This document shows positions 1 through 64,000 of a stretch of 64,000 nucleotides of DNA, piece by piece. The notes under the pieces are model-generated. The model was given only the letters and a program-made list of their open reading frames with translations, was not told where the DNA came from and searched no databases. Within the stretch, counting starts at the first letter, position 1. The number at the start of each line of letters is the position of its first letter. The position numbers and the translations under genes were made by a program. The stretch is from Patescibacteria group bacterium (GTDB lineage Bacteria; Patescibacteriota; Patescibacteriia; XYB2-FULL-38-15), in contig JBAZJZ010000001.1 of NCBI GenBank assembly GCA_041650995.1, positions 363,302 to 427,301 of the forward strand. Direction: 5' to 3'.

Positions 1-167
1 GCTTCTTCGCTGACTTCTCTTATTACAGTCGCCTCTTCATCTAAATCAGACTCCTCCGCTCTGCCGCTCGGCGGTTTCCAGAGGCCAAACATTAAATCAC
101 GGCTTTCTTTAAGCAGTAAAAATCTATTGTCTTTTTTTATAATTGCCGCAATACCGTGGCTTTTCAT
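1..167 (-). CDS. NUDIX hydrolase, N-terminal part (gene runs off window start)
   Basis: minus-strand translation from ATG at 167 contains a Nudix box GX5EX7REVxEE (G..AEESDLDEEATVIREVSEE). Confidence 0.55.
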   Translation of the reverse strand, partial: MKSHGIAAIIKKDNRFLLLKESRDLMFGLWKPPSGRAEESDLDEEATVIREVSEE

Positions 168-177
168 ATTTTATTTT

Positions 178-969
178 TTAATCTAAGATCTTCAACTGAA
201 TAATCGTTAAAAGTAATACAATTAGCATTAGACTATAGTTTATTGAAAAATTGCGTAGAGTAATATAGTTTTCACTTGGCGAAATATTTATCTTTTTTAC
301 AAATTCGTCGTTAGTAGTACCATAATTTCCAGAATGCATTTTCATTTCGCCCCTAAACCTATAAAGGGATTTAAAGCTATACTCCCCCCGGCTATTGAAA
401 ATTATCGTAGCCCTACCATTCAATTTTCCTGGCTTTATTTCTACTCCACCTGCACTTTGAACTCCCATGCGTTCGCCGAGCTCAATTGGATATTTGAAAG
501 AGTTGAACCATGCCAATGAAAATTCATCAAACGAATCTTTAAACACGGACAGAGTGTCAATTTCATCGAACTTTTTTACGGATGCCTTTATTCTTATTTT
601 TCTGCCAGCAATAAATCCTCCCCTTGCCTTAATTATTATTTCTATTGGAATGCCTCCCGGCCCATCTGGAAATTTATTAATTTCAGGACTATTACTGGGG
701 TGCAATATTAACATATTTTCTTTCACGAAGGGGATAAAAAATCCAATAAGCGCTAATCCTGCCCATGCAATAAAAATAAAAATTATATAATATTTTATGT
801 TATATATCTCCAAAAAGAATTTATCTACTATGAAAAGTAAAACTATTATTATTGGAAAAGCAAACTCTATGACTCTGCGTATAGAAAAATCATAATAAAA
901 TAAAGAATATATATAGCCAAAAATCTTATTACAAGGCTTTAAAAATTTACTTTTCTTAGAAAATTTCAT
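178..969 (-). CDS. hypothetical membrane protein
   Basis: 263-aa ORF with hydrophobic helices near the N-terminus; no recognised motif. Confidence 0.35.
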   Translation of the reverse strand: MKFSKKSKFLKPCNKIFGYIYSLFYYDFSIRRVIEFAFPIIIVLLFIVDKFFLEIYNIKYYIIFIFIAWAGLALIGFFIPFVKENMLILHPSNSPEINKFPDGPGGIPIEIIIKARGGFIAGRKIRIKASVKKFDEIDTLSVFKDSFDEFSLAWFNSFKYPIELGERMGVQSAGGVEIKPGKLNGRATIIFNSRGEYSFKSLYRFRGEMKMHSGNYGTTNDEFVKKINISPSENYITLRNFSINYSLMLIVLLLTIIQLKILD

Positions 970-1291
970 AGTTGTAAATGTTGGTATATTTTAATCATAC
1001 CCTATTTATCCCGGACAATAAAGCCCGCCATTTGAACCCCTCACCCTAACCCTCTCCCCCAAGGGGCGAGGGGATTTTTGCGCCTTTGCTAATTTTGCGT
1101 TTTCGCGATATCAAAAACAGCTTCTTCATCCTTGAACAAAGGTAAGAAGAAGCCGTTAGCTCGCAGTTTTTATCAGAGTTTGCCAAAGGGTTAATTCTTC
1201 GACACTACCTCCGGAAAAACTGCGAAATATTTTTTTATAAATAATGAAATCCTTCGACTCGCTGTGCTCGCTCAGGAGATAACATTACACA

Positions 1292-1654
1292 TTATTTAAC
1301 GGCGACCGTGCCGCTCGTTTTCGCGTAATCAACTTTCGCCACGCCAACCATGCTCAAACTATTGATTCTCTCCTGAATCTTAGCCGTTGATTGCATTTCC
1401 GCCACTTGAAACTCAATCTTCCTGATATTTTCTTTAAGCGCGGCTTGTTTATCTTCCAAATCTTTTATGGCAAAGCCCTTTACTGCCATGCTATTAATTT
1501 GGGCGAGATAGAGCACGCCGAATAAACAAATCAAAACAACGAGGGCTATATTTATAGTTTTAACATTAGAAAAAATCTTGTACCAAACACGCGGTTTGGC
1601 TTCAAGCCTTTCTTTTTTGTTTTTGTTTTGGATCAGCGCCAAGAATTTTGACAT
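1292..1654 (-). CDS. ftsL: FtsL-like cell division protein
   Basis: 120 aa, single TM helix then coiled coil; sits immediately downstream of rsmH as in dcw clusters. Confidence 0.5.
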   Translation of the reverse strand: MSKFLALIQNKNKKERLEAKPRVWYKIFSNVKTINIALVVLICLFGVLYLAQINSMAVKGFAIKDLEDKQAALKENIRKIEFQVAEMQSTAKIQERINSLSMVGVAKVDYAKTSGTVAVK

Positions 1655-1668
1655 ATTTTGATTTTCGG

Positions 1669-2619
1669 CTACTTCAATTTCTCAACGGCTCGAAGTTTCG
1701 CGCTCCGAGACCTGGGATTTTGGGTTGCCTCCTCCTCACTGGGTACTATTGGTTTTTTATTTAAAATTTTTAAAATCGCTTTGTGGCCGCAGGTGCAGAC
1801 TGGAATGCTTTTTGGACAAACGCAGTCAATTGATTCTTTTTTAAAATATTGTTTGACGATTCTGTCTTCCAAGGAATGGAAGGAAATTATCGCGAGCCGG
1901 CCGCCCGGCGGAAGAATTTGAATCGCTTGCGGCAAAACTTCGGTTAAATTTTCAAGTTCGTGGTTTACAGCAATGCGAAGAGCCTGAAAAACTTTCGTGG
2001 CAAAATGGATTCGGCCAAACTGAAACTTTTTCGGGATCACTTCAGCAATCGCGTTCACCAGTTTAAAAGTCGTGTCTATTGGATTATTTTTTCTAATTTC
2101 GCAAATTCTCCTGGCAATTCTTCCGGAAAATTTTTCTTCGCCGTATTCTTTGAAAATTCTTTCTAATTCCTCTTCGCGAGAATGGTTTAAAATATCCGTT
2201 GCCGTCATCCCCTCTTCGCCATAGCGCATATCGAGCGGCGCGTCGATTTGAAAAGAAAAACCTTTTTTCGGATCCGCGATTTCCATGGAAGAAAATCCGA
2301 GGTCAATCAAGATGCCGGAAATATTTTTAAAATTATTTTGAAGGACTATGTCCTTTAAATCTCTGTAATTACCTCTGACGGCAACTAACCTCGTGTCCCC
2401 GATTCCCGCCTTCAAAGCTTTTTGCTTGGCGACAAGAATCGCCCGCATATCCATATCAATTCCCAGAACTTTTCCATTCGGCGAAATGCGTTTTAAAATT
2501 TCTATCGTATGTCCGCCGGCGCCTAAAGTACAATCCAGAAAATTTTGGTTTGGTTTTGGATCAAGAAATTTTATGACCTCATTTAAAAGGACTGGTATGT
2601 GCTCGGATTTTTTTTCCAT
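1669..2619 (-). CDS. rsmH: 16S rRNA (cytosine1402-N4)-methyltransferase RsmH/MraW
   Basis: N-terminal HIPVLL...LDCTLGAGGH motif; mraZ-rsmH gene order. Confidence 0.9.
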   Translation of the reverse strand: MEKKSEHIPVLLNEVIKFLDPKPNQNFLDCTLGAGGHTIEILKRISPNGKVLGIDMDMRAILVAKQKALKAGIGDTRLVAVRGNYRDLKDIVLQNNFKNISGILIDLGFSSMEIADPKKGFSFQIDAPLDMRYGEEGMTATDILNHSREEELERIFKEYGEEKFSGRIARRICEIRKNNPIDTTFKLVNAIAEVIPKKFQFGRIHFATKVFQALRIAVNHELENLTEVLPQAIQILPPGGRLAIISFHSLEDRIVKQYFKKESIDCVCPKSIPVCTCGHKAILKILNKKPIVPSEEEATQNPRSRSAKLRAVEKLK

Positions 2620-2620
2620 A

Positions 2621-3052
2621 TTAAACCCCGAGCTCCCCTAACTGTTCGGCGATGTCACCGCTTGTTTTTTCCGTGCCGCTCTTGTAAGTATTCCATTTTA
2701 CTTCATCCCAAATTTCCAAACGATTGTAAAGTCCGGCGACGATAGCGTTTTTTCCAAGGCCGGCATACTTCCTTAAATAATCAGGCAAGACTACTCTTCC
2801 CTGTTTGTCTAAAGAAACGTCCATCGCGCCGGCGAGCATTAATCTGGAAAAGGCGCGAGTGTTGGCGCGGCTGATCGGCAGCTTGGCTAATTTTTCCGCC
2901 AAGATTTTCCATTCAGCTCCCGTGTACAAAAAAAGGCAGTTGTCTAAACCCCGAGTCACAACTGCGCCTTTAGAAAGTTTATTTCTAAACTTAACCGGCA
3001 CGGCCAGTCTTCCCTTCTCGTCTATTGTGTGATTGTATTCTCCGATAAACAT
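2621..3052 (-). CDS. mraZ: transcriptional regulator MraZ
   Basis: MFIGEY..DEKGRL..VP duplicated MraZ fold motifs. Confidence 0.9.
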   Translation of the reverse strand: MFIGEYNHTIDEKGRLAVPVKFRNKLSKGAVVTRGLDNCLFLYTGAEWKILAEKLAKLPISRANTRAFSRLMLAGAMDVSLDKQGRVVLPDYLRKYAGLGKNAIVAGLYNRLEIWDEVKWNTYKSGTEKTSGDIAEQLGELGV

Positions 3053-3257
3053 GAAAGTAGTTTTATGCTGTTTGAAAAATTTTACGTGATTTTGCCGAGT
3101 CCCGCCCCGTACGAAGTAAAGGTTTCAGGCGAGAAAATTTTTAAATAACCATCTTGCGCTCATTGCCCTGCTAGCTACATCGCCCCGCTTAAACTTCGTA
3201 TGGGGTGATTGTATTCTCCGATAAACATAATATTTTGTGAAAGAAACAAAAGTGGAG

Positions 3258-3300
3258 GACGGTGGGTTTTGGGTACTAATTTTTTTTGGTTAAAGTGGAA
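3258..3300. promoter_or_regulatory. candidate MraZ operator (AAAGTGG / GGTGGG / TGGGTA direct repeats at about 10-bp phase, plus a second AAAGTGGA)
   Basis: direct repeats resembling reported MraZ boxes (GTGGG-type) upstream of mraZ. Confidence 0.3.
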
Positions 3301-3535
3301 TTGGCGCGTAATGTCTTGGCCAATTAGCCGCGGAGCTGTTATTTGAACTTTTGATTAAGGAATTCTGAAGGTTTTCCTCAGGATCCTTTGGCTCAAAGCA
3401 ACTCCGAGTTATCCACAAAGAACCATGTCTATCCCCACTTTTATCCACTTTCATATCTTATACTTCCATTTTACTCCACTTTTCCCAACTTGTCAACCAC
3501 TCTGTCAACGAATTATTTTCCTTTTAAATAAAACA

Positions 3536-3580
3536 AAAAATCCACTGCTGTGTATAAGTGGATTTCTATATTTCAAATTA
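3536..3580 (-). terminator. rho-independent terminator after tsaB-like gene
   Basis: aaatccact...agtggattt stem followed by a T-run on the minus strand. Confidence 0.5.
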
Positions 3581-3604
3581 AGCTTGTGGATAACTGGCGC
3601 CAAG

Positions 3605-4033
3605 CTACAACTTCCACTTCTTGGGCTTGGTGATATTTGGCTCCTTGCCGTAAGTCGGCAAAACGATTTTCTCTCCTTCGCCTTTAATCATTTTTTCATA
3701 ACCTATTCTTAAAAATTCAATTTCACTTTTAAATTCCTCCTGTTTTAATCCAATAACCGGAATTTTAAGCAAACTTCCCAGAAGATTCGCCGCGACCACG
3801 CCGCCGCGCACCGCCGTAAAAGATCCCGGACCGGAGACCACGGCGATTCCCCCGATTTTCCCCACCTCTTTTTTATTTTTCTTAAAAATTTTATCAATCA
3901 AAAAAAGCAATTTATCTTTTGTTTCTTTTGTTGCCTCTTTTTTAATTTTTTTTCCGTCAAACAAAAAAACAGTTGCTTCGCCTAGAACCGCCGTATTAAT
4001 TCCTAATAATATTTTTTTATTTTTTAATTTCAT
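3605..4033 (-). CDS. tsaB: TsaB/YeaZ-like t6A biosynthesis protein (short form)
   Basis: VSGPGSFTAVRGG motif similar to YeaZ GPGSFTGLRIG. Confidence 0.55.
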   Translation of the reverse strand: MKLKNKKILLGINTAVLGEATVFLFDGKKIKKEATKETKDKLLFLIDKIFKKNKKEVGKIGGIAVVSGPGSFTAVRGGVVAANLLGSLLKIPVIGLKQEEFKSEIEFLRIGYEKMIKGEGEKIVLPTYGKEPNITKPKKWKL

Positions 4034-5448
4034 TATTGATGCACAATAACAGGCGTGCCTTTCTCAGCCCATTCAAAAACTATTTCCGCGTTGGAAAGCG
4101 CGAGCCGTACGCAGCCATGCGAAACCCTTTTTCCTAGATGATTTACTCCTTCATAAACAAACTTACTGCCGCTCTTCCAATATGGCAAGCCGTGGATGCC
4201 CGCGCCACCCTTGGTGAACAACATAAAATGCGGCATATAAAGTGAATACGCGTTGGAATACGCCACCTCTGATTTGGATAAAATTTTAAAAGTTCCGAGC
4301 GGGGTCGGCATTTTTGTCGTGCCGGTGGAAACTAGATATTCTCCAAGCTTAAAACCGTTTTCAAAAAATTTAAGCTTTTGCTCGCTGATATCAATTTCAA
4401 TATATTTATATAAATCCGCCCTGCCACTCGGTTCGGTTTTATTGGGCATGGCCACAATCTTATTTTCTCCATCGGCAAACTTCCCTACTCCGACAAGCGT
4501 CCCGCTTCGCGAATTTTTATCAAAAGAAAAAAATTGATTTTCTAAATTTCCTTCACCGTCAAAAATTCTGATATGCGGCCCGCCCGTAAACCCCGCGCCC
4601 AAAATAATTTCTTCCTGGCTATCTTCGTCCACATTGCCCAGAGAGACGTTCACTCCTCCGCGGAAACTTTTTCCATAAGCCAAAAATCTTTTAACAAATT
4701 CTCCATCTGAATTAAAAATTTGAACTTCAGGAACGCTCCCCCATCCCGGCGCGACAACAACTTCTTCTTCCTCGCCAGCCAAAATATTTCCCGCCGCCAC
4801 CCGAACGCCGCTCCATTTATTTATGCCTGTCGGATTAATTTTGAACAAAGCCACGCCTAAATTATTAAAAACTTTTATTTCCGGCTCTTGCCCGGGCCCG
4901 CTGCCCACGATAATTTCATCCTGTCCATCATTATCCAAATCCCCGGCGGCGAGATTCGCGCCAAATTCCAAATTTTTATCAAAAGCAAAAAAGCTTTGGG
5001 AAATTTCCATTTGGCCATAACCGTCAAAAATTTTTATTTCCGCCGCCGCACCTTCGGCCGGTGCGGTTATAATCTCACCCTTGCCGTCTCCGTCAAAATC
5101 TCCGGCGCCAACCGTGACGCCTCCTAAAAATTTTTCATCATAAGCCAAAAAGGAATTTACGAGCGATCCATCCTCCCGATAAATTTTTACTTCTGGTTTT
5201 TTACCAAACGGCGCGCCAACCACGATTTCGTTTACCCCGTCCCCGCCCAAATCAACCATCGCCATACTCGGCGCTTCGTCCATTTTTGAAAAAGAAATAA
5301 AAAATCCCTTCTCCGGGGTGAAATTCGTTGTATTAAAAATTTTTACTTCCGAAACCCCCGCGGCATGAACAAAATTAACCGGTAATATTAATAAAAGTCC
5401 GGCACCTAACACGAAAAATAAATTTTTTGCTCCGTTGGGCATAATCAT
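4033..5448 (-). CDS. secreted FG-GAP repeat protein with C-terminal L,D-transpeptidase (YkuD) domain
   Basis: signal peptide; repeated DxDGDGxxEI motifs; C-terminal HGCVRL catalytic motif. Confidence 0.65.
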   Translation of the reverse strand: MIMPNGAKNLFFVLGAGLLLILPVNFVHAAGVSEVKIFNTTNFTPEKGFFISFSKMDEAPSMAMVDLGGDGVNEIVVGAPFGKKPEVKIYREDGSLVNSFLAYDEKFLGGVTVGAGDFDGDGKGEIITAPAEGAAAEIKIFDGYGQMEISQSFFAFDKNLEFGANLAAGDLDNDGQDEIIVGSGPGQEPEIKVFNNLGVALFKINPTGINKWSGVRVAAGNILAGEEEEVVVAPGWGSVPEVQIFNSDGEFVKRFLAYGKSFRGGVNVSLGNVDEDSQEEIILGAGFTGGPHIRIFDGEGNLENQFFSFDKNSRSGTLVGVGKFADGENKIVAMPNKTEPSGRADLYKYIEIDISEQKLKFFENGFKLGEYLVSTGTTKMPTPLGTFKILSKSEVAYSNAYSLYMPHFMLFTKGGAGIHGLPYWKSGSKFVYEGVNHLGKRVSHGCVRLALSNAEIVFEWAEKGTPVIVHQ

Positions 5449-5470
5449 AATAAACGTTCGCGCGGTAAAA

Positions 5471-6154
5471 TTATTTCACTCCTAAATTATTTACCATCAC
5501 GATTTTTTTACCTTCTAAAATATTATATAAAAACTTGTCCGTAATATCTTTGCGATATTTAAATTCCTGGCGGCTCATCAGGGTATAATTAATTTCCCGA
5601 CCAAAATCTTTTTCGAAACCTTTAATTAAGCAAGCCACCTTCCGCCGATTAAACCGGCCCACCAAAAGCAAGTCCACGGAAATACCTGGCATGCCGACAA
5701 ACTGACCGGCTAAAACCAAATAATCCACGCTCCCGGCACGGCTAACGGCTTTAACAAAATTCTTTTCCAACAAAAAATCCGCTTTTAAGAGTAATGCTTT
5801 AAGTTCCGGAAATAAAATAAAACCGCTGTTTGCCTGAAAAAATTTCTTTACGACGTCCTTATTTTTAACTTTTTTAAATTTTCCGGAAAATTTTTTTTGA
5901 CTATCGACTTTGGGAACCAGATAACTTTCCTTCGGGGCTTCCACCTCTAAAATTATTCCCAAATCTTTTAAATTTAAAAGCTCTCGACGGACGGAATTAA
6001 TTTGAGAATTGATCGCTCTCGCGATTTCTCTCACGAAAAACATCTTCTCCGCGCTGTTCAAAAATAACTTTAATAATTTGACCCTGGTCTTTGAACCAAA
6101 TAGTTGTTCAAGGCCGGAACTGCGGCTGTTTTGATGTCTTTTTTTAGTCGCCAT
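5471..6154 (-). CDS. putative winged-helix transcriptional regulator with C-terminal nucleotidyltransferase-like region
   Basis: N-terminal HTH-like segment (VREIARAINSQINSVRRELLNL); otherwise unassigned. Confidence 0.35.
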   Translation of the reverse strand: MATKKRHQNSRSSGLEQLFGSKTRVKLLKLFLNSAEKMFFVREIARAINSQINSVRRELLNLKDLGIILEVEAPKESYLVPKVDSQKKFSGKFKKVKNKDVVKKFFQANSGFILFPELKALLLKADFLLEKNFVKAVSRAGSVDYLVLAGQFVGMPGISVDLLLVGRFNRRKVACLIKGFEKDFGREINYTLMSRQEFKYRKDITDKFLYNILEGKKIVMVNNLGVK

Positions 6155-6243
6155 AGATTACCCCTATAATCTTTACTTTAATCCTAAAAAACATTATACT
6201 TATTATAATACATAAAAGCCAAAAAGAAAAGCCATTAAACCAA

Positions 6244-8598
6244 ATGTCTAGAATTGAATATAGCCAATTAATCACTGACTCTGGAAACGGAAAGTCCATT
6301 TCCAAGAGTTTTGTTTTTGATTTGCCTGAAAAAGAAGAAGCTGCGTTAGATAAGCCGGAGACGGCCGCGCCAAGGCGGGCTTCCGGCCAAATTTTCGGCA
6401 TGATTGAAATTGAAGCGCCGTCGAGCAAAAAATCATTATCTTTTCTCGATGTTTTAATCAGCGAAATCAAGGAGGCCGCGGCGGGAAGTTTTGGAAAACC
6501 GGGACAAAAAACGCCCGAGGAAATTTTTGAAAATTTTATCCAAAAAACAAACTACCGTTATCTGGAGTTGGTAAGCAATAAATCTTCGGCCGCTTTTCTT
6601 GATGAAGAGACGGACGGCTTGCCGAAAATAAATGCCATACTCTCCTTTTTAGATGAAAAAAATCTTCATCTCGCGGGCCGGGGAAAAATGCTACCATTTT
6701 TAATTTATGAAGTAAAGCAGGGAAATTTCCGAATCATGGACATCACGGAAACCGCCACGGGCAAAGAAGCGCGATCAAGCAAACTTAGCCTCTTCACCAA
6801 TATTGTCAGCGGAAAAATCGGCGCGAATGATTATCTCTTTTTTACAACTGAGAGTATCTTGGATTATTTTTCTTTAGAAAAAATTTGTAAAACCGTTTCC
6901 GCGGCAACTCCGGAAGCGGCGAAAGAAACCTTAAAAAATTTGCTCGGAGAAACAGCTAACCCCGGAACATCTTTTGCTTTCATGGTTATAAAACTCCGGA
7001 CAGAACTTCCGGTAATAAAAGCAACTTTATCCCCCGCCCCGGCCGCGAGCTCCGACAACAGGGAAACGACTTCTCCGCAAAATTCTATGGATGGCTTGCT
7101 CAAAACCGCAGCCGACACGGAAAAAATGTTAACTCCGTCACTTGGTTTAAATATCGGCGGCGGATTTTTCTCATTCCTCGGCGGCCTGAAAAATATTTTT
7201 AGAAAAAATGAAATAAAATCTAACGCCCGGCTTGAATATTATTCTTCCCAGTTCCATCCCCCAACAAGCATCAATAAATTTTTTAGATCAATTTCTCTCA
7301 TTCTTTTGGCAATCCTTCGCATTCCTTACTTTTTGATCAGAATAATTTTTTCATTTCTCTTCAATCTCCTTAAAATTATTTTCTATTCAATCACAAACTG
7401 GAAGGGGCAAAGGAAGACGGCCTTTGCAAACGCCGCCGAAAGTTTCCAAAAAAGCTGGTCAGCTATTTTACCCAAAACAGAAAAACTTCCCAAACTTTCC
7501 AAAACCCTTCTGGTTTTTGCCGTAATTTGCGTCACTCTTTTTGTCGGCAGCACCGCTTTTCTTTATTTTAAATATCAAAAAGATGTTGCCACAAAGGCGC
7601 TTCAAGAAAAAGTTGAGGTTGTCCAAAATAAAAAAAGTTCTGCCGAAGCCAGCTTAATTTACAACGACGAAACTGGAGCGAGAACTGTCTTAACTGAAAT
7701 CGACGCGCTTTTATCCGCTTTTCCACAAAAAACAAAAGATGAAAAAAAGGCCTACCAAAATCTCCTCGCGGAAACAGAAAAACTTCGAGAAAAATTAAGG
7801 CATGTCGAAAAAATTGAAAATCCCGTTGCGGTAGCTAATTTCCCGAGTTTTAATCCCGACGCGGCAGTGGAGAATTTTATCGTCACTAATAATAATATTT
7901 ATGCTTTTGATCGCTCAGCTTCGGTTATTTACAAAATAAATTTACAAAATAATGAAGTAGCGAATAAAAGCGTTTCCGGTCTTAATTTCCAGATCGTTTT
8001 TATGGAAAAAGATGATTCGGCTTTTCTTTATGAATCGGGGGAAAAATTCTTTAAACTTGACTTGAAAGAAGATATTTTAAAAGAGCTTGAAGTGGTAATG
8101 GCAAGCAATGAAACAGAAATCCAAGATCTCGCGGTTTATAACCAAAAACTTTATGTTTTGGATCCGCGCGACGGACAAATTTTCAAACATTTAGCGACCC
8201 CGACGGGATTTGGCGGCGGCACAAACTGGCTTCGCGAAACAGTAGATATTAGCAAAGCTAAAAGCCTAGCCATCGACGGCGCTATTTATCTTGGAACGAC
8301 AGACGGAAAAATTTTAGAATTTGCCAACGGCCAACAAACAGAATTTTCAGTTGAAGTTGATCCTACTCTTTCTTCTGAAATAAAAATCTGGACTTCGACC
8401 GAATCTTCATTCCTCTATGTTTTAGAGCCGCAAGCTAAACGTCTTATTGTTTTGGACAAACAAGGAAAATTGATCATCCAATATTTTTCAGAAAAATTTG
8501 ATAATTTAAAAAATTTAGCAGTCAGAGAAAAAGAAAAGAAAATCTATTTGCTTTCCGGCGATTTTGTTTACGAAATTACCGCTACTCATTTGCAATAA
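6244..8598 (+). CDS. large hypothetical protein (784 aa) with central TM helices
   Basis: long ORF with typical low-GC codon usage; no confident motif. Confidence 0.45.
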   Translation: MSRIEYSQLITDSGNGKSISKSFVFDLPEKEEAALDKPETAAPRRASGQIFGMIEIEAPSSKKSLSFLDVLISEIKEAAAGSFGKPGQKTPEEIFENFIQKTNYRYLELVSNKSSAAFLDEETDGLPKINAILSFLDEKNLHLAGRGKMLPFLIYEVKQGNFRIMDITETATGKEARSSKLSLFTNIVSGKIGANDYLFFTTESILDYFSLEKICKTVSAATPEAAKETLKNLLGETANPGTSFAFMVIKLRTELPVIKATLSPAPAASSDNRETTSPQNSMDGLLKTAADTEKMLTPSLGLNIGGGFFSFLGGLKNIFRKNEIKSNARLEYYSSQFHPPTSINKFFRSISLILLAILRIPYFLIRIIFSFLFNLLKIIFYSITNWKGQRKTAFANAAESFQKSWSAILPKTEKLPKLSKTLLVFAVICVTLFVGSTAFLYFKYQKDVATKALQEKVEVVQNKKSSAEASLIYNDETGARTVLTEIDALLSAFPQKTKDEKKAYQNLLAETEKLREKLRHVEKIENPVAVANFPSFNPDAAVENFIVTNNNIYAFDRSASVIYKINLQNNEVANKSVSGLNFQIVFMEKDDSAFLYESGEKFFKLDLKEDILKELEVVMASNETEIQDLAVYNQKLYVLDPRDGQIFKHLATPTGFGGGTNWLRETVDISKAKSLAIDGAIYLGTTDGKILEFANGQQTEFSVEVDPTLSSEIKIWTSTESSFLYVLEPQAKRLIVLDKQGKLIIQYFSEKFDNLKNLAVREKEKKIYLLSGDFVYEITATHLQ

Positions 8599-8615
8599 AT
8601 AAATGGTATAAAAAA

Positions 8616-8643
8616 ACACCCGCCGATTGGGCGGGTGTTTTTA
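8616..8643 (+). terminator. rho-independent terminator
   Basis: acacccgcc-gattgg-gcgggtgt stem followed by a T-run. Confidence 0.6.
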
Positions 8644-8716
8644 ATTATCAAGCGAGCGAGGGAAATGAAATTATATTTCATTTCCGAGCGAGCGCAGATA
8701 ACACGAAGTCTTTTTG

Positions 8717-9124
8717 TTACTTTAAGGTAACTTTGGCGCCAGCGGTTTCTAATTTCTTTTTCATCTCTTCCGCTTCGGCTTTGCCTACGCCTTCTTTCAC
8801 GACTTTCGGTGCGCCATCAACCAAGTCTTTCGCGTCTTTCAAACCCATCTGGGTCAATTCGCGAACCGCTTTAATCACGCCGATTTTATTGGCGCCGGAA
8901 TCAGTCAATTCCACGTTGAAAACGGTTTGTTCTTCAGCCGGGGCTGCTCCCGCGGCTGGGGCTCCTGCGGCCACGGCCATTACTGGCGCAGCGGCGGAAA
9001 CTCCAAACTTCTCTTCCAAAACTTTTACCAGTTCGGCTAAATCCAAAACTGATAATTTCTCAATCTGCTCGACAAGCGCCTTAAATTTTTCCGGCACTTG
9101 CACTTCTTTTGTTTCATCTGCCAT
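8717..9124 (-). CDS. rplL: 50S ribosomal protein L7/L12
   Basis: Ala-rich hinge and conserved C-terminal domain ([21 protein letters not shown]). Confidence 0.9.
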
Positions 9125-9160
9125 ATAATTTTTTAAATTATTATTTAATTAAATTATTTT

Positions 9161-9688
9161 TTAAGCCGTTTTTTTCTCGGACGCTGCTTTCAAGACTTGG
9201 ACCAAACCGCGTAAATTTCCCGCCAAAACATTTACAAATCCGGAAACCGGTGAATTGATGCTACCGACTAATTTTGCCAAAAGTTCCTGTTTGCCCGGAA
9301 TATTGGCAAGTTCCATAACTTTAGCGGCGTCAATAAATTTATTTTCCAATGTTCCGCCGATAATTTTTAACGCTTCATGAGTTGCCCCAAATTGGTTCAA
9401 AACTTTTGCCGGCATCACTTCGTCTTCAAAACCAAAAACTACGGCAATATTGCCATCAAAACTTTTTGGATCAACTCCTTCTTGACCGGTTTTTTCCACG
9501 GCAAGCTTCAAAAGTGTTTTTTTCGCGACCTCGTATTCAATTTTTTCTTTACGCAAAATATTCCGAAGGGCAGTCACGTCTTTGACATTTAATCCTTGAA
9601 AATTAACAAAAACCGCGGCTTTACTTTTTTTAAAATTGTCTTCCAGCTCCGCGAGAGTTTGTTTCTTTTGTTCTTTAGTTTTAGGCAT
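9161..9688 (-). CDS. rplJ: 50S ribosomal protein L10
   Basis: L10 family sequence and position directly upstream of rplL. Confidence 0.9.
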   Translation of the reverse strand: MPKTKEQKKQTLAELEDNFKKSKAAVFVNFQGLNVKDVTALRNILRKEKIEYEVAKKTLLKLAVEKTGQEGVDPKSFDGNIAVVFGFEDEVMPAKVLNQFGATHEALKIIGGTLENKFIDAAKVMELANIPGKQELLAKLVGSINSPVSGFVNVLAGNLRGLVQVLKAASEKKTA

Positions 9689-9857
9689 ATTGATAAGAAA
9701 TTATATAAATAAAAAACTGTGGGATTACCACAGAACACGAATGAAAAACCGAAAAATCACGGTTTTTACCTCGGCAGGAAATTAAGCCCCGCCTAAGCGG
9801 GACGCCTGCTGTCTTTGGTAATTTATTTATACTACAACATCCCCCAAAACCTGTCAA
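9689..9857 (-). promoter_or_regulatory. rplJ promoter (TTGACA-17-TAGTAT) and structured L10 leader with attenuator-like hairpins
   Basis: TTGACA at 9857-9852 on the minus strand; leader has cagcagg..cctgccg, aaaaccg..cggtttt and ctgtgg..cccacag+T-run hairpins. Confidence 0.35.
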
Positions 9858-9882
9858 GTTTAATTTGTCCACAGGACTTTCT

Positions 9883-9918
9883 AATAAAAAAGCCCGCCAT
9901 CCAGAGTGAATGACGGGC
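9883..9918 (-). terminator. terminator of GC-rich cassette G1
   Basis: gcccgtc...ggcgggc stem followed by TTTTTTATT on the minus strand. Confidence 0.45.
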
Positions 9919-9953
9919 AGAGACGGGCGTCCTAGACCGAGCGAATCCCGAGC

Positions 9954-10568
9954 CTAGAACTTCCGGCAGGAGGCCGAACCGTGATTCGGAAGAGCGCTAC
10001 CGCCCCAGCGCCAATCAAGCACGGTCCGACCGCTGATCACACGAAGACAGGCCACATCCTCGCGCTGCTTACGACGAACGGAACCCGGCAGGTCCATGAC
10101 GTGGCCGTCGCGGCGCGTGGTGTCGCTCACAACCTCGGGGTACTGGATGTAGGCCGAAACGGCTTCGAGCACCGTGAGGCCGAGTTCGTTCTTTGCGAAG
10201 TTGTGGCGACAGTCGACCACCGAACGGTTCCGGTTTTGACGGCCATCCTGCATCCGAATCCAAAAGGGAACTTCTGGATTACTGTGCAGAGCGTTCCACA
10301 ATTCGAAGGTTTTGTCGCTGCCGTCGAAGTCGATGTTGCCGCAAGCGCAGAGCCTCTTGAGCGGCAGCCGCGACTCCACGAGCACGAGGAGCGGAAAATC
10401 CTTGTCCGGAAGACGAAGCTGCGGAGGAATCTTGGGAATGGTCGCGAGGTACTTCTCGAAACTCGGAAAATCGAGCTCATGGCCGATGCCCGGCTCGCTG
10501 TTTCTCAAACGCGCCGTCTGGATCTCGTGCAGTTGGGCCACGTGGCCAAGATCGAAAAGGTCTCCCAT
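9954..10568 (-). CDS. G1: GC-rich cassette protein of unknown function (about 204 aa)
   Basis: AGGAGAAAAAAG-ATG Shine-Dalgarno; third-codon-position GC very high on the minus strand; own promoter and terminator. Confidence 0.5.
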   Translation of the reverse strand: MGDLFDLGHVAQLHEIQTARLRNSEPGIGHELDFPSFEKYLATIPKIPPQLRLPDKDFPLLVLVESRLPLKRLCACGNIDFDGSDKTFELWNALHSNPEVPFWIRMQDGRQNRNRSVVDCRHNFAKNELGLTVLEAVSAYIQYPEVVSDTTRRDGHVMDLPGSVRRKQREDVACLRVISGRTVLDWRWGGSALPNHGSASCRKF

Positions 10569-10621
10569 CTTTTTTCTCCTTCCATCCCGCGGCAGTTCCG
10601 GAGACAGCGCTTTGGCCATAA

Positions 10622-10703
10622 CCGGAATAAACCGAAGGACAGCTCGTCGCCGAACCCATTCCGGCGAACATTTTATTATTGTCTGTTTAAACAAAAAAGT
10701 CAA
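10622..10703 (-). promoter_or_regulatory. G1 promoter (TTGACT-17-AATAAT) and GC-rich hairpin leader
   Basis: minus-strand TTGACT at 10703-10698 and AATAAT at 10680-10675; ccggaat..attccgg hairpin at 10622-10664. Confidence 0.4.
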
Positions 10704-10738
10704 GCGTCTTGGCGCTCGGCTTTCACAAAAAATTAAAT

Positions 10739-11416
10739 TTATTTTATCACGCTTCCCTTAAACTTTTCTCCCTTTAAAAATTTTCTAAAGTTATCTAAAT
10801 GATTTGCTTTCATAATTACAACTTCCATTCCCCATTTTTCCGCAAAACGCGAAGCAATTGGATCAAACGGCGCGTGCATGCGCGGAATCCATTTACTCCC
10901 GACCATTTTCCTGTACTCTGCCCATTTTAGATTTTTGATAGGCCTGGCGTTTTTAAACTTTTTAGGATTTTTATCATAAACGTAATCCGTATTGGTTAAA
11001 TTTATTACTTGTTTCGCACCAAAATTTTTTGCCCACAAAATCGCGTCTTTGTCTGACGAACACCCCGGCAACCAGCCAGAAGCAATTATTATTTTTTTAT
11101 TAGTTTTAATTTTCTCTGTCGGATTAATAGCCACTTTTTCATACGCGGCCTCGCTAAAAATCACCCTCACTAACTCTGCGTTCAATTTTGTCGCGGCAAT
11201 ACCAAGCCAATCTAAATCAACGTTTTTAATCTTTGCTAATTTTTTCGCCGCCGCGTTATATTTTTTATTTGTCCCTCCTCCGCCGGCCACTATTACCGCC
11301 CGCCCGCCATTTTTAATAAAATCCAAAATCGCCCGACGAAAATTTTTTAAAAAAATCGTGTCCACTTCGTCTGGCACGATAACTGATCCGCCGAGAGAAA
11401 CTATTAATGTTTTCAT
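10739..11416 (-). CDS. amino-acid-kinase family protein, archaeal-type UMP kinase-like
   Basis: MKTLIVSLGGSVI...VIVAGGGG glycine-rich kinase motifs. Confidence 0.55.
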   Translation of the reverse strand: MKTLIVSLGGSVIVPDEVDTIFLKNFRRAILDFIKNGGRAVIVAGGGGTNKKYNAAAKKLAKIKNVDLDWLGIAATKLNAELVRVIFSEAAYEKVAINPTEKIKTNKKIIIASGWLPGCSSDKDAILWAKNFGAKQVINLTNTDYVYDKNPKKFKNARPIKNLKWAEYRKMVGSKWIPRMHAPFDPIASRFAEKWGMEVVIMKANHLDNFRKFLKGEKFKGSVIK

Positions 11417-11678
11417 TTATTTATTTTGTGAATTGTTTATAAAGTTCCTCAAATAATCTTTTTTGTTCTGTCGGATCATAACCCTCCCGACGTATGCGGG
11501 CTTTCTCCCCACGAATAAATTTTTTAACACTGCGGCTAAATTTTCTTTTTGACATAAATTTTGTCTCTCTTTGCACGCTCGGCCGACATTACTTTAAAAG
11601 GCGACGGCGTACGGTATCGCGTTTTTCCCTTTCCACAACGTGCACACGAATATTTTTTCATCTTCTTACAAATAATTT

Positions 11679-12272
11679 TTAGAGCGCGTTCTCCACGCCG
11701 CCCACAGTAATGATTGCGCCACCAACTTTAGGAAATTGTTTCGCGGTTTGGGAAAGTTGCGCTCGAAACATTTGAGCCCGACAATTATCCGCGGCTAAAA
11801 CAAATATCTCTGGAGAAAAATCAACATAAGCCATGCCAATCATAATCTTTACGCTATGGATTTTTATCTCGTCTCCAATGTACGGCGCCTGGCCCGTTTC
11901 CCCTTTCTTTTGTTCGCGATAATTTATCATTTCTTCTTTGCTCGGTATGGCTGAATAATATCCTTGTTCTATCTCGGTAGCACTTGGACCAAATAAAATT
12001 TCTTCAAATGCCCTACGTTTCACAATAAGATCGTTCGGGACAGTCCGCTCTATCGGAAAAACTGCCTTGCAATCGGCCTGATTTTGATTTAAATTTTTAT
12101 TCCCAAAAAATATTTTTACAGTCGTCTCTTTTGCTTCAACTTTTTTTGCTTCCTGAACCGCGTCTTTTAAATCAGCGCTCGCCTCTTTCATTCCCCCAAT
12201 ATAACCAAAAAGCATCGCTGCAGCAGCAATTAGCAAAATAATACTAGCAAATATTAAGAGCTTCTTTTTCAT
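11679..12272 (-). CDS. secreted or lipoprotein, GerMN-like domain
   Basis: signal peptide; weak GerMN-like pattern. Confidence 0.35.
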   Translation of the reverse strand: MKKKLLIFASIILLIAAAAMLFGYIGGMKEASADLKDAVQEAKKVEAKETTVKIFFGNKNLNQNQADCKAVFPIERTVPNDLIVKRRAFEEILFGPSATEIEQGYYSAIPSKEEMINYREQKKGETGQAPYIGDEIKIHSVKIMIGMAYVDFSPEIFVLAADNCRAQMFRAQLSQTAKQFPKVGGAIITVGGVENAL

Positions 12273-12357
12273 AAAATTTTATTTTTTCTAGCTCTACAAT
12301 AATTTTAACCTCAAATCCGACTTTGAGCAACAGCTCGCAAATAAAGCTAACCGACTT

Positions 12358-14265
12358 TTATCCGGCGCTTGATCCGCCGCCGCCTCCGCCGCCGGCTCCC
12401 CCACCTCCGCCAAAACCGGACGAGCTAGAAGGATTACTATAATTCACAGCTGCGCCAACGCTTGTTTTCATTCCTGAAATAGAGTTAACAAAAATAACAC
12501 TATTAAATCCGCTAAGCGGCGTCGAACTTTCGTACCAATCTGGCTGCGCTTTATAAATATCAGCAAACCTCTCCGCCCATTTTCCTTCCACACCAAAAAC
12601 CATGGCATAAGATAAATATTTTTCAAAAGTTTCCGGCGTGCAAGCCCCGAGCCGGAATCTTTCCGCCACTTGCAAATATTCCTTGAAGCCGAGTGCGTGC
12701 CATTTTGCTTCAATCCCCTTTTCCGTGAGCGGCGGGGGTTTAATAATTAAATAAATAACCCACAAACCCAATGAAATTAAAATCGCGGCTAAAATAGAAA
12801 ATGAAAAATTTGGGAGTAAGGCCGTGACTATGGGAATAAAAATAGCGGCCACGGCAAGTGCCACAATAAAACTTGTCTCACGAGCAATCGGCATGGATCT
12901 GAAATATTCTTTTTCTTTAACTAATTTTTCTAAAATTTCTTTTGGTAATTTAGTAATCGTCCCCCTAAACGATGATTTTGTTTTTAAGTCGCCGAGCTCA
13001 ATTGTTTCGGCCGTTCCAAAAATCGCTTTTAAAAAATCTGCTTCATAATCGGAAAGACTGGAGTCACTCGAAAATTCTTTTTTCTTCACGAGCGAATATT
13101 TTTTACTTTTTATCCATAAAGTTTTTTCTTCTCGTTCAACAATTTTTAAATAACCGCGGTAAGCCAAATCAATAAGCGTAGCCGTAAAATCTTTAGAACG
13201 AACGCTGTTGTAAACAAGTCCGCCCATTTCGGCCGGCAATAATTTCGCTGGCGGATCGTATTGGGCAATAATTGTCTTTTTTAGTTTTGGCGCGTTTTTA
13301 TATTTCTTAAAAAGAAAAATGCCAAATAAAATCGGGAGGAGATAACTTAATTTATCTAAAACATAAAACCAGGTTGTCTTTTCCAGTTTAAAATCTGATG
13401 TTACAACTTTTCCCGTTTCCATCTTCACCATTTTTTCGCCATCACCTTCGGGTTCAAAGCCAAATTTTTCCACGGAAATTTTATGTTCACCAAGAGAAAT
13501 CTCATAGTTTTCTTCAAGCACAGCCGGCGTGCGAAGACCGGTTTTCTGTCCGTCTAAAATTACTTCCGCGCCCGCAGGATCGGAATTGATTTTTAAAACA
13601 CCGGCGGAAAAAACAATTCCTTTTGGCCAGCCGGCGACAATTGTAAAATTTTCGTAGGGAAGAATGTTATTTCCAAAAAATTTAAAAGTTTTACCGTCAA
13701 CAATTTGATATGTTCCGGAAAATTCGCGACTACCAGCCGCTCCGGTGTAAAGCGCCTGCTTTAGAGCGCTGATATTAGACGCTTCGGGCAAGTGAACCGT
13801 GACTTCTACTTCCCCAATCGCCACATCCCGATTTTCAGAAACTGCGTTCCAATAAAGTTCATCATAATCTTCAAAATATCCAAGCCCACCGGACACCCTA
13901 TATTCAAAAATTCGCGTCATCGAGGTATCCGTTAAATCAAAACTTAATTTAATATTAACCTGATTTATATCTTCGGTAATTTCCACTTCTGGTGGAACAA
14001 TTTCTTGGCCATTTTCATCAAAAACTTTTATATCACTTATCGCCCGCACCCTATTTTTAGGAATAAATCTTTGTGTCCAATGAAAATTTCCATGAAAATT
14101 AAAAATCTGCGTTTCGCGGACTATAAAAGTGCTATCTTCATTTACATTTATGTCTACCGACCACTTTTCAAAATCCCACCATTTTTCTTCTTGGGCTGAA
14201 ACTTGACTACCGGAAAATAAAAAAACTGCCAGAGCTACCGCAAGAAAAAATATTTTTTTAAACAT
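12358..14265 (-). CDS. DUF2207-like membrane protein with C-terminal poly-Gly tail
   Basis: signal peptide, large ectodomain, two C-terminal TM helices, GGGGAGGGGGGGSSAG tail typical of DUF2207. Confidence 0.5.
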   Translation of the reverse strand: MFKKIFFLAVALAVFLFSGSQVSAQEEKWWDFEKWSVDINVNEDSTFIVRETQIFNFHGNFHWTQRFIPKNRVRAISDIKVFDENGQEIVPPEVEITEDINQVNIKLSFDLTDTSMTRIFEYRVSGGLGYFEDYDELYWNAVSENRDVAIGEVEVTVHLPEASNISALKQALYTGAAGSREFSGTYQIVDGKTFKFFGNNILPYENFTIVAGWPKGIVFSAGVLKINSDPAGAEVILDGQKTGLRTPAVLEENYEISLGEHKISVEKFGFEPEGDGEKMVKMETGKVVTSDFKLEKTTWFYVLDKLSYLLPILFGIFLFKKYKNAPKLKKTIIAQYDPPAKLLPAEMGGLVYNSVRSKDFTATLIDLAYRGYLKIVEREEKTLWIKSKKYSLVKKKEFSSDSSLSDYEADFLKAIFGTAETIELGDLKTKSSFRGTITKLPKEILEKLVKEKEYFRSMPIARETSFIVALAVAAIFIPIVTALLPNFSFSILAAILISLGLWVIYLIIKPPPLTEKGIEAKWHALGFKEYLQVAERFRLGACTPETFEKYLSYAMVFGVEGKWAERFADIYKAQPDWYESSTPLSGFNSVIFVNSISGMKTSVGAAVNYSNPSSSSGFGGGGGAGGGGGGGSSAG

Positions 14266-14333
14266 AAAATTAAATTAAAATTACTTCTTATAATTATACT
14301 AAATTTTTTACCAAAATACCATTGTGCCAGCTC

Positions 14334-14362
14334 TTGACAAAATAAAAAAACAATGCCAAGAT
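14334..14362 (+). promoter_or_regulatory. G2 promoter (TTGACAAAA-17-CAAGAT)
   Basis: consensus -35 hexamer with 17-bp spacer. Confidence 0.45.
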
Positions 14363-14386
14363 GAGGCGAGGAAAAGGAGGTATTTT

Positions 14387-14758
14387 ATGGCCCAATCAGC
14401 GCGACCGGAGACTCCCAGACTGTATCGCCTCACGATTCGCCGCCCATCATCCGATCCAAAGACGCCAGAACTCATGGACATCGTCAGCGAAGCGTTTCTG
14501 TTCACCAAGCCGGACGGATTCCCCATGACCGAAGCCATCGCCAAACAGAGAGCCACGAGAGTCCAGGAAACACTGCCGCCGGGCTGGGAAGCCAAGGTCA
14601 CGGAAGAGCCCTTCCTTGTCACGCATGGCACGCCGGCAATCGTCGGCACCTGCCGACGCGCGACTTGCCAGAATTTCGGCATTGGGGCTCCAAATCGCTT
14701 CCGCTGCCCCGAGTGCGGCGAGCTGACCGCGATCGAGATGGTCGCAACCGTAGAGTAG
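14387..14758 (+). CDS. G2: GC-rich cassette protein (123 aa) with C-terminal Cys4 zinc-ribbon
   Basis: AAAAGGAGG-N6-ATG; C..C...C..C at the C-terminus; high GC at third codon position. Confidence 0.55.
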   Translation: MAQSARPETPRLYRLTIRRPSSDPKTPELMDIVSEAFLFTKPDGFPMTEAIAKQRATRVQETLPPGWEAKVTEEPFLVTHGTPAIVGTCRRATCQNFGIGAPNRFRCPECGELTAIEMVATVE

Positions 14759-14766
14759 CGACTTCA

Positions 14767-14821
14767 CCCGAACCGATTGACTGAGTTTAGGATAACTCTC
14801 CATCGGCTCGGGTATTTTTTA
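14767..14821 (+). terminator. G2 terminator
   Basis: cccgaaccgattg...catcggctcggg stem followed by a T-run. Confidence 0.5.
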
Positions 14822-14859
14822 TAAAAAATTCGAACCTTTAAAAATCCGAATTTTTAAAT

Positions 14860-15186
14860 TTATTTATTTTTTAACTCTTCTAAAATCTCCGGGGGGATAG
14901 GAATCTCTTTCACCGGACTAATCCCCGGATATCGCCAGGCGGCAATAATTTTTTTCTGTCCGTCTTTTTCCTTCTGCCACATTACCCAAATTTCCGTTTG
15001 TCTTTTGCCTTTTCCAACTTTTTGCATCATGGCCACTGTTCCCGGCGCAATCCCCTCTTCTGTCCGATCCGGAGCGCGAAAAATCTTTTTCACCCTGCTC
15101 GACGCGAGGCCGTAAAAAAACATTTTAGCAATCGCGTGTTTAGTCCAAAAAAATTCCTTAGTTTCTTTGAACTTGGTCTCGTCCAT
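14860..15186 (-). CDS. DUF4258-like putative toxin (RelE/BrnT-fold like)
   Basis: HAxxKM..G..SxxV motif region; tightly coupled to an upstream small acidic ORF. Confidence 0.3.
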   Translation of the reverse strand: MDETKFKETKEFFWTKHAIAKMFFYGLASSRVKKIFRAPDRTEEGIAPGTVAMMQKVGKGKRQTEIWVMWQKEKDGQKKIIAAWRYPGISPVKEIPIPPEILEELKNK

Positions 15187-15188
15187 AC

Positions 15189-15398
15189 TTAAACCTTTTT
15201 CTCTTTAAGATAATCATCCCATCTCACCTCAAGTGCTTCAGTGATCGCTTTTATATCCTCTTCTGGTGAAATTTTACCAAACTCGGTAAGTTCACCAATC
15301 ACAGCCTCGGCTTCTTCAATAAAGGCTTCACGACTTTCAGGTACAACATAATCAAAGCGCGCAAGCAATTCTTCCCAAATTGAATCTATGTCGGGCAT
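15189..15398 (-). CDS. small acidic protein, putative antitoxin partner
   Basis: 69 aa, acidic; stop-to-start gap of 2 nt to the downstream ORF. Confidence 0.3.
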   Translation of the reverse strand: MPDIDSIWEELLARFDYVVPESREAFIEEAEAVIGELTEFGKISPEEDIKAITEALEVRWDDYLKEKKV

Positions 15399-15428
15399 AA
15401 TTAGATATTAAATTTAAAATTTTATAAT

Positions 15429-15929
15429 TTACGGCACTGCAGTAAAACGGAAAGTGGAAATTATAAATTCCCATTCTTCAATCACGTCTGGATCCCCCAA
15501 ATCTGAATTATAATCAACTGTCACCCAATCTCTACCGTTTGGATGTTCCACGATGTAGGCCGGATCTCTTCCATAAGTTGCGCGAAATTCTCCCTCTGTA
15601 TCCCAGGTTTCAATCTGAGCCCGGTAAGACTGCGTGCCAGGGACCGCTTCAATAAAATGAATTAAGGCATGCGGCCAGCCGTAAGTGTCAGAAATTGTTT
15701 TGTATTTCGCTGGATATTTCATTTCAATTGCCCATGGAACATCTCTATATATTTTCCAACCAGTGGTCGGGTCCGCGGCCGCGTTAACGTTTTCAGCCGA
15801 CACCTCTTCGTTGACATTTGCCGACGGCACGTTCGTTGCCTCTTCCCTTTCAGCCGGAAACCAAGCGCACCCCGCCCCGAGAAGAGTCATTGTCGCCAAA
15901 ATTGAAACTCCCAAAATAAATTTTTTCAT
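15429..15929 (-). CDS. putative lipoprotein
   Basis: signal peptide with lipobox LGAGC. Confidence 0.45.
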   Translation of the reverse strand: MKKFILGVSILATMTLLGAGCAWFPAEREEATNVPSANVNEEVSAENVNAAADPTTGWKIYRDVPWAIEMKYPAKYKTISDTYGWPHALIHFIEAVPGTQSYRAQIETWDTEGEFRATYGRDPAYIVEHPNGRDWVTVDYNSDLGDPDVIEEWEFIISTFRFTAVP

Positions 15930-15951
15930 AATTTTATTATTTAATTACTAA

Positions 15952-16293
15952 TTATTTTGTTAGCGCGTTTGTAATCCACCCGACCACCCATAAAACCAGA
16001 GCTCCCAAAAACGCGGCGGCGAAATTTCTAACATCAAAACCTTTAACGATTGAAGCGACAAACCATAACATCAACGCATTAATTACTAACGTAAAAAGTC
16101 CGAGGGTTAGAATATTTACCGGCAAGGTCAAAAGGATCAAGAGGGGCCTGATTACGGCATTGACAAGACCCAAAATGAGCGCCGCAATAAGGGCTGAATA
16201 AAAATTTTTCACGGAAATGCCCGGTACAATGTAGGTTAAAAGCATAATCGCCACGGCATAAATTAACCAACGAATAATAATGCCCATTCCCAT
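15952..16293 (-). CDS. holin-like 4-TM membrane protein (DUF360/YvlD-like)
   Basis: 113 aa, four TM helices, matches phage holin 4 superfamily architecture. Confidence 0.5.
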   Translation of the reverse strand: MGMGIIIRWLIYAVAIMLLTYIVPGISVKNFYSALIAALILGLVNAVIRPLLILLTLPVNILTLGLFTLVINALMLWFVASIVKGFDVRNFAAAFLGALVLWVVGWITNALTK

Positions 16294-16420
16294 AAATTTG
16301 TGATTTATTTATTAACTCCTTTTTAATTTTACCGCTATTGACTTTTGGCGTCAATAAATAAAAAATAGAGACAGATGAAATTTTTTCCGAATAAGCCCGT
16401 TTTAAGATAAAAGGAACCAT

Positions 16421-16990
16421 ATGGATTACGAATTAGAGCGACAATTAATCAAAAAAGCCAAGGAAAACGCTGCCGCTTTTGAGGAGCTATACAACCATTA
16501 TCTCCCCAAAATCTACGGTTTTCTCCTAAATCGCACCGGCCAGAAAGAACTGGCCGAAGATTTGACGTCCGAAGTTTTTGCCAAAGCCCTGGCTAATATT
16601 TCTAAATTTAACGACCGAGGCGTTCCTTTTGCCGCCTGGCTTTTTAGAATTGCGCGAAATACTTTAATTGACTGGAGCCGCAAAAAGAAAGAGATTCTAA
16701 CAGATGCCGTAGAAATATACGAACCAAAACCTGACCGCGCGGAAGTGGGAGCTGTATCCGGACTTATACAAGATGAAAAAAAAGTACTCCTCAGAAAAAC
16801 CATGGGAAACCTTCCCGAAAAATACCAGACGGTTTTATCTTTAAAATTTTTTGAAGAGTTAAGTAATGACGAGATCGCGGATATCGTCGGTTGTCAAAAA
16901 AATGCCGTAGCTGTAAGAGTTCACCGCGCGCTTCGTTTAATGAAAAAACATCTGATCGGCAATCCTGAATTTTTAGAAATCAATTTTTAA
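16421..16990 (+). CDS. ECF-type RNA polymerase sigma-70 factor
   Basis: sigma-70 region 2 (FxxWLFRIARN) and region 4 HTH. Confidence 0.8.
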   Translation: MDYELERQLIKKAKENAAAFEELYNHYLPKIYGFLLNRTGQKELAEDLTSEVFAKALANISKFNDRGVPFAAWLFRIARNTLIDWSRKKKEILTDAVEIYEPKPDRAEVGAVSGLIQDEKKVLLRKTMGNLPEKYQTVLSLKFFEELSNDEIADIVGCQKNAVAVRVHRALRLMKKHLIGNPEFLEINF

Positions 16991-16995
16991 CAAAC

Positions 16996-18864
16996 ATGTT
17001 TCAATTTTTAAATAGAAAATCAAAAAAATTGATCACGGCCTGGGAAGAAAAAAAACCAGCCGAGCTTAATGCTGAAGAAAAAATGCTCTACGCCCTGGCA
17101 GAGAAAATCCAAAATGCGCGGCTCGCGCGGCCAGGAGAAATTTTTGTTTCCGAAACGGAAAAAAATCGCATCAGGGAAAATTTTTATCATAAATATTTTA
17201 ATCTTGTCGGTTCCAAGGCAACTGCTCAAAATCTAATAAAGGAGCAGGCCAGAACCCAAGACGGAAGAAAGGAAAAACTTATGACTCTGCCCTTTAATTT
17301 AAAGCGAGCCACTCTCGCGTGGGCTGGTGCGGCCGTAGTAGTGGTCGCCTTGGCGCTCGGAATTTATTTCACTCGCGGCCCGGCCGGAACGGGTGGAATT
17401 TTTAACGGAGCTCTCGCGGCACATTTATCGATCGCTGACGGACAAGTTGAAACCTGGAATGGCAGTGACTGGCAAGAGGTTGCTGTCGGGGCCACCTTAT
17501 CCGGTCAGTCGCAGCTTAGAACGGGTGAAAACAGCAAGGCAGTTTTAGAATTTGATGAAGGCAGCGCCCTACGGCTCGACGAAAACACTCACGTAATTTT
17601 AGAAGAAGTCAATAATAAAAATATTTCTGTCGCGCAAGTGGTCGGCGAAACTTATAGCCGCGTTAATAAAACTTCAGGCTTAACTTATAAAGTAAAATCC
17701 GGCGGCGCGGAAACAACGGCGCTTGGCACGGCTTTCGGCGTAGCCACGGAAAAATCAAACTGGGTTAAAAAGGGCGAGAAAAAAGTTATCGTTAAGGTGG
17801 TGGAAAGTAAAGTAAAAGTAAAAATTATAAAAAATGACGAAACCCTGGAAAAAGAAGTCAGTGAGGGCGAAGAATTAATTGTTGATATGACAAAACCGAT
17901 TGAAGACACTGCAAAAAAAGTTCCTCTGCCAAAAGAAGAAACTGCGCAAGACGGATTTTATGCCTGGAACCGCCAAGAGGATAGTGAAAAATCTTATCCT
18001 CTCGGAGTTTTATCCGATACCACAGCGCCAGAAATAAATATCTCTGAACCTTTAGACGGAATCACAACAGAGTTGGTTCGCGTCGCTGTACGCGGCACGA
18101 CCGAGACCGGAGCAAAAGTTTTTGTGAATGGCACCTTGGCGGAAAACAAAGACGGATCATTTGAAAAAATTATTGATTTGAAAGTCGGCGCGAATACAGT
18201 TGAAGTAAAAGCAAAAGATGACTCGGGAAACGCTACCACCAAAAAAATTACTGTCACAAGAAAAGGCGAAGCAGTCCAAGCCTCCCCTCTTTATCTCAAG
18301 GGTTGGGCTGATTCTGACGGCGTGCATCTTTCTTGGTCGCTTTCGGGAATTACCGCGCCAAAAGGATTTAAACTGGTAAAATCGCTCACGGCTTACCCGA
18401 CTTATCCTGGCAACTCGGCGGTTTACCTAAATCCCGATGTCAGAAGCTATCTCTGGCAAATCAATGATGGAAAAACCTGGCATTTCAGAGTCTGCGTTTA
18501 TGAAGGCGGGGCTTGCGGCACATACAGTAATGATTTAAAAATCACTGCAAAATCAAGCAGCGCGACAAACAACGAAATTTACGGGACATTGTCTTTGACC
18601 GGCTGGATAAAAACAGGAAAAATTGTTGCTCTCTCTTGGGCACTTTCTGGAAATTCCCCGTACGGATATAAATTGGTGAAATCCACAGAACCAAATCCTG
18701 TTTATCCCGGAAATGAATATGTTTACCTCTCTTCACCGGACTTGAAAGGAAGTTATGTCTGGGACATGAAAGAAGCCGGCACATATCACTTCCGCGTTTG
18801 TGCTTATAATGGAGGCGGCGGATGCGTCTTCTATAGCAATGACTACTCTATAACAGTGCAATAA
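16996..18864 (+). CDS. putative anti-sigma factor (FecR-like) with two C-terminal tandem Ig/FN3-like domain repeats
   Basis: single TM after a cytoplasmic N-terminus; internal repeat LSW.LSG...KLVKS...YPGN..VYL...HFRVC.Y.GG.C occurs twice. Confidence 0.45.
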   Translation: MFQFLNRKSKKLITAWEEKKPAELNAEEKMLYALAEKIQNARLARPGEIFVSETEKNRIRENFYHKYFNLVGSKATAQNLIKEQARTQDGRKEKLMTLPFNLKRATLAWAGAAVVVVALALGIYFTRGPAGTGGIFNGALAAHLSIADGQVETWNGSDWQEVAVGATLSGQSQLRTGENSKAVLEFDEGSALRLDENTHVILEEVNNKNISVAQVVGETYSRVNKTSGLTYKVKSGGAETTALGTAFGVATEKSNWVKKGEKKVIVKVVESKVKVKIIKNDETLEKEVSEGEELIVDMTKPIEDTAKKVPLPKEETAQDGFYAWNRQEDSEKSYPLGVLSDTTAPEINISEPLDGITTELVRVAVRGTTETGAKVFVNGTLAENKDGSFEKIIDLKVGANTVEVKAKDDSGNATTKKITVTRKGEAVQASPLYLKGWADSDGVHLSWSLSGITAPKGFKLVKSLTAYPTYPGNSAVYLNPDVRSYLWQINDGKTWHFRVCVYEGGACGTYSNDLKITAKSSSATNNEIYGTLSLTGWIKTGKIVALSWALSGNSPYGYKLVKSTEPNPVYPGNEYVYLSSPDLKGSYVWDMKEAGTYHFRVCAYNGGGGCVFYSNDYSITVQ

Positions 18865-18882
18865 AAAAATAAAAACATAAAA

Positions 18883-18915
18883 ACACGACCCCAGTACCCG
18901 GGTCGTGTTTTTATT
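18883..18915. terminator. bidirectional rho-independent terminator
   Basis: cacgaccc..gggtcgtg stem with A-run before and T-run after. Confidence 0.6.
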
Positions 18916-18924
18916 TTAAAATCT

Positions 18925-19197
18925 TTATTCTACTTTTCCCCAAAATTCGTCTGCTTCCTTTTCCATTTTGTCCAATCTTGTGTAATAATCCGAAAATTCA
19001 TTTAAATGGGCTAGGGCGATTTTTCCTGTCATAAGCGCGTCATCGTTCGTGACATTGGTGTGCAAATCACGCGCACCATGCTCCAATTCAACATCCATTC
19101 CTCTTCTAAACTGCTCGATATCAAATTTACTCCAATCGATGCCCAACTCTTCTCCGATTTTTTTCGCCTCATCGGCGGTAAAATTTTCTTTAGCCAT
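18925..19197 (-). CDS. hypothetical protein (90 aa)
   Basis: ORF with plausible start; no motif. Confidence 0.4.
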   Translation of the reverse strand: MAKENFTADEAKKIGEELGIDWSKFDIEQFRRGMDVELEHGARDLHTNVTNDDALMTGKIALAHLNEFSDYYTRLDKMEKEADEFWGKVE

Positions 19198-19198
19198 A

Positions 19199-19849
19199 CT
19201 ATTTTTTCTCCTTTCTATACATTAAATAACTATAACCTATTGTGATAATCGTGGTGATAACCACACTACCAATTAAAACAATAAAACTTACCATGCTGCC
19301 AAAAAAAGCGGCGACCAAGCTCGCCACGCCGGCAAAAATAAATACCTTGCCGCCGAAATCGTGCGTCTTTTTCCAATTTTCGTCAGAAACGAGGGTCCAC
19401 GGCGTCTTGATGCCAATAAAAAAATTTCTTTTAAGCTGCGGCAATATCCATCCAATAAAACATAAAAGCAGGGAAAAAGGAATCGCAAACATCAAGCTTC
19501 CCTGTGGCGGACTAAAACGTATTGAAGAATAAAGCAAAAATATTTCTAAATAAATAAAGAAGAACGCCAAGAAAATTTTAAAATATAAATACGGCTTGGC
19601 AAATTTTTCATAATTTTTCCGGAACGGATCAATCGCCGGCAAAAAAGACATTAAAAGATACGCCGCGAGAGCAATTGTCGGCATTAAAAATAAATTGATA
19701 TATTTTGAACCCCAGCCATCAACTTCTCCTCTTATATTCCAGTGTGTCGGCACTCGATCGGGCATATTCGGTGCCATATAAATTCCCACCGCAAAAATCG
19801 TAATAATAAACAAAACCATTAACCAGTCTACTTTTCCCCAAAGTTTCAT
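19199..19849 (-). CDS. SdpI/YhfL-family membrane protein (DUF1648 + SdpI domain)
   Basis: PTHWNIRGEVDGWGSK DUF1648-like motif followed by multiple TM helices. Confidence 0.55.
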   Translation of the reverse strand: MKLWGKVDWLMVLFIITIFAVGIYMAPNMPDRVPTHWNIRGEVDGWGSKYINLFLMPTIALAAYLLMSFLPAIDPFRKNYEKFAKPYLYFKIFLAFFFIYLEIFLLYSSIRFSPPQGSLMFAIPFSLLLCFIGWILPQLKRNFFIGIKTPWTLVSDENWKKTHDFGGKVFIFAGVASLVAAFFGSMVSFIVLIGSVVITTIITIGYSYLMYRKEKK

Positions 19850-19903
19850 AAACTTTAATTATTATTTAAAGTATCTTTCTGAAATTATATCACAAAATCA
19901 TGT

Positions 19904-19932
19904 TTGACAAAAATCAAATAATATTTTAAATT
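19904..19932 (+). promoter_or_regulatory. G3 promoter (TTGACAAAA-17-TAAATT)
   Basis: consensus -35 hexamer, 17-bp spacer. Confidence 0.45.
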
Positions 19933-19956
19933 TAAAATCCGGAAAGGAGGGGAAAA

Positions 19957-20400
19957 ATGGAAGACGGAACGATGCTGCTCGACAGGGAAAAGCGGAAAGC
20001 GGAAATTGGCGGACGCCTCCAAGAATACGAGCGGGAAAATCCCGAAATCTGGCGAGTCATCCTCAGGGTTTTCAGAGTAGAAACGACCTACTCCAAATAT
20101 GATTTCCTGGAGGCAATGTGGTCATTGTTCGAAGGTCTGCGAATGGTCACAGAACTGCTCGGACAACTACCACTGATCCCGGCCGAGTCAGCCGAAAGGG
20201 TCTGGACCGAACTGCACGAAGCGCCTTCCGACGTGCTAAACAGCGAGGACTTCGACCGTTTTCGCTGCATCATCGAGTTTGGTTTCAGGACAGCGCTAAA
20301 TGCAGTAGTCCGGTCACCTGACATCAAGAAGCGGACCGAACGCATCTTCGCCATGATTCTCCGGATGGTTCAAATCGAACTGGACCGAAAACCAGACTGA
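19957..20400 (+). CDS. G3: GC-rich cassette protein, helical, unknown function (147 aa)
   Basis: GGAAAGGAGGGG-N5-ATG; high GC at third codon position. Confidence 0.55.
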   Translation: MEDGTMLLDREKRKAEIGGRLQEYERENPEIWRVILRVFRVETTYSKYDFLEAMWSLFEGLRMVTELLGQLPLIPAESAERVWTELHEAPSDVLNSEDFDRFRCIIEFGFRTALNAVVRSPDIKKRTERIFAMILRMVQIELDRKPD

Positions 20401-20415
20401 AAAGGGAGGAATAGC

Positions 20416-20458
20416 AAAGAGGCACCGACACGGCAAGCCTCTTTTTTTATTTTTTTAT
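20416..20458 (+). terminator. G3 terminator
   Basis: aagaggc...gcctctt stem followed by a T-run. Confidence 0.55.
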
Positions 20459-20465
20459 TTTACCC

Positions 20466-20494
20466 TTGACAAAAAATAAAAATTAAATTAAGAT
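20466..20494 (+). promoter_or_regulatory. G4 promoter (TTGACAAAA-17-TAAGAT)
   Basis: consensus -35 hexamer, 17-bp spacer. Confidence 0.45.
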
Positions 20495-20521
20495 TCATTG
20501 TTCCCCGGAAAGGAGAATTCC

Positions 20522-20995
20522 ATGGAAACCACGAGCGCCGACAAGCGCCAAAATCCCGTTCAAAATCAGTTTGAGCGTCTGGTCGCTGCCTTGCGGATGG
20601 AAGAATCCGCCGTGGCCGACTGGCTCGAGGAAACGCGGGACGACTTGGCCGGTATTTTCGGCGAGACGGAACTTGCCCTGGCCTGGGAAAACATCTCTTT
20701 TCTCTCCTACATCTGGGTGATGCTCGGCACGATCGAAAAGATGAGGGAGAAGGGCCGGTTGCCCACGATCACCGTCAACTCCTACCTACAAGCCACTCGC
20801 GAGTGGAACGACCGGGAAATCCGCGCTCAACTGGAGTGTGAGATCCTCAAGGCCATGCAGACGTTCCAACGCGAATCTTACGAAGACTTCGAAACTCTCC
20901 TCAGCGGTTCTCCTTCCGAGAACCAGAGGGCAGAAAGCTGTTGCCGCGGGAAGCTAGCAAAGCTCCTGCGTTTGGTCAGACTCTCTCAGCAGTAA
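20522..20995 (+). CDS. G4: GC-rich cassette protein, helical, unknown function (157 aa)
   Basis: AAAGGAGAA-N4-ATG; start METTSADKR. Confidence 0.55.
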   Translation: METTSADKRQNPVQNQFERLVAALRMEESAVADWLEETRDDLAGIFGETELALAWENISFLSYIWVMLGTIEKMREKGRLPTITVNSYLQATREWNDREIRAQLECEILKAMQTFQRESYEDFETLLSGSPSENQRAESCCRGKLAKLLRLVRLSQQ

Positions 20996-21010
20996 GAAAG
21001 GAGGCAAAAC

Positions 21011-21050
21011 GAAAAGCATCCCCGCTTCACGAGGATGCTTCTTTTTTTAT
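21011..21050. terminator. G4 terminator (bidirectional with the 21059 gene)
   Basis: aagcatcc..ggatgctt stem followed by a T-run. Confidence 0.6.
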
Positions 21051-21058
21051 TTTTAAAT

Positions 21059-21472
21059 TTAAGCAGCTCTTTTTCCCAGGGCGTTCTTAATTCTTTCTCT
21101 GCGAATGTCTTCCTTTTCTTGCTCTTCACGCGACATTTCTTTTACTTTCAACATTCTCATCGCAGCACCATAAACCCCTTCTTCAAATTTTTCCGGAGTA
21201 AGTGTTCCCTCGTCAAGTTGCTTGAGCCAAAATTCTTTGATACTAAGAGTAGCCATTTCTAATCTCTTAGGATCCCCTCCTTCTCTATCCAAAACCGACT
21301 TCACAAAATCTTCTGGACTCATTACCCCAGCAAGCAAACTACCAACGTCAGTTTCTCTTTCCGCTGCGGCGGCAGCGCCTTCGTGTTTTTGTTCCATATT
21401 TTTTTCTCCTCCCATTTTTTCGTATTCCGCCGCGACTTCCGGCGGAACTTCACCTTCTCTAAACATATTCAA
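21059..21472 (-). CDS. hypothetical protein (137 aa)
   Basis: ORF; no motif. Confidence 0.4.
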   Translation of the reverse strand: MNMFREGEVPPEVAAEYEKMGGEKNMEQKHEGAAAAAERETDVGSLLAGVMSPEDFVKSVLDREGGDPKRLEMATLSIKEFWLKQLDEGTLTPEKFEEGVYGAAMRMLKVKEMSREEQEKEDIRRERIKNALGKRAA

Positions 21473-21529
21473 AAAATTAATTTCTTAACACTAAATAATA
21501 ACATAAATTCCAAATTTTGGCAAGATCCC

Positions 21530-22945
21530 CTAGGCGGCCTTTGTTTTTTTAGCTTTAGGTTTCTTTTCTTCCGGCTCTGCTATTTTAAACGCCGCCTCAA
21601 CCCTCGCCCTTCCCTTCTGCGCTCTTATCCTTTTCCCTTTTTCACGGAGACCTTCAATTTTCGTCTTGATGCGCTCTTCCCTGGCGCGGCTTGCTGCGGC
21701 GCCTTTTTCAAGCCATTCATCTCCAGCCGCCTCTGTTTTCCCAATTTTTTGCCATTTCTTTAACGCATTTAAATCAACATTTTTAAATATTGGTTCTCCG
21801 TCCTTATCCGTTTTGCCGAGAAGCATTGTTTCTTTATTTTTACCAAAATTCACAACCGCCCAACCGGAATCCAACTTACCTGAATCATCTACCACTACAA
21901 CCTTATCGCCGATCTTAAAGCCAGAATCACCCAAAAATTCCTGCGCCGGTATTGCTTCAAGTTCTTCTTCCTCGACCGACGGCAATTCCCTTTTCGCTTT
22001 TTTTCTTTTAACAAGGGAAACTGGTTCAACTTTTGCTTTTTCCATTTCTTCTTCGGCCGATTCAATAACTTCCTCGGCCAAAACCTCAACCGGTTTAATT
22101 TTCTCTATGGAGGGAGGCAATTTTTCTTCGTGCTCTTTGTCTATTGCCTCAAATTCTTCACCTGGCGGGAGGTCAACCATTTTCATTTTTTCTTCTTTCA
22201 CCTTAAACAAACTATCCCTTTCCGCCTTAATTACACTACGCGTTTCTTCCATCTTTTCTTGCTCGTCCTTGAGTTTATCCGATTTAAAAAACTTTCCACT
22301 TTTTAAACCCTGTTCAATCTCTTCGTGACGGACGTCTTGCGCCCGCATCTGATCTTCTAAAAATTTAATTCTCTTATCAACCTCTTTTAATGAAGCTTTT
22401 TCATACTTCGTTTTTATCTTTTCGGATATTTCCTCGAGCAACGGTTTTTGTTCAAGAATTTCTACATCTTCAATTAAACCCGTCTTCGCTGCTTCCGCTT
22501 CTTGTTCAATTGCTGCCTCTTCTGCTTTGGCTTCCGCAATGGTCGGCGCGGCCTCTTCCACGCTCGCACCGGCGCGCGCCGCGCTTTCTAAAATTTTTTT
22601 AGGAATTTCCTGCCCTTTAGCTTTTACGTCACTAACTTCTGTTTTGGCAGCGGCTTCAATATCCTCCGCGGTTTCCTTACTCGCCTCCCTTTCCGCCTCT
22701 TCTTTTTCCATTTTCTCTTCCTGCTCAAAATAATCATTCATTCTCTCCCAATATTTCCCAATGCCAAATTGATTGAAAAATCTAGAAACAGATCCTGGTT
22801 TTTTTAACTTTTTTTCCTTACGGACCGCTTCAAATTCCTTTTGCTCTTCCGCGCGAATCTCGCTCGGTTTTTCAGCTTCTGTTTTAGCCTCTGCTTTTTT
22901 ATATTTTTCTAATGTTTCATCTGATTCAAATTCTCTGGGTGACAT
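21530..22945 (-). CDS. highly charged Glu/Lys-rich coiled-coil protein with KOW-like C-terminal segment
   Basis: 471 aa, E/K/A-rich repeats; GDKVVVV motif. Confidence 0.4.
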   Translation of the reverse strand: MSPREFESDETLEKYKKAEAKTEAEKPSEIRAEEQKEFEAVRKEKKLKKPGSVSRFFNQFGIGKYWERMNDYFEQEEKMEKEEAEREASKETAEDIEAAAKTEVSDVKAKGQEIPKKILESAARAGASVEEAAPTIAEAKAEEAAIEQEAEAAKTGLIEDVEILEQKPLLEEISEKIKTKYEKASLKEVDKRIKFLEDQMRAQDVRHEEIEQGLKSGKFFKSDKLKDEQEKMEETRSVIKAERDSLFKVKEEKMKMVDLPPGEEFEAIDKEHEEKLPPSIEKIKPVEVLAEEVIESAEEEMEKAKVEPVSLVKRKKAKRELPSVEEEELEAIPAQEFLGDSGFKIGDKVVVVDDSGKLDSGWAVVNFGKNKETMLLGKTDKDGEPIFKNVDLNALKKWQKIGKTEAAGDEWLEKGAAASRAREERIKTKIEGLREKGKRIRAQKGRARVEAAFKIAEPEEKKPKAKKTKAA

Positions 22946-23224
22946 AATTTTAAAAAATTAATTTAAATTTAAATTTTTGCGTATTTTTTCTATCTGCTCT
23001 GCCTCTATCTTTTTTATTGCCTTTTCCAAAACCGCCCTCTGGCGGCGCGATAATTTAAACATAATATCAGAGAACTTTTTATAAGCCTCCTCTGCTTTTA
23101 AAATTTTCTCTCGTGTGGATAAATTTTTTCCTTCAGCCATACGCTTGTGGATAGATCTTTTTATATATTCTATCATATTTTTAAAAATGAGTAAAAAAAT
23201 CCGGCAGATGAAATATCCGCCGAA

Positions 23225-23551
23225 CTAGATTTTGGAAGGCCATTCCCGAAATTCGATCTCAACCCATCCTTCATCTCCGCCCACTCCGCCCTCAATTGGC
23301 TTAACTCGGAGATAAATTGGAGCATTGCCGCCAGCCTGAATATCCGCGCAAACAAGACGAACGAGACACCGCGTAGTAAGCTCCGGATCGACGAACAGCA
23401 AGTAATCCAACGGCGGTGCGAAACGGACAAGGGACAGGCGATTTACGAGGTGCGAAAAGGCGATCTCTATCGCCCGACGAATTTCGCAGTTGATTTCCGG
23501 AAACTCTCGCGCGAGAATTTTCCTGACTTGTCTTCCTGAAAGGCCGCCCAT
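23225..23551 (-). CDS. G9: higher-GC cassette protein of unknown function (108 aa)
   Basis: GGAGGTAAGGAA-ATG; TTGACAAAA promoter. Confidence 0.45.
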   Translation of the reverse strand: MGGLSGRQVRKILAREFPEINCEIRRAIEIAFSHLVNRLSLVRFAPPLDYLLFVDPELTTRCLVRLVCADIQAGGNAPIYLRVKPIEGGVGGDEGWVEIEFREWPSKI

Positions 23552-23602
23552 TTCCTTACCTCCTTTTTTAGAAATGATTCGGATGACCACCCCCTTAATC
23601 GG

Positions 23603-23631
23603 AAATTAACAAAAAAGACGACTTTTGTCAA
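23603..23631 (-). promoter_or_regulatory. G9 promoter (TTGACAAAA-17-TAATTT)
   Basis: minus-strand TTGACA at 23631-23626. Confidence 0.4.
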
Positions 23632-23676
23632 TAACCGTCGCCCTTTTGTTAAAAATTATTTTAGTTGTTGCCTTTG

Positions 23677-24702
23677 TTATTGTAAATATTTCGCCTTATT
23701 TTCTTTGTGTTCTTCAAAATTTATGCTATAAATTGTCTGACCATCTTTCGCGTGCAAAAAATACCAATAGTCGTTTGCCTTGGGATAAATTGCCGCCCGA
23801 ATTGCTTCTAGCCCGGGATTTCCGATCGGCCCCGCGGGCAAACCGCGATATTTGTAAGTATTATGTGGCGAATCAATTTTTAAATCATCAAGGCTCGGCT
23901 GAGTTTCGTATTTTCCGGTTGCGTAATTTACCGTAGCATCGGACTGGAGGGCAATTCCTTCATCAATTCTCCGCCAAAATATATCAGCGACCATAGCCAT
24001 ATCTTCTCCCCTCGCCTCTTTTTCAATGATTGACGCCATCGTTAAAATTTCAAAAATATTTTTTTTCTGTTTAGCAATTTCCGCTCGGAGATCGGCCGAT
24101 AATTTTTTATCAAAATTATCCAACATTTTTTTGATGATATGTTTAGCAACGGCAATTCCTTCATCCTCACCGTTTAAAAATTCTGCCGGAAATTCTCTAT
24201 AAATCCTATATGTATCCGGGAATAAATATCCTTCAAGCGTCGCGCCAGCCGGCCGATCACTCAAAAATTCGTAATTCTTAATTCCTGATTCATAATTATC
24301 TGCTGTTGCCAAAAAAATATCTTTAGAAACCACGCCTTCTCGTTCTAAATAATTTGCGATTTCCGTGTTGTTCCAGCCCTCGAGAATCTTTATGTCGCGT
24401 TCGTTTGTTTCACCGGCAGAAGTTAAGACTGGAACAATTTCCCAAACCCTCATATTCTGCCGCAGTTTATGTTCGCCGGCCTTAAAATCGCTTTGAACTT
24501 TTTTTAACCAAACGTAAGTTTCAAAAACAAATTTATTTTTAATAAAATTTTGTTCTTTCAAATGTTGGCTTATTTCATTAACCCCCTCGCCCTTTTCAAT
24601 AACAAAAATTTTTTCCGCGGTATCCTCGGATGGAGACACAAAAATAAACCAACTAAAAGTGACCAAAACAATAAGAATTACCAAAAAAACAATTTTTTTC
24701 AT
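23677..24702 (-). CDS. mltG: endolytic murein transglycosylase MltG/YceG
   Basis: N-terminal TM; YceG-like domain with conserved Y..INFEEH C-terminus. Confidence 0.75.
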   Translation of the reverse strand: MKKIVFLVILIVLVTFSWFIFVSPSEDTAEKIFVIEKGEGVNEISQHLKEQNFIKNKFVFETYVWLKKVQSDFKAGEHKLRQNMRVWEIVPVLTSAGETNERDIKILEGWNNTEIANYLEREGVVSKDIFLATADNYESGIKNYEFLSDRPAGATLEGYLFPDTYRIYREFPAEFLNGEDEGIAVAKHIIKKMLDNFDKKLSADLRAEIAKQKKNIFEILTMASIIEKEARGEDMAMVADIFWRRIDEGIALQSDATVNYATGKYETQPSLDDLKIDSPHNTYKYRGLPAGPIGNPGLEAIRAAIYPKANDYWYFLHAKDGQTIYSINFEEHKENKAKYLQ

Positions 24703-24838
24703 ACCCCGTTAGAAGTCTGCCACTCCAGAGCAGAACTTTTTAAAACAAATTAAATTATTTTTTGCCTAAACCCGGTTAGATGTTAAGAAAAAATTTAAAA
24801 AAATTTTTTCGCGGAGGACTTCTAACGGGGCATAATTG

Positions 24839-25900
24839 CTATAAATATTTTTTTAATCTCTTTTTCTCTAATCCATCTACAATTTTTTTAACCTCTCCCG
24901 CTCTGCCTTTCGAACAAACAAGCAACGCATCTTCAGTCAAAACAATCACGAGATCACTTAAACCGACTGCCGCGACTAACTTATTATCCGGACTATAAAC
25001 CAAACAATTCTTTGTGTCAATTGAAATAACTTTTCCCCTTGTCACATTTCCATTTTTGTCGCCAGGAAGCATTTTCGAAATAATCTGCCATTTTCCCAAA
25101 TCACTCCAAGTAAATTTTTCCGAAACAGCAACAGCAATTTTCGGCGCTCGATTTGTAATCGCCGTTTCAACGGAAATTTTTTCTAGTTTAACATAATTTT
25201 TTGAACTTCCTCCGGCTGCCAATTTTTCACAAACATCATACATTTTTGGCTGAAATTTTCTAAATAAATCAAGAATGGTTTTTAACTTCCAAACATACAT
25301 TCCGGTATGATAAAAATATTTTCCTGACTTAATCAATTTTTTACAATAATTAATATCTGGTTTTTCAACCCAACCACCAACTTTAAAAATTCGCGCTCTT
25401 TTTTCTCCTCCTATTTTTTCCCCGATTTTTATATAACTGTATCCCGCGTCCGGACAAGTTGGTTTCGCCCCCGGCGTTACTATATAGTCAGGATTTTTTT
25501 CTAAAAATCTTTCCGCTGCCTGAAGCATCGCGCGAAAAGACGCGGCATTGGAAATATAATCATCAGAGGGTAAACTCGCAACAATTGCATTTTCTCCAAA
25601 ACGACGCGCTAAAACACAACTTTCAAGACACATCGCCGGCCCGGTATTTCGCCCCGCCGATTCCAAAATCATATTTTTAACCGGCAACTCCCCTATTTCC
25701 TTCTTCAACCTGCGGATCATTTTTTGATTTAAAGAAATAAAAAGATCTTCTTTATTTTTAAGAAGCGGTTTTACGCGATTTACTGTGTCGCGGATAAGAG
25801 TATTTTCCCCAACCAAAGCCTGAAATTGTTTTGGGTTATTTTCGCGCGATGCCGGCCAAAGCCTTGTCCCCGATCCTCCTGCCCTAATTACGATTTTCAT
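24839..25900 (-). CDS. mannose-1-phosphate guanylyltransferase-like nucleotidyltransferase
   Basis: MKIVIRAGGSGTRLWP sugar-nucleotidyltransferase N-terminal motif. Confidence 0.7.
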   Translation of the reverse strand: MKIVIRAGGSGTRLWPASRENNPKQFQALVGENTLIRDTVNRVKPLLKNKEDLFISLNQKMIRRLKKEIGELPVKNMILESAGRNTGPAMCLESCVLARRFGENAIVASLPSDDYISNAASFRAMLQAAERFLEKNPDYIVTPGAKPTCPDAGYSYIKIGEKIGGEKRARIFKVGGWVEKPDINYCKKLIKSGKYFYHTGMYVWKLKTILDLFRKFQPKMYDVCEKLAAGGSSKNYVKLEKISVETAITNRAPKIAVAVSEKFTWSDLGKWQIISKMLPGDKNGNVTRGKVISIDTKNCLVYSPDNKLVAAVGLSDLVIVLTEDALLVCSKGRAGEVKKIVDGLEKKRLKKYL

Positions 25901-26424
25901 ATTTTAAATATTTTTTTCCAATTAATTTTATTTACCGCATAAGCCGCGAGCCCCGCCAAAATTATTCCACCCAAAATATCTAATGGATAATGCACTCCAA
26001 CATAAACCCTTGAAACGCTGACAAACGCCGCCAAAATTATTAAAACGGCACCCAATTTTCTGTTATAAAAATAAATTCCAAACGCCATAACAAAAGACAA
26101 AAATGTATGTGCCGAAGGAAATGATCCGTCGGATATTTTCCCTATCAACAAATTTACGTCATGAACGGAAAACGGGCGCGGCCGGAAATAAATTAAATTA
26201 ATTATAATTTTTATAAGATAACTGAAAAATGCCGCCAAAATAATTTCTAAAATTATAATCGTGTCCGCGCGCCGATTATTTTTATTAAAAATCGTCCAGG
26301 CGATAATCACAAAAGCCATGGCAAAAATTAAATATTCAGCGCAAAAAATTCCGAAAAAATCCAACGGCCACCATCTCCCTGCCAGATTGTTTATAAGTTG
26401 GAATAAATAAAAATCCATAATCAA
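25897..26424 (-). CDS. PAP2-family phosphatase
   Basis: SFPSAHT and GVHYPLD PAP2 motifs. Confidence 0.7.
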   Translation of the reverse strand: MIMDFYLFQLINNLAGRWWPLDFFGIFCAEYLIFAMAFVIIAWTIFNKNNRRADTIIILEIILAAFFSYLIKIIINLIYFRPRPFSVHDVNLLIGKISDGSFPSAHTFLSFVMAFGIYFYNRKLGAVLIILAAFVSVSRVYVGVHYPLDILGGIILAGLAAYAVNKINWKKIFKI

Positions 26425-26425
26425 T

Positions 26426-27244
26426 TTATTTTTGGCAACCGGGACAAAAGCTCGTCCCCCGCCCGGCCAATTTAATTGTTTTTACTTTCCCCTTGCAACT
26501 GATGCACGACTCTCCTCCGCGGCCGTAAATTTTTAGAAAGGGCATGTAGCTACCTTTTTCTCCCAGGGCGTTGACATAAGAGTCAACCGATGAACCACCT
26601 CGCGCGATCGCCGCGGAAAGAATTTTTCTAAGGCAAAAATAAAGATTTTTAATTTCCGACGCAGTCAAAGTAGAAACCTTTCTTCCTGGCAAAATTTTGG
26701 CGCAAAAACACGCTTCTTGCGCGTAAATATTTCCGATGCCGGCGATGAATTTCTGATCCATCAAAAGCGGTTTTATTTTTGCGTTCGGTTTTTTCCCTAG
26801 CAAATTTTTAAAATCTTCCACGGAAAATTTTTGATCAAGAATTTCTGGCCCGTAATTTTCTTTATCTAAAAAATTTTTTACCTCGTACGTTTCCATTAAC
26901 TTCGCGTAACCGAAAAGACGAAAATCATAATGTTTCAATTCATGGTCGTCGGAAAAAGTATAAATAATATGCGGCTTACCAATCCCCTCTTTTCCATTAT
27001 AAATCAGCTGCCCCGTCATTTTTAAATGAATTACAATACTCCGACTATTGGACAAATCTAAAATTAAAATTTTAGCTCGCCTTCTTAAATCCGTAATACT
27101 CGCTCCAATAATATTTTTTCTAAATTCCCTTACTGGCACATTGACCATTCTCGCCAGCCTCACTTCAACGGATTTTATTTTTTTACCTTTTATTTTAGCA
27201 AGTAATTGTCTTCTTATTGTTTCTACTTCTGGCAACTCAGGCAT
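26426..27244 (-). CDS. mutM: formamidopyrimidine-DNA glycosylase
   Basis: MPELPEVE N-terminus; C-terminal zinc finger C..C...C..C. Confidence 0.85.
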   Translation of the reverse strand: MPELPEVETIRRQLLAKIKGKKIKSVEVRLARMVNVPVREFRKNIIGASITDLRRRAKILILDLSNSRSIVIHLKMTGQLIYNGKEGIGKPHIIYTFSDDHELKHYDFRLFGYAKLMETYEVKNFLDKENYGPEILDQKFSVEDFKNLLGKKPNAKIKPLLMDQKFIAGIGNIYAQEACFCAKILPGRKVSTLTASEIKNLYFCLRKILSAAIARGGSSVDSYVNALGEKGSYMPFLKIYGRGGESCISCKGKVKTIKLAGRGTSFCPGCQK

Positions 27245-27252
27245 AAAAAAAT

Positions 27253-29871
27253 TTAATTAACTGAAGAATTATTTAAAATTCTCATCTCTTTTTTATGTCT
27301 AGTGATAAAAATAAATTTTACTAACTCAATCAACAAAAGATTTATCAATCCCAAGAATAATATAATTCCCCAGTCGCGGATACCTAATGGCACAGTTCTC
27401 AAAACTTTTTGAAAAAAAGGAACATAAAGTGCGATGAAAAACATTAAAAAACCAAAAATCACAGAAATATTTAAAAATTTATTTTTAAAAGGGTTCATGT
27501 GCCAAAGAGAAAACCTTAAACTTCTGCAACTCCAAACATAAAATAATGAATTAATCCCAAGCCCCACGAATACAATCGTCCTTGTATATTCAATGTCTTG
27601 GTATATTTCCCAAAAATAATAAAATAAACCAAAAAGTAACAGATCTGTAAAAATTCCTATAACAAAAATTATAATTTTCATTTCCGCATTTAAAATATTT
27701 TCTGTCTTTTTTCTCGGTTTTTCCCGCATCAATCCTCTTTCTTCTGGCTCAAAAGAAAGAGCAATGGACGGCAAACCATCTTCAATTAAATTAACCCAAA
27801 GAATTTGCGCCGCCAAAACCGGCAATGGCAGCCCCAAAAGCAAACTTCCACCAACCAAAATCATCTCCGTAAAACTATCAGACAAAAGGTATGTAATAAC
27901 TTTTCTGATATTTTCAAAAATTGCCCGCCCTTGCTTAACTGCTTTGACAATAGTAGCAAAATTATCATCCAAAAGAACCATATCCGAAACTTCTTTTGCT
28001 ACCTCTGTTCCAGAGCCAAGCGCAACTCCTATGTCTGCTTTTTTGAGGGCCGGAGCGTCGTTTACTCCGTCGCCAGTCATAGCGACCACTTCACCCTTTT
28101 TCTGCCACGCTTCAATAATTCTCATTTTATGTTGCGGCAGAACGCGAGCATAAACATTAACTTGCCTCAATATTGAATTAAACTTTTCATCATTCATTTT
28201 ATCTAAATCCTTGCCTTCTAAGATATTCTCTTCCCCCGCCGGCAAGCCGATTTCTTGGGCAATCGTTTTTGCAGTCAATCTATGATCACCAGTGATAAGA
28301 ATCGGTCTAATCCCAGCTTTTTTGCACGCCTCCATTGTGTCTCTTGCCTCTTGCCGTAAAGGATCTTTCAGGGCGACCAAACCAACTAAAACCAAATCTT
28401 TTAATTCCTCGAGATTTCCATCTTCCTTGTAGGCAACAGCCAAAAGCCTAAGTCCTTTTTGAGTTAAATCATCAATTTCTTTCTCAAAATTTTTAATTCT
28501 ATCCCCGCTGAATTTTTCTTTTTCGCCGTTAACCTCCAACCACCCAGACATTTCTAATACCACTTCCGGCGCCCCCTTTATAAAAATAACTTTTGAATTT
28601 CCGACGGCGTGTAACGTCGCCATATATTTTTTTTCTTCATCAAAAGGAATTTCATCAATTCTTGGTTTTTGTTTTTCAATTTCTTCTTTCCGCAAACCGG
28701 TTTGAAGAGCCGCTAAAAGCAACGCTTGTTCCGTGGCATCACCTAAAATAACTAAATTTTCTAATTCTTCTTCTGGATTTTGAATAACTGCGTTATTACA
28801 CAAAAGACCAATCTCTAAAACCCTAATTCTTGATTTCTCGCTTTTACTTTCAGTAAAAATATGATCCACCATCATTTTTCCAAGCGTGATAGTTCCTGTT
28901 TTATCCGAACAAATTACCGAAACACTACCCAACGTTTCTGCGGCGACTAATTTTCTGACAAGTGCCCTTTCCTTGAGAATCCTCTGCATGCCAATCGCTA
29001 AAATTACAGTAAGAGCAACAAGCAAACCCTCTGGGATAGCCGCTACCGCCACAGCTACCGCCGTTAAAAATATTTCAATAAACGGCCTACCCTGGACAAT
29101 TCCAAATAAAAAAATGCATAGACACAACACAGAAAAAACCACCGCAAGCCATTTGCTAAATTTTGATAACTGTTTTTGGAGCGGAGTCTTTTCTTCTCCC
29201 GCCTCTTTTACCATCAAAGCAATCTTTCCCAGCTCTGTCCGAACGCCAGTTTCTATCACGACCGCCTTCCCTCGCCCACGGACCACATTAGTTCCCATAT
29301 AAACTATATTTTCCCTATCCGCCAAAACAGTTCCTGCGGCTAAAATTTTTACGTCTTTATTTGATGGCGCTGATTCACCGGTTAGGGGAGCCTCAATAAT
29401 TTGCAAATTATGAGCTTCCACTAACCTAGCGTCTGCCGTGATTTTATCTCCCGCTTCAACTAAAATAATGTCACCCGGCACTAACTCCTCTGCATTGATC
29501 TCCATTTCCTTCCCATTTCTTATTACTCTTGCCTTATGTTCAATCATCATCCTTAAACGCTCAATAGTTTTTTCAGCCTTCACTTCTTGAAAAAATCCTA
29601 CGATTGTATTTAATAAAACAGCGGCCAAGATCACTCCCGTATCAATAAATTCATCCAAAAAAATAGTAATGATCGCCGCAACTAACAAAATATAAACTAA
29701 GGGGCTTTTAAACTGATTAAAAAAAATCTGAAGCTGCGTTAATTTTTTTTCTTCAGGTAATTTATTTGGTCCAATTTTTTCTAATCTTTGTGCTGCTTCC
29801 GTTTTATCCAAACCATCCTCTGAAACATTCAATTTAGTTAGTACTTCTTTTATTTCTAAACTATGCCACAT
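27253..29871 (-). CDS. cation-transporting P-type ATPase (P2-type, Ca/Mg-like)
   Basis: ICSDKTGTIT phosphorylation motif, TGDGVNDAPAL, ten TM helices. Confidence 0.85.
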   Translation of the reverse strand: MWHSLEIKEVLTKLNVSEDGLDKTEAAQRLEKIGPNKLPEEKKLTQLQIFFNQFKSPLVYILLVAAIITIFLDEFIDTGVILAAVLLNTIVGFFQEVKAEKTIERLRMMIEHKARVIRNGKEMEINAEELVPGDIILVEAGDKITADARLVEAHNLQIIEAPLTGESAPSNKDVKILAAGTVLADRENIVYMGTNVVRGRGKAVVIETGVRTELGKIALMVKEAGEEKTPLQKQLSKFSKWLAVVFSVLCLCIFLFGIVQGRPFIEIFLTAVAVAVAAIPEGLLVALTVILAIGMQRILKERALVRKLVAAETLGSVSVICSDKTGTITLGKMMVDHIFTESKSEKSRIRVLEIGLLCNNAVIQNPEEELENLVILGDATEQALLLAALQTGLRKEEIEKQKPRIDEIPFDEEKKYMATLHAVGNSKVIFIKGAPEVVLEMSGWLEVNGEKEKFSGDRIKNFEKEIDDLTQKGLRLLAVAYKEDGNLEELKDLVLVGLVALKDPLRQEARDTMEACKKAGIRPILITGDHRLTAKTIAQEIGLPAGEENILEGKDLDKMNDEKFNSILRQVNVYARVLPQHKMRIIEAWQKKGEVVAMTGDGVNDAPALKKADIGVALGSGTEVAKEVSDMVLLDDNFATIVKAVKQGRAIFENIRKVITYLLSDSFTEMILVGGSLLLGLPLPVLAAQILWVNLIEDGLPSIALSFEPEERGLMREKPRKKTENILNAEMKIIIFVIGIFTDLLLFGLFYYFWEIYQDIEYTRTIVFVGLGINSLFYVWSCRSLRFSLWHMNPFKNKFLNISVIFGFLMFFIALYVPFFQKVLRTVPLGIRDWGIILFLGLINLLLIELVKFIFITRHKKEMRILNNSSVN

Positions 29872-29885
29872 AACATAAATTTTAT

Positions 29886-31460
29886 TTAAATTAACGTTGT
29901 GCCAGTCATCTCCTCTGGTTGATCAATGTTCATTATTTTCAAAATTGTTGGGGCAATATCGGCTAAAACTCCGACCGGAGACATTAAACTAAGATCTGTC
30001 CCCGGAGGACAAGCCGCGCCGACCCGATCTTTCAATTCTCGCCCGGCCAGAATAAATGGCACGGGGTTTGTGCTATGCTCTTTATCCATTTCTTCGGTTT
30101 GCAAATTAACAATTTCTTCCGCGTTGCCGTGATCCGCGGTAAGCGCGAGTACCCCACCCATGGGCAGAATGATATCTGCCAGCTGACCGATACATTTATC
30201 CACTGTCTCCACGGCCTCCACCGTTGCTTTATAATTTCCCGTATGTCCGACCATATCGGCATTCGCGAAATTCACTACAATAAAATCATATTTTCGCGAC
30301 ATTATCTCTTTGACTAATTTTTCGGTAATAATTTTGGCGGACATTTCCGGCTTCTCGGCATAAGAAGCGACGTGCGGCGAAGGGACAATTATCCGGTCTT
30401 CCCCGGGAAACTCCTCTTCCTTCATACCATTAAAAAAGAACGTCACGTGGGCGTATTTTTCCGTTTCGGCAATGTGGAGTTGTTTTAATCCGGCCTCGCT
30501 TAACACTTTTGCCAAACATACTTTTATTTCTTCCGGCGGAAAAATTACTTCAACCGGCAAGCCGGCTTCGTATTCCGTCATCGTGGCAAAAAATAATTTC
30601 GGGGGGAAATTATCTCTTCCAAATTTATCAAAATCGGGAATGACAAAAGTTTTAGTCATCTGCCTTGCGCGGTCGGCACGATAATTGAAAAAAATCATTG
30701 CGTCATTTTCCGAAATCGTGGCTACGGGTTTTTTTCTCTCCAAAATTACGACTGGAACAAACTCTTCATCATAAACTTTTTTCGCGTATGATTTTTTTAT
30801 TGCTTCTAATGGATCAGAAAAATATTCCTCGCTTTTTCCCTCGGCAATAGCGCGGTAAGCTTTTTCCGTCCTATCCCAACGATTATCGCGATCCATCGCA
30901 TAAAAACGTCCAGAAATTGTAGCAATTTTTCCCACGCCGCACTCTTTTATTTTTCCCTGCAATTTTTCAATAAAATCCAACCCGCTATTGTAAATTGTAT
31001 CCCGCCCATCCAAAAAACAATGGATAAAAACATTTTTTATTTTTTGTTCTTTGGCAAATTTTAGTAATGCGTAAAGGTGTTCAATTGTCGTATGGACACG
31101 ACCATTGCTCACGAGACCCATCAAGTGAAGACTCGATTTATTTTTTTTAACATGAGCGGCGGCGTCACGCAAAACCTTATTGCGGAAAAAAGAACAATCG
31201 CTAATTGCCTTATTGATTCGGGGAAGTGTCTGATAAAAAATTCTCCCAGTCCCGATATTTAAATGTCCAACTTCCGAAGTTCCCATCTCTCCCCAAGAAA
31301 GGCCAACTTCTTCTCCTGATGCCCGAAGCGTCATCGCGGGATACGTGGCGATTAATTTATCAATATTTGGCGTTTCTGCTCCGGCAACGGCATTACCCTT
31401 TCCTTCCGGGGCAATCCCCCACCCGTCTAAAATAGCAAGCATTACTGGTTTTGGACGCAT
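29886..31460 (-). CDS. gpmI: 2,3-bisphosphoglycerate-independent phosphoglycerate mutase
   Basis: LDGWGIAP N-terminus, metal-binding motifs ADHGN. Confidence 0.85.
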   Translation of the reverse strand: MRPKPVMLAILDGWGIAPEGKGNAVAGAETPNIDKLIATYPAMTLRASGEEVGLSWGEMGTSEVGHLNIGTGRIFYQTLPRINKAISDCSFFRNKVLRDAAAHVKKNKSSLHLMGLVSNGRVHTTIEHLYALLKFAKEQKIKNVFIHCFLDGRDTIYNSGLDFIEKLQGKIKECGVGKIATISGRFYAMDRDNRWDRTEKAYRAIAEGKSEEYFSDPLEAIKKSYAKKVYDEEFVPVVILERKKPVATISENDAMIFFNYRADRARQMTKTFVIPDFDKFGRDNFPPKLFFATMTEYEAGLPVEVIFPPEEIKVCLAKVLSEAGLKQLHIAETEKYAHVTFFFNGMKEEEFPGEDRIIVPSPHVASYAEKPEMSAKIITEKLVKEIMSRKYDFIVVNFANADMVGHTGNYKATVEAVETVDKCIGQLADIILPMGGVLALTADHGNAEEIVNLQTEEMDKEHSTNPVPFILAGRELKDRVGAACPPGTDLSLMSPVGVLADIAPTILKIMNIDQPEEMTGTTLI

Positions 31461-31484
31461 ATCAAAATTAAAAAATAAATTAAT

Positions 31485-33047
31485 TTATAAAAGCAGACTT
31501 TTTTTTGTCATTTCTCTCGGGGTTGTTACATCCATTATATCAAGAACGGTCGGCGCGACATTTGCCAAAACTCCTTTTGGTAAAACCTTTCTCCTTAAAT
31601 TTTTAAAACTAGGCCCAACCACAATAAAAGGCACCGGATTTACAGAATGTTCAGTATCAACTTCTCCACTTTTTAAGTTTACCATTTCCTCAACATTCCC
31701 GTGATCAGCAGTAACAATCGTTGTTCCTTCTTTTCTCCAAACACCCCGGATAATTTTACCAACACATTTATCAACCGTCTGCACCGCCCGAATTCCAGCG
31801 AACAAATTTCCCGTGTGGCCAATCATGTCGGGATTACAAAAATTCACCACTATAAAATCATATTGTCCGCTGTCAATGTGCCTCCTAACTTCTGTGACTA
31901 CTTTTTCCGCGTTCATTTCCGGCCTATCTTCGTAATGCGGTGTTGCAAGCGACGGGATTCTGATGCGTTCTTCGCCGTAAAGCGCGTCAGCGTTACCGCC
32001 ATTAAAAAAATACGTGACGTGCGCATATTTTTCTGCTTCAGCAATGTAAATTTGTTTTTTATCGCGAAGAACCGCCGGTAGGGCGCTTAAAATATTACGA
32101 GACGGATAAGCTGTCAAAAGATAAGGAAGATCCGGACCAAAGTCCGTCATCGCCGCGAAAATAATATTTTTAGGAATTTTTTTTCTTTTGAACGAACCTG
32201 GATTTTTCCCCGTAAAATCTTTTTGCACAAAGGTTTTTGTGATTTCTCTCGCTCTGTCTGAACGTAAATTAAAGAAAATTATCACATCATTATCACCTAT
32301 TGTCGCGACGGGCTTATGATCATTTGTAATAACCGTAGGTATAATAAATTCATCTGTCTCGCCGCGATTGTATGCGGAAGAAATCGCCGCTTCGGCCGAT
32401 TCCGCCGTCGCTCCCTCGCCCGCGACCATTGCGTTGTAAGCCGCTTCAATTCTCGGCCATCGCTTAATGCGATCCATGGCATAAAAACGCCCCATAATTG
32501 ATGCGATCTTTTCGCCATTATGAAAATGCGTTTTTAATTTTGGCAACAATCTGATCGCGGCGAAACGCGAAGAATCGCGGCCATCGGTAAAAAGATGCAA
32601 GAAAACTTTTTTTATTTCGTGCCGACTCAATAAATCTAACACAGCGTAAAGATGACCTGGGGAAGAATGAGCGCTCTCGCCATTTGATAATAAGCCCATT
32701 ACGTGAACTTTACTCTGATACTTTTCTGCATATTTTATGGCTTCAAGGAAAGCGGTATTTTTAAAGAATGTCCCATCTTTAATACTTTCATTAATATAAA
32801 CCGCATCTTGCTTAACAACCCAACCGGCAGACAAGTTCATATGGCCCGCCTCCGAGTTTCCCTCCTGATTGTGAGGCAATCCAACATTTTTTCCGTGCGC
32901 CAAAAGAAGGGTGTGGGGAAATTCTTTCCAAAGCGCTGACATGGTCGGCGTCTTGGCCAACGTCACGGCATTGCCAGGGCCTGGCGGCGCGATTCCCCAA
33001 CCATCGAGAATAACTAAAACGATTGGCTTTTTATTATTTTTAGCCAT
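31485..33047 (-). CDS. gpmI: 2,3-bisphosphoglycerate-independent phosphoglycerate mutase, divergent tandem paralog
   Basis: same family motifs (LDGWGIAP, TADHGN). Confidence 0.85.
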   Translation of the reverse strand: MAKNNKKPIVLVILDGWGIAPPGPGNAVTLAKTPTMSALWKEFPHTLLLAHGKNVGLPHNQEGNSEAGHMNLSAGWVVKQDAVYINESIKDGTFFKNTAFLEAIKYAEKYQSKVHVMGLLSNGESAHSSPGHLYAVLDLLSRHEIKKVFLHLFTDGRDSSRFAAIRLLPKLKTHFHNGEKIASIMGRFYAMDRIKRWPRIEAAYNAMVAGEGATAESAEAAISSAYNRGETDEFIIPTVITNDHKPVATIGDNDVIIFFNLRSDRAREITKTFVQKDFTGKNPGSFKRKKIPKNIIFAAMTDFGPDLPYLLTAYPSRNILSALPAVLRDKKQIYIAEAEKYAHVTYFFNGGNADALYGEERIRIPSLATPHYEDRPEMNAEKVVTEVRRHIDSGQYDFIVVNFCNPDMIGHTGNLFAGIRAVQTVDKCVGKIIRGVWRKEGTTIVTADHGNVEEMVNLKSGEVDTEHSVNPVPFIVVGPSFKNLRRKVLPKGVLANVAPTVLDIMDVTTPREMTKKSLLL

Positions 33048-33100
33048 AAATTAAATCTTAAATCTGGAACTTTAACTTTCTGGAACTTTAACTTTTCAAT

Positions 33101-33916
33101 CTATTTTATCTCGTAACTCACAGTCACATTCACGACAATATCCATGCTGCCGCTTTCTACGGTAGGCGCAACTGCTTCTTCACCCCCTCCGCCATAACCA
33201 AGTGCGTCAAATGATTTATACGCCGAATATGGAGTTGACGTGTATTCGCTAAAAGATACTATTTTTCCAAGATCCACGCCAGCCACGCGCGCCAAGGCGT
33301 CTGCTTTTTCTTTCGCGTTTTCTAAAGCCTTCACTCTCGCTTCTTGCCGCAAAGCTTCAGGGTCATCAATATTGAAAGATAAGCCGCTCACTTGATTCGC
33401 GCCATTTTCACCAGCTGCCGCCAAAATGTCTCCAATTTTTGTCAAATTTCTAATTTTTACCGTAACGCCCTGGCTCACTTGGTAACCTCGTAAAATCTGT
33501 TTTCCGTTCGGCCAATCATACTGAGGATAAATATTGTAATAACTTGTTTGGATATCTTTACTCTCCACTCCTAAATTTTTTAAATTCGTGATAAGCCTGT
33601 TCATTTTATCAGTATTTTCTTTTTGGGCACTCTTCACGTCAGGTTTTTCGGTCTGCAGCCCCACGCTAATCGTAGCAATATCCGGGATGCCGGTAACTTT
33701 CCCTTCGCCGGAAATGGCAATTGTGTCTCGCTCCGCCGTCGGTTTACCGATGTATTGGTAGCTCTTTAGATTGTTCGCGACGAGCGTCCCTAAAAATACC
33801 AAAAATCCGAGTATCACGAGCGAGACAAACACCGCGAAAACTTTGTTGTTTTTCCACGATGGCCAACAACAATTTTCCATATTTTTGACAAACGACAGAC
33901 AGCTCGCGACGAACAA
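33101..33916 (-). CDS. SIMPL/DUF541-domain protein (YggE-like); start codon uncertain
   Basis: TM anchor then SIMPL-like repeats. Confidence 0.5.
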   Translation of the reverse strand: MFVASCLSFVKNMENCCWPSWKNNKVFAVFVSLVILGFLVFLGTLVANNLKSYQYIGKPTAERDTIAISGEGKVTGIPDIATISVGLQTEKPDVKSAQKENTDKMNRLITNLKNLGVESKDIQTSYYNIYPQYDWPNGKQILRGYQVSQGVTVKIRNLTKIGDILAAAGENGANQVSGLSFNIDDPEALRQEARVKALENAKEKADALARVAGVDLGKIVSFSEYTSTPYSAYKSFDALGYGGGGEEAVAPTVESGSMDIVVNVTVSYEIK

Positions 33917-33955
33917 TAAAGTGTTGGTCGTTAGTTGTTAGTCGTAAGTTGTTAA

Positions 33956-35152
33956 TTATTTTAATAATGGTTTAACTCCGGGCAAAATTTTCCCCTCCAG
34001 GAATTCCAACATCGCTCCCCCGCCAGTGGAAACATGATCAATATATTCGGACATACCGGTTTTTTCTATTGCTTCAATTGTTTCCCCTCCACCCACGACA
34101 CCAAAAACTTTTCCCTTAGATCGCGCCGCAATAAGCCGTCCGAGCGCAACCGACCCATGACTATATTTTGAAATTTCAAAATACCCCATTGGCCCGTTCC
34201 AAACAATAGTTTGCGCTTTTCTGATAATTTCAGAATATTTTTTAATAGTTTCCGGACCGATGTCTAAAAGCGCATAAGGTTTTTTACAAAGTACTGTTTT
34301 ATTTTTCAGCACACCAGCCACTCGCGCTTTCTTCCCTTTAAAATCCCCTACTACAAAATCTACGGGCAAAATAATCTTTTTGTTCTTCAAAAGTTTTTTT
34401 GCCGTTTTTAATTCTTTTGCCTCATACACCGAGGCGCCGATGCCATAGCCCTTTGCGGCAAAAAAATTATTAACCAGCGCTCCGCCCAAAAGAAGCGAGT
34501 TAACTTTTTTCAATAAATTTTCTATTACGGAAATTTTTGTGGAAATTTTTGCTCCGCCAATTAAGGCGACAAACGGTTTTGACGGCTTCCCGACCAGACT
34601 ACTTAAAACGCTGATTTCTTTCTTCATTAAAAGTCCCGCATAGCTCGGCAAAAATTTTGGGACGCCAACAATAGAAGCGTGCGCCCGATGTGCCGCGGCA
34701 AAAGCGTCATTTACGTAAAGATCTGCCAAACTCGCGAGTCCCGCGGCAAATTTTTTATCATTTTTTTCCTCGCCTGGATGAAAGCGCAAATTTTCTAGCA
34801 TCATCACTTCACCGGTCTTCATCGCGTCAATTTTTTTCAATCCTTTTTTACCAACCCAGTCGGTAGGCACTCTCCCTTTCATTAATAAAAATTTTCCGAG
34901 CACAACGCCAATCGGCTTCAAACTTAAATTATTCTTCACTTTCCCGCCCGGATCCCCCAAATGGCTCATCAATATTACCTTAGCTCCTTGCCCTAAAAGA
35001 TATTTTATTGTTGGCAAAGCCGCCCTGATTCTCGTATCATCGGCCACAACAATTTTTGTCCCGGATTTTTTAAGCGGAACATTAAAATCAACTCGGACGA
35101 GCACCCGCTTGCCTTTTAGACTTTTGATTTGGTCAATCGTTTTTAATCTCAT
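33956..35152 (-). CDS. pgk: phosphoglycerate kinase
   Basis: RVDFNVP and hinge motifs; start taken at MRLKTID. Confidence 0.85.
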   Translation of the reverse strand: MRLKTIDQIKSLKGKRVLVRVDFNVPLKKSGTKIVVADDTRIRAALPTIKYLLGQGAKVILMSHLGDPGGKVKNNLSLKPIGVVLGKFLLMKGRVPTDWVGKKGLKKIDAMKTGEVMMLENLRFHPGEEKNDKKFAAGLASLADLYVNDAFAAAHRAHASIVGVPKFLPSYAGLLMKKEISVLSSLVGKPSKPFVALIGGAKISTKISVIENLLKKVNSLLLGGALVNNFFAAKGYGIGASVYEAKELKTAKKLLKNKKIILPVDFVVGDFKGKKARVAGVLKNKTVLCKKPYALLDIGPETIKKYSEIIRKAQTIVWNGPMGYFEISKYSHGSVALGRLIAARSKGKVFGVVGGGETIEAIEKTGMSEYIDHVSTGGGAMLEFLEGKILPGVKPLLK

Positions 35153-35241
35153 AATATTTGATAAAAACAACCAATTACTTAATTACTACCAATTACTTAA
35201 TTACAACGAGGTAATTAGGTAATTGCTATTTTATTATTTTG

Positions 35242-35499
35242 CTATTTATCCCCCTCAATTTCTTCAAGTTCCCACGTGTCGGCTTTTATTTTTTTTACCA
35301 CCACCTCTGCGTTTTCCGCTTTTGTCCCACGCGCGAGCGTGCCGACGTTAAATTTCAAATTCTCCGGATTTATTTCCGAACCATGTTCAATCACGCTGCC
35401 AAGGCCAATGACAATTTTTGTCACCTTCTTCAATTTATTTTTCTCGGCATGATCCAAAACTAATTTTAAAATTCTATCTGCTTCATGTAAGTCGTGCAT
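35242..35499 (-). CDS. hypA: HypA-like Ni-insertion protein, N-terminal domain only (no zinc finger)
   Basis: MHDLHEAD N-terminal MHE Ni-binding motif; 85 aa; no CxxC pairs. Confidence 0.45.
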   Translation of the reverse strand: MHDLHEADRILKLVLDHAEKNKLKKVTKIVIGLGSVIEHGSEINPENLKFNVGTLARGTKAENAEVVVKKIKADTWELEEIEGDK

Positions 35500-35536
35500 A
35501 CAATAAATTACGTATTAATAAATTTAAAGTAACAAT

Positions 35537-36802
35537 TTAATGCGTCGCGCAAGTCATGCAAGGATCATAAGCGCGGACCATCATATTTATTTTCCATCTT
35601 CTGTCTCGTTCATCTTTAATGTCTGCCTCATTCAAATATTTTTCTAAATCATTTTCCAAATTGTCCAAAAACTGCGCTGTTGGCGTGACAATATTGCAAG
35701 CGCGAACAATGCCGTATTTATCAATTTTATAATAATGATAAAGCGTGCCTCGCGGCGCCTCGGTCGCGGCCAAACCTTCAGAATTTTTTAAAGTATGTTT
35801 CACCATTAAAATTCTTGATTTCTCACGCAAATATTCTTTAAGTAGTTTTCTAACTTCTTCAACGCAATGGACGAGTTCCACGGCCTGCGCGTAAATATTA
35901 TGGAAAGTGTTGTAAGTCAAAATTTTTCCTGATGGCTTGTCAAAAAAAGTTAAAAATTTTTTTGCTTCGGGATTCAAATAGCGATGGCTCAAATTCAATC
36001 GCGCAATCGCGCCAGGCATAAAACTTTTTCCAAGATGGCGCGCGCGTTTTGTCGGATCACCGCTTGTTTGCTTCTCCACAATTTCTTTATAAAATTTTTT
36101 CACCGGACGGGACGATTGCACAGTTGATCCAATTATCCCATCATAAAACGGATATTCCCGCGGCGCGACAAGCCCAGTGTATTCCGTTTTCCTCTCATAT
36201 TTTGGATAGTCAAGCGCCCGAAAAAATTTTGCCGCGCCAATCGCCGCTTCAAGTACCGACTCGGTTTCGTCAATTAATCCTCTAATAATTTTATCATCAA
36301 GCACTCTTCTAAATCCGCCGATCTCCGTCACAATCAAATGCATATCCCGGCCGCCGACCACATCTTTAATTTTATTCCCAAAATCTCGAATTAAAATAAT
36401 TTTTTGGGCGAGGTTTGGATATTTTTTTATTAAATCAACATCGCTTTCATATTTAAAAAAATCCCCGAGCGATAAAAAGAAAAGATGCGCCGCGTGGCTT
36501 TGAATCGGCTCGGCAAGGACCAAAACTTTTCGGAGCCGCTCAATCTGCGGATTAATTTTCACGCCAAGAGCGTTTTCAATCGCTTTAATGCTTGTGATAT
36601 TATGCGCCACCGAACATATTCCACAAATGCGCGAAGTAACAATCGGCGTCTCAATATAATTTCGATTTAAAATTATTGATTCAATCAATCGCGCGCCAAT
36701 CGTAACTTTCATTTTAGCGTTTTTAATGTCGCCAGCGAGCATGTCGGCAAAAAAACTGGCGTGACCTTCAATTTTCGCGAGATGGCTTATTTTTATTTTC
36801 AT
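35537..36802 (-). CDS. NiFe hydrogenase large (alpha) subunit, group-3-like
   Basis: RICGICSVAH N-terminal and DPCMTCATH C-terminal NiFe ligand motifs. Confidence 0.85.
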   Translation of the reverse strand: MKIKISHLAKIEGHASFFADMLAGDIKNAKMKVTIGARLIESIILNRNYIETPIVTSRICGICSVAHNITSIKAIENALGVKINPQIERLRKVLVLAEPIQSHAAHLFFLSLGDFFKYESDVDLIKKYPNLAQKIILIRDFGNKIKDVVGGRDMHLIVTEIGGFRRVLDDKIIRGLIDETESVLEAAIGAAKFFRALDYPKYERKTEYTGLVAPREYPFYDGIIGSTVQSSRPVKKFYKEIVEKQTSGDPTKRARHLGKSFMPGAIARLNLSHRYLNPEAKKFLTFFDKPSGKILTYNTFHNIYAQAVELVHCVEEVRKLLKEYLREKSRILMVKHTLKNSEGLAATEAPRGTLYHYYKIDKYGIVRACNIVTPTAQFLDNLENDLEKYLNEADIKDERDRRWKINMMVRAYDPCMTCATH

Positions 36803-36828
36803 ATTTTCTTATATTTACTGATTAGACA

Positions 36829-37014
36829 ATTATATCAAAAAATTAAAATTAAAACAAAGCCCCCGAGTGATGCCCGGAGTGACACGCTTTAGCGTGTTAC
36901 TTACCGAAATAACAGCCTAAAGGCTGTCAGTCCGATTTATTAAAAATAAAAAAATGCCCCGTTCCATTTCTTCGGCTTTGTGAAAGCTTCAGATTTGAAA
37001 CGGGGCCAAGAGAC
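36829..37014. repeat. conserved structured flank, copy 1 (G5 terminator hairpins plus outward TGATATAAT promoter)
   Basis: about 80% identical to 56973-57176; three hairpins; extended -10 on the minus strand at 36837-36829. Confidence 0.7.
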
Positions 37015-37080
37015 CGAAAGTCCAAGGATCCGAGTGACCCGGCCTTTTTGAAGGGCCGAGTTACCCAGGATCCAAGGACC

Positions 37081-37542
37081 CTACTTGCGACGGAGCACCC
37101 GGAAGCCGCCGCCCCAGTCGTAGCCGAGCCAGCGCCAGTCCTGGCACCAGCCGTCGTCGTGCCAGCGGACGCACGCCACGAGCCCGCGGTCGACCGGGAA
37201 CCGCCAGTCCGGGAAGACGAAGACGACCTTGCCGCGGAGAGCGGCAGGGACCTCGTCCTGGTGGGCGAGGAGGAACTCGCAGTCCTCCTTGCCGAGGTTG
37301 GCGCCGAGCCTCTCGGCGCGGGCGACCATCACGCGGCCGACCACCGAGGTCTCGCCCTCCCAGAGGAAGGAGAGGATCTCGTAGGTGCGGCCGCCGATGG
37401 TCATCTCGGTGGGGAGGGAGGACTTGACGAGCGTCTCGGCGAACTCCCGCACCGCCTCGGTGTTGTCCGAGGAGACGAGTGCCGAGAACAGTTCGTCGCC
37501 GATCTCGCGCTGCAGATGGGCCGTAGAACGCAGAGTATCCAT
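37081..37542 (-). CDS. G5: GC-rich cassette protein, paralog of G8 (153 aa)
   Basis: shared block LPTEMT.GGRTYEILSFL...LGKEDCEF.LAHQDE.PAALRGK.VFVFPD with G8. Confidence 0.55.
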   Translation of the reverse strand: MDTLRSTAHLQREIGDELFSALVSSDNTEAVREFAETLVKSSLPTEMTIGGRTYEILSFLWEGETSVVGRVMVARAERLGANLGKEDCEFLLAHQDEVPAALRGKVVFVFPDWRFPVDRGLVACVRWHDDGWCQDWRWLGYDWGGGFRVLRRK

Positions 37543-37784
37543 TGCCGTTTCCTTTTGCCTCCTCTTTCGAGAAAGCGCACTCCTCGCCGACCTGGCAAAG
37601 AGGAAGCGCCGGTTTCCCAGCCTTCTTTCCAAATTTTATTATTCTTCGAGCGGAACGGAGCGAAGTCGAGAAGCGGTTCTCGACACCCCGCCGAATTGGC
37701 GGGTTGCTCGAACAATAAAATAGAGAAAGAAAACCGGGAAATTAACCAAAATTTCGCTTAAAAAGAACTATTTACTAACAATTA

Positions 37785-37813
37785 AATATACCATATTTTA
37801 ATGGTTTTGTCAA
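37785..37813 (-). promoter_or_regulatory. G5 promoter (GGGGTTGACAAAA-17-TATATT), followed by about 230-nt structured leader
   Basis: minus-strand TTGACA at 37813-37808, TATATT at 37790-37785. Confidence 0.5.
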
Positions 37814-37827
37814 CCCCATTTTTCTAT

Positions 37828-37888
37828 GTCATTCCCGCGAAAGCGAGAATCCAGATTACTGGATCCCCGGGTCAAGCCCGAGGATGAC
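37828..37888. mobile_element. MITE-like double-hairpin repeat, copy A
   Basis: GTCATTCCCGCGAAAGCGAGAATCCAG-ATTA-CTGGATCCCCGGGTCAAGCCCGAGGATGAC; terminal inverted repeats GTCAT(T/C)CCC / GGGGATGAC. Confidence 0.65.
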
Positions 37889-37894
37889 AAAATA

Positions 37895-37925
37895 AAAACC
37901 CGACTTTCGTCGGGACTCCGCCTTT
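37895..37925 (-). terminator. terminator after hydrogenase small subunit
   Basis: cccgacgaaagtcggg followed by a T-run on the minus strand. Confidence 0.5.
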
Positions 37926-37942
37926 AAAATCAAATAAAAAAA

Positions 37943-38710
37943 TTATTTTTCAATTCTCAAAAAATCATCCTCCGCGCCATAGGTTTGCATAATTTCCCGG
38001 AGATATTTTTTTCCGACTAATTTCTGAATATTTTTCAAATGTTTTTTAATTTGCGGTCCGGCTCCGGGAAGCGGTCCGCGGCAACCATAACAAAATCTTT
38101 TACTGCGCAAACATATTGCTTTGCATCCGCCAAGAGTGATCGGCCCCATGCATGGCTCCCCTTTTTGCAAAAGACACTCATAACCTTGAGCCTGACACTC
38201 GAAGCACACCGGTCTTTGAGGAATTCTTGGCTCCCGTCCAAAAATAATATCTGAAATAACTCGATAAAATTCATCTTGATCAATCGGGCAGCCTGGAACA
38301 GTGTAATCAACTTTTACCACCTTAGAGAGCGGCACAACTCTGGAATTTTGAATGCGCTGATATTTTGGATAGACGTATTTGACCTTTTCGTTTTTCAATT
38401 GCTCTGAATAATTTTTTATCTCCTGAACTCCGCCCAAATGAGCGCAACTGCCGATGGCCACCAAAATTTTTGATTTTTTTCTCAACTCCTTTAAATATTT
38501 TATGTCTTCCTTGGTAAGCGGCGTCCCTTCAATCACGGCCACGTCATAACTCGGACGCTCCCGTTTTTCTTCCGCCCAAGAAAAATTTCCCAAATCAAAA
38601 ACCTGAAAAAGATCCAATAATCTTTTTCCCAAATTTAGGATTTCCACCTGGCAACCCTCACAACAAGTCATACTGGCAATGGCAAGTGTCGGCTTCGGCA
38701 TATGTTTCAT
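37943..38710 (-). CDS. NiFe hydrogenase small (delta) subunit
   Basis: N-terminal CCEGC cluster motif and further Cys clusters. Confidence 0.8.
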   Translation of the reverse strand: MKHMPKPTLAIASMTCCEGCQVEILNLGKRLLDLFQVFDLGNFSWAEEKRERPSYDVAVIEGTPLTKEDIKYLKELRKKSKILVAIGSCAHLGGVQEIKNYSEQLKNEKVKYVYPKYQRIQNSRVVPLSKVVKVDYTVPGCPIDQDEFYRVISDIIFGREPRIPQRPVCFECQAQGYECLLQKGEPCMGPITLGGCKAICLRSKRFCYGCRGPLPGAGPQIKKHLKNIQKLVGKKYLREIMQTYGAEDDFLRIEK

Positions 38711-38844
38711 TATAGCACTTTTTAAAGGGTATGAAAAACTGTATAATTTAATCAGGATTATGGCCTGAGCCTGTCGAAGGCCAACTTATCAATAGCACCC
38801 CCTTCGACTTCGCTACGCTTCGCTCAGGGAATAAATGGATATAT

Positions 38845-39486
38845 ATGATATTCAAAAATCGCGTGGAAGCTGGCCAAAAATTAGCCGAAACGCTCAAAAA
38901 ATTTAAAGACGCCCAAGGCACGCTTATTTTAGCGCTTCCCCGCGGCGGGGTTGTTGTCGGTTTTGAAGTAGCAAAAACCTTAAGCTTGCCGATGGATATT
39001 ATTGTCCCGCGAAAAATCGGCGCCCCGGGAAATCCGGAATTTGCCATTGGCGCGATTACCGAACAGGGCGTTGGAATTTTTGACGAGATGGTAATTGGCA
39101 CTTACGGAATAACCGAATCGTATTTACAAAATGAAATAAAAAAAGAAAAAGCCGAGGCGGAACGGCGGTTGAAATTATACCGCGGGACTCGTCCGCCACT
39201 AGATTTAAAAAATAAAACGGTCATTATTGTTGATGACGGATTAGCAACCGGAATGACAATGCGCGCGGCCATTAAGACGGCCAAAAAACTCAGAGCGGAA
39301 AAGATTATTGTCGCAATCCCCGTTACCTCGCCCGAAGCGGCAGAATTAGTTAAAAAAGAAGTTGATGAAATAATTTATCTTGAAGCTCCGGCATTTTTCG
39401 GCGCTGTTGGATCTTTTTACGAAGAATTCGGACAAACAACAGATGAGGAAGTAATAGATTTGTTAAAAAAATCGGAAAATTTTTAA
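38845..39486 (+). CDS. phosphoribosyltransferase-family protein
   Basis: PRPP-binding VIIVDDGLATGMT motif. Confidence 0.7.
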   Translation: MIFKNRVEAGQKLAETLKKFKDAQGTLILALPRGGVVVGFEVAKTLSLPMDIIVPRKIGAPGNPEFAIGAITEQGVGIFDEMVIGTYGITESYLQNEIKKEKAEAERRLKLYRGTRPPLDLKNKTVIIVDDGLATGMTMRAAIKTAKKLRAEKIIVAIPVTSPEAAELVKKEVDEIIYLEAPAFFGAVGSFYEEFGQTTDEEVIDLLKKSENF

Positions 39487-39588
39487 AAATAAAAAACCAC
39501 CTCGCCATATCAGTCGTTCAGGCTCGCGCAATGACAAAAAAACAAAACTCCGCCAACCAGCGGAGTTTTAAAATCTATTTTATTAAAT

Positions 39589-40308
39589 TTATAAATACTT
39601 TAACGTCCTCCCAGTCCAATATTCAAGCCGTTGCGCCGTTTCCCTTGAAATAATTTCGACCGCTCTACCCCAATGGTAAGAAACCGTATCCCCAGCTTTA
39701 ACTCGCGGAAGAATCAACGGGTCGCGTTTTATTTCTATCAATTTTTCCTTGCCGATTTTTGGTAAATATTTACCCCGTAATTTTATAAGCGTTTTTGCGC
39801 GTATAACAAGCGCGTCACCCTTAATCAACTTTACTTTTCCCCACCCGATACGGCAAAGTTCTTGGCCAATCGTACCGCGTTCTACCCTGCCGGTAATGCT
39901 ACCAACCACAAAAACGTGAAAGCTATGGTGCGGCCTATGCCTTTTATGAACCCGCGAAGCAATCTTCTCGGCCGCGGCAGCAGTCATTCGTCCTTGATTA
40001 GCAAAACTGCGTACAAGATCAGCTAAATCCTTAGAGCTAACATTTTCTAATAAATTATTTCCAATCCAATAAGCATCAAATACTCGCGGATCAAACCAAT
40101 CGGCGATTTTATTGCTCTCGGCGATAAGTTTAAGATAGGGAGCTAGGGCAATAAATTCTCGAAGAATTTTTTTTAGCTGTGCGTCACTGACTTTATCTGT
40201 CGTCAAATATCGATAAAGTTTCCCCTTCCCTGCTCCCTGCGGCCCGCAAAGACCAAGCTCGTGTGGATGCAGGGAATATTTAACTCCCCTTTTAAGATAT
40301 TTTTTCAT
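39589..40308 (-). CDS. hypothetical protein adjacent to hypC
   Basis: ORF; 4-nt overlap with hypC. Confidence 0.4.
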   Translation of the reverse strand: MKKYLKRGVKYSLHPHELGLCGPQGAGKGKLYRYLTTDKVSDAQLKKILREFIALAPYLKLIAESNKIADWFDPRVFDAYWIGNNLLENVSSKDLADLVRSFANQGRMTAAAAEKIASRVHKRHRPHHSFHVFVVGSITGRVERGTIGQELCRIGWGKVKLIKGDALVIRAKTLIKLRGKYLPKIGKEKLIEIKRDPLILPRVKAGDTVSYHWGRAVEIISRETAQRLEYWTGRTLKYL

Positions 40309-40541
40309 TTTTTAACCCCTCTATTTTTTATTTTTGAAGGCTCACGAAATAATGCCAAAAATTCCTTTGCTTCTGCTTCGGAAATTTTTTTAATCCCCAC
40401 ATCTCCCTGTACCAATATCCACTCTCCCTTCTTTGTCCCCGATAAAAGCGACGTATCAACATTAAAAACCTTGCCACCATTTTTTATGGTGGCCTTATTT
40501 TTAGAAATTTTTTCAATTTTACAGGGGATCCCAAAGCACAT
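40305..40541 (-). CDS. hypC: hydrogenase assembly chaperone HypC/HupF
   Basis: MCFGIP N-terminus (Cys2) typical of HypC; start taken at the internal Met. Confidence 0.65.
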   Translation of the reverse strand: MCFGIPCKIEKISKNKATIKNGGKVFNVDTSLLSGTKKGEWILVQGDVGIKKISEAEAKEFLALFREPSKIKNRGVKK

Positions 40542-40549
40542 AAAAAATC

Positions 40550-41461
40550 TCAAACCTTAAAACTCAAAACTTTTTCTTTTTTAAATTTTGACATCAAATC
40601 TACGACGACAATCACCCCCAAAAATATTATCAAGCTACCAAAGAAAATTTGCCAATCAAAAATTCCTTTCTGCGCCATTTCAAGTAAACTCGTTATCGGC
40701 GCGCCAAGCGCGAGAACGCAGGCCGCCGAAGAAACCGGGATATATTTTAAACCGGCATACCAGGTTAAAACATAGCCCAAGAGGAAAATCGCCGTTATCC
40801 AGACCCAACTTAACTCTGCCACGCTCATACTTCCGAGCAGTTTCATCTGCCCGGTCGCCGTCCAAAAAATAAAAATAAATAAAAATCCAAAAAACATTCT
40901 GCCCCAAGCAACAATTTTTGGAGAAATATTCTCCAATGCTTTTTTAGAAATAATTTGTTCTGCCGCCCAAAATAACGTAGCAACTAAAACTAAAAACTCA
41001 CCATACCCGAATTGTAATCCATTAAAAATTTTCAAAAGAAATATGTTGCCCAAAAGAAGCAATGAAGCACCAATCACTAAATTTTTACTTACTTTTTCTT
41101 TCAAAACTAACACCGCTAAAACAATTACATAAATAAATAAAGTTTTATGGATAAAAGATGTACTCGCCCCGCTTGTCGCGGCCAATCCCTTAAAAAAAAG
41201 TAAAAACGGAATACTGCCGCCAACCAAACCGATTAAAACCAACACCCCCCATTCTTTAATTTTCAATTTTGCCAACAACTTCCATTCCTTAAACCAAAAA
41301 ATTAAGCACAACAAAATTACGGCCACAACTATATTTTTCAAGCCGGTGAAAATATCTGAATTAATAACTTTAACACCGAATTGATTTATAAAAATAGAAA
41401 CGCCGGAAATTATTGCTGTTCCTAAAACTAACAAATATCCCTTCTTCTTATTAATGTTCAT
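40550..41461 (-). CDS. EamA/DMT-family transporter
   Basis: 10-TM, two EamA-like halves. Confidence 0.65.
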   Translation of the reverse strand: MNINKKKGYLLVLGTAIISGVSIFINQFGVKVINSDIFTGLKNIVVAVILLCLIFWFKEWKLLAKLKIKEWGVLVLIGLVGGSIPFLLFFKGLAATSGASTSFIHKTLFIYVIVLAVLVLKEKVSKNLVIGASLLLLGNIFLLKIFNGLQFGYGEFLVLVATLFWAAEQIISKKALENISPKIVAWGRMFFGFLFIFIFWTATGQMKLLGSMSVAELSWVWITAIFLLGYVLTWYAGLKYIPVSSAACVLALGAPITSLLEMAQKGIFDWQIFFGSLIIFLGVIVVVDLMSKFKKEKVLSFKV

Positions 41462-41476
41462 AATAGTTGTTTAATA

Positions 41477-42295
41477 TTAAATCGCGCCTTTGATATCCTT
41501 CAACTCCGCCCAGGAAAAAACCGGACCGTCTTGGCAGACGAAAAAACTGCCGACGGCGCAATGGTTGCAGACGCCAACGCCGCAATGCATCCGCCGTTCA
41601 AGCGAAAGAAAAATATCACTATCTAAAAAAGCTGATTCTTTTAATTTTTTGATAACAAATTTATACATCACTGGCGGACCGCAGAGAAATGCGACTGGAT
41701 TTTCGGCAAGAGGCTCCTTTTCAAACAAAACCGTAACCAATCCCTGGATTACCGGGCAAGATAATTTAAATTTATCCGTGGGTTTATCAAGACATAAATG
41801 AAAATCAATATCATTTTTCATCCACAGATCATATTCATTGCGGAAAAGTAGATCATCTTCAGTTCTCGCTCCGTAGAAAATTTGGACTTTTTTATATTGA
41901 TTTCGGTTTTTTACGATTTCAAAAATTGCCGTCCGAACCGTTTCAAGTCCCAAACCGCCAACAACAATAAGTAGATTTCTTTGTTTAGCCAATTCTAAGG
42001 GAAACGGCCGGCCATACGGCCCGCGCACCCCGACTTTATCCCCCACCTTTAGAGCGTGCATCGCTTCTGTCACCATTCCGACATTTCTTGCGCAAACCTG
42101 AAATTTATTTTTCAATGAAGCATCGGAACAAAGACAAAACGGCGCCTCTCCATATCCCGGCAGAGAAATTTCCACAAATTGACCGCTTCGAACCATAAAT
42201 CCGCGCGGGGCAACAAGGGTAAATAATTTTGAATTTGAACCCTCGTCCTCAATTTTTAAAATTTTTACCGATTGCGTTTCGTATTGATTTTTCAT
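41477..42295 (-). CDS. hydrogenase gamma subunit (FAD/NAD-binding, 2Fe-2S)
   Basis: oxidoreductase FAD/NAD-binding fold; C-terminal CGVGVCNHC. Confidence 0.65.
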   Translation of the reverse strand: MKNQYETQSVKILKIEDEGSNSKLFTLVAPRGFMVRSGQFVEISLPGYGEAPFCLCSDASLKNKFQVCARNVGMVTEAMHALKVGDKVGVRGPYGRPFPLELAKQRNLLIVVGGLGLETVRTAIFEIVKNRNQYKKVQIFYGARTEDDLLFRNEYDLWMKNDIDFHLCLDKPTDKFKLSCPVIQGLVTVLFEKEPLAENPVAFLCGPPVMYKFVIKKLKESAFLDSDIFLSLERRMHCGVGVCNHCAVGSFFVCQDGPVFSWAELKDIKGAI

Positions 42296-43257
42296 AACTC
42301 CGCCAACACTTTAAAAATATTTATATTTACCGGACAAACCTTCGCGCAGCGGCCACAACCGACGCAACCCATAATTTGAAATTGATCGGGAATTCTAACA
42401 AATTTATGGTAATACCAAAAATGAATTCTCTCGGCCGTAGTGCGCAAAAACTTATGCCCGCCGGCAACTTCCGAAAAATCATTATAAAAACAAGCGGACC
42501 ACGCGCGCTTGCGAACACCACTGCCATTGATTAAATTTGGCTGATCTTTTATATCAAAACAAAAACAGGTCGGACAAATTAAAGTACATTTGCCACATTC
42601 AATGCATCGCGCCCCAACATCTTCTTCCCAAATTTCTTTTTTATAAGTTTTCCGAAGCGCGTCGCGATATTTTACCATCATCGGATCTAATCCCTCTTCC
42701 TTAATCGGCCCGGCGTACGCGATATGTTCGTAATTCTTATATCCAAAATCCTCTAAAATTTTTTGTCCTTCTTCCGAGCCGGTATAAACAAAATATTTAT
42801 TATTCTGCACTTCCAAAAAGATATCAAACTGCAAATGTTCCAAAATATTTTCTTCATATTTAACCTGAAAAAGATTTTGCTCCACATTTTCCGGAATCAA
42901 ACTTTGGCCAATGATAAACGTCTGCCGCATTCTCTCCTGATACCATGGATCGCGTTCAAAAACTTGATTCAACAGTACAACCGCTTTCAAATCTATTGGA
43001 TTAATGCCAAATATTACCTGCTTTTCCGCTTTTTTAACTTCAGCCATTTTTTCCTTTTTATATTCAAAAAGAGTTTCCTCAGGCGGAACTAAAAATCTTT
43101 TGAATGAGTGTAGGGGCGGTTCAGAAATAAGTTTCACTTTCTTCGCGTCGTCAACTTCAGCGTAAACAACTTCTCCCGGCCGTTTTTCCGGCGCCCAAAC
43201 TTTATAACCGCGCTTCATTAAAAAGGCAATAAATTGTTGTAACTCGCCGTGGGTCAT
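42292..43257 (-). CDS. hydrogenase beta subunit (4Fe-4S ferredoxin-like)
   Basis: CIECGKCTLICPTC and CVGCGRCAKVCPV motifs. Confidence 0.65.
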   Translation of the reverse strand: MTHGELQQFIAFLMKRGYKVWAPEKRPGEVVYAEVDDAKKVKLISEPPLHSFKRFLVPPEETLFEYKKEKMAEVKKAEKQVIFGINPIDLKAVVLLNQVFERDPWYQERMRQTFIIGQSLIPENVEQNLFQVKYEENILEHLQFDIFLEVQNNKYFVYTGSEEGQKILEDFGYKNYEHIAYAGPIKEEGLDPMMVKYRDALRKTYKKEIWEEDVGARCIECGKCTLICPTCFCFDIKDQPNLINGSGVRKRAWSACFYNDFSEVAGGHKFLRTTAERIHFWYYHKFVRIPDQFQIMGCVGCGRCAKVCPVNINIFKVLAEL

Positions 43258-43337
43258 ATTTTGAAATTATAGCATAAAATCGCTCGAAAATAAAAATGGG
43301 CTCACAACGTCCCAATCTTTCCACGCGAAAACATCTC

Positions 43338-44024
43338 TCACAAATCGTTTGTCGTCAGTCGTTTGTCGTCAGTCGTTTTCAACCATTTTTTATTCCATTT
43401 TTCCCAATTTTTAAAAATTAAAACACAACCAGCAAAAACTCCGAAGACATCAGCCACTAAATCATTTGCAACATCAATCGCGATCGGCTGGTTGGAATCA
43501 AAAAACATCTCTGTCCCCCACCAAATATCCCCTTGCTCCTGAAAAATTTCCCAAAAAAACGATAAAGCCAAAATCAAAATACTGCTAATCAAAATAACCT
43601 TCACTTTATCCGACACACCATTTTTTATTTTTAAAATTTCATAAAACATCGCCGCCATCACCACAAAAGCAGCCGGAATAATCATGTGGACAAGAAAATC
43701 ATATTCAAAAAATTTTATGTATTTATAAAAATATACAGTGCCGAGGGATGTCGTAAAAAAAATTAACCCGCCGATGCCCAACAAAGTTTCCCCGAAGGCC
43801 TCGGAATAATATTTTTTGACCCGACTTGATTTTGAAATTAAAAATAAAATAAATAAAGAAAAGGCTCCCAAGAGGAAAGTAGTAACTAAATAAAAATTTT
43901 CAAAATACCAATAAACCCCGGCCAAAACAAAAGCCGAAAAGAAAACCGACCAAAAAATAACTTTCATTGCGCGATAAAACATATTCAGAAACATCAAATT
44001 TATTTTATTATAGCACAAAAACAA
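43338..44024 (-). CDS. hypothetical polytopic membrane protein
   Basis: multiple TM helices. Confidence 0.35.
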   Translation of the reverse strand: MFLCYNKINLMFLNMFYRAMKVIFWSVFFSAFVLAGVYWYFENFYLVTTFLLGAFSLFILFLISKSSRVKKYYSEAFGETLLGIGGLIFFTTSLGTVYFYKYIKFFEYDFLVHMIIPAAFVVMAAMFYEILKIKNGVSDKVKVILISSILILALSFFWEIFQEQGDIWWGTEMFFDSNQPIAIDVANDLVADVFGVFAGCVLIFKNWEKWNKKWLKTTDDKRLTTNDL

Positions 44025-44063
44025 AAAGCCGGCCTTTTAGACCGACTTCTGTTTTACCTAAAT

Positions 44064-45077
44064 TTATTTTAATTTTTTTCCGACCATTTCCGTAAATTCC
44101 ACCAGTCGCGTGCTGTATCCCCATTCATTATCATACCAGGCAATCACTTTCACCAAATTTTCACCGACTACCGCCGTCAGTTCGGCGTCAACAATTGAGG
44201 AATATGACGATTTTCTATAATCAACTGAAACAAGCGGTTCGTTTGAGACATCCAAAATTCCCTTTAATTCTTTTTTCGCCGCATCGGATAAGGCTTTATT
44301 CACTGCTTCAATCGTTGTATTTTTCCCAACCATCAAAACAAAATCCAGAAGCGACACAGACGGCGTTGGAACACGGATAGACAGACCGCTCAATTTTCCT
44401 TTCAAATCGGGAATAACTTTTTCTACGGCTTTGGTCGCACCGGTTGTTGTCGGAATCATGGAAAGCGCGGCGGCACGGGCTCGGCGCAAATCTTTATGTG
44501 GTAAATCCAAAAGGCGCTGATCATTGGTGTAACTATGGCAGGTCGTCATCGTGCCTTTTAAAATTTTAAATTTATCGTTCAAAACTTTAGCAACCGGCGC
44601 CATGGCGTTTGTCGTGCAGGATGCCATGGAAATTACAATATCTTTTTTGGGATCGTATCCTTTTTCGTTACAGCCAATCACATAAGTCGGAATTCCCTCG
44701 CCTTTGCACGGCGCAGAAATTATTACTTTCTTCGCGCCGGCTTTTATGTGCGCAGAAGCACCAACGTAATCCGTAAAAACACCCGTTGACTCAACCACAA
44801 TATCAACGCCTAGTTTTTTCCACGGCAGTGCCGCCGGATCCTTTTCCGCAAAAATTTTTATTTTTTCTCCGTCAACTTCTATAAAATCTTTTCCGGCCGC
44901 GACTTTGCCCGGATGCACGCCATAAACTGAATCGTATTTATAAAGATGAGCCAGGGTCGCCGGGTCCGTTAAGTCGTTAACTGCGACAATATCAATATCC
45001 GGATGGTCTTGGGCGATGGCAAAAAATTGTCTGCCAATTCGGCCAAAACCATTAATCACGACTTTGATTTTTGGCAT
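44064..45077 (-). CDS. gapA: glyceraldehyde-3-phosphate dehydrogenase
   Basis: [14 protein letters not shown] motifs; start at MPKIKV with AGGAGG Shine-Dalgarno. Confidence 0.9.
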
Positions 45078-45108
45078 ATTACCTCCTAAATTTATTAATT
45101 TTAAAAAT

Positions 45109-45900
45109 TTATTTTTTAATAGGAACTTCAATAATCGTCCCCTCTTCTAATTTTACATCAACTGACTGTTTTAGGGTATGCCAACCGATTACTTTTCCCC
45201 GACCGTGGTCGGTCCGGACATTCGTACCGATGGGTGGAAGTTTTTTTGCCGCCTCCTCATAATTTTTTTGCTCATATGCCAGGCAGCACATCAGCCGGCC
45301 GCAAACGCCGGTTAAGCGATCCGATCCGCGATGAGCGATTTGCTGGAGATCGGCAAGATCGGAAGAAATATTTCCTAAATCTTTTTTAAATTTTTGGCAG
45401 CAAAGATGACGGCCACAAGCCCCGACATCACCGGAAATTTTTGCTTCATCGCGAATGCCCAATTGCTGAAGGCGAATTGATTTTTGAAAAGTTTTGGTTA
45501 AGTCTTTTACCAAATCGCGAAAATCAACTCGTCCATCGGCCACAAAAGCAAAAGTAAGACGCCCACCATCAAAAGAAAAATGGGCGTCGATTAATTTTAT
45601 CGGCAAATTATATTTTTTTATCAGCTGTTTGCAAGCCGCGAGCGCTTCTGTTTTTTGTTCTTCTTTCTCTTTTAATTTTGCCAAATCAGCCGTGCTGGCT
45701 TTTCTGAAAATCGGTTTGATCTCAAGTTTTGCCGTTTCAATTTCTTTCGCGTCAATTTCTTTTACACCGACTATTTTTCCCATTTCCACTCCAAGGTCAG
45801 TTTTAACTACCACAAAATCCCCTACCGGAAAATTTAATTCCCCGGCGTCAAAATCGTAAACTCTCCCCCAGGGCGTAAATTGAACTTCAACAATTTTCAT
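45109..45900 (-). CDS. PSP1/RicT (YaaT)-family protein
   Basis: PSP1 C-terminal-like region with Cys cluster. Confidence 0.55.
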
Positions 45901-45906
45901 GGCGAC

Positions 45907-46497
45907 TTATATTTGGAATCTTACAAATCTCTTCACCTCAATCTTCTCTCCGATTTTGGCTATTTTTTGATTTATCAATTCCTCAATCGTCACGTCTTCA
46001 TCTTTCACAAACGGCTGCCTTATAAGACAAACATCTTCAAAATATTTTTCTAATTTCCCTTCAAGAATTTTTTCCACCACTGCCGGCGGTTTTTCCTGCC
46101 CCTGAAGCTCTTCAAGATACATTTGTTTTTCCTTAGCAACAACTTCTTCCGGCACATCTTCCGGTTTTACGTATAAAGGATTTGTCGCCGCGACTTGCAT
46201 CGCGATATCATGAACCAATGCCTGAAATTCTTCTGTGCGCGCCACAAAATCGGTTTCGCAACTTATTTCAACCATTGCTCCGACTTTGCCGTTCGCATGG
46301 ACATAGGCGTGAATCAAACCTTCTTTAGTTTCGCGCTCAGCTGATTTTTTCGCGGCTTTTATTTCACCTTTTTTTCTTAAAATTTCAATTGCCTTTTCAA
46401 TGTCTCCGTCTGCTTCATCCAGGGCATTTTTACACTCAACAATCCCTGCGCCAGTCCGTTCACGGAGTTGAACTACGAGTTTTGAATCGATTGCCAT
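45907..46497 (-). CDS. tsf: elongation factor Ts
   Basis: UBA-like N-terminus [16 protein letters not shown]. Confidence 0.85.
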
Positions 46498-46507
46498 ATT
46501 TTTGAAA

Positions 46508-46586
46508 GTAACGGGTAACGCGTAACGGGTAACGCGTACAAGCGTATCAAAAATTACCAATTACTAATTACCAATTACCAATTACT
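46508..46586. repeat. tandem heptanucleotide repeats (GTAACGS)x4 and (CAATTAC)x4-5 filling the tsf-rpsB spacer
   Basis: direct reading of gtaacgggtaacgcgtaacgggtaacgc and attaccaattactaattaccaattaccaattact. Confidence 0.8.
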
Positions 46587-47379
46587 CCGATAAATTATTT
46601 TTTTCTTCCTTCACCTCTTCTGCTTTTGCTTCTTCCTCTTCCACAACGACCGGGGCTGCCGGTTTTTCCGGAGCCGCACCTCTTTTTGCTTCAAACTCCG
46701 CCTTCCCTTCTTTCACGGCCGCGGCCACGAGCCCAACCATCATTTCAATTGCTTTTACCGCGTCGTCGTTTGAGGGAACCGGATAATCAACGTCATCCGG
46801 ATTGATATTTGTGTCACATAACGCGACAACCGGAACCTTTCTTTTTCTCGCTTCAGCCACCGCGGTTTTTTCCGCTTTGACATCAACGACAAAAATCGCT
46901 TCAGGCAATTTTTTTAAAGTTTCAATGCCGCCAACCAATTCTTCCAACTTCACGATTTCTTTTTGAAAATTCAGCTGCTCTTTTTTGGTGTATTTCGCGA
47001 GTCCGCCGGTCGCTGTCTTATTTTTCAAATCAGTGAAGCGGTCCGTTACGGTTTTGATGGTTTTGAAATTCGTGAAAGTTCCTCCGAGCCAACGTGTCGT
47101 GACATAAGGCATGCCGGCATCTTTCGCGTAGCGTTTCACAATTTCTTTGGCCTGCTCTTTTGATCCAACAAAAAGAACAACTCCGCCCGCGGCTGTTGTT
47201 TTTTTAATAAAATCTAGCGCCTCTTTTAATTTTTTTGCCGTTTCTTCTAAGTTGATGATGTGGATATCGCTCCGCTCTCCGAAAATATACGGCTTCATTT
47301 TCGGATGCCATTTAGAAGCCTTGTGCCCAAAATGAACACCGGCCTGGAGCATTTCCAACATTGTTGGGATCTCTGACAT
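46582..47379 (-). CDS. rpsB: 30S ribosomal protein S2 (acidic C-terminal extension)
   Basis: LEAGVHFGH motif; start at MSEIPT. Confidence 0.9.
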   Translation of the reverse strand: MSEIPTMLEMLQAGVHFGHKASKWHPKMKPYIFGERSDIHIINLEETAKKLKEALDFIKKTTAAGGVVLFVGSKEQAKEIVKRYAKDAGMPYVTTRWLGGTFTNFKTIKTVTDRFTDLKNKTATGGLAKYTKKEQLNFQKEIVKLEELVGGIETLKKLPEAIFVVDVKAEKTAVAEARKRKVPVVALCDTNINPDDVDYPVPSNDDAVKAIEMMVGLVAAAVKEGKAEFEAKRGAAPEKPAAPVVVEEEEAKAEEVKEEKNNLSE

Positions 47380-47581
47380 AAGTTTTCCTTTTCGCCTCTG
47401 TTTTGCCAAAACTTGCGGGTCCCGCCAGGGCGGGATCAGGAACAAGTTTTTAAGAGCAAAACATGTGGGATTATTTAAATTTAAGATTTTAGATTGTAGA
47501 TTGTAGATTTAAAACAAAAATCCATAACCCATAATCTATAATCCATTCTCGCACAAAACTAAAAATCGCGCAAGGGTTTAA

Positions 47582-47633
47582 TAAAAAAACGCCCTGCCGA
47601 GCCAAGCGTCGAAACACTTGACCTCGGCAGGGC
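47582..47633 (-). terminator. G6 terminator
   Basis: gccctgccgag...ctcggcagggc stem; T-run on the minus strand. Confidence 0.55.
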
Positions 47634-47639
47634 TGAAGG

Positions 47640-48332
47640 TCAGGGCCCGTCGTGACCGTAGACCCTGAAGCGCTCACCGGTCTCCGGCCGTTCGTAGGCC
47701 AGATACCAGGAGACGCCCACGCTGAGCGGATCCTCGCCCGGACGACGTGAACGTGTCGCGTCCACCTCACCGAGCATCAGATCCGTCGGTCGGACCTCCT
47801 CCTTGCGACGCGACGGGAGAAGGAGAATCTCCTCGCGCTTGAGTGCGGTCGGCAGCATGGGTGAGGTGTAGTAGAAGTCGCCCTGGGCCGTCACGTAGAT
47901 CTTGAGCGGCCAGAGCGACTCGCCGCCGTCGTGCGTCCGCAGAACCTTGATCTTGCGAACCAGGTGATCGGTCGGCTGAACCTGATCCATCGGACGGCCC
48001 GGCCGCGGACAGAGTCTGTCCCACTCATCGTCCGAGAGAGGGACATCACAGAAGAAGTTCGGGCAGACACCCAGGATAAGCGGACTGCCGCAGTTCCTAC
48101 AGCGTTCCGGCGTACCACCACAGGTGTGCAGCATCACGCCCCCGCCGATGACGATCTGGCTGGCCTGACACTGAACGTACCGAGCCACCTTGACCACTCG
48201 TACGAAGGGCTCCACGCACTCATTGCCGTAGATGCTGTTCTGGAACAGCACCCGGGCGTAGTGGGCCATGACGCGCCTCTCGGCCGCGAAGCAGCCGACG
48301 CAGATCTCGTTCTGGCTCATCTTCTCCTCCAT
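47640..48332 (-). CDS. G6: GC-rich cassette protein, Cys-rich (multiple CxxC zinc-ribbon-like pairs), 230 aa
   Basis: CVGC..C..C, CGGTPERCRNCG, CPNFFC; high GC at third codon position. Confidence 0.5.
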   Translation of the reverse strand: MEEKMSQNEICVGCFAAERRVMAHYARVLFQNSIYGNECVEPFVRVVKVARYVQCQASQIVIGGGVMLHTCGGTPERCRNCGSPLILGVCPNFFCDVPLSDDEWDRLCPRPGRPMDQVQPTDHLVRKIKVLRTHDGGESLWPLKIYVTAQGDFYYTSPMLPTALKREEILLLPSRRKEEVRPTDLMLGEVDATRSRRPGEDPLSVGVSWYLAYERPETGERFRVYGHDGP

Positions 48333-48380
48333 CCTCTGGCTGTTCCTCAGCCAAGGTCCAAGTCCATCTTGGAACTTATA

Positions 48381-48409
48381 AAAATATCACAGAAAATTAT
48401 TTTTGTCAA
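48381..48409 (-). promoter_or_regulatory. G6 promoter (GGGGTTGACAAAA-17-TATTTT)
   Basis: minus-strand TTGACA at 48409-48404. Confidence 0.4.
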
Positions 48410-48549
48410 CCCCGTAGTGAAATTTCGGATCTCCGCCCGAAGGCGGAAAAAAATATTTTAATTTTAGAAATATTTTAATTAGAAACACTGTTCCCTTGCT
48501 TGCTTAAACCAATTTTACCATTCCGAAATTCTACTACGGGGCAACCCCC
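48410..48549. repeat. 20-bp inverted repeats (ccccgtagtgaaatttcgga / tccgaaattctactacgggg) flanking a hairpin, overlapping the G6 promoter
   Basis: 18/20 complementary arms at 48410-48429 and 48522-48541. Confidence 0.6.
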
Positions 48550-48598
48550 TAATTAACCCTTGCTTTTTTAACGTATTTTTGCTAAATTAAATACACAA

Positions 48599-49033
48599 TT
48601 GTTCATCAAAAATATGAACCCGCTACAAACGGAAAAATCAAACGACAAAATCTGGAGGCAACTTTCCAATCTCTGGACTTTCGCAGCCATGGGATTTTTC
48701 ATGTTTGATTTTTTCACGAACGATAAATACAGCGGATACGCCGCGGCGATCTCAATTATTTACATTTCTATTCTCGGCCTTTACGCCGGAACCAAAGAAT
48801 TTGACCGCTGGCAAGATTCTCATTTTTCAAAACGCAAAGGCGAATTATTTGTTATTCTCTGGACAATTTTAATTTTTTTCTTTATCATTACCGCGATTGT
48901 CTCCGGCGGAAAATACAAAATGCCATCGGAATTCACGGCGACCTACATCGCGCTTTTATCCATTTTCGCCTTGACACAAAGGTCTAAATTCCTGCATAAT
49001 CAAAAAGAGAAAGATATTAATCAAAAACAATAA
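48599..49033 (+). CDS. hypothetical membrane protein
   Basis: four TM helices. Confidence 0.4.
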   Translation: MFIKNMNPLQTEKSNDKIWRQLSNLWTFAAMGFFMFDFFTNDKYSGYAAAISIIYISILGLYAGTKEFDRWQDSHFSKRKGELFVILWTILIFFFIITAIVSGGKYKMPSEFTATYIALLSIFALTQRSKFLHNQKEKDINQKQ

Positions 49034-49042
49034 TCAATAATT

Positions 49043-49300
49043 ATGAAAAAAGACATCCACCCTGAATATTATCCAAAAGCAAAAGTAACCTGCGCCTGCG
49101 GCAATGCTTTTACTGTTGGCTCAACCGTGAAAGAAATTAAAGTTGAGTTGTGTTCTGCCTGCCATCCGTTCTACACCGGCAAACAGAAACTTGTTGACTC
49201 AGCGAGACGCGTAGAAAAATTCAAAGAAAAAATGGAAAAAAAGGCGGCTATTTCCGCGACGAAAAAAGAAAAGAAGCCGAGAGCGAAAAAAACCAAGTAG
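49043..49300 (+). CDS. rpmE: 50S ribosomal protein L31
   Basis: MKKDIHPEY...C.C...C..C...FYTGKQ. Confidence 0.85.
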
Positions 49301-49376
49301 CTATTCCAATCATAAAAAACATGGTAACGTTTTTGTTATCATGTTTTTATGTTAGAATAAACTAATAATTTAATTT

Positions 49377-50414
49377 ATGATTCCTGAAATCACTAAAACC
49401 GAAGAAAGATTTAAGGAACTCGAGGCCGAACTTGCCCGCCCCGAGGTGGTTTCCAATCCGGAAAAATTAAAAACCGTTTCCCGAGAATACAGTGACTTAA
49501 AAGAAGTTATGGAAAAAATAAATAAATTTCATAAATTGAAAAAGGCCGAATTGGAAACAGAGGTTATCGCCAAACAGGACGTCGACGAGATGGCGGCCAT
49601 CGCTAAAGAAGAATTAGAAAAAATTCGGCGGGAAAAATCAACGCTTGAAACGGAAATTAAAGAAGAATTAACGCCGAAAGATCCGCTGGACAAAAGAAAT
49701 ATTATCGTGGAAATTCGGGCCGGCGCCGGCGGCGATGAAGCCGCTCTTTTTGCCGCGCAATTATTCAGAATGTATTCGCGCTTCGCCGAGCGCAAAGGCT
49801 GGCAGACAAAATTGATTTCCGCAAACCGGACAGACCTCGGCGGATTCAAAGAAATTATTTTTTCAGTTGAGGGAAAAGGCGCTTGGGGAAATTTAAAATT
49901 TGAAAGCGGCGTGCACCGCGTTCAGCGCGTTCCGGAAACGGAAAAAAGCGGACGAGTCCATACTTCAACCGCCTCTGTCGCCGTTCTTCCAGAAGCCGAA
50001 GAAATTGATATAAAAATTGAACCAAAAGATTTAAGAATTGATACGTTTTTATCCGGCGGCCACGGCGGTCAAAGCGTGCAGACAACTTATTCGGCCGTGC
50101 GTATTACTCATATTCCGACCGGTCTTGTTGTCGCCTGCCAAGACGAACGCTCACAGGCGCAAAATAAAGAAAAAGCCATGCAGGTTTTGCGTTCCCGGCT
50201 TTTTGTAATGGAGCAGGAAAAACGGCAAGCGGCGGAAGTCGCGGCGCGACGTTCGCAAATCGGTTCGGCCATGCGGGCGGAAAAAATCAGAACATATAAT
50301 TTTCCCCAGGACCGCGTTTCCGATCATCGCGTTAAAGAAAGCTGGCACAATATTAATAATGTTATGGATGGCGAACTGGATCAAATTATTGAAGTGTTGA
50401 AAAAGGAAGTGTAA
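49377..50414 (+). CDS. prfA: peptide chain release factor 1
   Basis: GGQ motif; RVQRVPETE (PxT-type, RF1-like); followed by prmC. Confidence 0.8.
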
Positions 50415-50437
50415 AAAATAATAAATATAATAAAAAA

Positions 50438-50462
50438 ACCGGCCGCAAGGCCGGTTTTTTGT
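50438..50462 (+). terminator. prfA terminator
   Basis: accggccgcaaggccggt followed by a T-run. Confidence 0.65.
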
Positions 50463-50469
50463 ATAGAAC

Positions 50470-50547
50470 TTGACAAATTAATCTTTTTATAATATTCTAA
50501 AAACATCAAACAGGGTGGCCTTTCGTTTTTGGCGCGCGCCGAAAACG
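50470..50547 (+). promoter_or_regulatory. G7 promoter (TTGACAAAT.. with TATAAT/TATTCT) and leader hairpin cgtttttggcgcgcgccgaaaacg
   Basis: -35 at 50470-50475; perfect palindrome at 50524-50547. Confidence 0.4.
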
Positions 50548-50622
50548 TGAAGGAAGGTGGCCCTAAATCTCGGCCCGACGGACGGGACGAGTTAAAATAG
50601 GGAAGGTTGAGGAGGATAGGGA

Positions 50623-50832
50623 ATGTTGAATCCGATTTGGGTCGACGGAATACGCCTCGTCGACGACAATGGCCAACCGCTTTGGGCGGATCGTGGCCCC
50701 ATCGAAATTTCGTCGAGGCGACCGCATCAGCCCGGTGGCGAAGGGAATGACGACATGTTCTTCCCGGACGACGAAGAAGCGGCCAGGCGGCGAAGCGACG
50801 CCCGGAAGAGAGACCGTCGGCGCCAGCAGTAG
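50623..50832 (+). CDS. G7: GC-rich small cassette protein (69 aa), acidic then Arg-rich tail
   Basis: GAGGAGGATAGGGA-ATG Shine-Dalgarno; followed by about 150 nt GC-rich untranslated region and a terminator. Confidence 0.4.
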   Translation: MLNPIWVDGIRLVDDNGQPLWADRGPIEISSRRPHQPGGEGNDDMFFPDDEEAARRRSDARKRDRRRQQ

Positions 50833-50987
50833 TATCCCGTCCCACCATCAACGTGAGAGCTGCGAGCTTCGCTCGCCCACTCTCCGTTTCAAGTTCGCGC
50901 CCCCCCTCCCGGAAGCGGCGCGAAGCCCGCGTAGCGGAAAACGGGGAACACGAGTTCCCCGCCCCCCCCTCCTCGCTACCGGGCCCC

Positions 50988-51050
50988 AGCCCGTGGATTG
51001 TTTTGGAGAGATCTCCCCTCCTTCAAGCAGTCCACGGGCTCCTTTTTTTA
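50988..51050 (+). terminator. G7 terminator
   Basis: agcccgtgga...tccacgggct stem followed by a T-run. Confidence 0.5.
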
Positions 51051-51065
51051 TGCTACAATAATCGC

Positions 51066-51950
51066 ATGACAATAAAACAATCTCTCATTTTGGCGACAAA
51101 AATTTTACAAAAAAATAAACTATCCTCCCCTGCTCTGGACGCCGAAGTCCTCCTATCTTTTGTTATAAAAAAACAAAAAGAATTTTTGTACGCACATTCT
51201 GAAAAAAAATTAACCGCGGCGCAATTTTTAAAATTTAAAAAACTGATCGCCCGGCGTTCTAAACATGAGCCTATCGCCTACATCATTGACCACAAATTTT
51301 TCTACGGCCTGAATTTTTTTGTTGATAAAAATGTTTTAATCCCCCGCCCGGAAACGGAAACACTAGTTGAAACTGTAATCGATAAAAATCCAACTGCAGT
51401 CGTTGACGTGGGAACCGGCAGCGGCGTTATTGCCATCTCACTCGCTTATCATCTACCCAAAACGAAAATTTTTGCCACGGAAATTTCGCCGTCCGCGGCC
51501 AAAATTGCGCAAAAAAATATTCTTCATCATAAAGTCACCATTACTTTGCTTCGCGGAAATCTTCTTGAACCTTTTTTAAAAAATTTAAAATCAAAAATAA
51601 AAAACTTAAAATCTTTAATCGTTGTCGCCAATCTCCCCTATCTCAAAACTCGTCAATGGAAAAAAACTCTGCCAGAAATAAAAAAATATGAGCCACGGCA
51701 AGCTCTGGACGGCGGTGAAGATGGTTTGAATTATTACCGCGAACTTTTACAGCAAATCGAATTACTAATTACCGATTACCAATTACCAATTACTTCAATC
51801 TTCGAAATTGATCCATCTCAAAAAAAAACCATTGCGAAATTGGTCAACTGCCGCTTCCCTGCCGCGAAAATTGAAATAAAAAAAGACCTCGCCGGCCGAG
51901 ATCGGGTTGTTATATTTAAAATAAATCCCAAAAAACAATCAATTACTTAA
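51066..51950 (+). CDS. prmC: release factor glutamine methyltransferase PrmC/HemK
   Basis: VGTGSG SAM motif, NLPY (NPPY-type) motif, C-terminal DLAGRDRV; start at MTIKQ after the G7 terminator. Confidence 0.75.
   Translation: MTIKQSLILATKILQKNKLSSPALDAEVLLSFVIKKQKEFLYAHSEKKLTAAQFLKFKKLIARRSKHEPIAYIIDHKFFYGLNFFVDKNVLIPRPETETLVETVIDKNPTAVVDVGTGSGVIAISLAYHLPKTKIFATEISPSAAKIAQKNILHHKVTITLLRGNLLEPFLKNLKSKIKNLKSLIVVANLPYLKTRQWKKTLPEIKKYEPRQALDGGEDGLNYYRELLQQIELLITDYQLPITSIFEIDPSQKKTIAKLVNCRFPAAKIEIKKDLAGRDRVVIFKINPKKQSIT
51759..51793 (+). repeat. five tandem heptamers (NAATTAC) inside the prmC coding sequence
   Basis: gaattac taattac cgattac caattac caattac. Confidence 0.8.
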
Positions 51951-52007
51951 TTACTATTTACCAATTACTGAAATCTGCAAATGGTAATTAGTAACTGGTA
52001 ATTACGG
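51939..52007. repeat. CAATTAC/GTAATTA heptamer repeats arranged as an inverted repeat in the convergent spacer
   Basis: caattacttaattac...tggtaattagtaactggtaattac. Confidence 0.7.
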
Positions 52008-52017
52008 CACTTAAAAA

Positions 52018-53118
52018 TTAAAACTCCACTTCAGTATTTATCGGCACCACTTCAACCCAGGTCACTCCCGGGTTGAATTTTATTTCCGCGCCTGTTGCGT
52101 CATAAAATCTCGTCCGCTCACCACGCGCATCTTTTCTCCAAGTTCCATCAATCCGAATTCCATCCTGAAAAATAATTGCCTCGCCACTACCAATCGTATC
52201 AATTTTTTTTCGACCAACATCATCTAAAACCACCATTTTAGTAAACTGCACAATAATATTTTTTGCCCGAACTTCCTCGCCATTTCTGTCTTGCTGGATT
52301 GCTCCCGCTTGATATCTCAAATAGTCATTTGTCTCGCGATCATACTGCCAACCGGCTTCGTAAGTTTTCGTGGAAAAATAAATTTTAACTCTTTTTTCTT
52401 CATCGGGTCGCGACTCTTCGGGTATTTCATTCTTAAACTGCCATGGCGTAAAATTTTTCACTTCACCATTTTTCGCCGTAAAAGCTTCATTTAATAATTC
52501 TGTTGAAGTGTAAAGATTGTGCGGCGCATATCTTGATTTTGATCGCCAAAAGAATCTGCCGTAAGCGAATTCATTCAAATCCAAAATGTCATATTGCGGA
52601 ATTAACCTCAGCGCTTCAGGACTGCCGCCGGAATGGACATAAAGCGTGCCAAACTCCTCCGCCCAATCAAGAAAATATGGCCGCGCGCTTCGAACTGGAC
52701 CGATTTCCGGGACATCGCTATCTGCTGTGTAAATTGCGAGCAATCTTGTAATCCCCGCTTCGGCTAAAGTTTCGTAAACCAAATTAGCGCCCGAGACTCC
52801 CGAAAGCGGCCGGGCGTCAATCATGTTTTCAATTTGCACGGCAAAAAGCGCGGGATTAATTTTTATTTCTTCGTCCACTTCCACTCCATCAACCAATCGA
52901 CGAAACCCAGGAAGAGATACTTCTTTATTTTCTTCATTGCTTTGCTCCGCCCTCGCCCGAGAAAAAAAATCCAAAAAAGAAGTCCTGGACAAAAGCAAAT
53001 AGCCGCCGCCGACCACCACAAAAACTGAAATTAAAAGCAAAGAAACAACCAGCCAAATACGCGGTTGTTTCTTCACAAAAACAATTATTTTTGAGAATAA
53101 TTCCTTTATTAACTTCAT
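52018..53118 (-). CDS. DUF3048 (YerB-like) secreted/anchored protein
   Basis: N-terminal TM anchor; architecture and length as in DUF3048. Confidence 0.45.
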   Translation of the reverse strand: MKLIKELFSKIIVFVKKQPRIWLVVSLLLISVFVVVGGGYLLLSRTSFLDFFSRARAEQSNEENKEVSLPGFRRLVDGVEVDEEIKINPALFAVQIENMIDARPLSGVSGANLVYETLAEAGITRLLAIYTADSDVPEIGPVRSARPYFLDWAEEFGTLYVHSGGSPEALRLIPQYDILDLNEFAYGRFFWRSKSRYAPHNLYTSTELLNEAFTAKNGEVKNFTPWQFKNEIPEESRPDEEKRVKIYFSTKTYEAGWQYDRETNDYLRYQAGAIQQDRNGEEVRAKNIIVQFTKMVVLDDVGRKKIDTIGSGEAIIFQDGIRIDGTWRKDARGERTRFYDATGAEIKFNPGVTWVEVVPINTEVEF

Positions 53119-53135
53119 AGCTTCGAGTATAATTC

Positions 53136-53834
53136 CTATTTTTTCTCTTCTTTTTTCTCGCCCGCAGCTTCGGGCGCGGCAGCTTCTTCTTCGCCCTCTT
53201 TCTTTTCTTTTTCCACAACTTCCACTTCGTCAACTTTTTCCGCGACTGGAGTTTCAAGTTCAGCTTTTAATTCTTCTTCAGTCAAAGGTGCTTCAACTGT
53301 GGCAATGGTCGCGTTCATATCATCTAAAATTTTCACTCCCTCCGACACCTTTAAATCTTTAATCTGAATGCTGTCTTCAAAAGTTTTAAGGCCGGAAATA
53401 TCAACTTCAATTTCGTGCACCAAATCTTGCGGCAAACATTCAATTTCTATTTTTTCCATACTATGGACAAAAGTACCGCCGAGTTCTTTAACTGCCGGCG
53501 CTTCGCCAATAAATTTCAAGAGCGCGTCAACTTTAAGTTTTTCCGTCATCTTAATCTGGCGAAAATCAACGTGAGAAAATTTACCTGTGCGAGGATCCAT
53601 TTGTACTTCCTGAACCAGAACTTTAACCGGCGCGGCTTCATCAATTTTTAAATCAATTAAAGTGCTTTCTCCGGCTTCTTTGTAAAGTTTGTTGAAAGGA
53701 AGATACTCCACAACCAAATTTAAGGACGGCACGTCTTTACCGTAAATAACGGCCGGAATAAAATTTTGTTTACGGAGATTCTTTACTCCCCTTCCAGTCA
53801 CCTCTCGCTTTTTGACATTTAGACTTAAGGTCAT
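53136..53834 (-). CDS. rplY: 50S ribosomal protein L25/general stress protein Ctc
   Basis: L25 N-terminal beta-barrel motifs plus acidic C-terminal tail. Confidence 0.8.
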   Translation of the reverse strand: MTLSLNVKKREVTGRGVKNLRKQNFIPAVIYGKDVPSLNLVVEYLPFNKLYKEAGESTLIDLKIDEAAPVKVLVQEVQMDPRTGKFSHVDFRQIKMTEKLKVDALLKFIGEAPAVKELGGTFVHSMEKIEIECLPQDLVHEIEVDISGLKTFEDSIQIKDLKVSEGVKILDDMNATIATVEAPLTEEELKAELETPVAEKVDEVEVVEKEKKEGEEEAAAPEAAGEKKEEKK

Positions 53835-53904
53835 AAGAATTCTCTGTTTAGAGATTAATTAATAATGATTAGATTCTAACAATAAACCCGAAATTAGTCA
53901 AGAA

Positions 53905-55002
53905 TTAACCGTTTCTCACCGCAATACTCTCTAAAATCCCTACCATTGCCAAATTTGTGACCAAAGCGCTTCCGCCGTAACTTATAAAGGGGAGGGAAAT
54001 ACCTGTTACTGGCGCCACACCAATTGTCATCCCAATATTAATAAAAATCTGAATCAAAAAAATAATTGCCGTGCCTGCCGCGAAAAATAAACTGAAATCA
54101 TCACGCGCGCGCCTCGCGATTCGGACAATCCGCCAAAAAATAATTCCAAATAGAGCAAGGATCAAAGCCGAGCCCAAAAAACCCAACTCTTCGGCCAAAA
54201 CGGCAAAAATAAAATCTGTTTGACTTTCCGGAACAAAGCGCAATTGACTTTGCGGCCCAAAACTAATTCCCCGTCCGAGCATTTGTCCCGACCCGACGGC
54301 GATTTGCGCCTGAGCAATGTTATAGCCGCGGCCGAGTGGATCGCGCGAAGCGTCCAAAAAACTTAAAATTCTTTCTTTTTGATAATCTTCAAAAATAAAA
54401 AACCATGAACCGGCAAGGAGAGTCGCGATTAAAAGTAAAAGGAGCGCGAGATGCGATCGTTTGATTCCTATTAAAAATAGCATGCCAAGCCACAGAAAAA
54501 AAAGAACCAAAGCTGAACCAAAATCCGGCTGAAGCAAAACTAAGCCAATCAGAACGCCCGAAAAAATACCGCTCACTGTGATATGCTTGAAATTAAAAAT
54601 TTCATGCGCCCCGCGGGAAAAATATTTCGCCAAAAAAATAATCAAGGCGAGCTTTGCCAATTCCACCGGCTGAAAATTAAACCATCCAAAGCCAAACCAA
54701 CCTTGAGTTCCTCGGATGACCTGGCCGAAAATTAAAACCGCAACCAAGAGCGCCGCGGCCAGACCATAAATGGGAAAACTATAAAATTTCAACCACTTAT
54801 AATCAATCATGCTCGCGGCAAAAAAACCAACCAATCCAATCAAAATAAAAATTGCTTGTTTTTTAAAATTCAAAAAATCCGGATTAGCTTTGCTTAAAGA
54901 AATGCCATAAAGCGCGACCAAGCTTAAAACCAAAAGCAAAAATACTGAAGTTACGAGCACCCAGTCAAAACGTCTTAAAAATGAAAAATACCGGGAAAGC
55001 AT
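53905..55002 (-). CDS. ftsW: SEDS-family peptidoglycan glycosyltransferase FtsW/RodA
   Basis: 10-TM SEDS pattern; listed ORF N-terminus comes from a repeat, so start set at MLSRYF. Confidence 0.7.
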   Translation of the reverse strand: MLSRYFSFLRRFDWVLVTSVFLLLVLSLVALYGISLSKANPDFLNFKKQAIFILIGLVGFFAASMIDYKWLKFYSFPIYGLAAALLVAVLIFGQVIRGTQGWFGFGWFNFQPVELAKLALIIFLAKYFSRGAHEIFNFKHITVSGIFSGVLIGLVLLQPDFGSALVLFFLWLGMLFLIGIKRSHLALLLLLIATLLAGSWFFIFEDYQKERILSFLDASRDPLGRGYNIAQAQIAVGSGQMLGRGISFGPQSQLRFVPESQTDFIFAVLAEELGFLGSALILALFGIIFWRIVRIARRARDDFSLFFAAGTAIIFLIQIFINIGMTIGVAPVTGISLPFISYGGSALVTNLAMVGILESIAVRNG

Positions 55003-55146
55003 AAAATAAAAAATCCAAATGTCAAAATCCAAATACCAAATCAAGCCCAAAATCCAAAAATTTAGTCATTTGGATTTGATTTGACATTTGAGCTTTGGGT
55101 TTTGGATTTTAAATAACAAAGACAGTAAAAAATCACTTAAAAACTA

Positions 55147-56013
55147 TCAATCCACCGGCATGTATACCTTTGAATCAAAGATATTCACTTCTGGTACGAC
55201 TTTCACTTGCGTAATAGACGGCAAAGTCTCAAACCAACTTACTTCAACTAAGCGGTTTTGTCCAGAACGAAACTCTTCAAGAGTTACATAATTCACACTG
55301 GCGATGGAACTTCCTCGATAAAGAAAAATTTCAAAACCAACATCCCAAAAACTGAAAGCCGAGGCATTTCTAACCGTAAAAGAGGCGCGGCTGATAGGAA
55401 TATTTTCCCCGACCGCGGCTGGCGTAAATTTTACATCAGAGACGGGAAAATTGAGGCGGTCTTCCTGCCAGGTCGCGTAATCGGGAATTTCATGAGCGTC
55501 AATTTTTTGCCATTTTAAATTTTTTATTTCCAAAGTCGCGGAGCGAGGTTTGGCCGCCGCCGAAACTCCAAGATCAAAAATATATTTTTCCTCGCCAGGC
55601 AAAATAAATCCGCTCTTCTCCAAACGCGATACCCCGTCAACTAAAAAACTGTAAGTAAATTCCGCTCGCCAATTAAGAGAAGGATTAAAAACTTTTCCGA
55701 CAAAATCATATCTTCCTTTTCCGGAAGAAAAAATTGTTGTCGTGCCAAGTTCAAGACTTTTTGGCTGGAGCGCGCTATTTACGGCCGAATAATCAATCCC
55801 GCGGCTCAACTCTCTCATTGCCAAATTAAAACTTGGTCCTTCAATAAAATAATAATTAATCAAGCCATAAAGACCAAACCCCCAAAAAATCACGCAAATA
55901 AATATTAAAAAACCAATAAAAATTTTCTTCAATAAAATTTTATGGGAAACATACCACGTGGCGAATTTTAATTGACCTTCAGTGAAGTCTGTCGGCTGAT
56001 CTTCGTAAGCCAT
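55147..56013 (-). CDS. hypothetical membrane-anchored protein
   Basis: single N-terminal TM. Confidence 0.4.
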   Translation of the reverse strand: MAYEDQPTDFTEGQLKFATWYVSHKILLKKIFIGFLIFICVIFWGFGLYGLINYYFIEGPSFNLAMRELSRGIDYSAVNSALQPKSLELGTTTIFSSGKGRYDFVGKVFNPSLNWRAEFTYSFLVDGVSRLEKSGFILPGEEKYIFDLGVSAAAKPRSATLEIKNLKWQKIDAHEIPDYATWQEDRLNFPVSDVKFTPAAVGENIPISRASFTVRNASAFSFWDVGFEIFLYRGSSIASVNYVTLEEFRSGQNRLVEVSWFETLPSITQVKVVPEVNIFDSKVYMPVD

Positions 56014-56031
56014 ATTTTTATATAGTTAAGT

Positions 56032-56871
56032 TTAATGCAAAGGCTTCGGCGCGGCCAAGGTAATAAATTGCAAAACATCCGCGTGATCTGAAACTATTTT
56101 TATCGTCTTTTCATCTAGATCTTCGTTGTGGCGCGCCATAAATTCCAAAACTTCTCCATAGTTTTTAAGGTCTCTTCCTTCGCCGAGAAATCCGCTGCGA
56201 ATCAGAATATAATTTATAAATTTAAGCAATTGCTTTTCAGCTGAAGCAAGAAATTTATATTTTTCTCCCGCGTCCTCTGTTAAATTCGGCTTTTCCACCA
56301 TTAATTTTTGCAGAGCAACTGTTTTTTCAGGACTAAGCGCCAAAACAACACGCGGCATTTGAACTTCGCCCGCTATTCCGTCCGGATCTTCAAAATATTT
56401 AATCGAAGCCATTTTTCTTCCGGCCAATTTTTCAAAATTTTTATCCGCCTTGCGGCGTAAAACCATTTCATCCGAAGAAGTCGTGGCATCAATCGCGAGA
56501 TTTATAAATCTGTCTGTGTCTTCATCATGAAAAGTTACGACAAAATCCGCGCCATTCATTACATCGTCATATTCTGAAGTTTTTTGGATTGAAAAAACAT
56601 TGTCACCAAACCAGCCGTGAACTTTTATCCCTTCCATCAAAACATACTCCAAAGCGACCGCCTCGCTTCCTCGTTCATGAATATACCTCGGCGATTTTTT
56701 AATTTCAGAAACTTTTTGCAAATCCGCGGCTACCTCTTCTCGCTTATACGGCCGATCAACAAAATCTTCCGGGACAAACGCAGAGTCTCTCCAAGACCGA
56801 GCAATCTCCCGATTAAAATTTTCGTCGTCGGTTTGACCCCAAACTCTCCGGCGATCCAGCGCCGCCACCAT
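56032..56871 (-). CDS. hypothetical protein; start taken at MVAALD after a GAAGGAAG Shine-Dalgarno
   Basis: ORF. Confidence 0.4.
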   Translation of the reverse strand: MVAALDRRRVWGQTDDENFNREIARSWRDSAFVPEDFVDRPYKREEVAADLQKVSEIKKSPRYIHERGSEAVALEYVLMEGIKVHGWFGDNVFSIQKTSEYDDVMNGADFVVTFHDEDTDRFINLAIDATTSSDEMVLRRKADKNFEKLAGRKMASIKYFEDPDGIAGEVQMPRVVLALSPEKTVALQKLMVEKPNLTEDAGEKYKFLASAEKQLLKFINYILIRSGFLGEGRDLKNYGEVLEFMARHNEDLDEKTIKIVSDHADVLQFITLAAPKPLH

Positions 56872-56972
56872 TCTTCCTTCAATTCCTACTGCCATAATTG
56901 GAATAGCAGGCTTTAGCCTGCGCTTATTTTTCTTACTTCGACGCGAGCTAAAGCTCGCTAATCTATTTTTAT

Positions 56973-57176
56973 ATTATATCAAAAAAATTAAATTAAAACA
57001 AAGGCACTCTGGCAAAAAAAATTCGGCGTGACACCCGGAGTGACACCCTTTAGGGTGTTATTTCAAACAACATTGTAACAGCCTAAAGGCTGTCAGTCCG
57101 ATTTATTAAAAAATAAAAAAACGGCCCCGCTTCATTTCCTTTGCTTTGTGAGCATTAGATTTGAAACGGGGCCAAG
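56973..57176. repeat. conserved structured flank, copy 2 (G8 terminator hairpins plus outward TGATATAAT promoter)
   Basis: about 80% identical to 36829-37014. Confidence 0.7.
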
Positions 57177-57189
57177 GAACCTTCTGTCT

Positions 57190-57250
57190 GTCATTCCCGC
57201 GAAAGCGGGAATCCAGATTACTGGATCCCCGGGTTAAACCCGAGGACGAC
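57190..57250. mobile_element. MITE-like double-hairpin repeat, copy B
   Basis: GTCATTCCCGCGAAAGCGGGAATCCAG-ATTA-CTGGATCCCCGGGTTAAACCCGAGGACGAC. Confidence 0.65.
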
Positions 57251-57264
57251 ATTGAGGTTGTGGG

Positions 57265-57789
57265 CTACGCGGCTTTGCGACGGAGCACCCGAGCGCCGTC
57301 GTCCCAGCCGACGTCGAGCCAGCCCCAGTACTGGTACCAGCGGTCGCCGCGCCAGCGGAGGTACGCCACGCACTCGCGGCCGACGGGGTACCGCATGTCC
57401 GGGAAAACGAAGACGATCTTGCCGCGGAGTGCGGCGGGAATCTCGTCCTGGTGGGCGAGGATGAACTCGCAGTCCTCCTTGCCGAGGTAGGCGCCGAGCT
57501 TCTCGGCGCGGGCGACCATGGTGTGGCCGTGGACGCGCTCCTCGCCCTCCCGGAGAAAGGAGAGGATCTCGTAGGTGCGGCCGCCGACCGTCATTTCGGT
57601 GGGGAGTTCCAGCTCCGTGGGCTTCGCGGGCTGCCTCGCGATGAGTGCGCCATCGAGCGTCGTGGCCAACAAATCCTGATGCAGAATCCAAAATTGGGCC
57701 AACTCCGGCTCCATGTCCCGCGGCAGAGAGCGCAGCACTGCCGCACCGAGTTCCGCAAACTGATCCGTTCCGAGTTTCTTCTTTCCCAT
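57265..57789 (-). CDS. G8: GC-rich cassette protein, paralog of G5 (174 aa)
   Basis: AAGGAGGAAGCG-ATG; conserved block shared with G5. Confidence 0.55.
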   Translation of the reverse strand: MGKKKLGTDQFAELGAAVLRSLPRDMEPELAQFWILHQDLLATTLDGALIARQPAKPTELELPTEMTVGGRTYEILSFLREGEERVHGHTMVARAEKLGAYLGKEDCEFILAHQDEIPAALRGKIVFVFPDMRYPVGRECVAYLRWRGDRWYQYWGWLDVGWDDGARVLRRKAA

Positions 57790-58045
57790 CGCTTCCTCCT
57801 TGGCTTATCCTGGTTCATCTCTTTAGGAGAGGCAGGACTTAAGGAGAGGCAGGACTTACCAAAAGCGGCTGGAACCCTTTCCCAGCCTTGTTTTGATTGT
57901 GCTCCCCTCTTAAGATAAGAGGGGCTGGGGGCGTTATGAATCTTTGTTTTTAAATCTACAACTCATAACCCCTCTTAATCTCCCCTTACCTTAAGGGGAG
58001 AAACCAGAGCACTGCCAAAAGAAAGGTAGAAACTTCCAACGTTTC

Positions 58046-58074
58046 ATAATATTCCATTATTACCTTTTTGTCAA
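58046..58074 (-). promoter_or_regulatory. G8 promoter (GGGATTGACAAAA-17-TATTAT), followed by about 270-nt hairpin-rich leader
   Basis: minus-strand TTGACA at 58074-58069. Confidence 0.5.
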
Positions 58075-58087
58075 TCCCTCTTTTGAT

Positions 58088-58154
58088 GTCATTCCCCGGC
58101 TTGACCGGGGAATCCAGAAATAGGAACTGGATCCCCGATCGGGTCGGGGATGAC
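58088..58154. mobile_element. MITE-like double-hairpin repeat, copy C (variant loops)
   Basis: GTCATTCCCCGGCTTGACCGGGGAATCCAG..CTGGATCCCCGATCGGGTCGGGGATGAC. Confidence 0.65.
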
Positions 58155-58197
58155 AAAAAACAAACTTCTGGCGAAGCTTGTTTTCTCAAAAACATTA

Positions 58198-58206
58198 TGG
58201 TATAAT
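58198..58206 (+). promoter_or_regulatory. gyrB extended -10 promoter TGGTATAAT
   Basis: TGnTATAAT; leader contains agctcaaa..tttgagct hairpin. Confidence 0.45.
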
Positions 58207-58294
58207 TAAGATAATAAAACTTAGCAAATTATACCCAATTTCCAAGCTCAAAATTCAATAGATTTGAGCTTTGAGTTTTGAGTTTATTTTTATT

Positions 58295-60328
58295 ATGTCT
58301 CCAAAAGTTAAAACCAAAAAAGAAGAATACGGCGCGAAACAAATTACCGTTTTGGAAGGATTGGAAGCAGTCCGTCGCCGGCCGGGTATGTACATTGGTT
58401 CCACCGGCCCGGAAGGTTTGCATCATTTAGTTTGGGAAGTTGTTGATAACTCAATTGATGAAGCCATGGCCGGACACTGCACGGAAATTCAAGTCCGTCT
58501 TTTGCCAGGAAATCGCGCCTCAGTTTCAGATAACGGCCGCGGCATTCCGGTTGAAATTCATAAACAAACAAAAAAATCAGCCTTGGAAACGGTTTTAACA
58601 ATCCTCCACGCCGGCGGAAAATTCGGCGAGGGCGGATATAAAGTTTCCGGTGGTTTGCACGGCGTCGGCGTTTCAGTTGTAAATGCACTTTCAAAATACA
58701 TGCGCGCCGAAGTGAGGCGCGACGGAAAACTTTGGGCGCAAGAATATGCCAAAGGAAAACCTCAGGGAAAAGTAAAACCGGTTGGAAACGCCCGTGGCAC
58801 TGGCACGACAATTATTTTTGAACCTGATCCGGAAATTTTTACCACAACCGATTTTGATTTACAAACTATCCTCACCCATCTTCGCCAGCAGGCCTATCTC
58901 ACCAAGGGCGTAAAAATTTTAATTTTTGATGAACGAACGGCGGAGAAAGGAAAAAAGAAAGACCAACCGACTTATGCTTTTTATTTTGAAGACGGCGTCG
59001 CTTCTTACGTTGGTTTTTTAAACCATCATAAAGAATTAAAACAGGAAAATGTTTTTTATGTTCAAAAAGAATCCGCGGGCGTTGGCGTGGAAGTGGCCGT
59101 TCAATACACTGCTGATTTTAAAGAAACTGTTTACGCGTTTTGCAATAATATTTTTAATCCGGAAGGCGGATCGCACATGGTTGGTTTTCGCACGGCTCTA
59201 ACTCGTGTTTTAAATAACTACGCAAGAACAAAGGGATATTTGAAAGAAAAAGATGAAAACCTGACTGGCGAAGATGTGCGCGAAGGTTTGACTGCCGTCG
59301 TCTCCGTTAAAGTTAAAGATCCGCAATTTGAAGGCCAGACTAAAGCAAAACTCGGCAACCCCGAAGTACGGCCGGCGGTTGATACAATTTTCTCCGAAGC
59401 TCTTACAACATTTTTGGAAGAACATCCGCGCGACGCCGAAGGAATTATTGAAAAAAGTATTTTGGCATCCCGCGCGAGAAACGCGGCTCGTGTCGCGCGC
59501 GAAACAATTTTAAGAAAAGGTGTTTTGGAAGGATTAACTCTTCCTGGAAAACTTTCCGACTGTTCAAGCCGCGAGTCGGAAAAAACTGAACTCTACATCG
59601 TTGAGGGCGATTCCGCCGGCGGTTCGGCAAAACAAGGCCGCGACCGAGATTTCCAGGCGATTTTGCCTCTGCGCGGAAAAATTTTAAACGTGGAACGGGC
59701 GCGCTTGGATAAAATGCTCGCGAACAATGAGATAAAATCATTGATCATTGCCATGGGCACAAACATCGGCGAACAATTTGATATCACAGGCTTAAGATAT
59801 GGAAAAATTATTATTATGACTGATGCCGACGTTGACGGTGCCCACATCCGCACACTACTTTTGACTCTTTTCTTCCGATATTTTCCGGACTTAATTACCA
59901 AAGGACATATTTTCATTGCCCAACCGCCGCTTTATAAAGTTCAATCCGGTAAAGAAGCCCACTATGTTTTCAGTGATGAAGAAAAAGATAAAGTTGTCGC
60001 CGAATTACAGAAGAATAAAAAACCTGATACTAAAAAATTAAAAAGGGAAACTGAAGAAAAAGTAGAAGGTGAGATCGCGGAAGGCGAAGAAGCAACCGCG
60101 ACTATTTCCGGCATCAATATTCAGCGCTACAAAGGTTTGGGCGAAATGAATCCTGAACAACTTTGGGAAACAACCATGAATCCGGCCAGCCGTCTTATGA
60201 AACAAGTAAACGTTCAAGACGCCGCGGCAGCTGATGAAACTTTTAGTATTTTAATGGGCGACGAAGTTGAGCCGCGAAAAAGATTTATTCAGACTCACGC
60301 GAAAGCAGTGAAAAATTTGGATATATAA
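58295..60328 (+). CDS. gyrB: DNA gyrase subunit B
   Basis: GHKL ATPase motifs, Toprim EGDSAGG, C-terminal GyrB tail. Confidence 0.9.
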   Translation: MSPKVKTKKEEYGAKQITVLEGLEAVRRRPGMYIGSTGPEGLHHLVWEVVDNSIDEAMAGHCTEIQVRLLPGNRASVSDNGRGIPVEIHKQTKKSALETVLTILHAGGKFGEGGYKVSGGLHGVGVSVVNALSKYMRAEVRRDGKLWAQEYAKGKPQGKVKPVGNARGTGTTIIFEPDPEIFTTTDFDLQTILTHLRQQAYLTKGVKILIFDERTAEKGKKKDQPTYAFYFEDGVASYVGFLNHHKELKQENVFYVQKESAGVGVEVAVQYTADFKETVYAFCNNIFNPEGGSHMVGFRTALTRVLNNYARTKGYLKEKDENLTGEDVREGLTAVVSVKVKDPQFEGQTKAKLGNPEVRPAVDTIFSEALTTFLEEHPRDAEGIIEKSILASRARNAARVARETILRKGVLEGLTLPGKLSDCSSRESEKTELYIVEGDSAGGSAKQGRDRDFQAILPLRGKILNVERARLDKMLANNEIKSLIIAMGTNIGEQFDITGLRYGKIIIMTDADVDGAHIRTLLLTLFFRYFPDLITKGHIFIAQPPLYKVQSGKEAHYVFSDEEKDKVVAELQKNKKPDTKKLKRETEEKVEGEIAEGEEATATISGINIQRYKGLGEMNPEQLWETTMNPASRLMKQVNVQDAAAADETFSILMGDEVEPRKRFIQTHAKAVKNLDI

Positions 60329-60447
60329 GTGTTAAAGACTTTAAACTTGCGTTATTTTTCCCCTGTGCTATACTTTAGATAAATAGCCCCCAGGGCTGTT
60401 TTAAATACCATAAATTTCGCTAAAAATCGTTTAAAATACATAAAAAT

Positions 60448-60645
60448 ATGCAAGTCTCCATTCCCAGCAACAAATTAACAAATTACTTTCGCGATTCTTA
60501 CAGAGAATTAAAGAAAGTTGTCTGGCCAACAAAGCGTGAAACCATAAACCATACTCTGGTTGTGATTGGCATAAGTTTGGGCGTGGCCATTTTTTTAGGA
60601 GCTCTTGATTTTCTCTTCACCCGGATCCTGGAAAAATATTTATAA
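60448..60645 (+). CDS. secE: preprotein translocase subunit SecE
   Basis: 65 aa, single C-terminal TM, KVVWP motif; upstream of nusG. Confidence 0.8.
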   Translation: MQVSIPSNKLTNYFRDSYRELKKVVWPTKRETINHTLVVIGISLGVAIFLGALDFLFTRILEKYL

Positions 60646-60703
60646 TAAATTTGAAAACATAAATTTTTAACTTTTAATTTGACTGAGCGGAGCGAAGGAA
60701 TAT

Positions 60704-61249
60704 ATGCCTAAACAAATAGCTCAAAGAGGTCGACTCTGGTATGCGATTCACACTTATTCCGGATACGAAGAAAACGTCGCCCATAATTTAAAACAAAGAA
60801 TTGAATCCATGGCAATGCAGGACAAGATTTTTAATGTCTTGATTCCTACCGAGAAAAAGATAAAAATAAAAAACGGCAAGCGCCGAACGGTCATTGAAAA
60901 AATCTTTCCCGGTTATGTTTTGGTGGAAATGCTTGTCACCGACGATTCGTGGTATGTAGTCAGAAATACTCCGAACGTTACCGGCTTTATCGGCACGGGC
61001 ACAATCCCCACTCCCCTTTCTGAAGCTGAGATAAAAGTTTTGCAAAAAAGAATGGGCGAAGAAGAACCGCAATATAAAATTGATGTTACGGTTGGCGCGC
61101 CGGTTAAAATCAATGACGGACCGTTCAAAGGTTTTGAAGGAAAAATTTCCGCCATTGACGAAGCTCGCGGAAAAGTTAAAGTACTGGTAAGTATGTTCGG
61201 CCGCGAAACTCCGGTGGAATTGGATTTCTTACAAGTTAAAAAAATATAA
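60704..61249 (+). CDS. nusG: transcription antitermination factor NusG
   Basis: NGN domain WYAIHTYSGYE; KOW motif. Confidence 0.9.
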   Translation: MPKQIAQRGRLWYAIHTYSGYEENVAHNLKQRIESMAMQDKIFNVLIPTEKKIKIKNGKRRTVIEKIFPGYVLVEMLVTDDSWYVVRNTPNVTGFIGTGTIPTPLSEAEIKVLQKRMGEEEPQYKIDVTVGAPVKINDGPFKGFEGKISAIDEARGKVKVLVSMFGRETPVELDFLQVKKI

Positions 61250-61316
61250 AATAAAAGTGCATTGTTAAATTGCTAAAGGCTTCTAGTTTAGCTCTTAACA
61301 ATCCAACTTAAAAAGT

Positions 61317-61739
61317 ATGGCAAAAAAAATTAAAACAATTATAAAATTACAAATCGAAGCTGGCAAAGCAAATCCAGCGCCGCCAATCGGCCCGGCACTT
61401 GGTCAACACGGTTTGAATATTGCTGAATTCTGCACGAAGTTCAACGCCGCGACTGCTAAAATGGCTGGTGATGTTATTCCCGCGGAAATCACGGTTTTTG
61501 AAGATCGCACCTACACCTTCATTCTAAAAACCCCGCCGGCAGCTGAACTTTTAAAAAAAGCTGCTGGAATTGAAAAGGGTTCGGGAAAACCGCTTCAGGA
61601 AAAAGTTGGAAAAGTGACAAAAGCCCAGATTCGGGAAATCGCCGAGAAAAAAATGCCGGACTTAAACGCGAATGATATTGAAGCGGCGATGAGAATTATT
61701 GAAGGCACGGCAAGACAAATGGGATTGGAAGTAGTTTAA
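61317..61739 (+). CDS. rplK: 50S ribosomal protein L11
   Basis: L11 N-terminal PPIGPALG motif. Confidence 0.9.
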
Positions 61740-61757
61740 AAAATTTAAATTTAAATT

Positions 61758-62198
61758 TTGACTATGGCTTTCAAATTTAGCTCAATTCGAACTGTCTATT
61801 TCTACCTTATTGCCCTGATTTCCTTGATGATGATTGTTTGGGGAACGGTTGATCTCGCGAATCTCGGACTTAGAACTTGGGTTTTTAAAAACGCTGATAA
61901 AGCTGATGACTGGTCAATGCCCGCTCCGTATTACATGACAGCTGAAATAAAAATGGGAGAAACAGCAGAACGCTGCGCGGAAAAATGCGATATGACTGCC
62001 GAGGAAAAACAACAAATTCAAACTTGGCTTGCCGATTACAAAAATTGGCAGGATCAAAATAATCTCCGAAATGCGAGAAAACAAAAAAATGCCGTTCGGG
62101 ATATCTCCATGCTCGTTGTTGCCATTCCCCTATTTATTTGGCACTGGAAAATGATTAGCAAAGAAACTAAAGAGGCAAAAGAAAAGATGGAGTCATAG
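61758..62198 (+). CDS. hypothetical small membrane protein inserted between rplK and rplA
   Basis: two TM helices. Confidence 0.4.
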   Translation: MTMAFKFSSIRTVYFYLIALISLMMIVWGTVDLANLGLRTWVFKNADKADDWSMPAPYYMTAEIKMGETAERCAEKCDMTAEEKQQIQTWLADYKNWQDQNNLRNARKQKNAVRDISMLVVAIPLFIWHWKMISKETKEAKEKMES

Positions 62199-62337
62199 GC
62201 TCCATGTTGTCTGCGACGCTCGGGAAAAGCGCAAGCGCTCTTTCCTCTCGCTATCCTCGACAATAATAAAAAGTTTAATTAAAAAAATAATTTCGTGGGA
62301 GTCCGCCAAGGGCGGACGTTATTACCACCAAAAACTT

Positions 62338-63015
62338 ATGCGCGGAAAACGTTACCAGGAGGCAAAAAAATCTATTGACCCCAAAAAGAGTTATTCTCTC
62401 GCTGAGGCCCTGGACTTAATTAAAAATGGCCCTAAAGAAAAATTTGATGCCGGTGTGGAAGTCCACATCAAACTCGGCATTGATCCTAAAAAGGGCGACC
62501 AGTTAGTGCGCGGCACTTTAGTTTTGCCGCACGGAATCGGTAAGACCAAAAAAATCGCGGCTTTCGTTGAACCGGCTTTGGAAAAAGAAGCAAAAGAGGC
62601 CGGAGCGGAAATTGTCGGTGGCGAAGATTTAATTAAAGAAATTAAATCTTCAGAAAGAGCTAATTTTGAAATCGCCGTGGCCACTCCGACCATGATGGCT
62701 AAATTGGCGCAAATCGCGAAAATTTTGGGTCCAAAAGGTTTGATGCCAAATCCAAAAACAGAAACCGTTAACCCAAATATCAAAAAAATTATTGGTGAAT
62801 TAAAAAAGGGCAAAATCAACTTCAAAAATGATGACGGCGGAAATATCCATCAATTGCTCGGCAAAGTTTCTTACGATAAAGAAAAGCTTTTGGAAAATTT
62901 AACTGCTTTTGTTGAAGCGGTGAAAAAAGCAAAACCCGCCGCGGCCAAAGGCGTTTACATTCAAACCGCGGTGCTTTGTACTACAATGGGTCCGGGAATA
63001 AAACTCAGTGTCTAA
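62338..63015 (+). CDS. rplA: 50S ribosomal protein L1
   Basis: L1 family. Confidence 0.9.
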   Translation: MRGKRYQEAKKSIDPKKSYSLAEALDLIKNGPKEKFDAGVEVHIKLGIDPKKGDQLVRGTLVLPHGIGKTKKIAAFVEPALEKEAKEAGAEIVGGEDLIKEIKSSERANFEIAVATPTMMAKLAQIAKILGPKGLMPNPKTETVNPNIKKIIGELKKGKINFKNDDGGNIHQLLGKVSYDKEKLLENLTAFVEAVKKAKPAAAKGVYIQTAVLCTTMGPGIKLSV

Positions 63016-63155
63016 TCAAAATTTATTTAAAAAACACCCTCTAAACCGGGGTGTTTTTAGTTTGTTTTTAGATGCCATTTTATTCCTAAAATTTTAATTG
63101 CCTATTCTTTTTCATTTTGCTAAAATGTAAGGGCTAACTAACATATAAAATCCAT

Positions 63156-63686
63156 ATGGGAAATTTACAAAATCCTAGAAAAAATCGTTTATCTTGGGAT
63201 GAAACTTTTATGAATATGGCGCTGATCTTGGCACAACGCACCGCCTGCAAATTTCATACCGCCGGAGTCGTCTTGGTTGATAATAACAAAAGAATTGTCT
63301 CGGTCGGCTATAACGGTCCGACTGCTGGCGACGACCATTGTATCGAAGTCGGCTGCGCCAAAGTTGACGGCGATCCGGTCACTGGAAAATTAAAGCGCTG
63401 CCGCGGGGCGCACGCTGAAATAAACAGCATTATCAACGCGCAGGATACAAGAAGATTAAACGGCGCGACGGTTTATACCGCGCTTTACCCTTGCTACGAC
63501 TGCATGAAGGCATTTAACAACGTCGGTATAAAAGAAATCGTTTATTTTGAAAAATATGAACGGATAAAAACTGGCGGCGAAGGAAAAGAAGAAGAAAACG
63601 AAGCGCAGGAGTTGGCCGACAAACGCGGGATTATAATTAGAAAATACGACGGGCCGGTTTATTGCAACATTGATTTTACTGTATAA
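63156..63686 (+). CDS. dCMP/cytidine deaminase-family protein
   Basis: HAEINSI and PCYDCMK zinc-binding motifs. Confidence 0.8.
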   Translation: MGNLQNPRKNRLSWDETFMNMALILAQRTACKFHTAGVVLVDNNKRIVSVGYNGPTAGDDHCIEVGCAKVDGDPVTGKLKRCRGAHAEINSIINAQDTRRLNGATVYTALYPCYDCMKAFNNVGIKEIVYFEKYERIKTGGEGKEEENEAQELADKRGIIIRKYDGPVYCNIDFTV

Positions 63687-63703
63687 ATACGATTTTTATC
63701 AAT

Positions 63704-63762
63704 GTCATCCCCGACCTGATCGGGGATCCAGTAATCTGGATTCCCGCTTTCGCGGGAATGAC
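63704..63762. mobile_element. MITE-like double-hairpin repeat, copy D (opposite orientation)
   Basis: GTCATCCCCGACCTGATCGGGGATCCAG-TAAT-CTGGATTCCCGCTTTCGCGGGAATGAC, reverse complement of the A/B type. Confidence 0.65.
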
Positions 63763-63769
63763 AAATCAT

Positions 63770-64000
63770 ATGATTCTTGGAATAAAAAAACTACACGAAT
63801 TAGTTAAAGAAATAAATTTAGTAGAAAATTTATGCGACCGGGAAAAAAATAATCCCGAAGGCGCCGGTTTTGATTTGCGGCTCGGAGAAATTTACGAATT
63901 GGAAGGCGACGGATTTTTGGGTGTGGAAGAACGCAACACGCCGACCATTAAACTTGTGGCAAAAAATGAAGAAGGAAAACCGGAGAGCGAAAATTATTTT
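63770..64000 (+). CDS. dCTP deaminase/dUTPase-family protein, N-terminal part (runs off window end)
   Basis: GAGFDLRLGE motif. Confidence 0.45.
   Translation, partial: MILGIKKLHELVKEINLVENLCDREKNNPEGAGFDLRLGEIYELEGDGFLGVEERNTPTIKLVAKNEEGKPESENYF

What the first reader, a model, noticed from the sequence alone, without database searches (positions are those of the whole stretch)
36829..37888. G5 and G8 are paralogous cassettes sharing a structured 3' flank with covariation and an outward promoter
G5 (37081-37542) and G8 (57265-57789) encode clearly related proteins. The conserved block is LPTEMT(I/V)GGRTYEILSFL..GE....G..MVARAE(R/K)LGA.LGKEDCEF(L/I)LAHQDE(V/I)PAALRGK(V/I)VFVFPD. Downstream of each (lower coordinates) lies an about 180-bp flank that is roughly 80% identical between the two copies (36829-37014 and 56973-57176). 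It contains three hairpins. In the first hairpin the two copies differ by a compensatory pair: gtgacacGc-ttta-gCgtgt in copy 1 versus gtgacacCc-ttta-gGgtgt in copy 2. This argues for selection on the RNA or DNA structure. The flank ends with TGATATAAT (an extended -10) pointing at the next host gene. In copy 1 that gene is the NiFe hydrogenase large subunit. In copy 2 it is the hypothetical gene at 56032-56871. The insertion therefore brings its own read-out promoter, as some insertion sequences do.
Basis: seen in the sequence. Interest (0 to 1): 0.85.

Follow-up and report, generated by a model that had tools for sequence, protein, structure and literature searches.

The report
Retroelement-diversified lectin genes, not mobile cassettes
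The two GC-rich "cassettes" are copies of a small lectin-fold gene whose tail end is rewritten by a diversity-generating retroelement in ultra-small (CPR) bacteria, a known kind of system; their shared structured flank is mostly the gene's terminator plus a small hairpin repeat.

Summary
G5 and G8 are paralogues, their 3' flanks are 86% identical over ungapped columns, the three hairpins exist, and both flanks end in TGATATAAT.

The interpretation misses what the genes are. They belong to a CPR-specific family of small variable proteins of diversity-generating retroelements (DGRs).
- The last ~41 codons vary almost only at positions 1-2 of NNC codons set between fixed TGG codons.
- In relatives the same gene is followed by a template repeat, bAvd and a reverse transcriptase. 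Mismatches fall only at template adenines (17/31 versus 0/91).
- The predicted fold is C-type lectin.
- The 64-kb window holds no template repeat or reverse transcriptase, so both genes are non-adjacent or orphan targets.

Both loci are syntenic in related genomes. I found no transposase, terminal repeats or target duplication.

The flank has three parts: the family's intrinsic terminator, a hairpin doublet found only at these two loci, and an extended -10 that is the host's ordinary promoter type. The "covariation" is one G:C to C:G swap among 36 pairs in two sequences, which carries no statistical weight.

G5 keeps the hairpin that follows the variable region. G8 has a small repeat element at its stop codon, and its variable region appears frozen.

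The parts
37785..37813 (-). G5 promoter, TTGACA-17-TATATT with TG
   Evidence: It matches 11 of 12 consensus positions. The promoter and the first ~30 transcribed nt are conserved in L003, L008 and L001.
37543..37784 (-). G5 5' leader, with a conserved block next to the ribosome-binding site that includes the hairpin AAGGCTGGGAAACCGGC (37608-37624)
   Evidence: This block is 88-89% identical to the leaders in L006 and L008. The motif occurs only at the two loci in the window.
37081..37542 (-). G5 coding sequence: 153-aa DGR variable protein with a type-B N-terminus and a C-type-lectin-fold domain
   Evidence: GC is 69%, GC3 is 0.93 and adenine is 13% of the sense strand.
37084..37206 (-). G5 variable region (VR), about 41 codons, ending in the IMH-like CGGGTGCTCCGTCGCAAG
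   Evidence: Variation is at NNC codons between fixed TGG codons. The 3' end is identical to the template-repeat 3' ends in L009, L025, L027 and L029. Mismatches to those non-cognate template repeats hit 64-77% of adenines and 17-34% of other bases.
37017..37082 (-). Long inverted repeat after the VR, starting in the stop codon; analogue of the DGR hairpin/cruciform
   Evidence: Folding is. It is conserved in L001, L003, L007 and L022, and other sequences of the same design are present in L026, L028 and L030.
36941..37006 (-).
   Evidence: I2. The same terminator follows the L003 gene (81-94% identical). Its three U-A to U-G changes fit an RNA read from the minus strand.
36875..36935 (-). Hairpin doublet H3 (36878-36901) and H2 (36910-36929), an inverted pair of sTGACAssCTTTAGssTGTTA units
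   Evidence: The doublet is absent from L001, L003 and every other related locus held.
36829..36857 (-). Promoter-like site TTGTTT-17-TGATATAAT facing the hydrogenase large-subunit gene (start 36802)
   Evidence: The -10 is a perfect extended type. The -35 matches only 3 of 6, so the consensus scan did not list it. Function is untested.
58046..58074 (-). G8 promoter, TTGACA-17-TATTAT
   Evidence: It matches 11 of 12 consensus positions.
57790..58045 (-). G8 5' leader, carrying small repeat elements, a 17-nt tandem repeat (57821-57854) and the conserved hairpin at 57867-57889
   Evidence: It is 84-86% identical to the L001 leader.
57265..57789 (-). G8 coding sequence: 174-aa DGR variable protein with a type-A N-terminus, ending ...RRKAA*
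   Evidence: It is syntenic with the L001 gene next to gyrB.
57274..57396 (-). G8 variable region, apparently frozen
   Evidence: It is built of NNC codons. The VR-containing block of the alignment is 97.8% identical to L019, against 81.6% for the rest of the domain and 93.5% for gyrB.
57182..57251 (-). Small palindromic repeat element (GTCATTCCCGCGAAAGCGGGAATCCAG family), lying 13 nt after the G8 stop codon in place of the post-VR hairpin
   Evidence: (D9). The same arrangement occurs in L006 and L019.
57109..57173 (-). Intrinsic terminator of G8
   Evidence: It is 94% identical to the L003 terminator.
57036..57100 (-). Hairpin doublet H3/H2 of the G8 flank, which can also fold as one long hairpin
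   Evidence: The arms 57036-57060 and 57076-57100 are 88% complementary.
56973..56981 (-). TGATATAAT facing the 279-287-aa gene (56032-56895)
56896..56968 (-). Third doublet of the same design (gcaggcTTTAgcctgc ... gcgagcTAAAgctcgc), lying between the putative promoter and the next gene
   Evidence: I2, 74% complementary.

Best explanation
G5 and G8 are two members of a CPR (Patescibacteria) family of small variable proteins of diversity-generating retroelements (DGRs).

**How the system works.** A DGR reverse transcriptase, with its partner protein Avd, copies a template repeat (TR) into cDNA and misreads adenines while doing so. The cDNA then replaces the last ~41 codons of the gene, the variable region (VR). 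This randomises the AAC-derived codons on the binding face of a C-type-lectin fold.

**Status of the two genes.** Neither a TR nor a reverse transcriptase lies in the 64-kb window. Both genes are therefore non-adjacent targets served in trans, or orphans.

**What the 'cassette' is.** It is the conserved transcription unit of this target family: its own sigma-70 promoter and leader, the coding sequence with the VR, an IMH-like GC-rich end (IMH is the initiation-of-mutagenic-homing sequence), an inverted repeat that starts at the stop codon (the analogue of the DGR hairpin/cruciform), and an intrinsic terminator.

**The extra shared stretch.** About 110 bp are shared only by these two loci: the two TTTA/TAAA-loop hairpins and an AT-rich stretch ending in TGATATAAT. 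This is inferred to result from a segmental duplication or gene conversion between the two paralogous loci in this lineage. The event would have carried along a REPIN/MITE-like hairpin doublet and a host-type extended -10.

**Likely competence.** G5 keeps its IMH and hairpin and looks competent for retrohoming. G8 has a small repeat element (MITE) just after a stop codon displaced two codons downstream, and its VR is unchanged in a sister lineage, so it is probably no longer diversified.

**Shown and inferred.** Family membership, the fold, the synteny and the anatomy are shown. Current activity, the promoter's function and the conversion event are inferred.
For: **Codon signature.** In G5, G8, L001, L003 and L004 the last ~41-45 codons differ almost only at positions 1-2 of NNC codons between invariant TGG codons.

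**Relatives with a full DGR.** Family members sit 0.4-1.3 kb upstream of a ~123-nt repeat, bAvd and a reverse transcriptase carrying GNLTSQLF...YADD.
- L009: VR1 and VR2 against the TR show 17/31 and 18/31 mismatches at adenines and 0/91 elsewhere.
- L007: 12/28 at adenines against 1/96 elsewhere.

**Template repeats from metagenomes.** A metagenome scan with the VR frame returned three TRs encoding NWNWLDNDWNDNDRVLRRK and five VRs. The TR 3' end, CGGGTGCTCCGTCGCAAG, is identical to the end of the G5 coding sequence. G5 and G8 mismatch those non-cognate TRs at 64-77% of adenines against 17-34% of other bases.

**Nothing in the window.** No TR, AAC-rich stretch or YxDD reverse transcriptase was found.

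**Synteny.**
- L003 has a family member between the hydrogenase small and large subunits; its HyhL is 87% identical.
- L001 has one between gyrB and the orthologue of the 287-aa gene; its GyrB is 91% identical.

**Conserved unit.** The promoter and leader, the post-VR hairpin and the terminator are shared across loci and genomes. The H2/H3 doublet is found only at the two window loci.

**G8 frozen.** Against L019 the VR-containing block is 97.8% identical, the rest of the domain 81.6% and gyrB 93.5%.

**Literature.** CPR DGR targets are small and lack known domains, non-adjacent targets exist, and an IMH plus a downstream inverted repeat define the target site (PMC8144416, PMC5758913, PMC3240598).
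Against: - No cognate TR or reverse transcriptase was found for the source genome. None of the 120 best reverse-transcriptase relatives comes from the 567-kb contig.
- A close relative from the same study has an empty XerC-rpsO site where L008 carries the DGR. The genes may therefore be relics.
- The region of high nucleotide identity between G5 and G8 (~336 nt) is much longer than a VR (~123 nt). DGR homing alone cannot explain it.
- Within-genome identity in the non-VR part (86.6%) is only slightly above cross-genome values of 80-86%. The support for gene conversion therefore rests mainly on the flank.
- The hairpin doublet has no demonstrated origin. Its genome-wide distribution could not be examined.
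- TTTA/TAAA-loop hairpins are oddly concentrated downstream of DGR targets: 8 of 9 fall in 3.6% of the sequence examined.
Confidence: 0.75

Rival explanations
1. G5 and G8 are copies of a mobile cassette. Its structured 3' RNA/DNA element is under selection, and it carries an outward promoter that restores transcription of the gene downstream of the insertion, as some insertion sequences do.
For: - A GC-rich gene with its own promoter and terminator splits the hydrogenase small- and large-subunit genes, so the large subunit needs a new promoter.
- A perfect extended -10 lies at the end of the shared block in both copies.
- One compensatory pair is present.
- In a relative, the whole DGR cassette is absent from an otherwise conserved XerC-rpsO site, so these units can be gained or lost.
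Against: - No transposase or recombinase gene lies in the unit, and no terminal inverted repeats or target duplication were found.
- Both positions are occupied in related genomes.
- Homology between the two copies starts in the middle of the coding sequence, not at an element end.
- The hairpins are missing from the orthologous loci, while the hydrogenase gene there still has TGATATAAT.
- TGNTATAAT is the general host motif.
- The covariation has n = 2.
Confidence: 0.1
2. The TTTA/TAAA-loop hairpin doublets are functional DGR-associated DNA structures. They would be extra cruciform-type elements that help recruit or stall the homing machinery at non-adjacent targets.
For: - Their design matches published DGR cruciforms: GC-rich stems of 6-9 bp whose sequence varies, and a constant 4-nt loop (PMC3240598).
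- Of 9 such hairpins in 306 kb, 8 lie within 500 nt downstream of a VR end. One of these is the +24 hairpin of L004.
- The compensatory change keeps the stem.
Against: - They lie 154-344 nt from the VR and beyond the terminator, against 4-34 bp in known cases.
- Their loop is not GRNA.
- They are absent from the reverse-transcriptase-adjacent loci whose VRs match a nearby TR (L007, L008, L009, L020) and from L001 and L003.
- G5 already has a canonical post-VR inverted repeat.
- The counts are not independent, because two of the doublets are copies of one another.
Confidence: 0.1
3. The flank is a cis-regulatory RNA or a small RNA gene that acts on the downstream gene, and it is conserved for that reason.
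For: - The predicted folding is strong (z -8.2 and -7.5).
- A third doublet lies in the putative 5' UTR of the gene after G8.
Against: - There is no Rfam match beyond generic hairpin noise.
- H2 and H3 lie upstream of the putative promoter and downstream of a terminator, so they may not be transcribed with either gene.
- The two downstream genes are unrelated.
- The element is absent from orthologous loci.
Confidence: 0.04

Closest known systems
DGR variable proteins with a C-type-lectin fold (Bordetella phage Mtd, Treponema denticola TvpA, and the CPR 'clade 2' targets of Roux et al. 2021 and Wu et al. 2018)
   Same: - The VR is C-terminal and made of AAC-derived NNC codons.
- Relatives show adenine-only TR/VR mismatches.
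- Relatives have bAvd and a reverse transcriptase next to the gene.
- The predicted fold is C-type lectin.
- The proteins are small and have no Pfam domain, as reported for CPR targets.
- The N-terminal parts are modular.
   Different: - The two copies in the window have no TR or reverse transcriptase within 64 kb.
- The whole gene is extremely GC-rich (GC3 0.86-0.93) in a 42% GC genome, while the reverse transcriptase and Avd genes of relatives have host-like composition.
- One copy sits inside a hydrogenase operon.
Non-adjacent or remote DGR targets (for example the seven remote TvpA paralogues of Treponema denticola)
   Same: Several paralogous targets sit at separate chromosomal sites, each with its own IMH-like end and downstream inverted repeat.
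   Different: - Whether a single TR serves G5 and G8 could not be tested here.
- In the 2018 survey, targets more than 100 kb from the reverse transcriptase were seen only outside the CPR set (PMC5758913).
BPP-1 IMH plus hairpin/cruciform target-recognition element (Guo et al. 2011)
   Same: - The VR has a GC-rich 3' end identical to the TR end.
- It is followed at once by an inverted repeat whose sequence differs between loci while the structure is kept.
   Different: - The repeat here is long (about 25 pairs with bulges, loop 9 nt) or, in other subfamilies, two short hairpins with TTYG/TTGC/TTTA loops. The phage element has a 7-10-bp stem with a GRNA tetraloop.
REP / BIME / REPIN and MITE-type palindromic repeats
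   Same: - The H2/H3 and third doublets are inverted pairs of short palindromic units.
- They lie in intergenic DNA just after terminators.
- They sit in regions crowded with other small palindromic repeats.
   Different: - Only three doublets occur in 64 kb, all next to the two DGR targets.
- No RAYT-type transposase was identified.
- The genome-wide copy number is unknown.
Insertion sequences with outward-facing promoters (for example IS1, IS10, ISAba1)
   Same: A consensus -10 at the edge of an inserted unit points at the neighbouring gene.
   Different: - There is no transposase and there are no terminal repeats or target duplication.
- The positions are conserved in related genomes.
- The -10 is the ordinary host type.

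Membership tests
DGR variable-protein (target) gene | VR at the 3' end of the coding sequence, with variation confined to codons that derive from TR adenines (AAC to NNC) | tested here: met
   Codon alignment of G5, G8, L001, L003 and L004. G5 and G8 mismatch non-cognate TRs at 64-77% of adenines against 17-34% of other bases.
DGR variable-protein (target) gene | A cognate TR in the same genome that differs from the VR only at adenines | tested here: inconclusive
   There is none in the 64-kb window, and the rest of the genome was not available. The feature is met in homologous loci: L009 17-18/31 at adenines against 0/91 elsewhere, L007 12/28 against 1/96.
DGR variable-protein (target) gene | A DGR-type reverse transcriptase (and Avd) encoded in the genome | tested here: inconclusive
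   The window has no YxDD/SQ-motif ORF. No hit from the 567-kb contig appears among the best 120 reverse-transcriptase relatives. The feature is present next to family members in L007, L008, L009, L020, L024 and L029.
DGR variable-protein (target) gene | IMH-like GC-rich VR end followed by an inverted repeat | tested here: met
   G5: CGGGTGCTCCGTCGCAAG is identical to TR ends, and the hairpin is at 37017-37082. G8 does not meet this feature: the end is ...CGCAAAGCCGCGTAG and a small repeat element replaces the hairpin.
DGR variable-protein (target) gene | The VR is displayed on a C-type-lectin (or Ig) fold | tested here: met
Insertion sequence / mobile cassette with outward promoter | Encodes a transposase or recombinase | tested here: not met
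   The only ORF is the lectin-fold protein, which has no Pfam hit.
Insertion sequence / mobile cassette with outward promoter | Terminal inverted repeats and target-site duplication at the element ends | tested here: not met
   Only weak AT-rich matches were found at the unit's edges. Homology between the copies begins inside the coding sequence.
Insertion sequence / mobile cassette with outward promoter | Copies at different, non-orthologous sites in related genomes | tested here: not met
   The hydrogenase and gyrB sites are both occupied in relatives.
Insertion sequence / mobile cassette with outward promoter | A functional outward promoter | not testable with these tools
   A consensus TGATATAAT is present. 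The -35 is weak and the site was not listed by the scan. Transcription-start mapping is needed.
REP/REPIN/MITE-type repeat (hairpin doublet) | Short palindromic units arranged as inverted pairs | tested here: met
   Arms 57036-57060 and 57076-57100 are 88% complementary; arms 56896-56922 and 56942-56968 are 74% complementary. H2 is an inverted variant of H3.
REP/REPIN/MITE-type repeat (hairpin doublet) | Many dispersed copies in the genome's intergenic regions | tested here: inconclusive
   Three doublets occur in 64 kb, all in two intergenic regions. None occurs in about 240 kb of related loci apart from two single hairpins in L004. The whole genome was not available.
Structured RNA family under selection | Significant covariation across independent sequences, or a match to a curated model | tested here: inconclusive
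   One double-sided change in 36 pairs with n = 2, and the shuffles are uninformative. There is no Rfam match.

The most novel reading that the evidence does not exclude
**Reading.** In this CPR lineage, DGR target genes would be self-contained expression modules that are shuffled by recombination. Each module runs: conserved promoter and leader, swappable N-terminal part, lectin VR, cruciform, terminator.

**What would follow.**
- The modules colonise housekeeping operons, such as the gap between the hydrogenase small- and large-subunit genes, and supply the promoter for the downstream gene.
- The TTTA-loop hairpin doublets are a new DGR-linked DNA element that marks non-adjacent targets.
- Insertion of a small repeat element at the stop codon acts as an off-switch that freezes a VR.
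Probability: 0.12. Interest if true: 0.65.

Novelty: new member of a known kind. Interest (0 to 1): 0.4.

Why it matters
**Annotation.** The result turns two unannotated "hypothetical" GC-rich islands into recognisable parts of a hypermutation system. It also shows that a codon-level signature (NNC codons between fixed TGG codons, plus a hairpin after the stop codon) can flag DGR targets far from any reverse transcriptase. Metagenome surveys state that they miss such targets.

**Testable leads.**
- N-terminal modules appear to be exchanged between target loci.
- A target sits inside a hydrogenase operon.
- A small repeat element at the stop codon coincides with a frozen variable region.
- The GC and adenine bias covers the whole target gene but not the reverse transcriptase.

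None of these overturns current understanding of DGRs.

Tried and rejected
- **DGR acting inside the window.** Rejected. I searched for a third VR-like copy, for the conserved VR 3' end, for AAC-rich frames and for reverse-transcriptase motifs. None was found.
- **Known RNA family for the flank.** Rejected. Rfam gave nothing at gathering thresholds and only noise at permissive ones: miRNA-like long hairpins, and a weak FtrB match to the palindromic repeat.
- **A leader or trailer shared by all GC islands.** Rejected. The leader, hairpin and terminator motifs occur only at G5 and G8. The other islands lack the VR signature and have no Pfam hits.
- **Finding the source genome's reverse transcriptase.**
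  - The search with a relative's reverse transcriptase was swamped: 8000 candidates, with none of the best 120 from the 567-kb contig.
  - The search through the syntenic PNPase neighbour led to a close relative with an empty XerC-rpsO site. I could not prove that this contig belongs to the same genome.
  - The metagenome pattern scan did not include the source contig.
- **Assembly chimera as the cause of the GC islands.** Rejected. An independent ENA assembly is 100% identical across the G8 locus, and related genome assemblies show the same synteny.
- **Sequence search of the PDB.** Uninformative. Only the comparison of folds showed the lectin domain.
- **A structure string that was off by one.** My first string for helix 4 was one column out of register. 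I corrected it.
Full report
**1. Observation**

The window is 41.6% GC and holds several islands above 58% GC. Two of them are 36989-37627 and 57166-57823.
- G5 (37081-37542, minus strand, 153 aa) and G8 (57265-57789, minus strand, 174 aa) are 71% identical over their last 112 residues. Their N-termini are unrelated.
- At the DNA level the shared part is 85-92% identical.
Identity is 85.6% over 180 ungapped columns and 73% when indels are counted.
- Read on the gene's sense (minus) strand, the flank contains four features in order:
  - a long interrupted hairpin followed by a T-run;
  - hairpin H2, TGACAGCC-TTTA-GGCTGTTA;
  - hairpin H3, TAACAC(G/C)C-TAAA-G(C/G)GTGTCAC;
  - an AT-rich stretch ending in TGATATAAT.
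- The 3' regions fold far better than shuffles, with z -8.2 and -7.5.
- The downstream genes are a NiFe hydrogenase large subunit and a 279-287-aa protein with no Pfam hit. The upstream genes are the hydrogenase small subunit and, divergently, gyrB.

**2. Weight of the "covariation"**

I counted the three hairpins on the two-sequence alignment, which gives 36 pairs.
- One pair changed on both sides (G:C to C:G in H3).
- Three pairs changed from U-A to U-G, all in the terminator.
- One cell is unpaired.

With two sequences the shuffle control cannot discriminate (250 of 500). The U-A to U-G changes fit a terminator that works as minus-strand RNA. A single compensatory pair in a DNA palindrome is not evidence of selection on structure.

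**3. What the genes are**

Pfam finds nothing. A search of the large protein collection found 43 relatives, and every one that carries a taxon name is from Patescibacteria. It also showed that the window comes from a 567-kb Patescibacteria contig. A profile search finds 1397 clusters at E <= 1e-3.

*Codon pattern.* The decisive clue came from aligning codons of G5, G8 and three relatives.
- In the last ~41-45 codons nearly all differences are at positions 1 and 2 of NNC codons (GGC, GAC, TAC, TGC, CGC, CAC, GTC).
- These lie between invariant TGG codons.
- The region ends in a fixed CGG GTG CTC CGT CGC AAG.

This is the footprint of adenine-directed mutagenesis of AAC codons by a diversity-generating retroelement (DGR).

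*Relatives.*
- In L007, L008 and L009 a family member is followed within 0.4-1.3 kb by a ~123-nt repeat and a reverse transcriptase ORF with the DGR-type GNLTSQLF...YADD motifs.
- In L020 it is followed by a bAvd gene and the start of a 309-aa ORF cut by the contig end. In L024 it is followed by an RVT_1 gene.
- In L009 two tandem target genes differ from the template repeat (TR) at 17 and 18 of 31 adenines and at 0 of 91 other bases. In L007 the numbers are 12/28 and 1/96.

*Metagenome scan.* A scan with the VR frame as the pattern returned three more template repeats, encoding NWNWLDNDWNDNDRVLRRK, and five variable regions.
- The 3' end of those TRs is identical to the end of the G5 coding sequence.
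- G5 and G8 mismatch these non-cognate TRs at 64-77% of adenines against 17-34% of other bases.

*Literature.*
- CPR "clade 2" DGR targets are typically small and lack recognisable domains (PMC8144416).
- Many CPR variable regions remain unclassified (PMC5758913).
- Modular N-terminal parts suggest intragenic recombination (PMC8144416).

**4. No retroelement in the window**

The 64 kb contain no third VR-like copy, no AAC-rich frame and no reverse-transcriptase motif. G5 and G8 are therefore non-adjacent targets or orphans. I could not settle which.
- None of the 120 best relatives of a sister genome's reverse transcriptase lies on the 567-kb contig.
- The metagenome collection that I scanned does not hold the source contig.
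- A close relative from the same study series has XerC and rpsO adjacent, exactly where L008 carries target-TR-Avd-RT. The DGR core is therefore present in some genomes of this group and absent from others.

**5. The "cassette" is the family's conserved transcription unit, at conserved positions**

*Synteny.*
- L003/L005 (a Falkowbacteria genome assembly, HyhL 87% identical) has a family member between the hydrogenase small and large subunits.
- L001 (GyrB 91% identical, downstream protein 75%) has one between gyrB and that gene.

*Features shared across these loci and the reverse-transcriptase-adjacent ones.*
- A near-consensus promoter, TTGACA-17-TATATT/TATTAT, and the first ~30 transcribed bases.
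- A leader block next to the ribosome-binding site, with the AAGGCTGGGAA hairpin.
- A long inverted repeat that begins in the stop codon.
- An intrinsic terminator. The G8 terminator is 94% identical to that of L003.

*The post-VR inverted repeat.* Its sequence differs between subfamilies, but it is always there. This matches the IMH-plus-hairpin/cruciform target element defined for phage BPP-1, in which stem structure matters and stem sequence does not (PMC3240598). It is the better-supported structured element.

*Tests for a mobile element.* I found no transposase, terminal repeats or target duplication.

**6. The part of the flank that is special to this genome**

Beyond the terminator, about 110 bp (H2, H3 and the AT-rich stretch up to TGATATAAT) match only between the two window loci. 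They are absent from the orthologous loci L001 and L003 and from all other loci fetched.
- H2 is an inverted variant of H3 (sTGACAssCTTTAGssTGTTA).
- In the G8 copy the two arms pair as one long hairpin: 25-nt arms, 88% complementary.
- A third doublet of the same design but with different stems lies at 56896-56968, between TGATATAAT and the next gene.
- These intergenic regions are full of other small palindromic repeats.

*The -10 motif.* TGNTATAAT occurs 8 times in the window against 1.9 expected. At least three other copies lie 35-75 nt upstream of host gene starts, including gyrB. It also precedes the hydrogenase large-subunit gene in L003, where H2 and H3 are absent. It is therefore the ordinary host promoter type, not a signature of the unit.

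*Explanation of the shared stretch.* My best explanation is a segmental duplication or gene conversion between the two paralogous loci in this lineage. It would run from the middle of the coding sequence to the -10 and would have carried a REPIN/MITE-like doublet with it. This is an inference.
- Within-genome identity in the non-VR part of the gene (86.6%) is only marginally higher than cross-genome values of 80-86%.
- The flank is therefore the main support for it.

*Other signs of recombination among family members.*
- The hydrogenase locus carries a type-B N-terminus in the window, like the reverse-transcriptase-adjacent gene of L008. In L003 the same locus carries an unrelated type-D N-terminus.
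- G8 against L019 shows a sharp breakpoint inside the gene.

**7. G5 versus G8**

- G5 keeps CGCAAG-TAG and the post-VR hairpin, so it looks competent for retrohoming.
- G8, like L006 and L019, ends ...RRKAA*. A copy of the GTCATTCCCGCGAAAGCGGGAATCCAG repeat follows 13 nt after that stop codon, where the hairpin would be.
- In L019, whose gyrB is 93.5% identical, the VR-containing block and the repeat element are about 98% identical to G8. The rest of the conserved domain is 81.6% identical and the 5' part of the gene is about 80%.
- A variable region that is more conserved than a housekeeping gene is not being diversified. The G8 variable region is probably frozen.

**8. Unexplained**

- Among 118 perfect GC-containing tetraloop hairpins in 306 kb of non-redundant CPR sequence, 9 have TTTA/TAAA loops. 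Eight of those lie within 500 nt downstream of a VR end, a zone that makes up 3.6% of the sequence.
  - The counts are not independent, because two doublets are copies of each other.
  - The pattern of variable stems with a constant loop does recall DGR cruciforms.
  - Their distance from the VR (154-344 nt, beyond the terminator) and their absence from the RT-adjacent loci L007, L008, L009 and L020 argue against a required role.
- The extreme GC3 (0.86-0.93) and low adenine content cover the whole target gene. The reverse transcriptase and Avd genes of relatives have host-like composition. This is also unexplained.

**9. Verdict**

The sequence observation is confirmed. The mobile-cassette, covariation and read-out-promoter interpretation is at most partly supported. 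The real identity is a pair of non-adjacent DGR variable-protein genes in a Patescibacteria genome, which is a new member of a known kind. The finding is of moderate interest for four reasons:
- it shows a way to recognise DGR targets without the reverse transcriptase;
- one target is placed inside a hydrogenase operon;
- a variable region appears to have been frozen by a small repeat element;
- the hairpin doublets remain unexplained.

Noticed in passing
window 9881-10626, 14396-14817, 20518-20876, 47563-48381, 50614-51071: Five further GC-rich islands (56-63% GC) lie in a 41.6% GC window. Each holds an ORF with no Pfam hit, and none shows the NNC/TGG signature of a variable region. Their origin is unknown.
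   Followed up: partly
window 37820-37889, 57182-57251, 58080-58155, 63703-63780; also L006, L017, L019: A family of small palindromic repeats (GTCATTCCCGCGAAAGCGGGAATCCAG...CTGGATCCCCGGGT...GAC) is present. In G8, L006 and L019 a copy follows immediately after a coding sequence that ends ...RRKAA* instead of ...RRK*.
   Followed up: partly
window 37608-37624 and 57867-57889; L001 ~2918-2945, L003 ~2918-2945: A conserved hairpin containing AAGGCTGGGAA lies in the 5' leader, 65-100 nt upstream of the start codon of the target genes. It could be a regulatory or processing site.
   Followed up: no
window 37543-37784 versus L003 2700-3000 and L008 9540-9940: The hydrogenase locus carries a type-B N-terminus and leader in the window, like the reverse-transcriptase-adjacent gene of L008. 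In the related genome L003 the same locus carries an unrelated type-D N-terminus. This suggests that modules are exchanged between target loci.
   Followed up: partly
L033 6007-7322 (and L034) versus L008 8511-12746: In a close relative XerC and rpsO are adjacent. In L008 the same gap holds the whole DGR: target, template repeat, Avd and reverse transcriptase. The DGR core is therefore present in some genomes and absent from others.
   Followed up: partly
L008 10275-10397 versus 10750-10872: This VR/TR pair has 15 mismatches at non-adenine positions as well as 22 at adenines. L009 has 0 and L007 has 1. This DGR may be decaying.
   Followed up: no
window 35165-35218, 46552-46591, 51760-51799, 51935-52003: Intergenic arrays of CAATTAC(T/C)AATTAC-type repeats occur in both orientations. 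Their function is unknown.
   Followed up: no
window 57821-57854: A perfect-register 17-nt tandem duplication (CTTTAGGAGAGGCAGGA / CTTAAGGAGAGGCAGGA) lies in the G8 leader just upstream of the ribosome-binding site.
   Followed up: no
window 9701-9836 (-): An Rfam ribosomal protein L10 leader (62.7 bits) lies upstream of the rplJ-rplL genes. It is the only Rfam match in the window above a gathering threshold.
   Followed up: no
window, 8 sites including 19884, 31534, 38709, 43266, 58198: The extended -10 motif TGNTATAAT is four-fold enriched. At least three copies outside the two flanks lie 35-75 nt upstream of host gene starts. This suggests that promoters in this organism rely on an extended -10.
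   Followed up: partly

Follow-up and report, generated by a model that had tools for sequence, protein, structure and literature searches.

The stretch of DNA analysed here (the window), 64,000 nt of a Patescibacteria genome, carries four copies of a short repeat built from hairpins, which raises the question of what kind of element this is and how it came to occupy these sites. In the initial annotation it was taken for a previously unrecognised, MITE-like repeat reminiscent of neisserial dRS3. The copies themselves had been placed correctly, at 37828..37888 (copy A), 57190..57250 (copy B) and 58088..58154 (copy C), all on the plus strand, and at 63704..63762 (copy D), in reverse orientation on the minus strand, and their number is far above chance: the core ATCCAG-N(1-14)-CTGGAT was observed four times in the window against 0.01 expected, and half-sites of the form GTCATYCCC-N-GGGRAT five times against 0 expected. 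No fifth copy was found in the window or in the ~10 kb to either side of it.

The repeat has the features of a paired NTS/SRM hairpin

NTS, an extended form of neisserial dRS3 that has been generalised as the SRM (Ssn-related motif), is a hairpin that serves as the single-stranded DNA (ssDNA) recognition site of small Ssn GIY-YIG nucleases (Chenal et al., Nat Commun 2025, PMC11893778). We compared the eight half-sites of the four copies with the published SRM pattern, HGTCWYN(0-2)YYVSBRHN(0-5)WNVSBRGN(0-2)RNCYNB (PMC11893778), and with the 28-nt Neisseria NTS consensus, CGTCATTCCCGCGMAVGCGGGAATCYRG. Seven of the eight match the SRM pattern, compared with a mean of 0.1 and a maximum of 2 in shuffles, and the eighth, the right half of copy B, breaks it at the W alone (GTCGT). 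Three half-sites lie within one or two mismatches of the 28-nt NTS consensus, and the GTC 5' of the palindrome and the C 3' of it are kept in all eight. Exact dRS3 (ATTCCC-N8-GGGAAT) is present at 57193-57212 and 63740-63759, and a version with one mismatch at 37831-37850, which bears out the likeness pointed out in the annotation; in the remaining five the arms are ATCCCC/GGGGAT or the loops are longer, which makes them SRM rather than strict dRS3. Judged by sequence, the copies are back-to-back pairs of the NTS/SRM hairpin in a Patescibacteria genome.

The half-sites fall into three hairpin subtypes (a, b and c), paired as a + b in copies A and B, b + c in copy C and c + a in copy D. Both halves of copy A fit the SRM pattern; its left half-site, GCGAAAGCG (37827-37854, plus strand, subtype a), has one stem mismatch, located at GCGAGAAT, and two mismatches to NTS, and is separated by ATTA from the right half-site, GGGCTTGACCC (37859-37889, minus strand, subtype b). 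Copy B likewise has an ATTA spacer, between a left half-site with an exact dRS3 core and one mismatch to NTS (57189-57216, plus strand, subtype a) and a degenerate right half-site (~57221-57251, minus strand, subtype b), the end of which reads GGACGAC, so that GTCAT has become GTCGT. Copy C joins CGGCTTGACCG (58087-58117, plus strand, subtype b) to GACCCGATC (58127-58155, minus strand, subtype c), and copy D joins GACCTGATC (63703-63731, plus strand, subtype c), across TAAT, to a half-site with an exact dRS3 core and one mismatch to NTS (63736-63763, minus strand, subtype a). The (A)TTA centre proposed for the element therefore holds for copies A and B and, as TAAT, for copy D, but not for copy C, which carries the 9-nt spacer AAATAGGAA; similarly, the proposed 9-bp terminal inverted repeats exist but match at only eight of nine positions. 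Over 70 nt, copy B has 90% identity to copy A, which suggests fairly recent copying, and the different pairings of three subtypes show that the four copies are not the product of one local duplication.

When each copy is folded as ssDNA, a terminal GTCAT/ATGAC stem closes off hairpins 1 and 2 and, between them, a central ATCCAG/CTGGAT hairpin; z-scores over the copies range from -3.9 to -6.4 (copy A, -3.9 on the plus strand and -5.0 on the minus strand; copy B, -5.0; copy C, -4.9; copy D, -6.4 and -5.5). In the aligned stems of 77 distinct half-sites, drawn from many genomes, 98.4% of cells were paired, compared with at most 56% in slid controls, and 55 cells were compensatory, compared with 16.9 in shuffles. 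The stem sequence thus varies while complementarity is kept, as had been proposed from the window alone.

The same dimer occurs in many phyla

At least 120 genome stretches carry the same inverted dimer, and they come from many phyla, including Patescibacteria, Planctomycetota, Gemmatimonadota, Omnitrophota, Nitrospirota, Chloroflexota, Proteobacteria and others. These loci contain 92 full dimers, with hairpin subtypes as in the window, and 100 isolated SRMs (half-elements alone); they resemble the window in the element alone, at 87-95% identity. Close SRM pairs were outward-facing in 46 cases and opposite in none, with a search pattern that favoured the outward orientation. An unrelated host, raised earlier as a reservation about dRS3, is no objection given a family that spans so many phyla. 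Nor is the repeat previously unrecognised, since the monomer was published as NTS/SRM (PMC11893778), dimers occur in at least 120 stretches, and the Rfam family FtrB itself embeds a dimer. The published survey, based on RefSeq representative genomes, does not discuss the inverted-dimer form and offers Ssn-dependent mobility only as a hypothesis (PMC11893778).

The copies in the window share with the described NTS/SRM system the half-site sequence, the hairpin, the 5' GTC and 3' C, and an intergenic, multi-copy distribution. They differ in that every hairpin belongs to an inverted, outward-facing dimer centred on a conserved ATCCAG-N-CTGGAT, in their host, a Patescibacteria MAG, in their low copy number, and in that no ssn gene was found in 83.5 kb of the contig. 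Neisserial dRS3 borders RS units of 50-150 bp within mosaic NIME arrays and is an integration target of Nf prophages. In the Patescibacteria MAG, which is not one of the Neisseriaceae, the hairpins instead stand tail to tail and without a phage, and no NIME arrays or RS units surround the copies.

The association with the G5 and G8 cassettes is local

All four copies are intergenic (eight half-sites at four positions, none in ORFs), and their immediate surroundings are as first annotated. G5 (37081..37542, minus strand), a 153-aa paralog of G8, is inserted between the genes for the small and large subunits of the NiFe-hydrogenase, and copy A sits directly upstream, 14 nt from the G5 promoter (TTGACA-17-TATATT with an extended -10 TG; 37785..37813, minus strand), between it and the intrinsic terminator of the hydrogenase small-subunit gene (37899..37914, minus strand). 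G8 (57265..57789, minus strand; 174 aa, ~67% GC), a member of a Patescibacteria-only family without a Pfam match, is flanked by copies B and C. Copy B is in the G8 3' UTR, between the stop codon (57265-57267) and a terminator in which a U-run comes after a long hairpin with interruptions, GGCCCCG...CGGGGCC (57114..57174, minus strand; -31.2 kcal/mol, z = -4.1). Copy C lies directly upstream of the G8 promoter, at a distance of 13 nt (TTGACA-17-TATTAT; 58046..58074, minus strand), and separates it from the divergent promoter of gyrB. The G5 and G8 promoters are both 11/12-match sigma-70 promoters on the minus strand. The site of copy D is an 83-nt gap, with the dCMP deaminase gene on one side and a gene of the dCTP deaminase/dUTPase family on the other, and the element stops 7 nt short of the downstream ATG (63770). 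Copies A and C are outside transcription units, and copies B and D are inside them.

The idea that the copies mark the boundaries of GC-rich cassettes did not survive comparison: the other GC-rich cassettes in the window have no SRM copies, the orthologous G5/G8 cassettes in L125-L128 have no SRM dimers, and, of 56 loci elsewhere with homologous cassettes, 54 lack an SRM-like hairpin in the vicinity (1-2 of the 56 have one). The tie between the repeats and these cassettes is a local one, and the proximity of copies to G5 and G8 is most likely due to the unusually ample non-coding DNA that surrounds these cassettes. In L125 and L127 the cassettes are present and the dimers are absent; the site of copy A in L127 has conserved flanks around a different hairpin element, and copy C is missing from the orthologous intergenic region of L125. 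The absence of dimers from such orthologous sites in related Patescibacteria shows that they come and go.

A probable ssDNA target of an Ssn nuclease

We consider it probable, at about three chances in four, that the element is an outward-facing inverted pair of NTS/SRM hairpins, a target in ssDNA for an Ssn GIY-YIG nuclease, and that the copies are selfish or domesticated repeats. Neisseria SsnA binds the hairpin only as ssDNA (PMC11893778; Neisseria and Wolbachia enzymes), the class being further characterised by cleavage of one strand only, and mutagenesis indicated that the C just 3' of the palindrome is needed for binding and the GTC just 5' for cutting (PMC11893778). The locus would become single-stranded during replication, in incoming transforming DNA and perhaps upon cruciform extrusion, and each strand of a dimer would then offer a single site for cleavage, immediately beyond the element at the 5' end of that strand. 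Altering the palindrome abolishes Nm SsnA activity even when the hairpin is kept (PMC11893778), and the inner stems of subtypes b and c differ from NTS, so recognition of these two subtypes would need a co-adapted enzyme. The degenerate right half-site of copy B and the stem mismatch in the left half of copy A count against this reading.

In a Saccharibacteria contig (L065), a 95-aa GIY-YIG ORF (PF01541, E = 5e-16) has a dimer on one side and a monomer on the other, an SRM-gene-SRM layout of the kind typical of cd10448-type single-domain GIY-YIG (ssn) genes, and its Tyr9, Tyr20 and Glu67 are spaced like Y6, Y17 and E64, the residues mutated in Nm SsnA (PMC11893778), to which we infer that they correspond. 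The repeat-flanked gene in a second locus (L045) likewise encodes a GIY-YIG protein. At least 7,998 proteins belong to the L065 family; the best 120 of these are 72-100% identical across phyla. No Ssn-like or any other GIY-YIG gene was found in the Pfam tables for 83.5 kb of the 567,161-bp contig that contains the window, and none of the best 120 of the at least 7,998 homologs lies on that contig, so the copies could be orphans.

Orphan relics, that is, SRM dimers acquired earlier or with transferred DNA and now inert in a genome without an Ssn nuclease, are a possible if improbable explanation. The missing ssn gene in 83.5 kb fits it, as do the low density of dimers (four in 83.5 kb, compared with hundreds of copies in genomes with an expanded system) and a damaging change in two of the eight half-sites; however, the other six are intact in every mapped determinant, the 90% identity of copies A and B hints at rather recent copying, and the nuclease search covered only ~15% of the 567-kb contig.

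An element acting as RNA, whether an FtrB-like structured sRNA or an mRNA-stabilising or translational hairpin, is unlikely. Copy A matches Rfam RF02748 (FtrB, Francisella sRNA B) weakly but across the full model (39.3 bits, E = 1.8e-5) and copy B matches FtrB (25.3 bits) and WsnRNA46 weakly, with both FtrB scores below the gathering threshold of 66 bits; FtrB is a detected 115-nt Francisella transcript, and copies B and D lie in transcription units, D just ahead of a start codon. The FtrB resemblance stems from an embedded SRM dimer, as its consensus holds GUCAUUCCCGCGUAGGCGGGAAUC...GAUCCCCGUGUCAAGCACGAGGAU, an inverted pair of a and b subtypes, whereas the extra flanking stems, the CTC/GAG centre and the transcript-based definition of FtrB set it apart from the copies described here. 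The latter are mostly not placed as a discrete sRNA would be: copy A is confined to the gap that separates a terminator from the next promoter, and copy C is flanked by a divergent pair of promoters, so that no transcript obviously covers either. The element is also symmetric and found in both orientations, deletion of ftrB has no growth, stress or virulence phenotype, and SsnA is inactive on RNA (PMC11893778). It is more likely that FtrB is a transcribed repeat than that the repeat is an sRNA gene. RF02625 (WsnRNA46, Wolbachia) and RF02810 (Lst thermometer, Neisseria) can be grouped with FtrB among the closest systems.

The Ssn study itself likens NTS/SRM to REP/REPIN elements (PMC11893778). 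These are inverted REP doublets mobilised by RAYT, an IS200/IS605-type Y1 HUH transposase, and much is shared: hairpin monomers, inverted dimers (all four copies here and the 92 elsewhere are inverted hairpin doublets), no target-site duplication, presumed ssDNA recognition, intergenic clustering and a cognate gene flanked by repeats. We nevertheless regard membership in this class as very unlikely, because the annotated 83.5 kb contains no Y1_Tnp/RAYT gene and the flanked gene in both L065 and L045 encodes a GIY-YIG nuclease and not an HUH enzyme. GTAG is the typical conserved motif of REPs and REPINs are described as lineage-specific, whereas here the 5' motif is GTC(A/W)Y and identity extends across phyla.

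Recombination or attachment sites that bound mobile cassettes (integron attC-like or IS110/Piv-type targets) are disfavoured, and slightly less probable still. Copies B and C bracket G8, copy A abuts G5, and dRS3 is a known phage-recombinase target of neisserial Nf prophages (earlier literature cited in PMC11893778), but other Patescibacteria keep G5 and G8 in synteny with no SRM present, the cassette comparisons above run against it, no integrase or recombinase was found in 83.5 kb, and a search of 2.9 million viral contigs yielded no dimer.

Least probable, and largely refuted, is a classical MITE, in which a DDE-transposase insertion sequence has been shortened by deletion and is moved in trans through its terminal inverted repeats: the size (60-67 bp), the terminal inverted repeats, the dispersed intergenic copies, sometimes promoter-adjacent, and the orthologous sites with and without the element all recall bacterial MITEs such as Correia elements, and to that extent the label MITE-like is loosely apt, but 95 dimers, with boundaries Y|GTCAT...ATGAC|R, show no target-site duplication (87 lack an abutting direct repeat, a distribution equal to that of the shuffled control), no transposase or parent insertion sequence was found in 83.5 kb, the sequence is near-identical across phyla rather than lineage-specific, the element is modular, with halves that occur alone and recombine, and the only gene found flanked by the repeats encodes a GIY-YIG nuclease.

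As targets of an Ssn nuclease, the dimers would be selfish or domesticated repeats that enter permissive intergenic gaps. Their route of spread, based on ssDNA or on recombination, would leave no duplication behind, and recombination between dimers would swap their halves. G8 would then stand in an SRM-gene-SRM configuration, and the probable effect of the repeats would be on recombination and DNA uptake around the genes they flank, and not on transcription.

Each repeat is an outward-facing pair of SRM hairpins

The four double-hairpin repeats described in the initial annotation are all present, far above chance: copy A at 37828-37888 (+, hairpin subtypes a and b), copy B at 57190-57250 (+, a and b), copy C at 58088-58154 (+, b and c) and copy D at 63704-63762 (reverse orientation, c and a). 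The ATCCAG-N(1-14)-CTGGAT centre occurs four times in the window (0.01 expected) and the half-site pattern GTCATYCCC-N-GGGRAT five times (0 expected), and neither the window nor ~10 kb of flank on each side has a fifth copy. The (A)TTA spacer proposed for these repeats does not fit copy C, where the spacer is 9 nt. Folded as single-stranded DNA, each copy forms a GTCAT/ATGAC terminal stem around three hairpins: hairpin 1, the central ATCCAG/CTGGAT hairpin and hairpin 2; z-scores against shuffles run from -3.9 to -6.4. There is a single stem mismatch in copy A, and GTCAT has decayed to GTCGT at the right end of copy B. These two copies, 90% identical over 70 nt, are the only pair resembling direct copies of each other; the four dimers represent three different pairings of three hairpin subtypes (a, GCGAAAGCG; b, GGCTTGACC; c, GACCTGATC), which favors modular recombination over copying of one fixed unit. 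Stem mismatches showed no significant strand asymmetry (15 G·T versus 10 A·C), and peptide strings encoded by the repeat (AFAGMT, PRKRES and others) had no matches in the literature.

A full-text search for the DNA string identified Chenal et al. 2025 (Nat Commun 16:2388, PMC11893778), and the patterns published there were then run on the window. That paper redefines neisserial dRS3 (ATTCCC-N8-GGGAAT) as part of the Neisseria Transformation Sequence (NTS), a 28-nt oriented hairpin (CGTCATTCCCGCGMAVGCGGGAATCYRG), and describes a generalized form, the Ssn-related motif (SRM; HGTCWYN(0-2)YYVSBRHN(0-5)WNVSBRGN(0-2)RNCYNB). SRMs are where SsnA, a single-domain GIY-YIG nuclease of 94 aa (cd10448), binds and cleaves; the enzyme acts only on single-stranded DNA and on only one strand (PMC11893778). 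The SRM pattern was matched by seven of the eight half-sites in the window (0.1 expected), three half-sites matched the NTS with 1-2 mismatches in 28, and the 5' GTC and 3' C were kept in all eight. From these matches and conserved positions, each “double-hairpin MITE” is two SRM hairpins joined tail to tail, with GTCAT facing outward and CCAG inward. The likeness to neisserial dRS3 repeats noted in the initial annotation was thus right; its description of the family as previously unrecognised was wrong, since the half-sites match patterns already published (PMC11893778). Novelty is limited to the Patescibacteria host lineage and the explicit outward-facing dimer architecture, the latter not discussed in the Ssn paper (PMC11893778).

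The same dimers occur across bacterial phyla, with covarying stems

A scan of 185,579 species genomes with a pattern that required the dimer architecture returned at least 120 stretches, containing at least 92 full dimers built from the same few hairpin subtypes as those in the window. Hosts among the stretches listed included Janthinobacterium, cultured Iodobacter, Deefgea and Ramlibacter; Gemmatimonadota, Planctomycetota, Omnitrophota, Kiritimatiellia, Nitrospirota, Chloroflexota, Bdellovibrionota and Elusimicrobia; and many Patescibacteria (Roizman-, Magasanik-, Taylor-, Berkel-, Gracili- and Saccharibacteria). The element itself, at 87-95% identity, is the sole similarity between the window and those loci. 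Isolated half-elements are also present in other genomes, and none of 2.9 million viral contigs contained the dimer. The stems do vary while remaining complementary, as had been proposed: across 77 distinct 28-nt half-sites, the 8-bp stem was paired in 98.4% of cells versus at most 56% in slid controls, and compensatory cells at three varying positions numbered 55, versus 16.9 in shuffles.

Dimers are present or absent at orthologous sites without target duplication

Copy A lies between the terminator of the hydrogenase small-subunit gene (37899-37914) and the promoter of G5 (37081-37542, - strand; 153 aa, supported by NCBI and homology), and copy C lies between the divergent promoters of G8 (57265-57789, - strand) and gyrB. 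Copy B is inside the G8 3' UTR and copy D occupies an 83-nt intra-operon spacer. With two copies outside and two inside transcription units, their placement argues for an element that functions at the DNA level. The right arm of copy D (GCGGGAATGAC, 63754-63772) ends 7 nt before the ATG of a dCTP deaminase/dUTPase-family gene, such that GGGAA, the only purine-rich Shine-Dalgarno-like stretch before that ATG, falls within the hairpin stem, an arrangement that could tie translation of that gene to the repeat.

G5 and G8 are paralogous ORFs of ~67% GC that share 85-92% nucleotide identity over their C-terminal two-thirds. They belong to a set of seven small-ORF cassettes (the others at 9954-10703, 14308-14758, ~20100-21000, 47640-48332 and 50381-51061) that have 60-69% GC amid housekeeping operons in a 41% GC genome, and none of the cassette ORFs has a Pfam family. 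G5 and G8 each have an 11/12 sigma-70 promoter, a long leader and a long-hairpin terminator, and each of the three cassettes inspected (G5, G8 and 47640-48332) has its own near-consensus TTGACA promoter and strong terminator. The G5/G8 family comprises 43 proteins, restricted to Patescibacteria and syntenic across classes, and its GC content (0.59-0.67) is high in every genome checked. GCA_964649075.1 (locus L125) has a G8 ortholog next to gyrB, and in a Falkowbacteria MAG (locus L127) the hydrogenase subunit genes flank a G5 ortholog; the cassettes are old residents.

Insertion sites were compared with these relatives, as the initial annotation had suggested. The flanks of the copy-A site are conserved (tttgtcaaccccattt ... 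aaaaacccgactttcgtcggg) and enclose the dimer in the window and a different hairpin element in L127; ~100 nt including the dimer are missing from the copy-C site in L125. No SRM was found at L125, L127 or one Parcubacteria cassette locus. A candidate scar at the copy-C site of L125 (GTATTCCCAGTAATCCCC) was set aside as too short to tell from chance. Across 95 dimers the ends were sharp (Y|GTCAT...ATGAC|R), and the abutting flanks carried no direct repeat beyond the shuffled control.

A GIY-YIG nuclease gene is linked to the dimer in a related lineage

Two of the 120 loci fetched carry a gene for a GIY-YIG protein of 95 aa (PF01541, E about 1e-16). On L065, a Saccharibacteria contig, this gene lies between an SRM dimer and an SRM monomer, the SRM-ssn-SRM layout reported for 42% of homologs (PMC11893778). 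Tyr9, Tyr20 and Glu67 of the L065 protein appear to be spaced exactly as Y6, Y17 and E64, the residues mutated in Nm SsnA. The family contains at least 7,998 proteins (E below 1e-5), and the 120 of these that were listed share 72-100% identity with the query; their sources are Patescibacteria, Portnoy-, Staskawiczbacteria and Omnitrophota, and the window's own contig is not represented among those 120. Nuclease identity across phyla, 72-89% among the matches listed, parallels the conservation of the repeat, which suggests that repeat and nuclease travel horizontally as a pair.

The Neisseria and Wolbachia enzymes bind single-stranded DNA only, in a strand-specific manner, and cut just 5' of the hairpin; transforming DNA that contains the repeat shows reduced integration in experiments on these enzymes; an NTS-gene-NTS configuration lowers gene replacement in Neisseria; and Ssn-dependent mobility was raised by analogy to IS200/IS605 and REP/BIME (PMC11893778). 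In a dimer, each strand would present one forward site, such that an Ssn enzyme would nick each strand once, at or next to that strand's own 5' end of the element. Dimers would persist as selfish or domesticated repeats and would modulate recombination of the single-stranded DNA around them, and G8, bracketed by copies B and C, would constitute an NTS-gene-NTS configuration.

SRM/NTS identity, hairpin structure, occurrence of the dimer across phyla and duplication-free gain and loss at orthologous sites are established here, as is the physical linkage of a GIY-YIG gene with the dimer in one related lineage. Ssn-dependent mobility of the dimers is, by analogy, plausible. We put at roughly one in four the probability of a more specific reading: that a GIY-YIG-driven, single-stranded-DNA-based, duplication-free transposition or homing system uses the outward-facing SRM dimer as its mobile unit and has spread horizontally, along with a highly conserved ~95-aa nuclease, through most bacterial phyla and into the reduced Patescibacteria genomes as well. 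Presence and absence at orthologous sites, lack of target duplications and shuffling of half-elements are compatible with a mobile dimer, as are the sharp ends, which lie at or next to the reported SsnA 5' cut flank, and the cross-phylum identity of both element (87-95%) and nuclease (72-89%).

Alternative explanations

Alternatively, the copies could be orphan relics that persist without a resident nuclease. Neither a GIY-YIG regex nor tblastn, using an approximate cd10448-like consensus as probe and Pfam to confirm its matches, found an ssn gene anywhere in the window and its extension along the contig (83.5 kb in all) of this Patescibacteria-group MAG (locus tags include WC445_02390 and WC445_02275; NCBI contig 567 kb, ENA contig 147.8 kb), and two half-sites are damaged; for these two reasons the relic explanation keeps a place, although we consider it unlikely.

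REPIN/RAYT systems, of which a mobile SRM dimer would be the GIY-YIG counterpart, follow the same logic with a different enzyme. Precomputed Pfam annotation, covering all genes called in the window and its flanks, recovered ordinary Patescibacteria housekeeping genes, and no GIY-YIG, Y1/RAYT, DDE or IS110 transposase or integrase.

A role as an sRNA or RNA element is suggested by weak matches of RF02748 (FtrB, Francisella), RF02625 (WsnRNA46, Wolbachia) and RF02810 (Lst_thermometer, Neisseria) at 37801-37909 and 57174-57268. These matches arise solely through the embedded SRM hairpins, however, and the FtrB consensus is itself an SRM dimer, deletion of ftrB has no phenotype, and there is no obvious transcript for copies A and C. 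The FtrB consensus suggests that FtrB is a transcribed copy of an SRM dimer, and WsnRNA46 is probably a transcribed copy of the repeat, rather than either being a dedicated sRNA gene.

The initial label “MITE-like” does not apply in its classical, DDE-type sense, which is contradicted by the lack of both a target-site duplication (95 dimers) and a transposase (83.5 kb). Nor do the copies mark the boundaries of GC-rich cassettes, a point that the initial annotation had proposed to check: when 56 G5/G8-family loci totalling 144 kb were surveyed in other genomes and metagenomes, an SRM-like hairpin was near only two (a genuine SRM, cut by the contig end, in L136 and a variant in L171), and the window's other GC-rich cassettes had none. 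Cassette synteny and the 54 of 56 cassettes without an SRM likewise contradict a role as a cassette attachment site.

Other features of the cassettes

Small hairpin elements of several kinds come and go in the roomy non-coding flanks of the cassettes, which are simply hotspots for them. Downstream of the G5 terminator, and likewise of the G8 terminator, is a second family of paired inverted hairpins whose loops read TTTA/TAAA (e.g., GTGACACGCTTTAGCGTGTTAC...TAACAGCCTAAAGGCTGTCAG; 36878-36930, 57036-57097 and 56906-56958). Between these two loci the stems covary, with CACGC/GCGTG against CACCC/GGGTG. The hairpin element TCTCCCCTTACCTTAAGGGGAGA is present in the G8 leader (57979-58001) and, in L127 (~3625-3660), at exactly the site held by copy A in the window; this small element and the SRM dimer are distinct and compete for one intergenic hotspot. 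A further inverted hairpin dimer of the GTCAT type, GTCATTGCGAG...GAAGCAATC...GATTGC...CTCGCAATGAC, occurs in the G8 leader and downstream region of related Patescibacteria (L125, 3650-3740 and ~4610-4720; L126; L161, ~1024). It does not match the SRM pattern, yet shares the GTCAT-hairpin-(A)ATC design, and could be recognized by another Ssn paralog.

A leader motif, GAAAGAAGGCUGGGAA (sense strand), is conserved in G5, G8 (57880-57893), L125 and L127. It is complementary, with G·U pairs, to UUUCCCGGUUUUCUUUC ~100 nt upstream (37612-37628 versus 37729-37745 in the G5 leader), enclosing a variable insert; this pairing, which had no Rfam match, could give the cassette 5' UTR a long-range stem that is conserved. 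Tandem AATTACY heptads (e.g., AATTACCAATTACTAATTACCAATTACC) occur near gene boundaries at 35165-35218, 46552-46591, 51760-51799 and 51933-51974. A direct repeat, TTGAGC(T/G)TTGAGTTTTGAGTTT, immediately upstream of the gyrB start (58220-58290), is nearly identical in L125 (3340-3400) and may function as a leader or regulatory element conserved at gyrB.

The ENA record calls a 237-aa ORF opposite G5 (37048-37761, + strand; L130, 15497-16210), a typical mis-call in a GC-rich island. An AF2 model of G8 (m6548a7e89297; pLDDT 85.6, with residues 61-170 above 90) gave weak but consistent matches to C-type-lectin-like folds (the Bd2740 C-terminal domain, BDCA2 and snaclecs), and the last ~35 residues of the family are hypervariable between conserved Trp, Gly and Arg. 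This combination prompted us to consider a diversity-generating retroelement (DGR) origin, which we reject on present evidence: the differences between G5 and G8 are not adenine-specific, and a reverse transcriptase gene is absent from the 83.5 kb.

Significance

A supposed new repeat family is thus struck off the list and given a name that carries a mechanism. NTS/SRM hairpins are commonly arranged as outward-facing inverted dimers with a conserved ATCCAG/CTGGAT centre, an arrangement that would place one Ssn-cleavable site on each strand, at or next to both ends of the element. The NTS/SRM system extends to Patescibacteria/CPR, which were outside the RefSeq survey of the original paper (PMC11893778). 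Orthologous filled and empty sites without target duplication provide concrete material bearing on a possible Ssn-driven mobilization of these repeats, and a mobile dimer, if true, would be considerably more interesting. Patescibacteria/CPR depend on DNA uptake, and under the mobile-dimer reading the system may gate recombination of the host-derived DNA that they take up.

What the first reader, a model, noticed from the sequence alone, without database searches (positions are those of the whole stretch)
47582..48549. Cys-rich cassette G6 with 20-bp inverted repeats embracing its promoter region
G6 (230 aa) has at least four CxxC pairs and looks like a multi-zinc-ribbon protein. Its promoter GGGGTTGACAAAA overlaps the left arm of an imperfect inverted repeat (48410-48429 versus 48522-48541, 18 of 20 positions). 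The repeats flank an about 90-bp segment containing a ccgcccgaaggcgg hairpin. This could be an operator for a dimeric regulator, an invertible or excisable switch, or the footprint of the element's ends.
Basis: seen in the sequence. Interest (0 to 1): 0.55.

Follow-up and report, generated by a model that had tools for sequence, protein, structure and literature searches.

The report
Small transposon beside an orphan gene's promoter
The 20-base inverted repeats are the two ends of a 132-bp non-coding mobile element (a MITE) that landed in the -35 box of the promoter of G6, a zinc-binding protein of unknown function carried on a GC-rich gene cassette in a Falkowbacteria genome. They are not a regulator's binding site or a flip switch.

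Summary
The inverted repeat is real: 48410-48429 versus 48522-48541, 18 of 20, about 0.05 expected by chance. It is neither an operator nor an invertible switch.

A metagenome scan found three more copies at unrelated loci. They share the same 20-nt termini, have different interiors, and are flanked by a 4-bp direct repeat (TTGA/TCAA). In all four copies the element sits in the TTGA of a TTGACA -35 hexamer, which the duplication regenerates. The other three promoters drive a 23S-5S rRNA operon, a Band7/HflC gene and another GC-rich cassette. An ortholog of the Band7 locus and a homologous cassette promoter both lack the element. The repeats are therefore the terminal inverted repeats of a nested 132-bp MITE.

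G6 is most likely 226 aa, not 230. It has two CxxC pairs, not four, and eight conserved Cys/His ligands, enough for two zinc sites. It belongs to a tiny orphan family, all of whose members with retrieved context sit in Patescibacteria-type DNA. The family has no Pfam, NCBIfam, PHROG, PADLOC or PDB match, despite a confident AlphaFold model.

G6 lies on a 980-bp, 62% GC cassette with its own promoter and terminator. The cassette is inserted in a palindrome upstream of rpsB. That site is empty in the closest relative and holds different GC-rich cargo in others.

The repeat itself is ordinary. The apparent -35 targeting and the persistently GC-rich cassettes are the interesting leftovers.

The parts
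47570..47576 (.). Host palindrome half GCAAGGG, rpsB-side border of the cassette insertion
   Evidence: In the empty site of the closest relative, L100 (tCAAGAGGCCCCCTTGCa), the two halves abut. The same halves flank other cargo in L101-L105.
47577..48556 (-). Inserted GC-rich cassette (980 bp): nested MITE, promoter, 5'UTR, G6 and terminator
   Evidence: Absent from L100 and L106, where the intergenic spacers are 209-230 bp. GC is 0.62 against 0.416 for the window.
47583..47633 (-). Intrinsic terminator of G6: stem 47591-47601 / 47623-47633, followed by U7
   Evidence: RNA fold -35.2 kcal/mol, z-score -6.2, followed by UUUUUUU.
47640..48320 (-). G6 coding sequence (226 aa plus stop). The upstream in-frame ATG at 48332 would give the 230-aa form.
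   Evidence: GC3 is 0.80 against 0.36-0.47 in host genes. dN/dS is 0.4-0.5 against homologs. P0001 is 100% identical and starts at MSQNE.
48324..48330 (-). Shine-Dalgarno sequence GGAGGAG
   Evidence: Read from the sequence. Conserved in the homologous L104 5'UTR.
48333..48373 (-). Two small 5'UTR hairpins
   Evidence: Predicted in both the window and L104, with a compensatory change in the second stem (GGCTG/CAGCC versus GGCCG/CGGCC).
48381..48409 (-). Sigma-70-type promoter of G6: -35 TTGACA at 48404-48409, 17-nt spacer, TG-extended -10 TATTTT at 48381-48386
   Evidence: Promoter scan gives 10 of 12 matches plus TG. The promoter is homologous to that of L104 cassette 1.
48406..48409 (.). Promoter-side copy of the MITE target-site duplication (TCAA on the plus strand, TTGA on the minus strand), part of the -35 hexamer
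   Evidence: The same 4-bp direct repeat flanks the copies in L180, L182 and L183.
48410..48541 (-). MITE, 132 bp, non-coding
   Evidence: Three further copies have the same termini, different interiors and 4-bp duplications. Empty sites are L186/L187 and the L104 promoter.
48410..48429 (.). Promoter-side terminal inverted repeat (the finding's left arm)
48432..48447 (.). GC-rich hairpin next to the promoter-side repeat (tccgcccgaaggcgga). Not a terminator on either strand: the T-run precedes the hairpin.
   Evidence: Every family copy has a GC hairpin 1-3 nt from this repeat.
48522..48541 (.). Far-side terminal inverted repeat (the finding's right arm)
48542..48544 (.). Far-side copy of the target-site duplication (CAA; one base short of TCAA)
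48557..48563 (.). Host palindrome half CCCTTGC, border of the cassette insertion on the membrane-protein-gene side

Best explanation
The two 20-nt arms are the terminal inverted repeats of a 132-bp non-autonomous transposable element (a MITE).

The element inserted into the TTGA of the -35 hexamer (TTGACA) of the G6 promoter. The 4-bp target duplication left an intact TTGACA next to its promoter-side end, so the promoter core survives. Everything upstream of -35 is now MITE DNA. The 92-nt interior is AT-rich, with one GC hairpin beside the promoter-side repeat. It is the element's body, not a switchable segment.

G6 is the single gene of a 980-bp, 62% GC accessory cassette. The cassette has its own consensus promoter, a two-hairpin 5'UTR, a strong Shine-Dalgarno sequence and an intrinsic terminator. 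It sits in a small palindrome (GCAAGGG / CCCTTGC) upstream of rpsB in a Candidatus Falkowbacteria genome.

G6 is a fast-evolving orphan protein whose retrieved homologs all lie in Patescibacteria-type DNA. It has an N-terminal helical region, about eight conserved Cys/His ligands (two predicted zinc sites), and a C-terminal ~70-aa beta-rich domain that also exists as a stand-alone protein.

Shown:
- the repeat, the duplications and the other copies
- empty sites for both the MITE and the cassette
- that G6 is protein-coding

Inferred:
- transposition by a trans-acting DDE-type transposase
- zinc binding
- that the promoter remains functional

The biochemical role of G6 remains a guess. My guess is nucleic-acid or protein binding in an accessory or conflict function.
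For: The repeat is real and non-random.

Other copies. A metagenome scan with the 20-nt arm found paired arms at L180 3722-3818, L182 1613-1736 and L183 8099-8228. The alignment shows:
- near-invariant termini
- divergent flanks
- interiors of 57, 84 and 90 nt in the other three copies, against 92 nt here
- 4-bp direct repeats: TCAA...TCAA (L180, L182), TTGA...TTGA (L183), TTG-...TTGA (window)

Target. In all four copies the promoter-side duplication is followed by CA, giving TTGACA, and a TAnnnT -10 lies exactly 17 nt downstream. The three other promoters drive 23S-5S rRNA (L180), a Band7/HflC gene (L182) and a GC-rich cassette (L183).

Empty sites for the MITE. The Band7 ortholog (93% aa) in L186/L187 has an uninterrupted ggtgTTGACAAAA. 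L104 cassette 1 carries a promoter and 5'UTR about 80% identical to G6's, with GGGTTGACAAAAAT uninterrupted. Removing the MITE and one TTG from the window restores GGGGGTTGACAAAA, the motif found at two other cassette promoters in the window.

Against inversion. No recombinase or transposase is called within 10 kb. Three assemblies are 100% identical in one orientation.

Cassette. The site is empty in L100 and L106 and holds different cargo in L101-L105, L108 and L109. The terminator is confirmed by folding.

G6.
- GC3 is 0.80 and dN/dS is 0.4-0.5.
- Only 3 homologs were found among 5.8 billion proteins, and 15 among 1.84 billion representatives.
- The ligands C7, C10, H65, C67, C74, C77, C86 and C91 are conserved.
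- The AlphaFold model has pLDDT 86.4 but no Foldseek hit at E <= 1e-3 in PDB or BFVD.
- No Pfam, PADLOC, PHROGs or NCBIfam family matches.
Against: - Only four copies are known, each in a different contig. No second copy was seen in this window or in about 640 kb of related loci, so multi-copy status within one genome is not shown.
- No autonomous element with the same termini was found.
- The window's far-side duplication is one base short (TTG rather than TTGA).
- Presence at four promoters could reflect selection on where insertions survive, rather than target choice.
- The effect of the insertion on G6 transcription is untested.
- Zinc binding and G6's function are inferred only.
Confidence: 0.82

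Rival explanations
1. The arms are operator half-sites, or MITE-borne binding sites, for a regulator that controls G6, possibly by DNA looping across 112 bp.
For: One arm abuts the -35 hexamer, where class II activators and repressors act. The two mismatched positions between the arms are the same in all four copies, which hints at constraint.
Against: The arm centres are 112 bp apart, not the few bp expected of a dimer operator. The same arms occur with target duplications at rRNA, Band7 and other promoters in other genomes. No regulator gene is adjacent. The homologous L104 promoter lacks them.
Confidence: 0.06
2. The repeats bound an invertible (fimS/hin-like) or excisable DNA switch that changes G6 expression.
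For: Two near-perfect inverted repeats flank a short segment next to a promoter.
Against: The promoter (-35 and -10) lies outside the segment, so inversion would not reorient it. The interior has no terminator in either orientation, because its T-run precedes the hairpin on the G6 strand. No recombinase is called within 10 kb. Three assemblies and all four family copies show one orientation.
Confidence: 0.03
3. The repeats are the ends or recombination site of the G6 cassette itself, as in an attC-like site or the footprint of the cassette's own mobility.
For: The module sits only 15 bp inside one border of the 980-bp insert. Analogous repeat modules sit at cassette borders in L101 and L102.
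Against: Both arms are at the same end of the cassette. The cassette's borders are the host palindrome halves at 47570-47576 and 48557-48563. The same repeat element occurs at non-cassette promoters (rRNA, Band7). G6 homologs in L001 and L003 have no such repeat. There is no integron core (GTTRRRY), the module is 5' of the ORF, and the cassette has its own promoter.
Confidence: 0.04
4. The repeat-bounded segment encodes a structured small RNA or acts as a transcriptional insulator upstream of the promoter.
For: Either strand folds into a long hairpin: -52 kcal/mol (z-score -5.7) for the minus strand and -43 kcal/mol (z-score -6.2) for the plus strand.
Against: Any inverted repeat folds this way. 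No Rfam family matches even at E <= 1. The interiors are not conserved among copies. No hairpin-plus-U-run exists in either direction.
Confidence: 0.05

Closest known systems
Bacterial MITEs, such as Correia/NEMIS elements of Neisseria, RUP of Streptococcus pneumoniae and ERIC/IRU of enterobacteria (from my own knowledge)
   Same: A 100-150 bp non-coding element with terminal inverted repeats and a short target-site duplication. It is intergenic and often next to promoters, where it can change transcription. Copies are present or absent at orthologous sites.
   Different: The termini (CCCCGTAGTRRAATTTCGGA) matched nothing else in the collections scanned. The duplication is 4 bp, TTGA. All four known copies sit in a TTGACA -35 hexamer and regenerate it. 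Copy number appears very low. No partner transposase is known.
IS elements that create or disrupt promoters through their ends (hybrid -35 promoters of IS1, IS2, IS256 and similar; review PMC9330008, found but not read)
   Same: A mobile-element end lies directly against a -35 hexamer.
   Different: Here the -35 comes from the duplicated target, not from the element. The element is non-coding.
Phage 'morons' and mobile insertion cassettes such as MIC231 of Bacillus cereus (from my own knowledge)
   Same: The G6 cassette is a single accessory gene with its own promoter and terminator. Its base composition is alien to its surroundings. It is inserted between two genes that are adjacent in a relative.
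   Different: It sits among core ribosomal and translation genes of a Patescibacteria chromosome, not in a prophage. No IS-type terminal repeats bound it. It lies inside a short host palindrome that is a multi-cargo hot spot.
Invertible promoter switches (fimS/FimBE, hin/hix)
   Same: Inverted repeats near a promoter.
   Different: The promoter is outside the repeats, there is no recombinase, and only one orientation is seen.
Zinc-ribbon and treble-clef zinc-finger proteins
   Same: CxxC...CxxxxC and CxxC...HxC ligand sets, with eight conserved ligands.
   Different: No sequence or fold match to any Pfam zinc-ribbon family or PDB chain. The two-helix N-terminal hairpin and the C-terminal beta domain are unclassified.

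Membership tests
MITE (miniature inverted-repeat transposable element) | Short (under about 500 bp) and non-coding | tested here: met
   132 bp. No ORF of 40 aa or more lies within it.
MITE (miniature inverted-repeat transposable element) | Terminal inverted repeats | tested here: met
   20-nt arms, 18/20 complementary, conserved in four copies.
MITE (miniature inverted-repeat transposable element) | Flanking target-site duplication | tested here: met
   4-bp TTGA/TCAA is perfect in L180, L182 and L183. In the window it is 3 of 4 bases (TTG / TTGA).
MITE (miniature inverted-repeat transposable element) | Copies at unrelated loci, with presence or absence at orthologous sites | tested here: met
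   Four loci with unrelated flanks. Empty sites are L186/L187 and the L104 promoter.
MITE (miniature inverted-repeat transposable element) | Multiple copies within one genome | tested here: inconclusive
   One copy in the 64-kb window and none in L004 beyond the same locus. The rest of the genome was not available.
MITE (miniature inverted-repeat transposable element) | A cognate autonomous IS with the same termini | not testable with these tools
   The metagenome scan returned only short paired arms. No ISfinder comparison was possible.
Invertible promoter switch | The promoter or regulatory element lies between the inverted repeats | tested here: not met
   The -35 and -10 are at 48381-48409, outside 48410-48541.
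Invertible promoter switch | An adjacent site-specific recombinase gene | tested here: not met
   Called genes within 10 kb on either side carry no recombinase Pfam family. G6 has no Pfam hit.
Invertible promoter switch | Both orientations present in a population | tested here: inconclusive
   Three assemblies show one orientation.
Integron gene cassette / attC | An attC with RYYYAAC...GTTRRRY cores 3' of a promoterless ORF, in an array next to intI | tested here: not met
   The module is 5' of the ORF. The cassette has its own promoter and terminator. There are no core sites and no intI nearby.
Dimeric-regulator operator | Two half-sites separated by a few bp, specific to one regulon | tested here: not met
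   92 nt lie between the arms. Copies sit at unrelated promoters with target duplications.
Zinc-ribbon protein | Paired CxxC (or CxxH) knuckles conserved in homologs | tested here: inconclusive
   Eight conserved ligands (C7, C10, H65, C67, C74, C77, C86, C91) in 10 full-length or N-terminal homologs. No Pfam zinc-ribbon match. Metal binding was not measured.
Moron-like autonomous accessory cassette | Own promoter and terminator, atypical composition, inserted between genes that are adjacent in a relative | tested here: met
Moron-like autonomous accessory cassette | Resides in a prophage | tested here: not met
   The neighbours are rpsB, tsf, rpmE and prfA. No PHROG hits.

The most novel reading that the evidence does not exclude
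Two linked ideas remain open.

(a) This MITE family homes specifically to the TTGACA -35 hexamer of strong promoters (rRNA, housekeeping and cassette promoters). By duplicating TTGA it regenerates the promoter. That would make it a promoter-targeting, promoter-sparing transposon that rewires the upstream (UP-element or activator) region without killing the gene.

(b) The GC-rich single-gene cassettes it associates with form a Patescibacteria-specific accessory gene pool. They are exchanged at palindromic hot spots. Their promoter/5'UTR, ORF and terminator modules are shuffled between cassettes. Their GC3 of 0.76-0.93 is maintained over saturating divergence by an unseen GC-rich reservoir replicon or by GC-biased gene conversion.
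Probability: 0.3. Interest if true: 0.7.

Novelty: new member of a known kind. Interest (0 to 1): 0.4.

Why it matters
The finding itself resolves into an ordinary class of object, a MITE next to a promoter. This removes a candidate switch or operator from the list.

Two things could matter beyond that. First, a transposon that lands in -35 hexamers and rebuilds them would be a neat natural tool for promoter rewiring. It would also mark active promoters in uncultivated Patescibacteria. Second, G6 and its sister cassettes show that a 41% GC, reduced genome carries many 60-66% GC orphan genes. These have consensus promoters and sit at hot spots that are empty or differently filled in close relatives. 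No donor outside Patescibacteria was detectable. Explaining how such genes stay GC-rich would say something about gene flow, or about biased recombination, in the Candidate Phyla Radiation.

Tried and rejected
- A viral-contig scan with a 14-base core of the arm gave 94 single, unpaired hits. The longest were a phage coding sequence (peptide DPKFYY). These are chance matches.
- One of the four metagenome hits (L181, 63% GC) is a single arm inside unrelated DNA and was discarded.
- AlphaFold with only three sequences was unusable (pLDDT 45.8). It was repeated with 16 sequences.
- The profile search against PDB sequences found nothing significant; the best hit had E = 0.084.
- Rfam found nothing in the region, even at E <= 1.
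- I considered that GCAAGGGTTTAATA / TAATTAACCCTTGC (47570 / 48550) were cassette terminal repeats. The empty site in L100 shows that the GCAAGGG/CCCTTGC halves belong to the host site.
- I considered a degenerate tRNA 3' end or att site in the arm, because G6 homologs in L001 and L003 lie next to a tRNA. The similarity is weak and the MITE copies explain the arm better.
- I considered REP/REPIN elements, because the arm contains GTAG. I rejected this because the arms are not themselves palindromes and the copies have target duplications.
- Literature searches for GC-rich cassettes or MITEs in Patescibacteria found nothing relevant.
I worked round this with a homolog search.

Full report
**Setting.** The window is 41.6% GC. 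It encodes core genes around the finding: gap, a PSP1-domain protein, tsf and rpsB on the minus strand, and rpmE, prfA and prmC on the plus strand. RpsB is 94% identical to that of a Candidatus Falkowbacteria metagenome-assembled genome (MAG), locus L100. A paralogous cassette protein carries an NCBI 'Patescibacteria group bacterium' name. Seven islands of 56-66% GC interrupt the sequence. The finding covers one of them.

**The observation.** The inverted repeat is exactly where stated: 48410-48429 against 48522-48541, 18/20 complementary, with 92 nt between the arms.
- The arm occurs nowhere else in the window, and no match is expected in shuffles.
- Only two repeats of this quality exist in the 64 kb, against 0.05 in Markov simulations.
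- The -35 hexamer TTGACA (48404-48409, minus strand) directly abuts the left arm. It is followed by a 17-nt spacer and a TG-extended -10.
- The ccgcccgaaggcgg hairpin is at 48433-48446.
- The protein description is less accurate. G6 has two CxxC pairs, one Cx4C and one HxC, not four CxxC pairs.
- The start is most likely the second ATG (48320, 226 aa). It follows GGAGGAG. The database copy starts there. The first ATG is not conserved in a homologous 5'UTR.

**What the repeat is.** A scan of JGI metagenome contigs with CCCCGTAGTRRAATTTCGGA returned four contigs. One is a lone arm in 63% GC DNA and is a chance match. The other three (L180, L182, L183) carry both arms, with 57, 84 and 90 nt between them. 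The alignment of the four copies shows:
- The termini are near-invariant, including the same two arm-to-arm mismatches in every copy.
- The interiors are only partly alignable. The L180 interior is unrelated. The L183 interior shares the ccgccttcgg hairpin.
- The flanks are unrelated.
- Each copy is bracketed by a 4-bp direct repeat: TCAA...TCAA in L180 and L182, TTGA...TTGA in L183, and TTG...TTGA in the window (one base missing).

This is the anatomy of a MITE with a 4-bp target-site duplication.

Two empty sites support mobility.
- The Band7/HflC gene downstream of the L182 copy has a 93%-identical ortholog in L186/L187. The ortholog's promoter reads ggtgTTGACAAAA with no insert.
- Cassette 1 of L104 has a promoter and 5'UTR about 80% identical to G6's over about 95 nt, up to the start codon. 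It has an uninterrupted GGGTTGACAAAAAT and a different ORF.

Deleting the 132 bp and one TTG from the window restores GGGGGTTGACAAAA. This motif is also found at the promoters of two other cassettes in the window.

**Target.** In all four copies the duplication on one side is followed by CA, giving TTGACA. A TAnnnT hexamer lies exactly 17 nt further on: TATTTT, TATTAT, TAGTAT and TATACT. The promoters drive four different things:
- G6
- another GC-rich cassette (L183)
- a Band7 gene (L182)
- a 23S-5S rRNA operon (L180)

The scan pattern contained only the arm, so the flanks are unbiased. CA after TTGA in four of four copies has a probability of about 1e-5. The element therefore either prefers TTGACA or survives only there. 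Survival there is plausible because the duplication rebuilds the -35. Orientation is the same in all four copies, but with n = 4 this is not significant (p about 0.125).

**Rival readings.**
- *Operator.* This is unlikely. The arm centres are 112 bp apart. The same arms occur at unrelated promoters with duplications. No regulator gene is nearby.
- *Invertible switch.* This is unlikely for four reasons.
  - The promoter is outside the repeats.
  - The interior has no hairpin-then-U-run in either orientation.
  - No recombinase is called within 10 kb.
  - The window, an ENA assembly (L004) and a Logan assembly (L005) are 100% identical in one orientation.
- *Cassette ends.* The repeats are not the cassette's ends (next section).
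- *Structured RNA.* No Rfam family matches, even at E <= 1.

**The cassette.**
- *Borders.* Aligning the closest relative (L100), where the membrane-protein gene and rpsB are 209 bp apart, places the window's insert at 47577-48556 (980 bp). It lies between GCAAGGG and CCCTTGC. These two halves abut in L100 as CAAGAGGCCCCCTTGC.
- *Other occupants.* L106 is also empty at this site. L101, L102 and L103 carry a small (~70-80-aa) GC-rich ORF there. L104 carries two cassettes. L105 carries a 3.4-kb operon including a radical-SAM-like gene. L108 and L109 carry other cargo. Where the borders were read (L101-L105) the cargo lies between the same palindrome halves.
- *Module shuffling.* L104 cassette 1 has G6's promoter and 5'UTR. 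L101, L102 and L104 cassette 1 share one terminator, and L103 and L104 cassette 2 share another.
- *G6's own terminator.* It is a -35 kcal/mol hairpin followed by U7.
- *Homolog locations.* The G6 homologs in L001/L002 and L003 sit at a different locus, between a tRNA/HSP20 region and tsaD. They have different promoters and no copy of this repeat.

**G6 protein.** G6 is a real gene. GC3 is 0.80 against GC2 of 0.46. dN/dS against homologs is 0.4-0.5, while dS is 0.9-1.4 for the distant pairs.

The family is tiny.
- Three clusters were found among 5.8 billion proteins.
- Fifteen were found among 1.84 billion representatives with a profile search.
- Every homolog whose contig held enough flanking DNA to judge (L001-L003, L184) sits in Patescibacteria-type DNA.

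The wider alignment conserves C7, C10, H65, C67, C74, C77, C86 and C91. That is enough for two zinc sites: a C74/C77/C86/C91 ribbon, and a site joining the N-terminus to H65/C67. The C-terminal ~70 residues (EEIMALP...AYERPxTGERFRVY) also occur alone in 90-115-aa proteins. In one case (P0017) they are fused to an XRE-type helix-turn-helix domain.

With 16 sequences AlphaFold gives pLDDT 86.4 and pTM 0.71. Foldseek finds nothing at E <= 1e-3 in PDB or BFVD. Pfam, NCBIfam, PHROGs, PADLOC and PDB sequence searches are all empty. The function is therefore unknown. My guess is a zinc-stabilised binding protein with an accessory or conflict role, and this is inference only.

**Comparison and novelty.** The repeat is a new family of a known kind of element, the bacterial MITE. 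It resembles Correia, RUP and ERIC elements in size, repeats, duplication and promoter proximity. It differs in three ways:
- its termini
- its TTGA duplication
- its position inside a -35 hexamer in all four known copies

The cassette behaves like a moron or a mobile insertion cassette, but it sits among core genes and at a palindromic hot spot. No paper describing either was found.

**Verdict.**
- The operator and switch readings are rejected.
- The 'element ends' reading holds, but for a nested MITE.
- Interest in the finding itself is moderate to low.
- The leftovers deserve follow-up: the -35 targeting, and the persistently GC-rich orphan cassettes known only from Patescibacteria-type contexts.

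Noticed in passing
window 9871-10670, 14351-14810, 19971-21000, 36991-37630, 50511-51060, 57171-57820 (plus the G6 island): Six other GC-rich islands (56-66% GC) lie in this 41.6% GC genome. Candidate ORFs have GC3 of 0.61-0.93. Each island has a TTGACA-type promoter and a hairpin-plus-T-run terminator. None has a Pfam, NCBIfam, PHROG or PADLOC hit. Six of the eight exact TTGACAAAA sites in the window are cassette promoters.
   Followed up: partly
window 37081-37632(-) and 57265-57789(-): These two cassette proteins are paralogs, sharing LPTEMT[IV]GGRTYEILSF...VLRRK. The family has 43 homologs. All those that carry a name are hypothetical proteins of Patescibacteria, Falkowbacteria or Parcubacteria (or unclassified 'bacterium') MAGs, and none is named from a GC-rich organism.
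   Followed up: partly
G6 homologs in L001, L003 and L184 compared with their flanks: GC3 stays at 0.76-0.86 in homologs whose synonymous sites are saturated (dS 0.9-1.4). Flanking DNA, measured for L001 and L003, is 44-46% GC. Recent transfer from a GC-rich donor does not explain this, and no donor is detectable.
   Followed up: partly
L101 2251-2318; L102 about 3786-3856: A second MITE-like family has termini CCCCCACACCAATT(T), unrelated interiors and 4-bp duplications (CAAG/CTTG). It is inserted in the GCAAGGGG / CCCCTTGC palindrome halves that border the cassettes.
   Followed up: partly
window 37638-37719; also L101 and L103 intergenic regions: Another palindromic repeat family, ATTATTSTTCGAGC...GCTCGAASAATAA, lies in the 5' leader of the 37081 cassette and at cassette borders in relatives.
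   Followed up: no
window 37828-37868, 57190-57230, 63722-63762; also L001, L003, L184: The repeat GTCATTCCCGCGAAAGCGGGAATCCAGATTACTGGATCCCC recurs next to the cassettes. Translated, it gives the spurious 'FPRKRES' ORFs.
   Followed up: no
window 47385-47471 (rpsB leader; hairpin about 47417-47437): The sequence upstream of rpsB is conserved in L100-L106. It contains a hairpin with compensatory changes (tcccgcc/ggcggga, tccggcg/cgccgga, tccccgc/gcgggga). This is probably the rpsB promoter or an autoregulatory leader. It has no Rfam match.
   Followed up: no
L003 9490-9760: Upstream of the G6 homolog, the 3' end of a tRNA gene (ccccgtggcggtacca plus its terminator) is duplicated on either side of an approximately 170-bp GC-rich insert. 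This looks like an integration at the tRNA 3' end.
   Followed up: no
window 48333-48373 and L104 2435-2475: The shared cassette 5'UTR has two small hairpins just upstream of the Shine-Dalgarno sequence. The second stem shows one compensatory pair change. The same promoter and 5'UTR drive two unrelated ORFs.
   Followed up: partly
window 9701-9836(-): An L10 leader (Rfam RF00557, 62.7 bits) was the only Rfam gathering-level hit in the window. It lies just beside the 9871-10670 GC-rich island.
   Followed up: no
window 57041-57095: This is the only other inverted repeat of at least 18/20 within 200 nt in the window. It is the long terminator hairpin of the 57265 cassette.
   Followed up: no
window 50415-51062 compared with L100 120-1974: The prfA-prmC spacer is a second variable spot. 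It is about 650 bp with a GC-rich island here, and about 1.85 kb in the closest relative.
   Followed up: no
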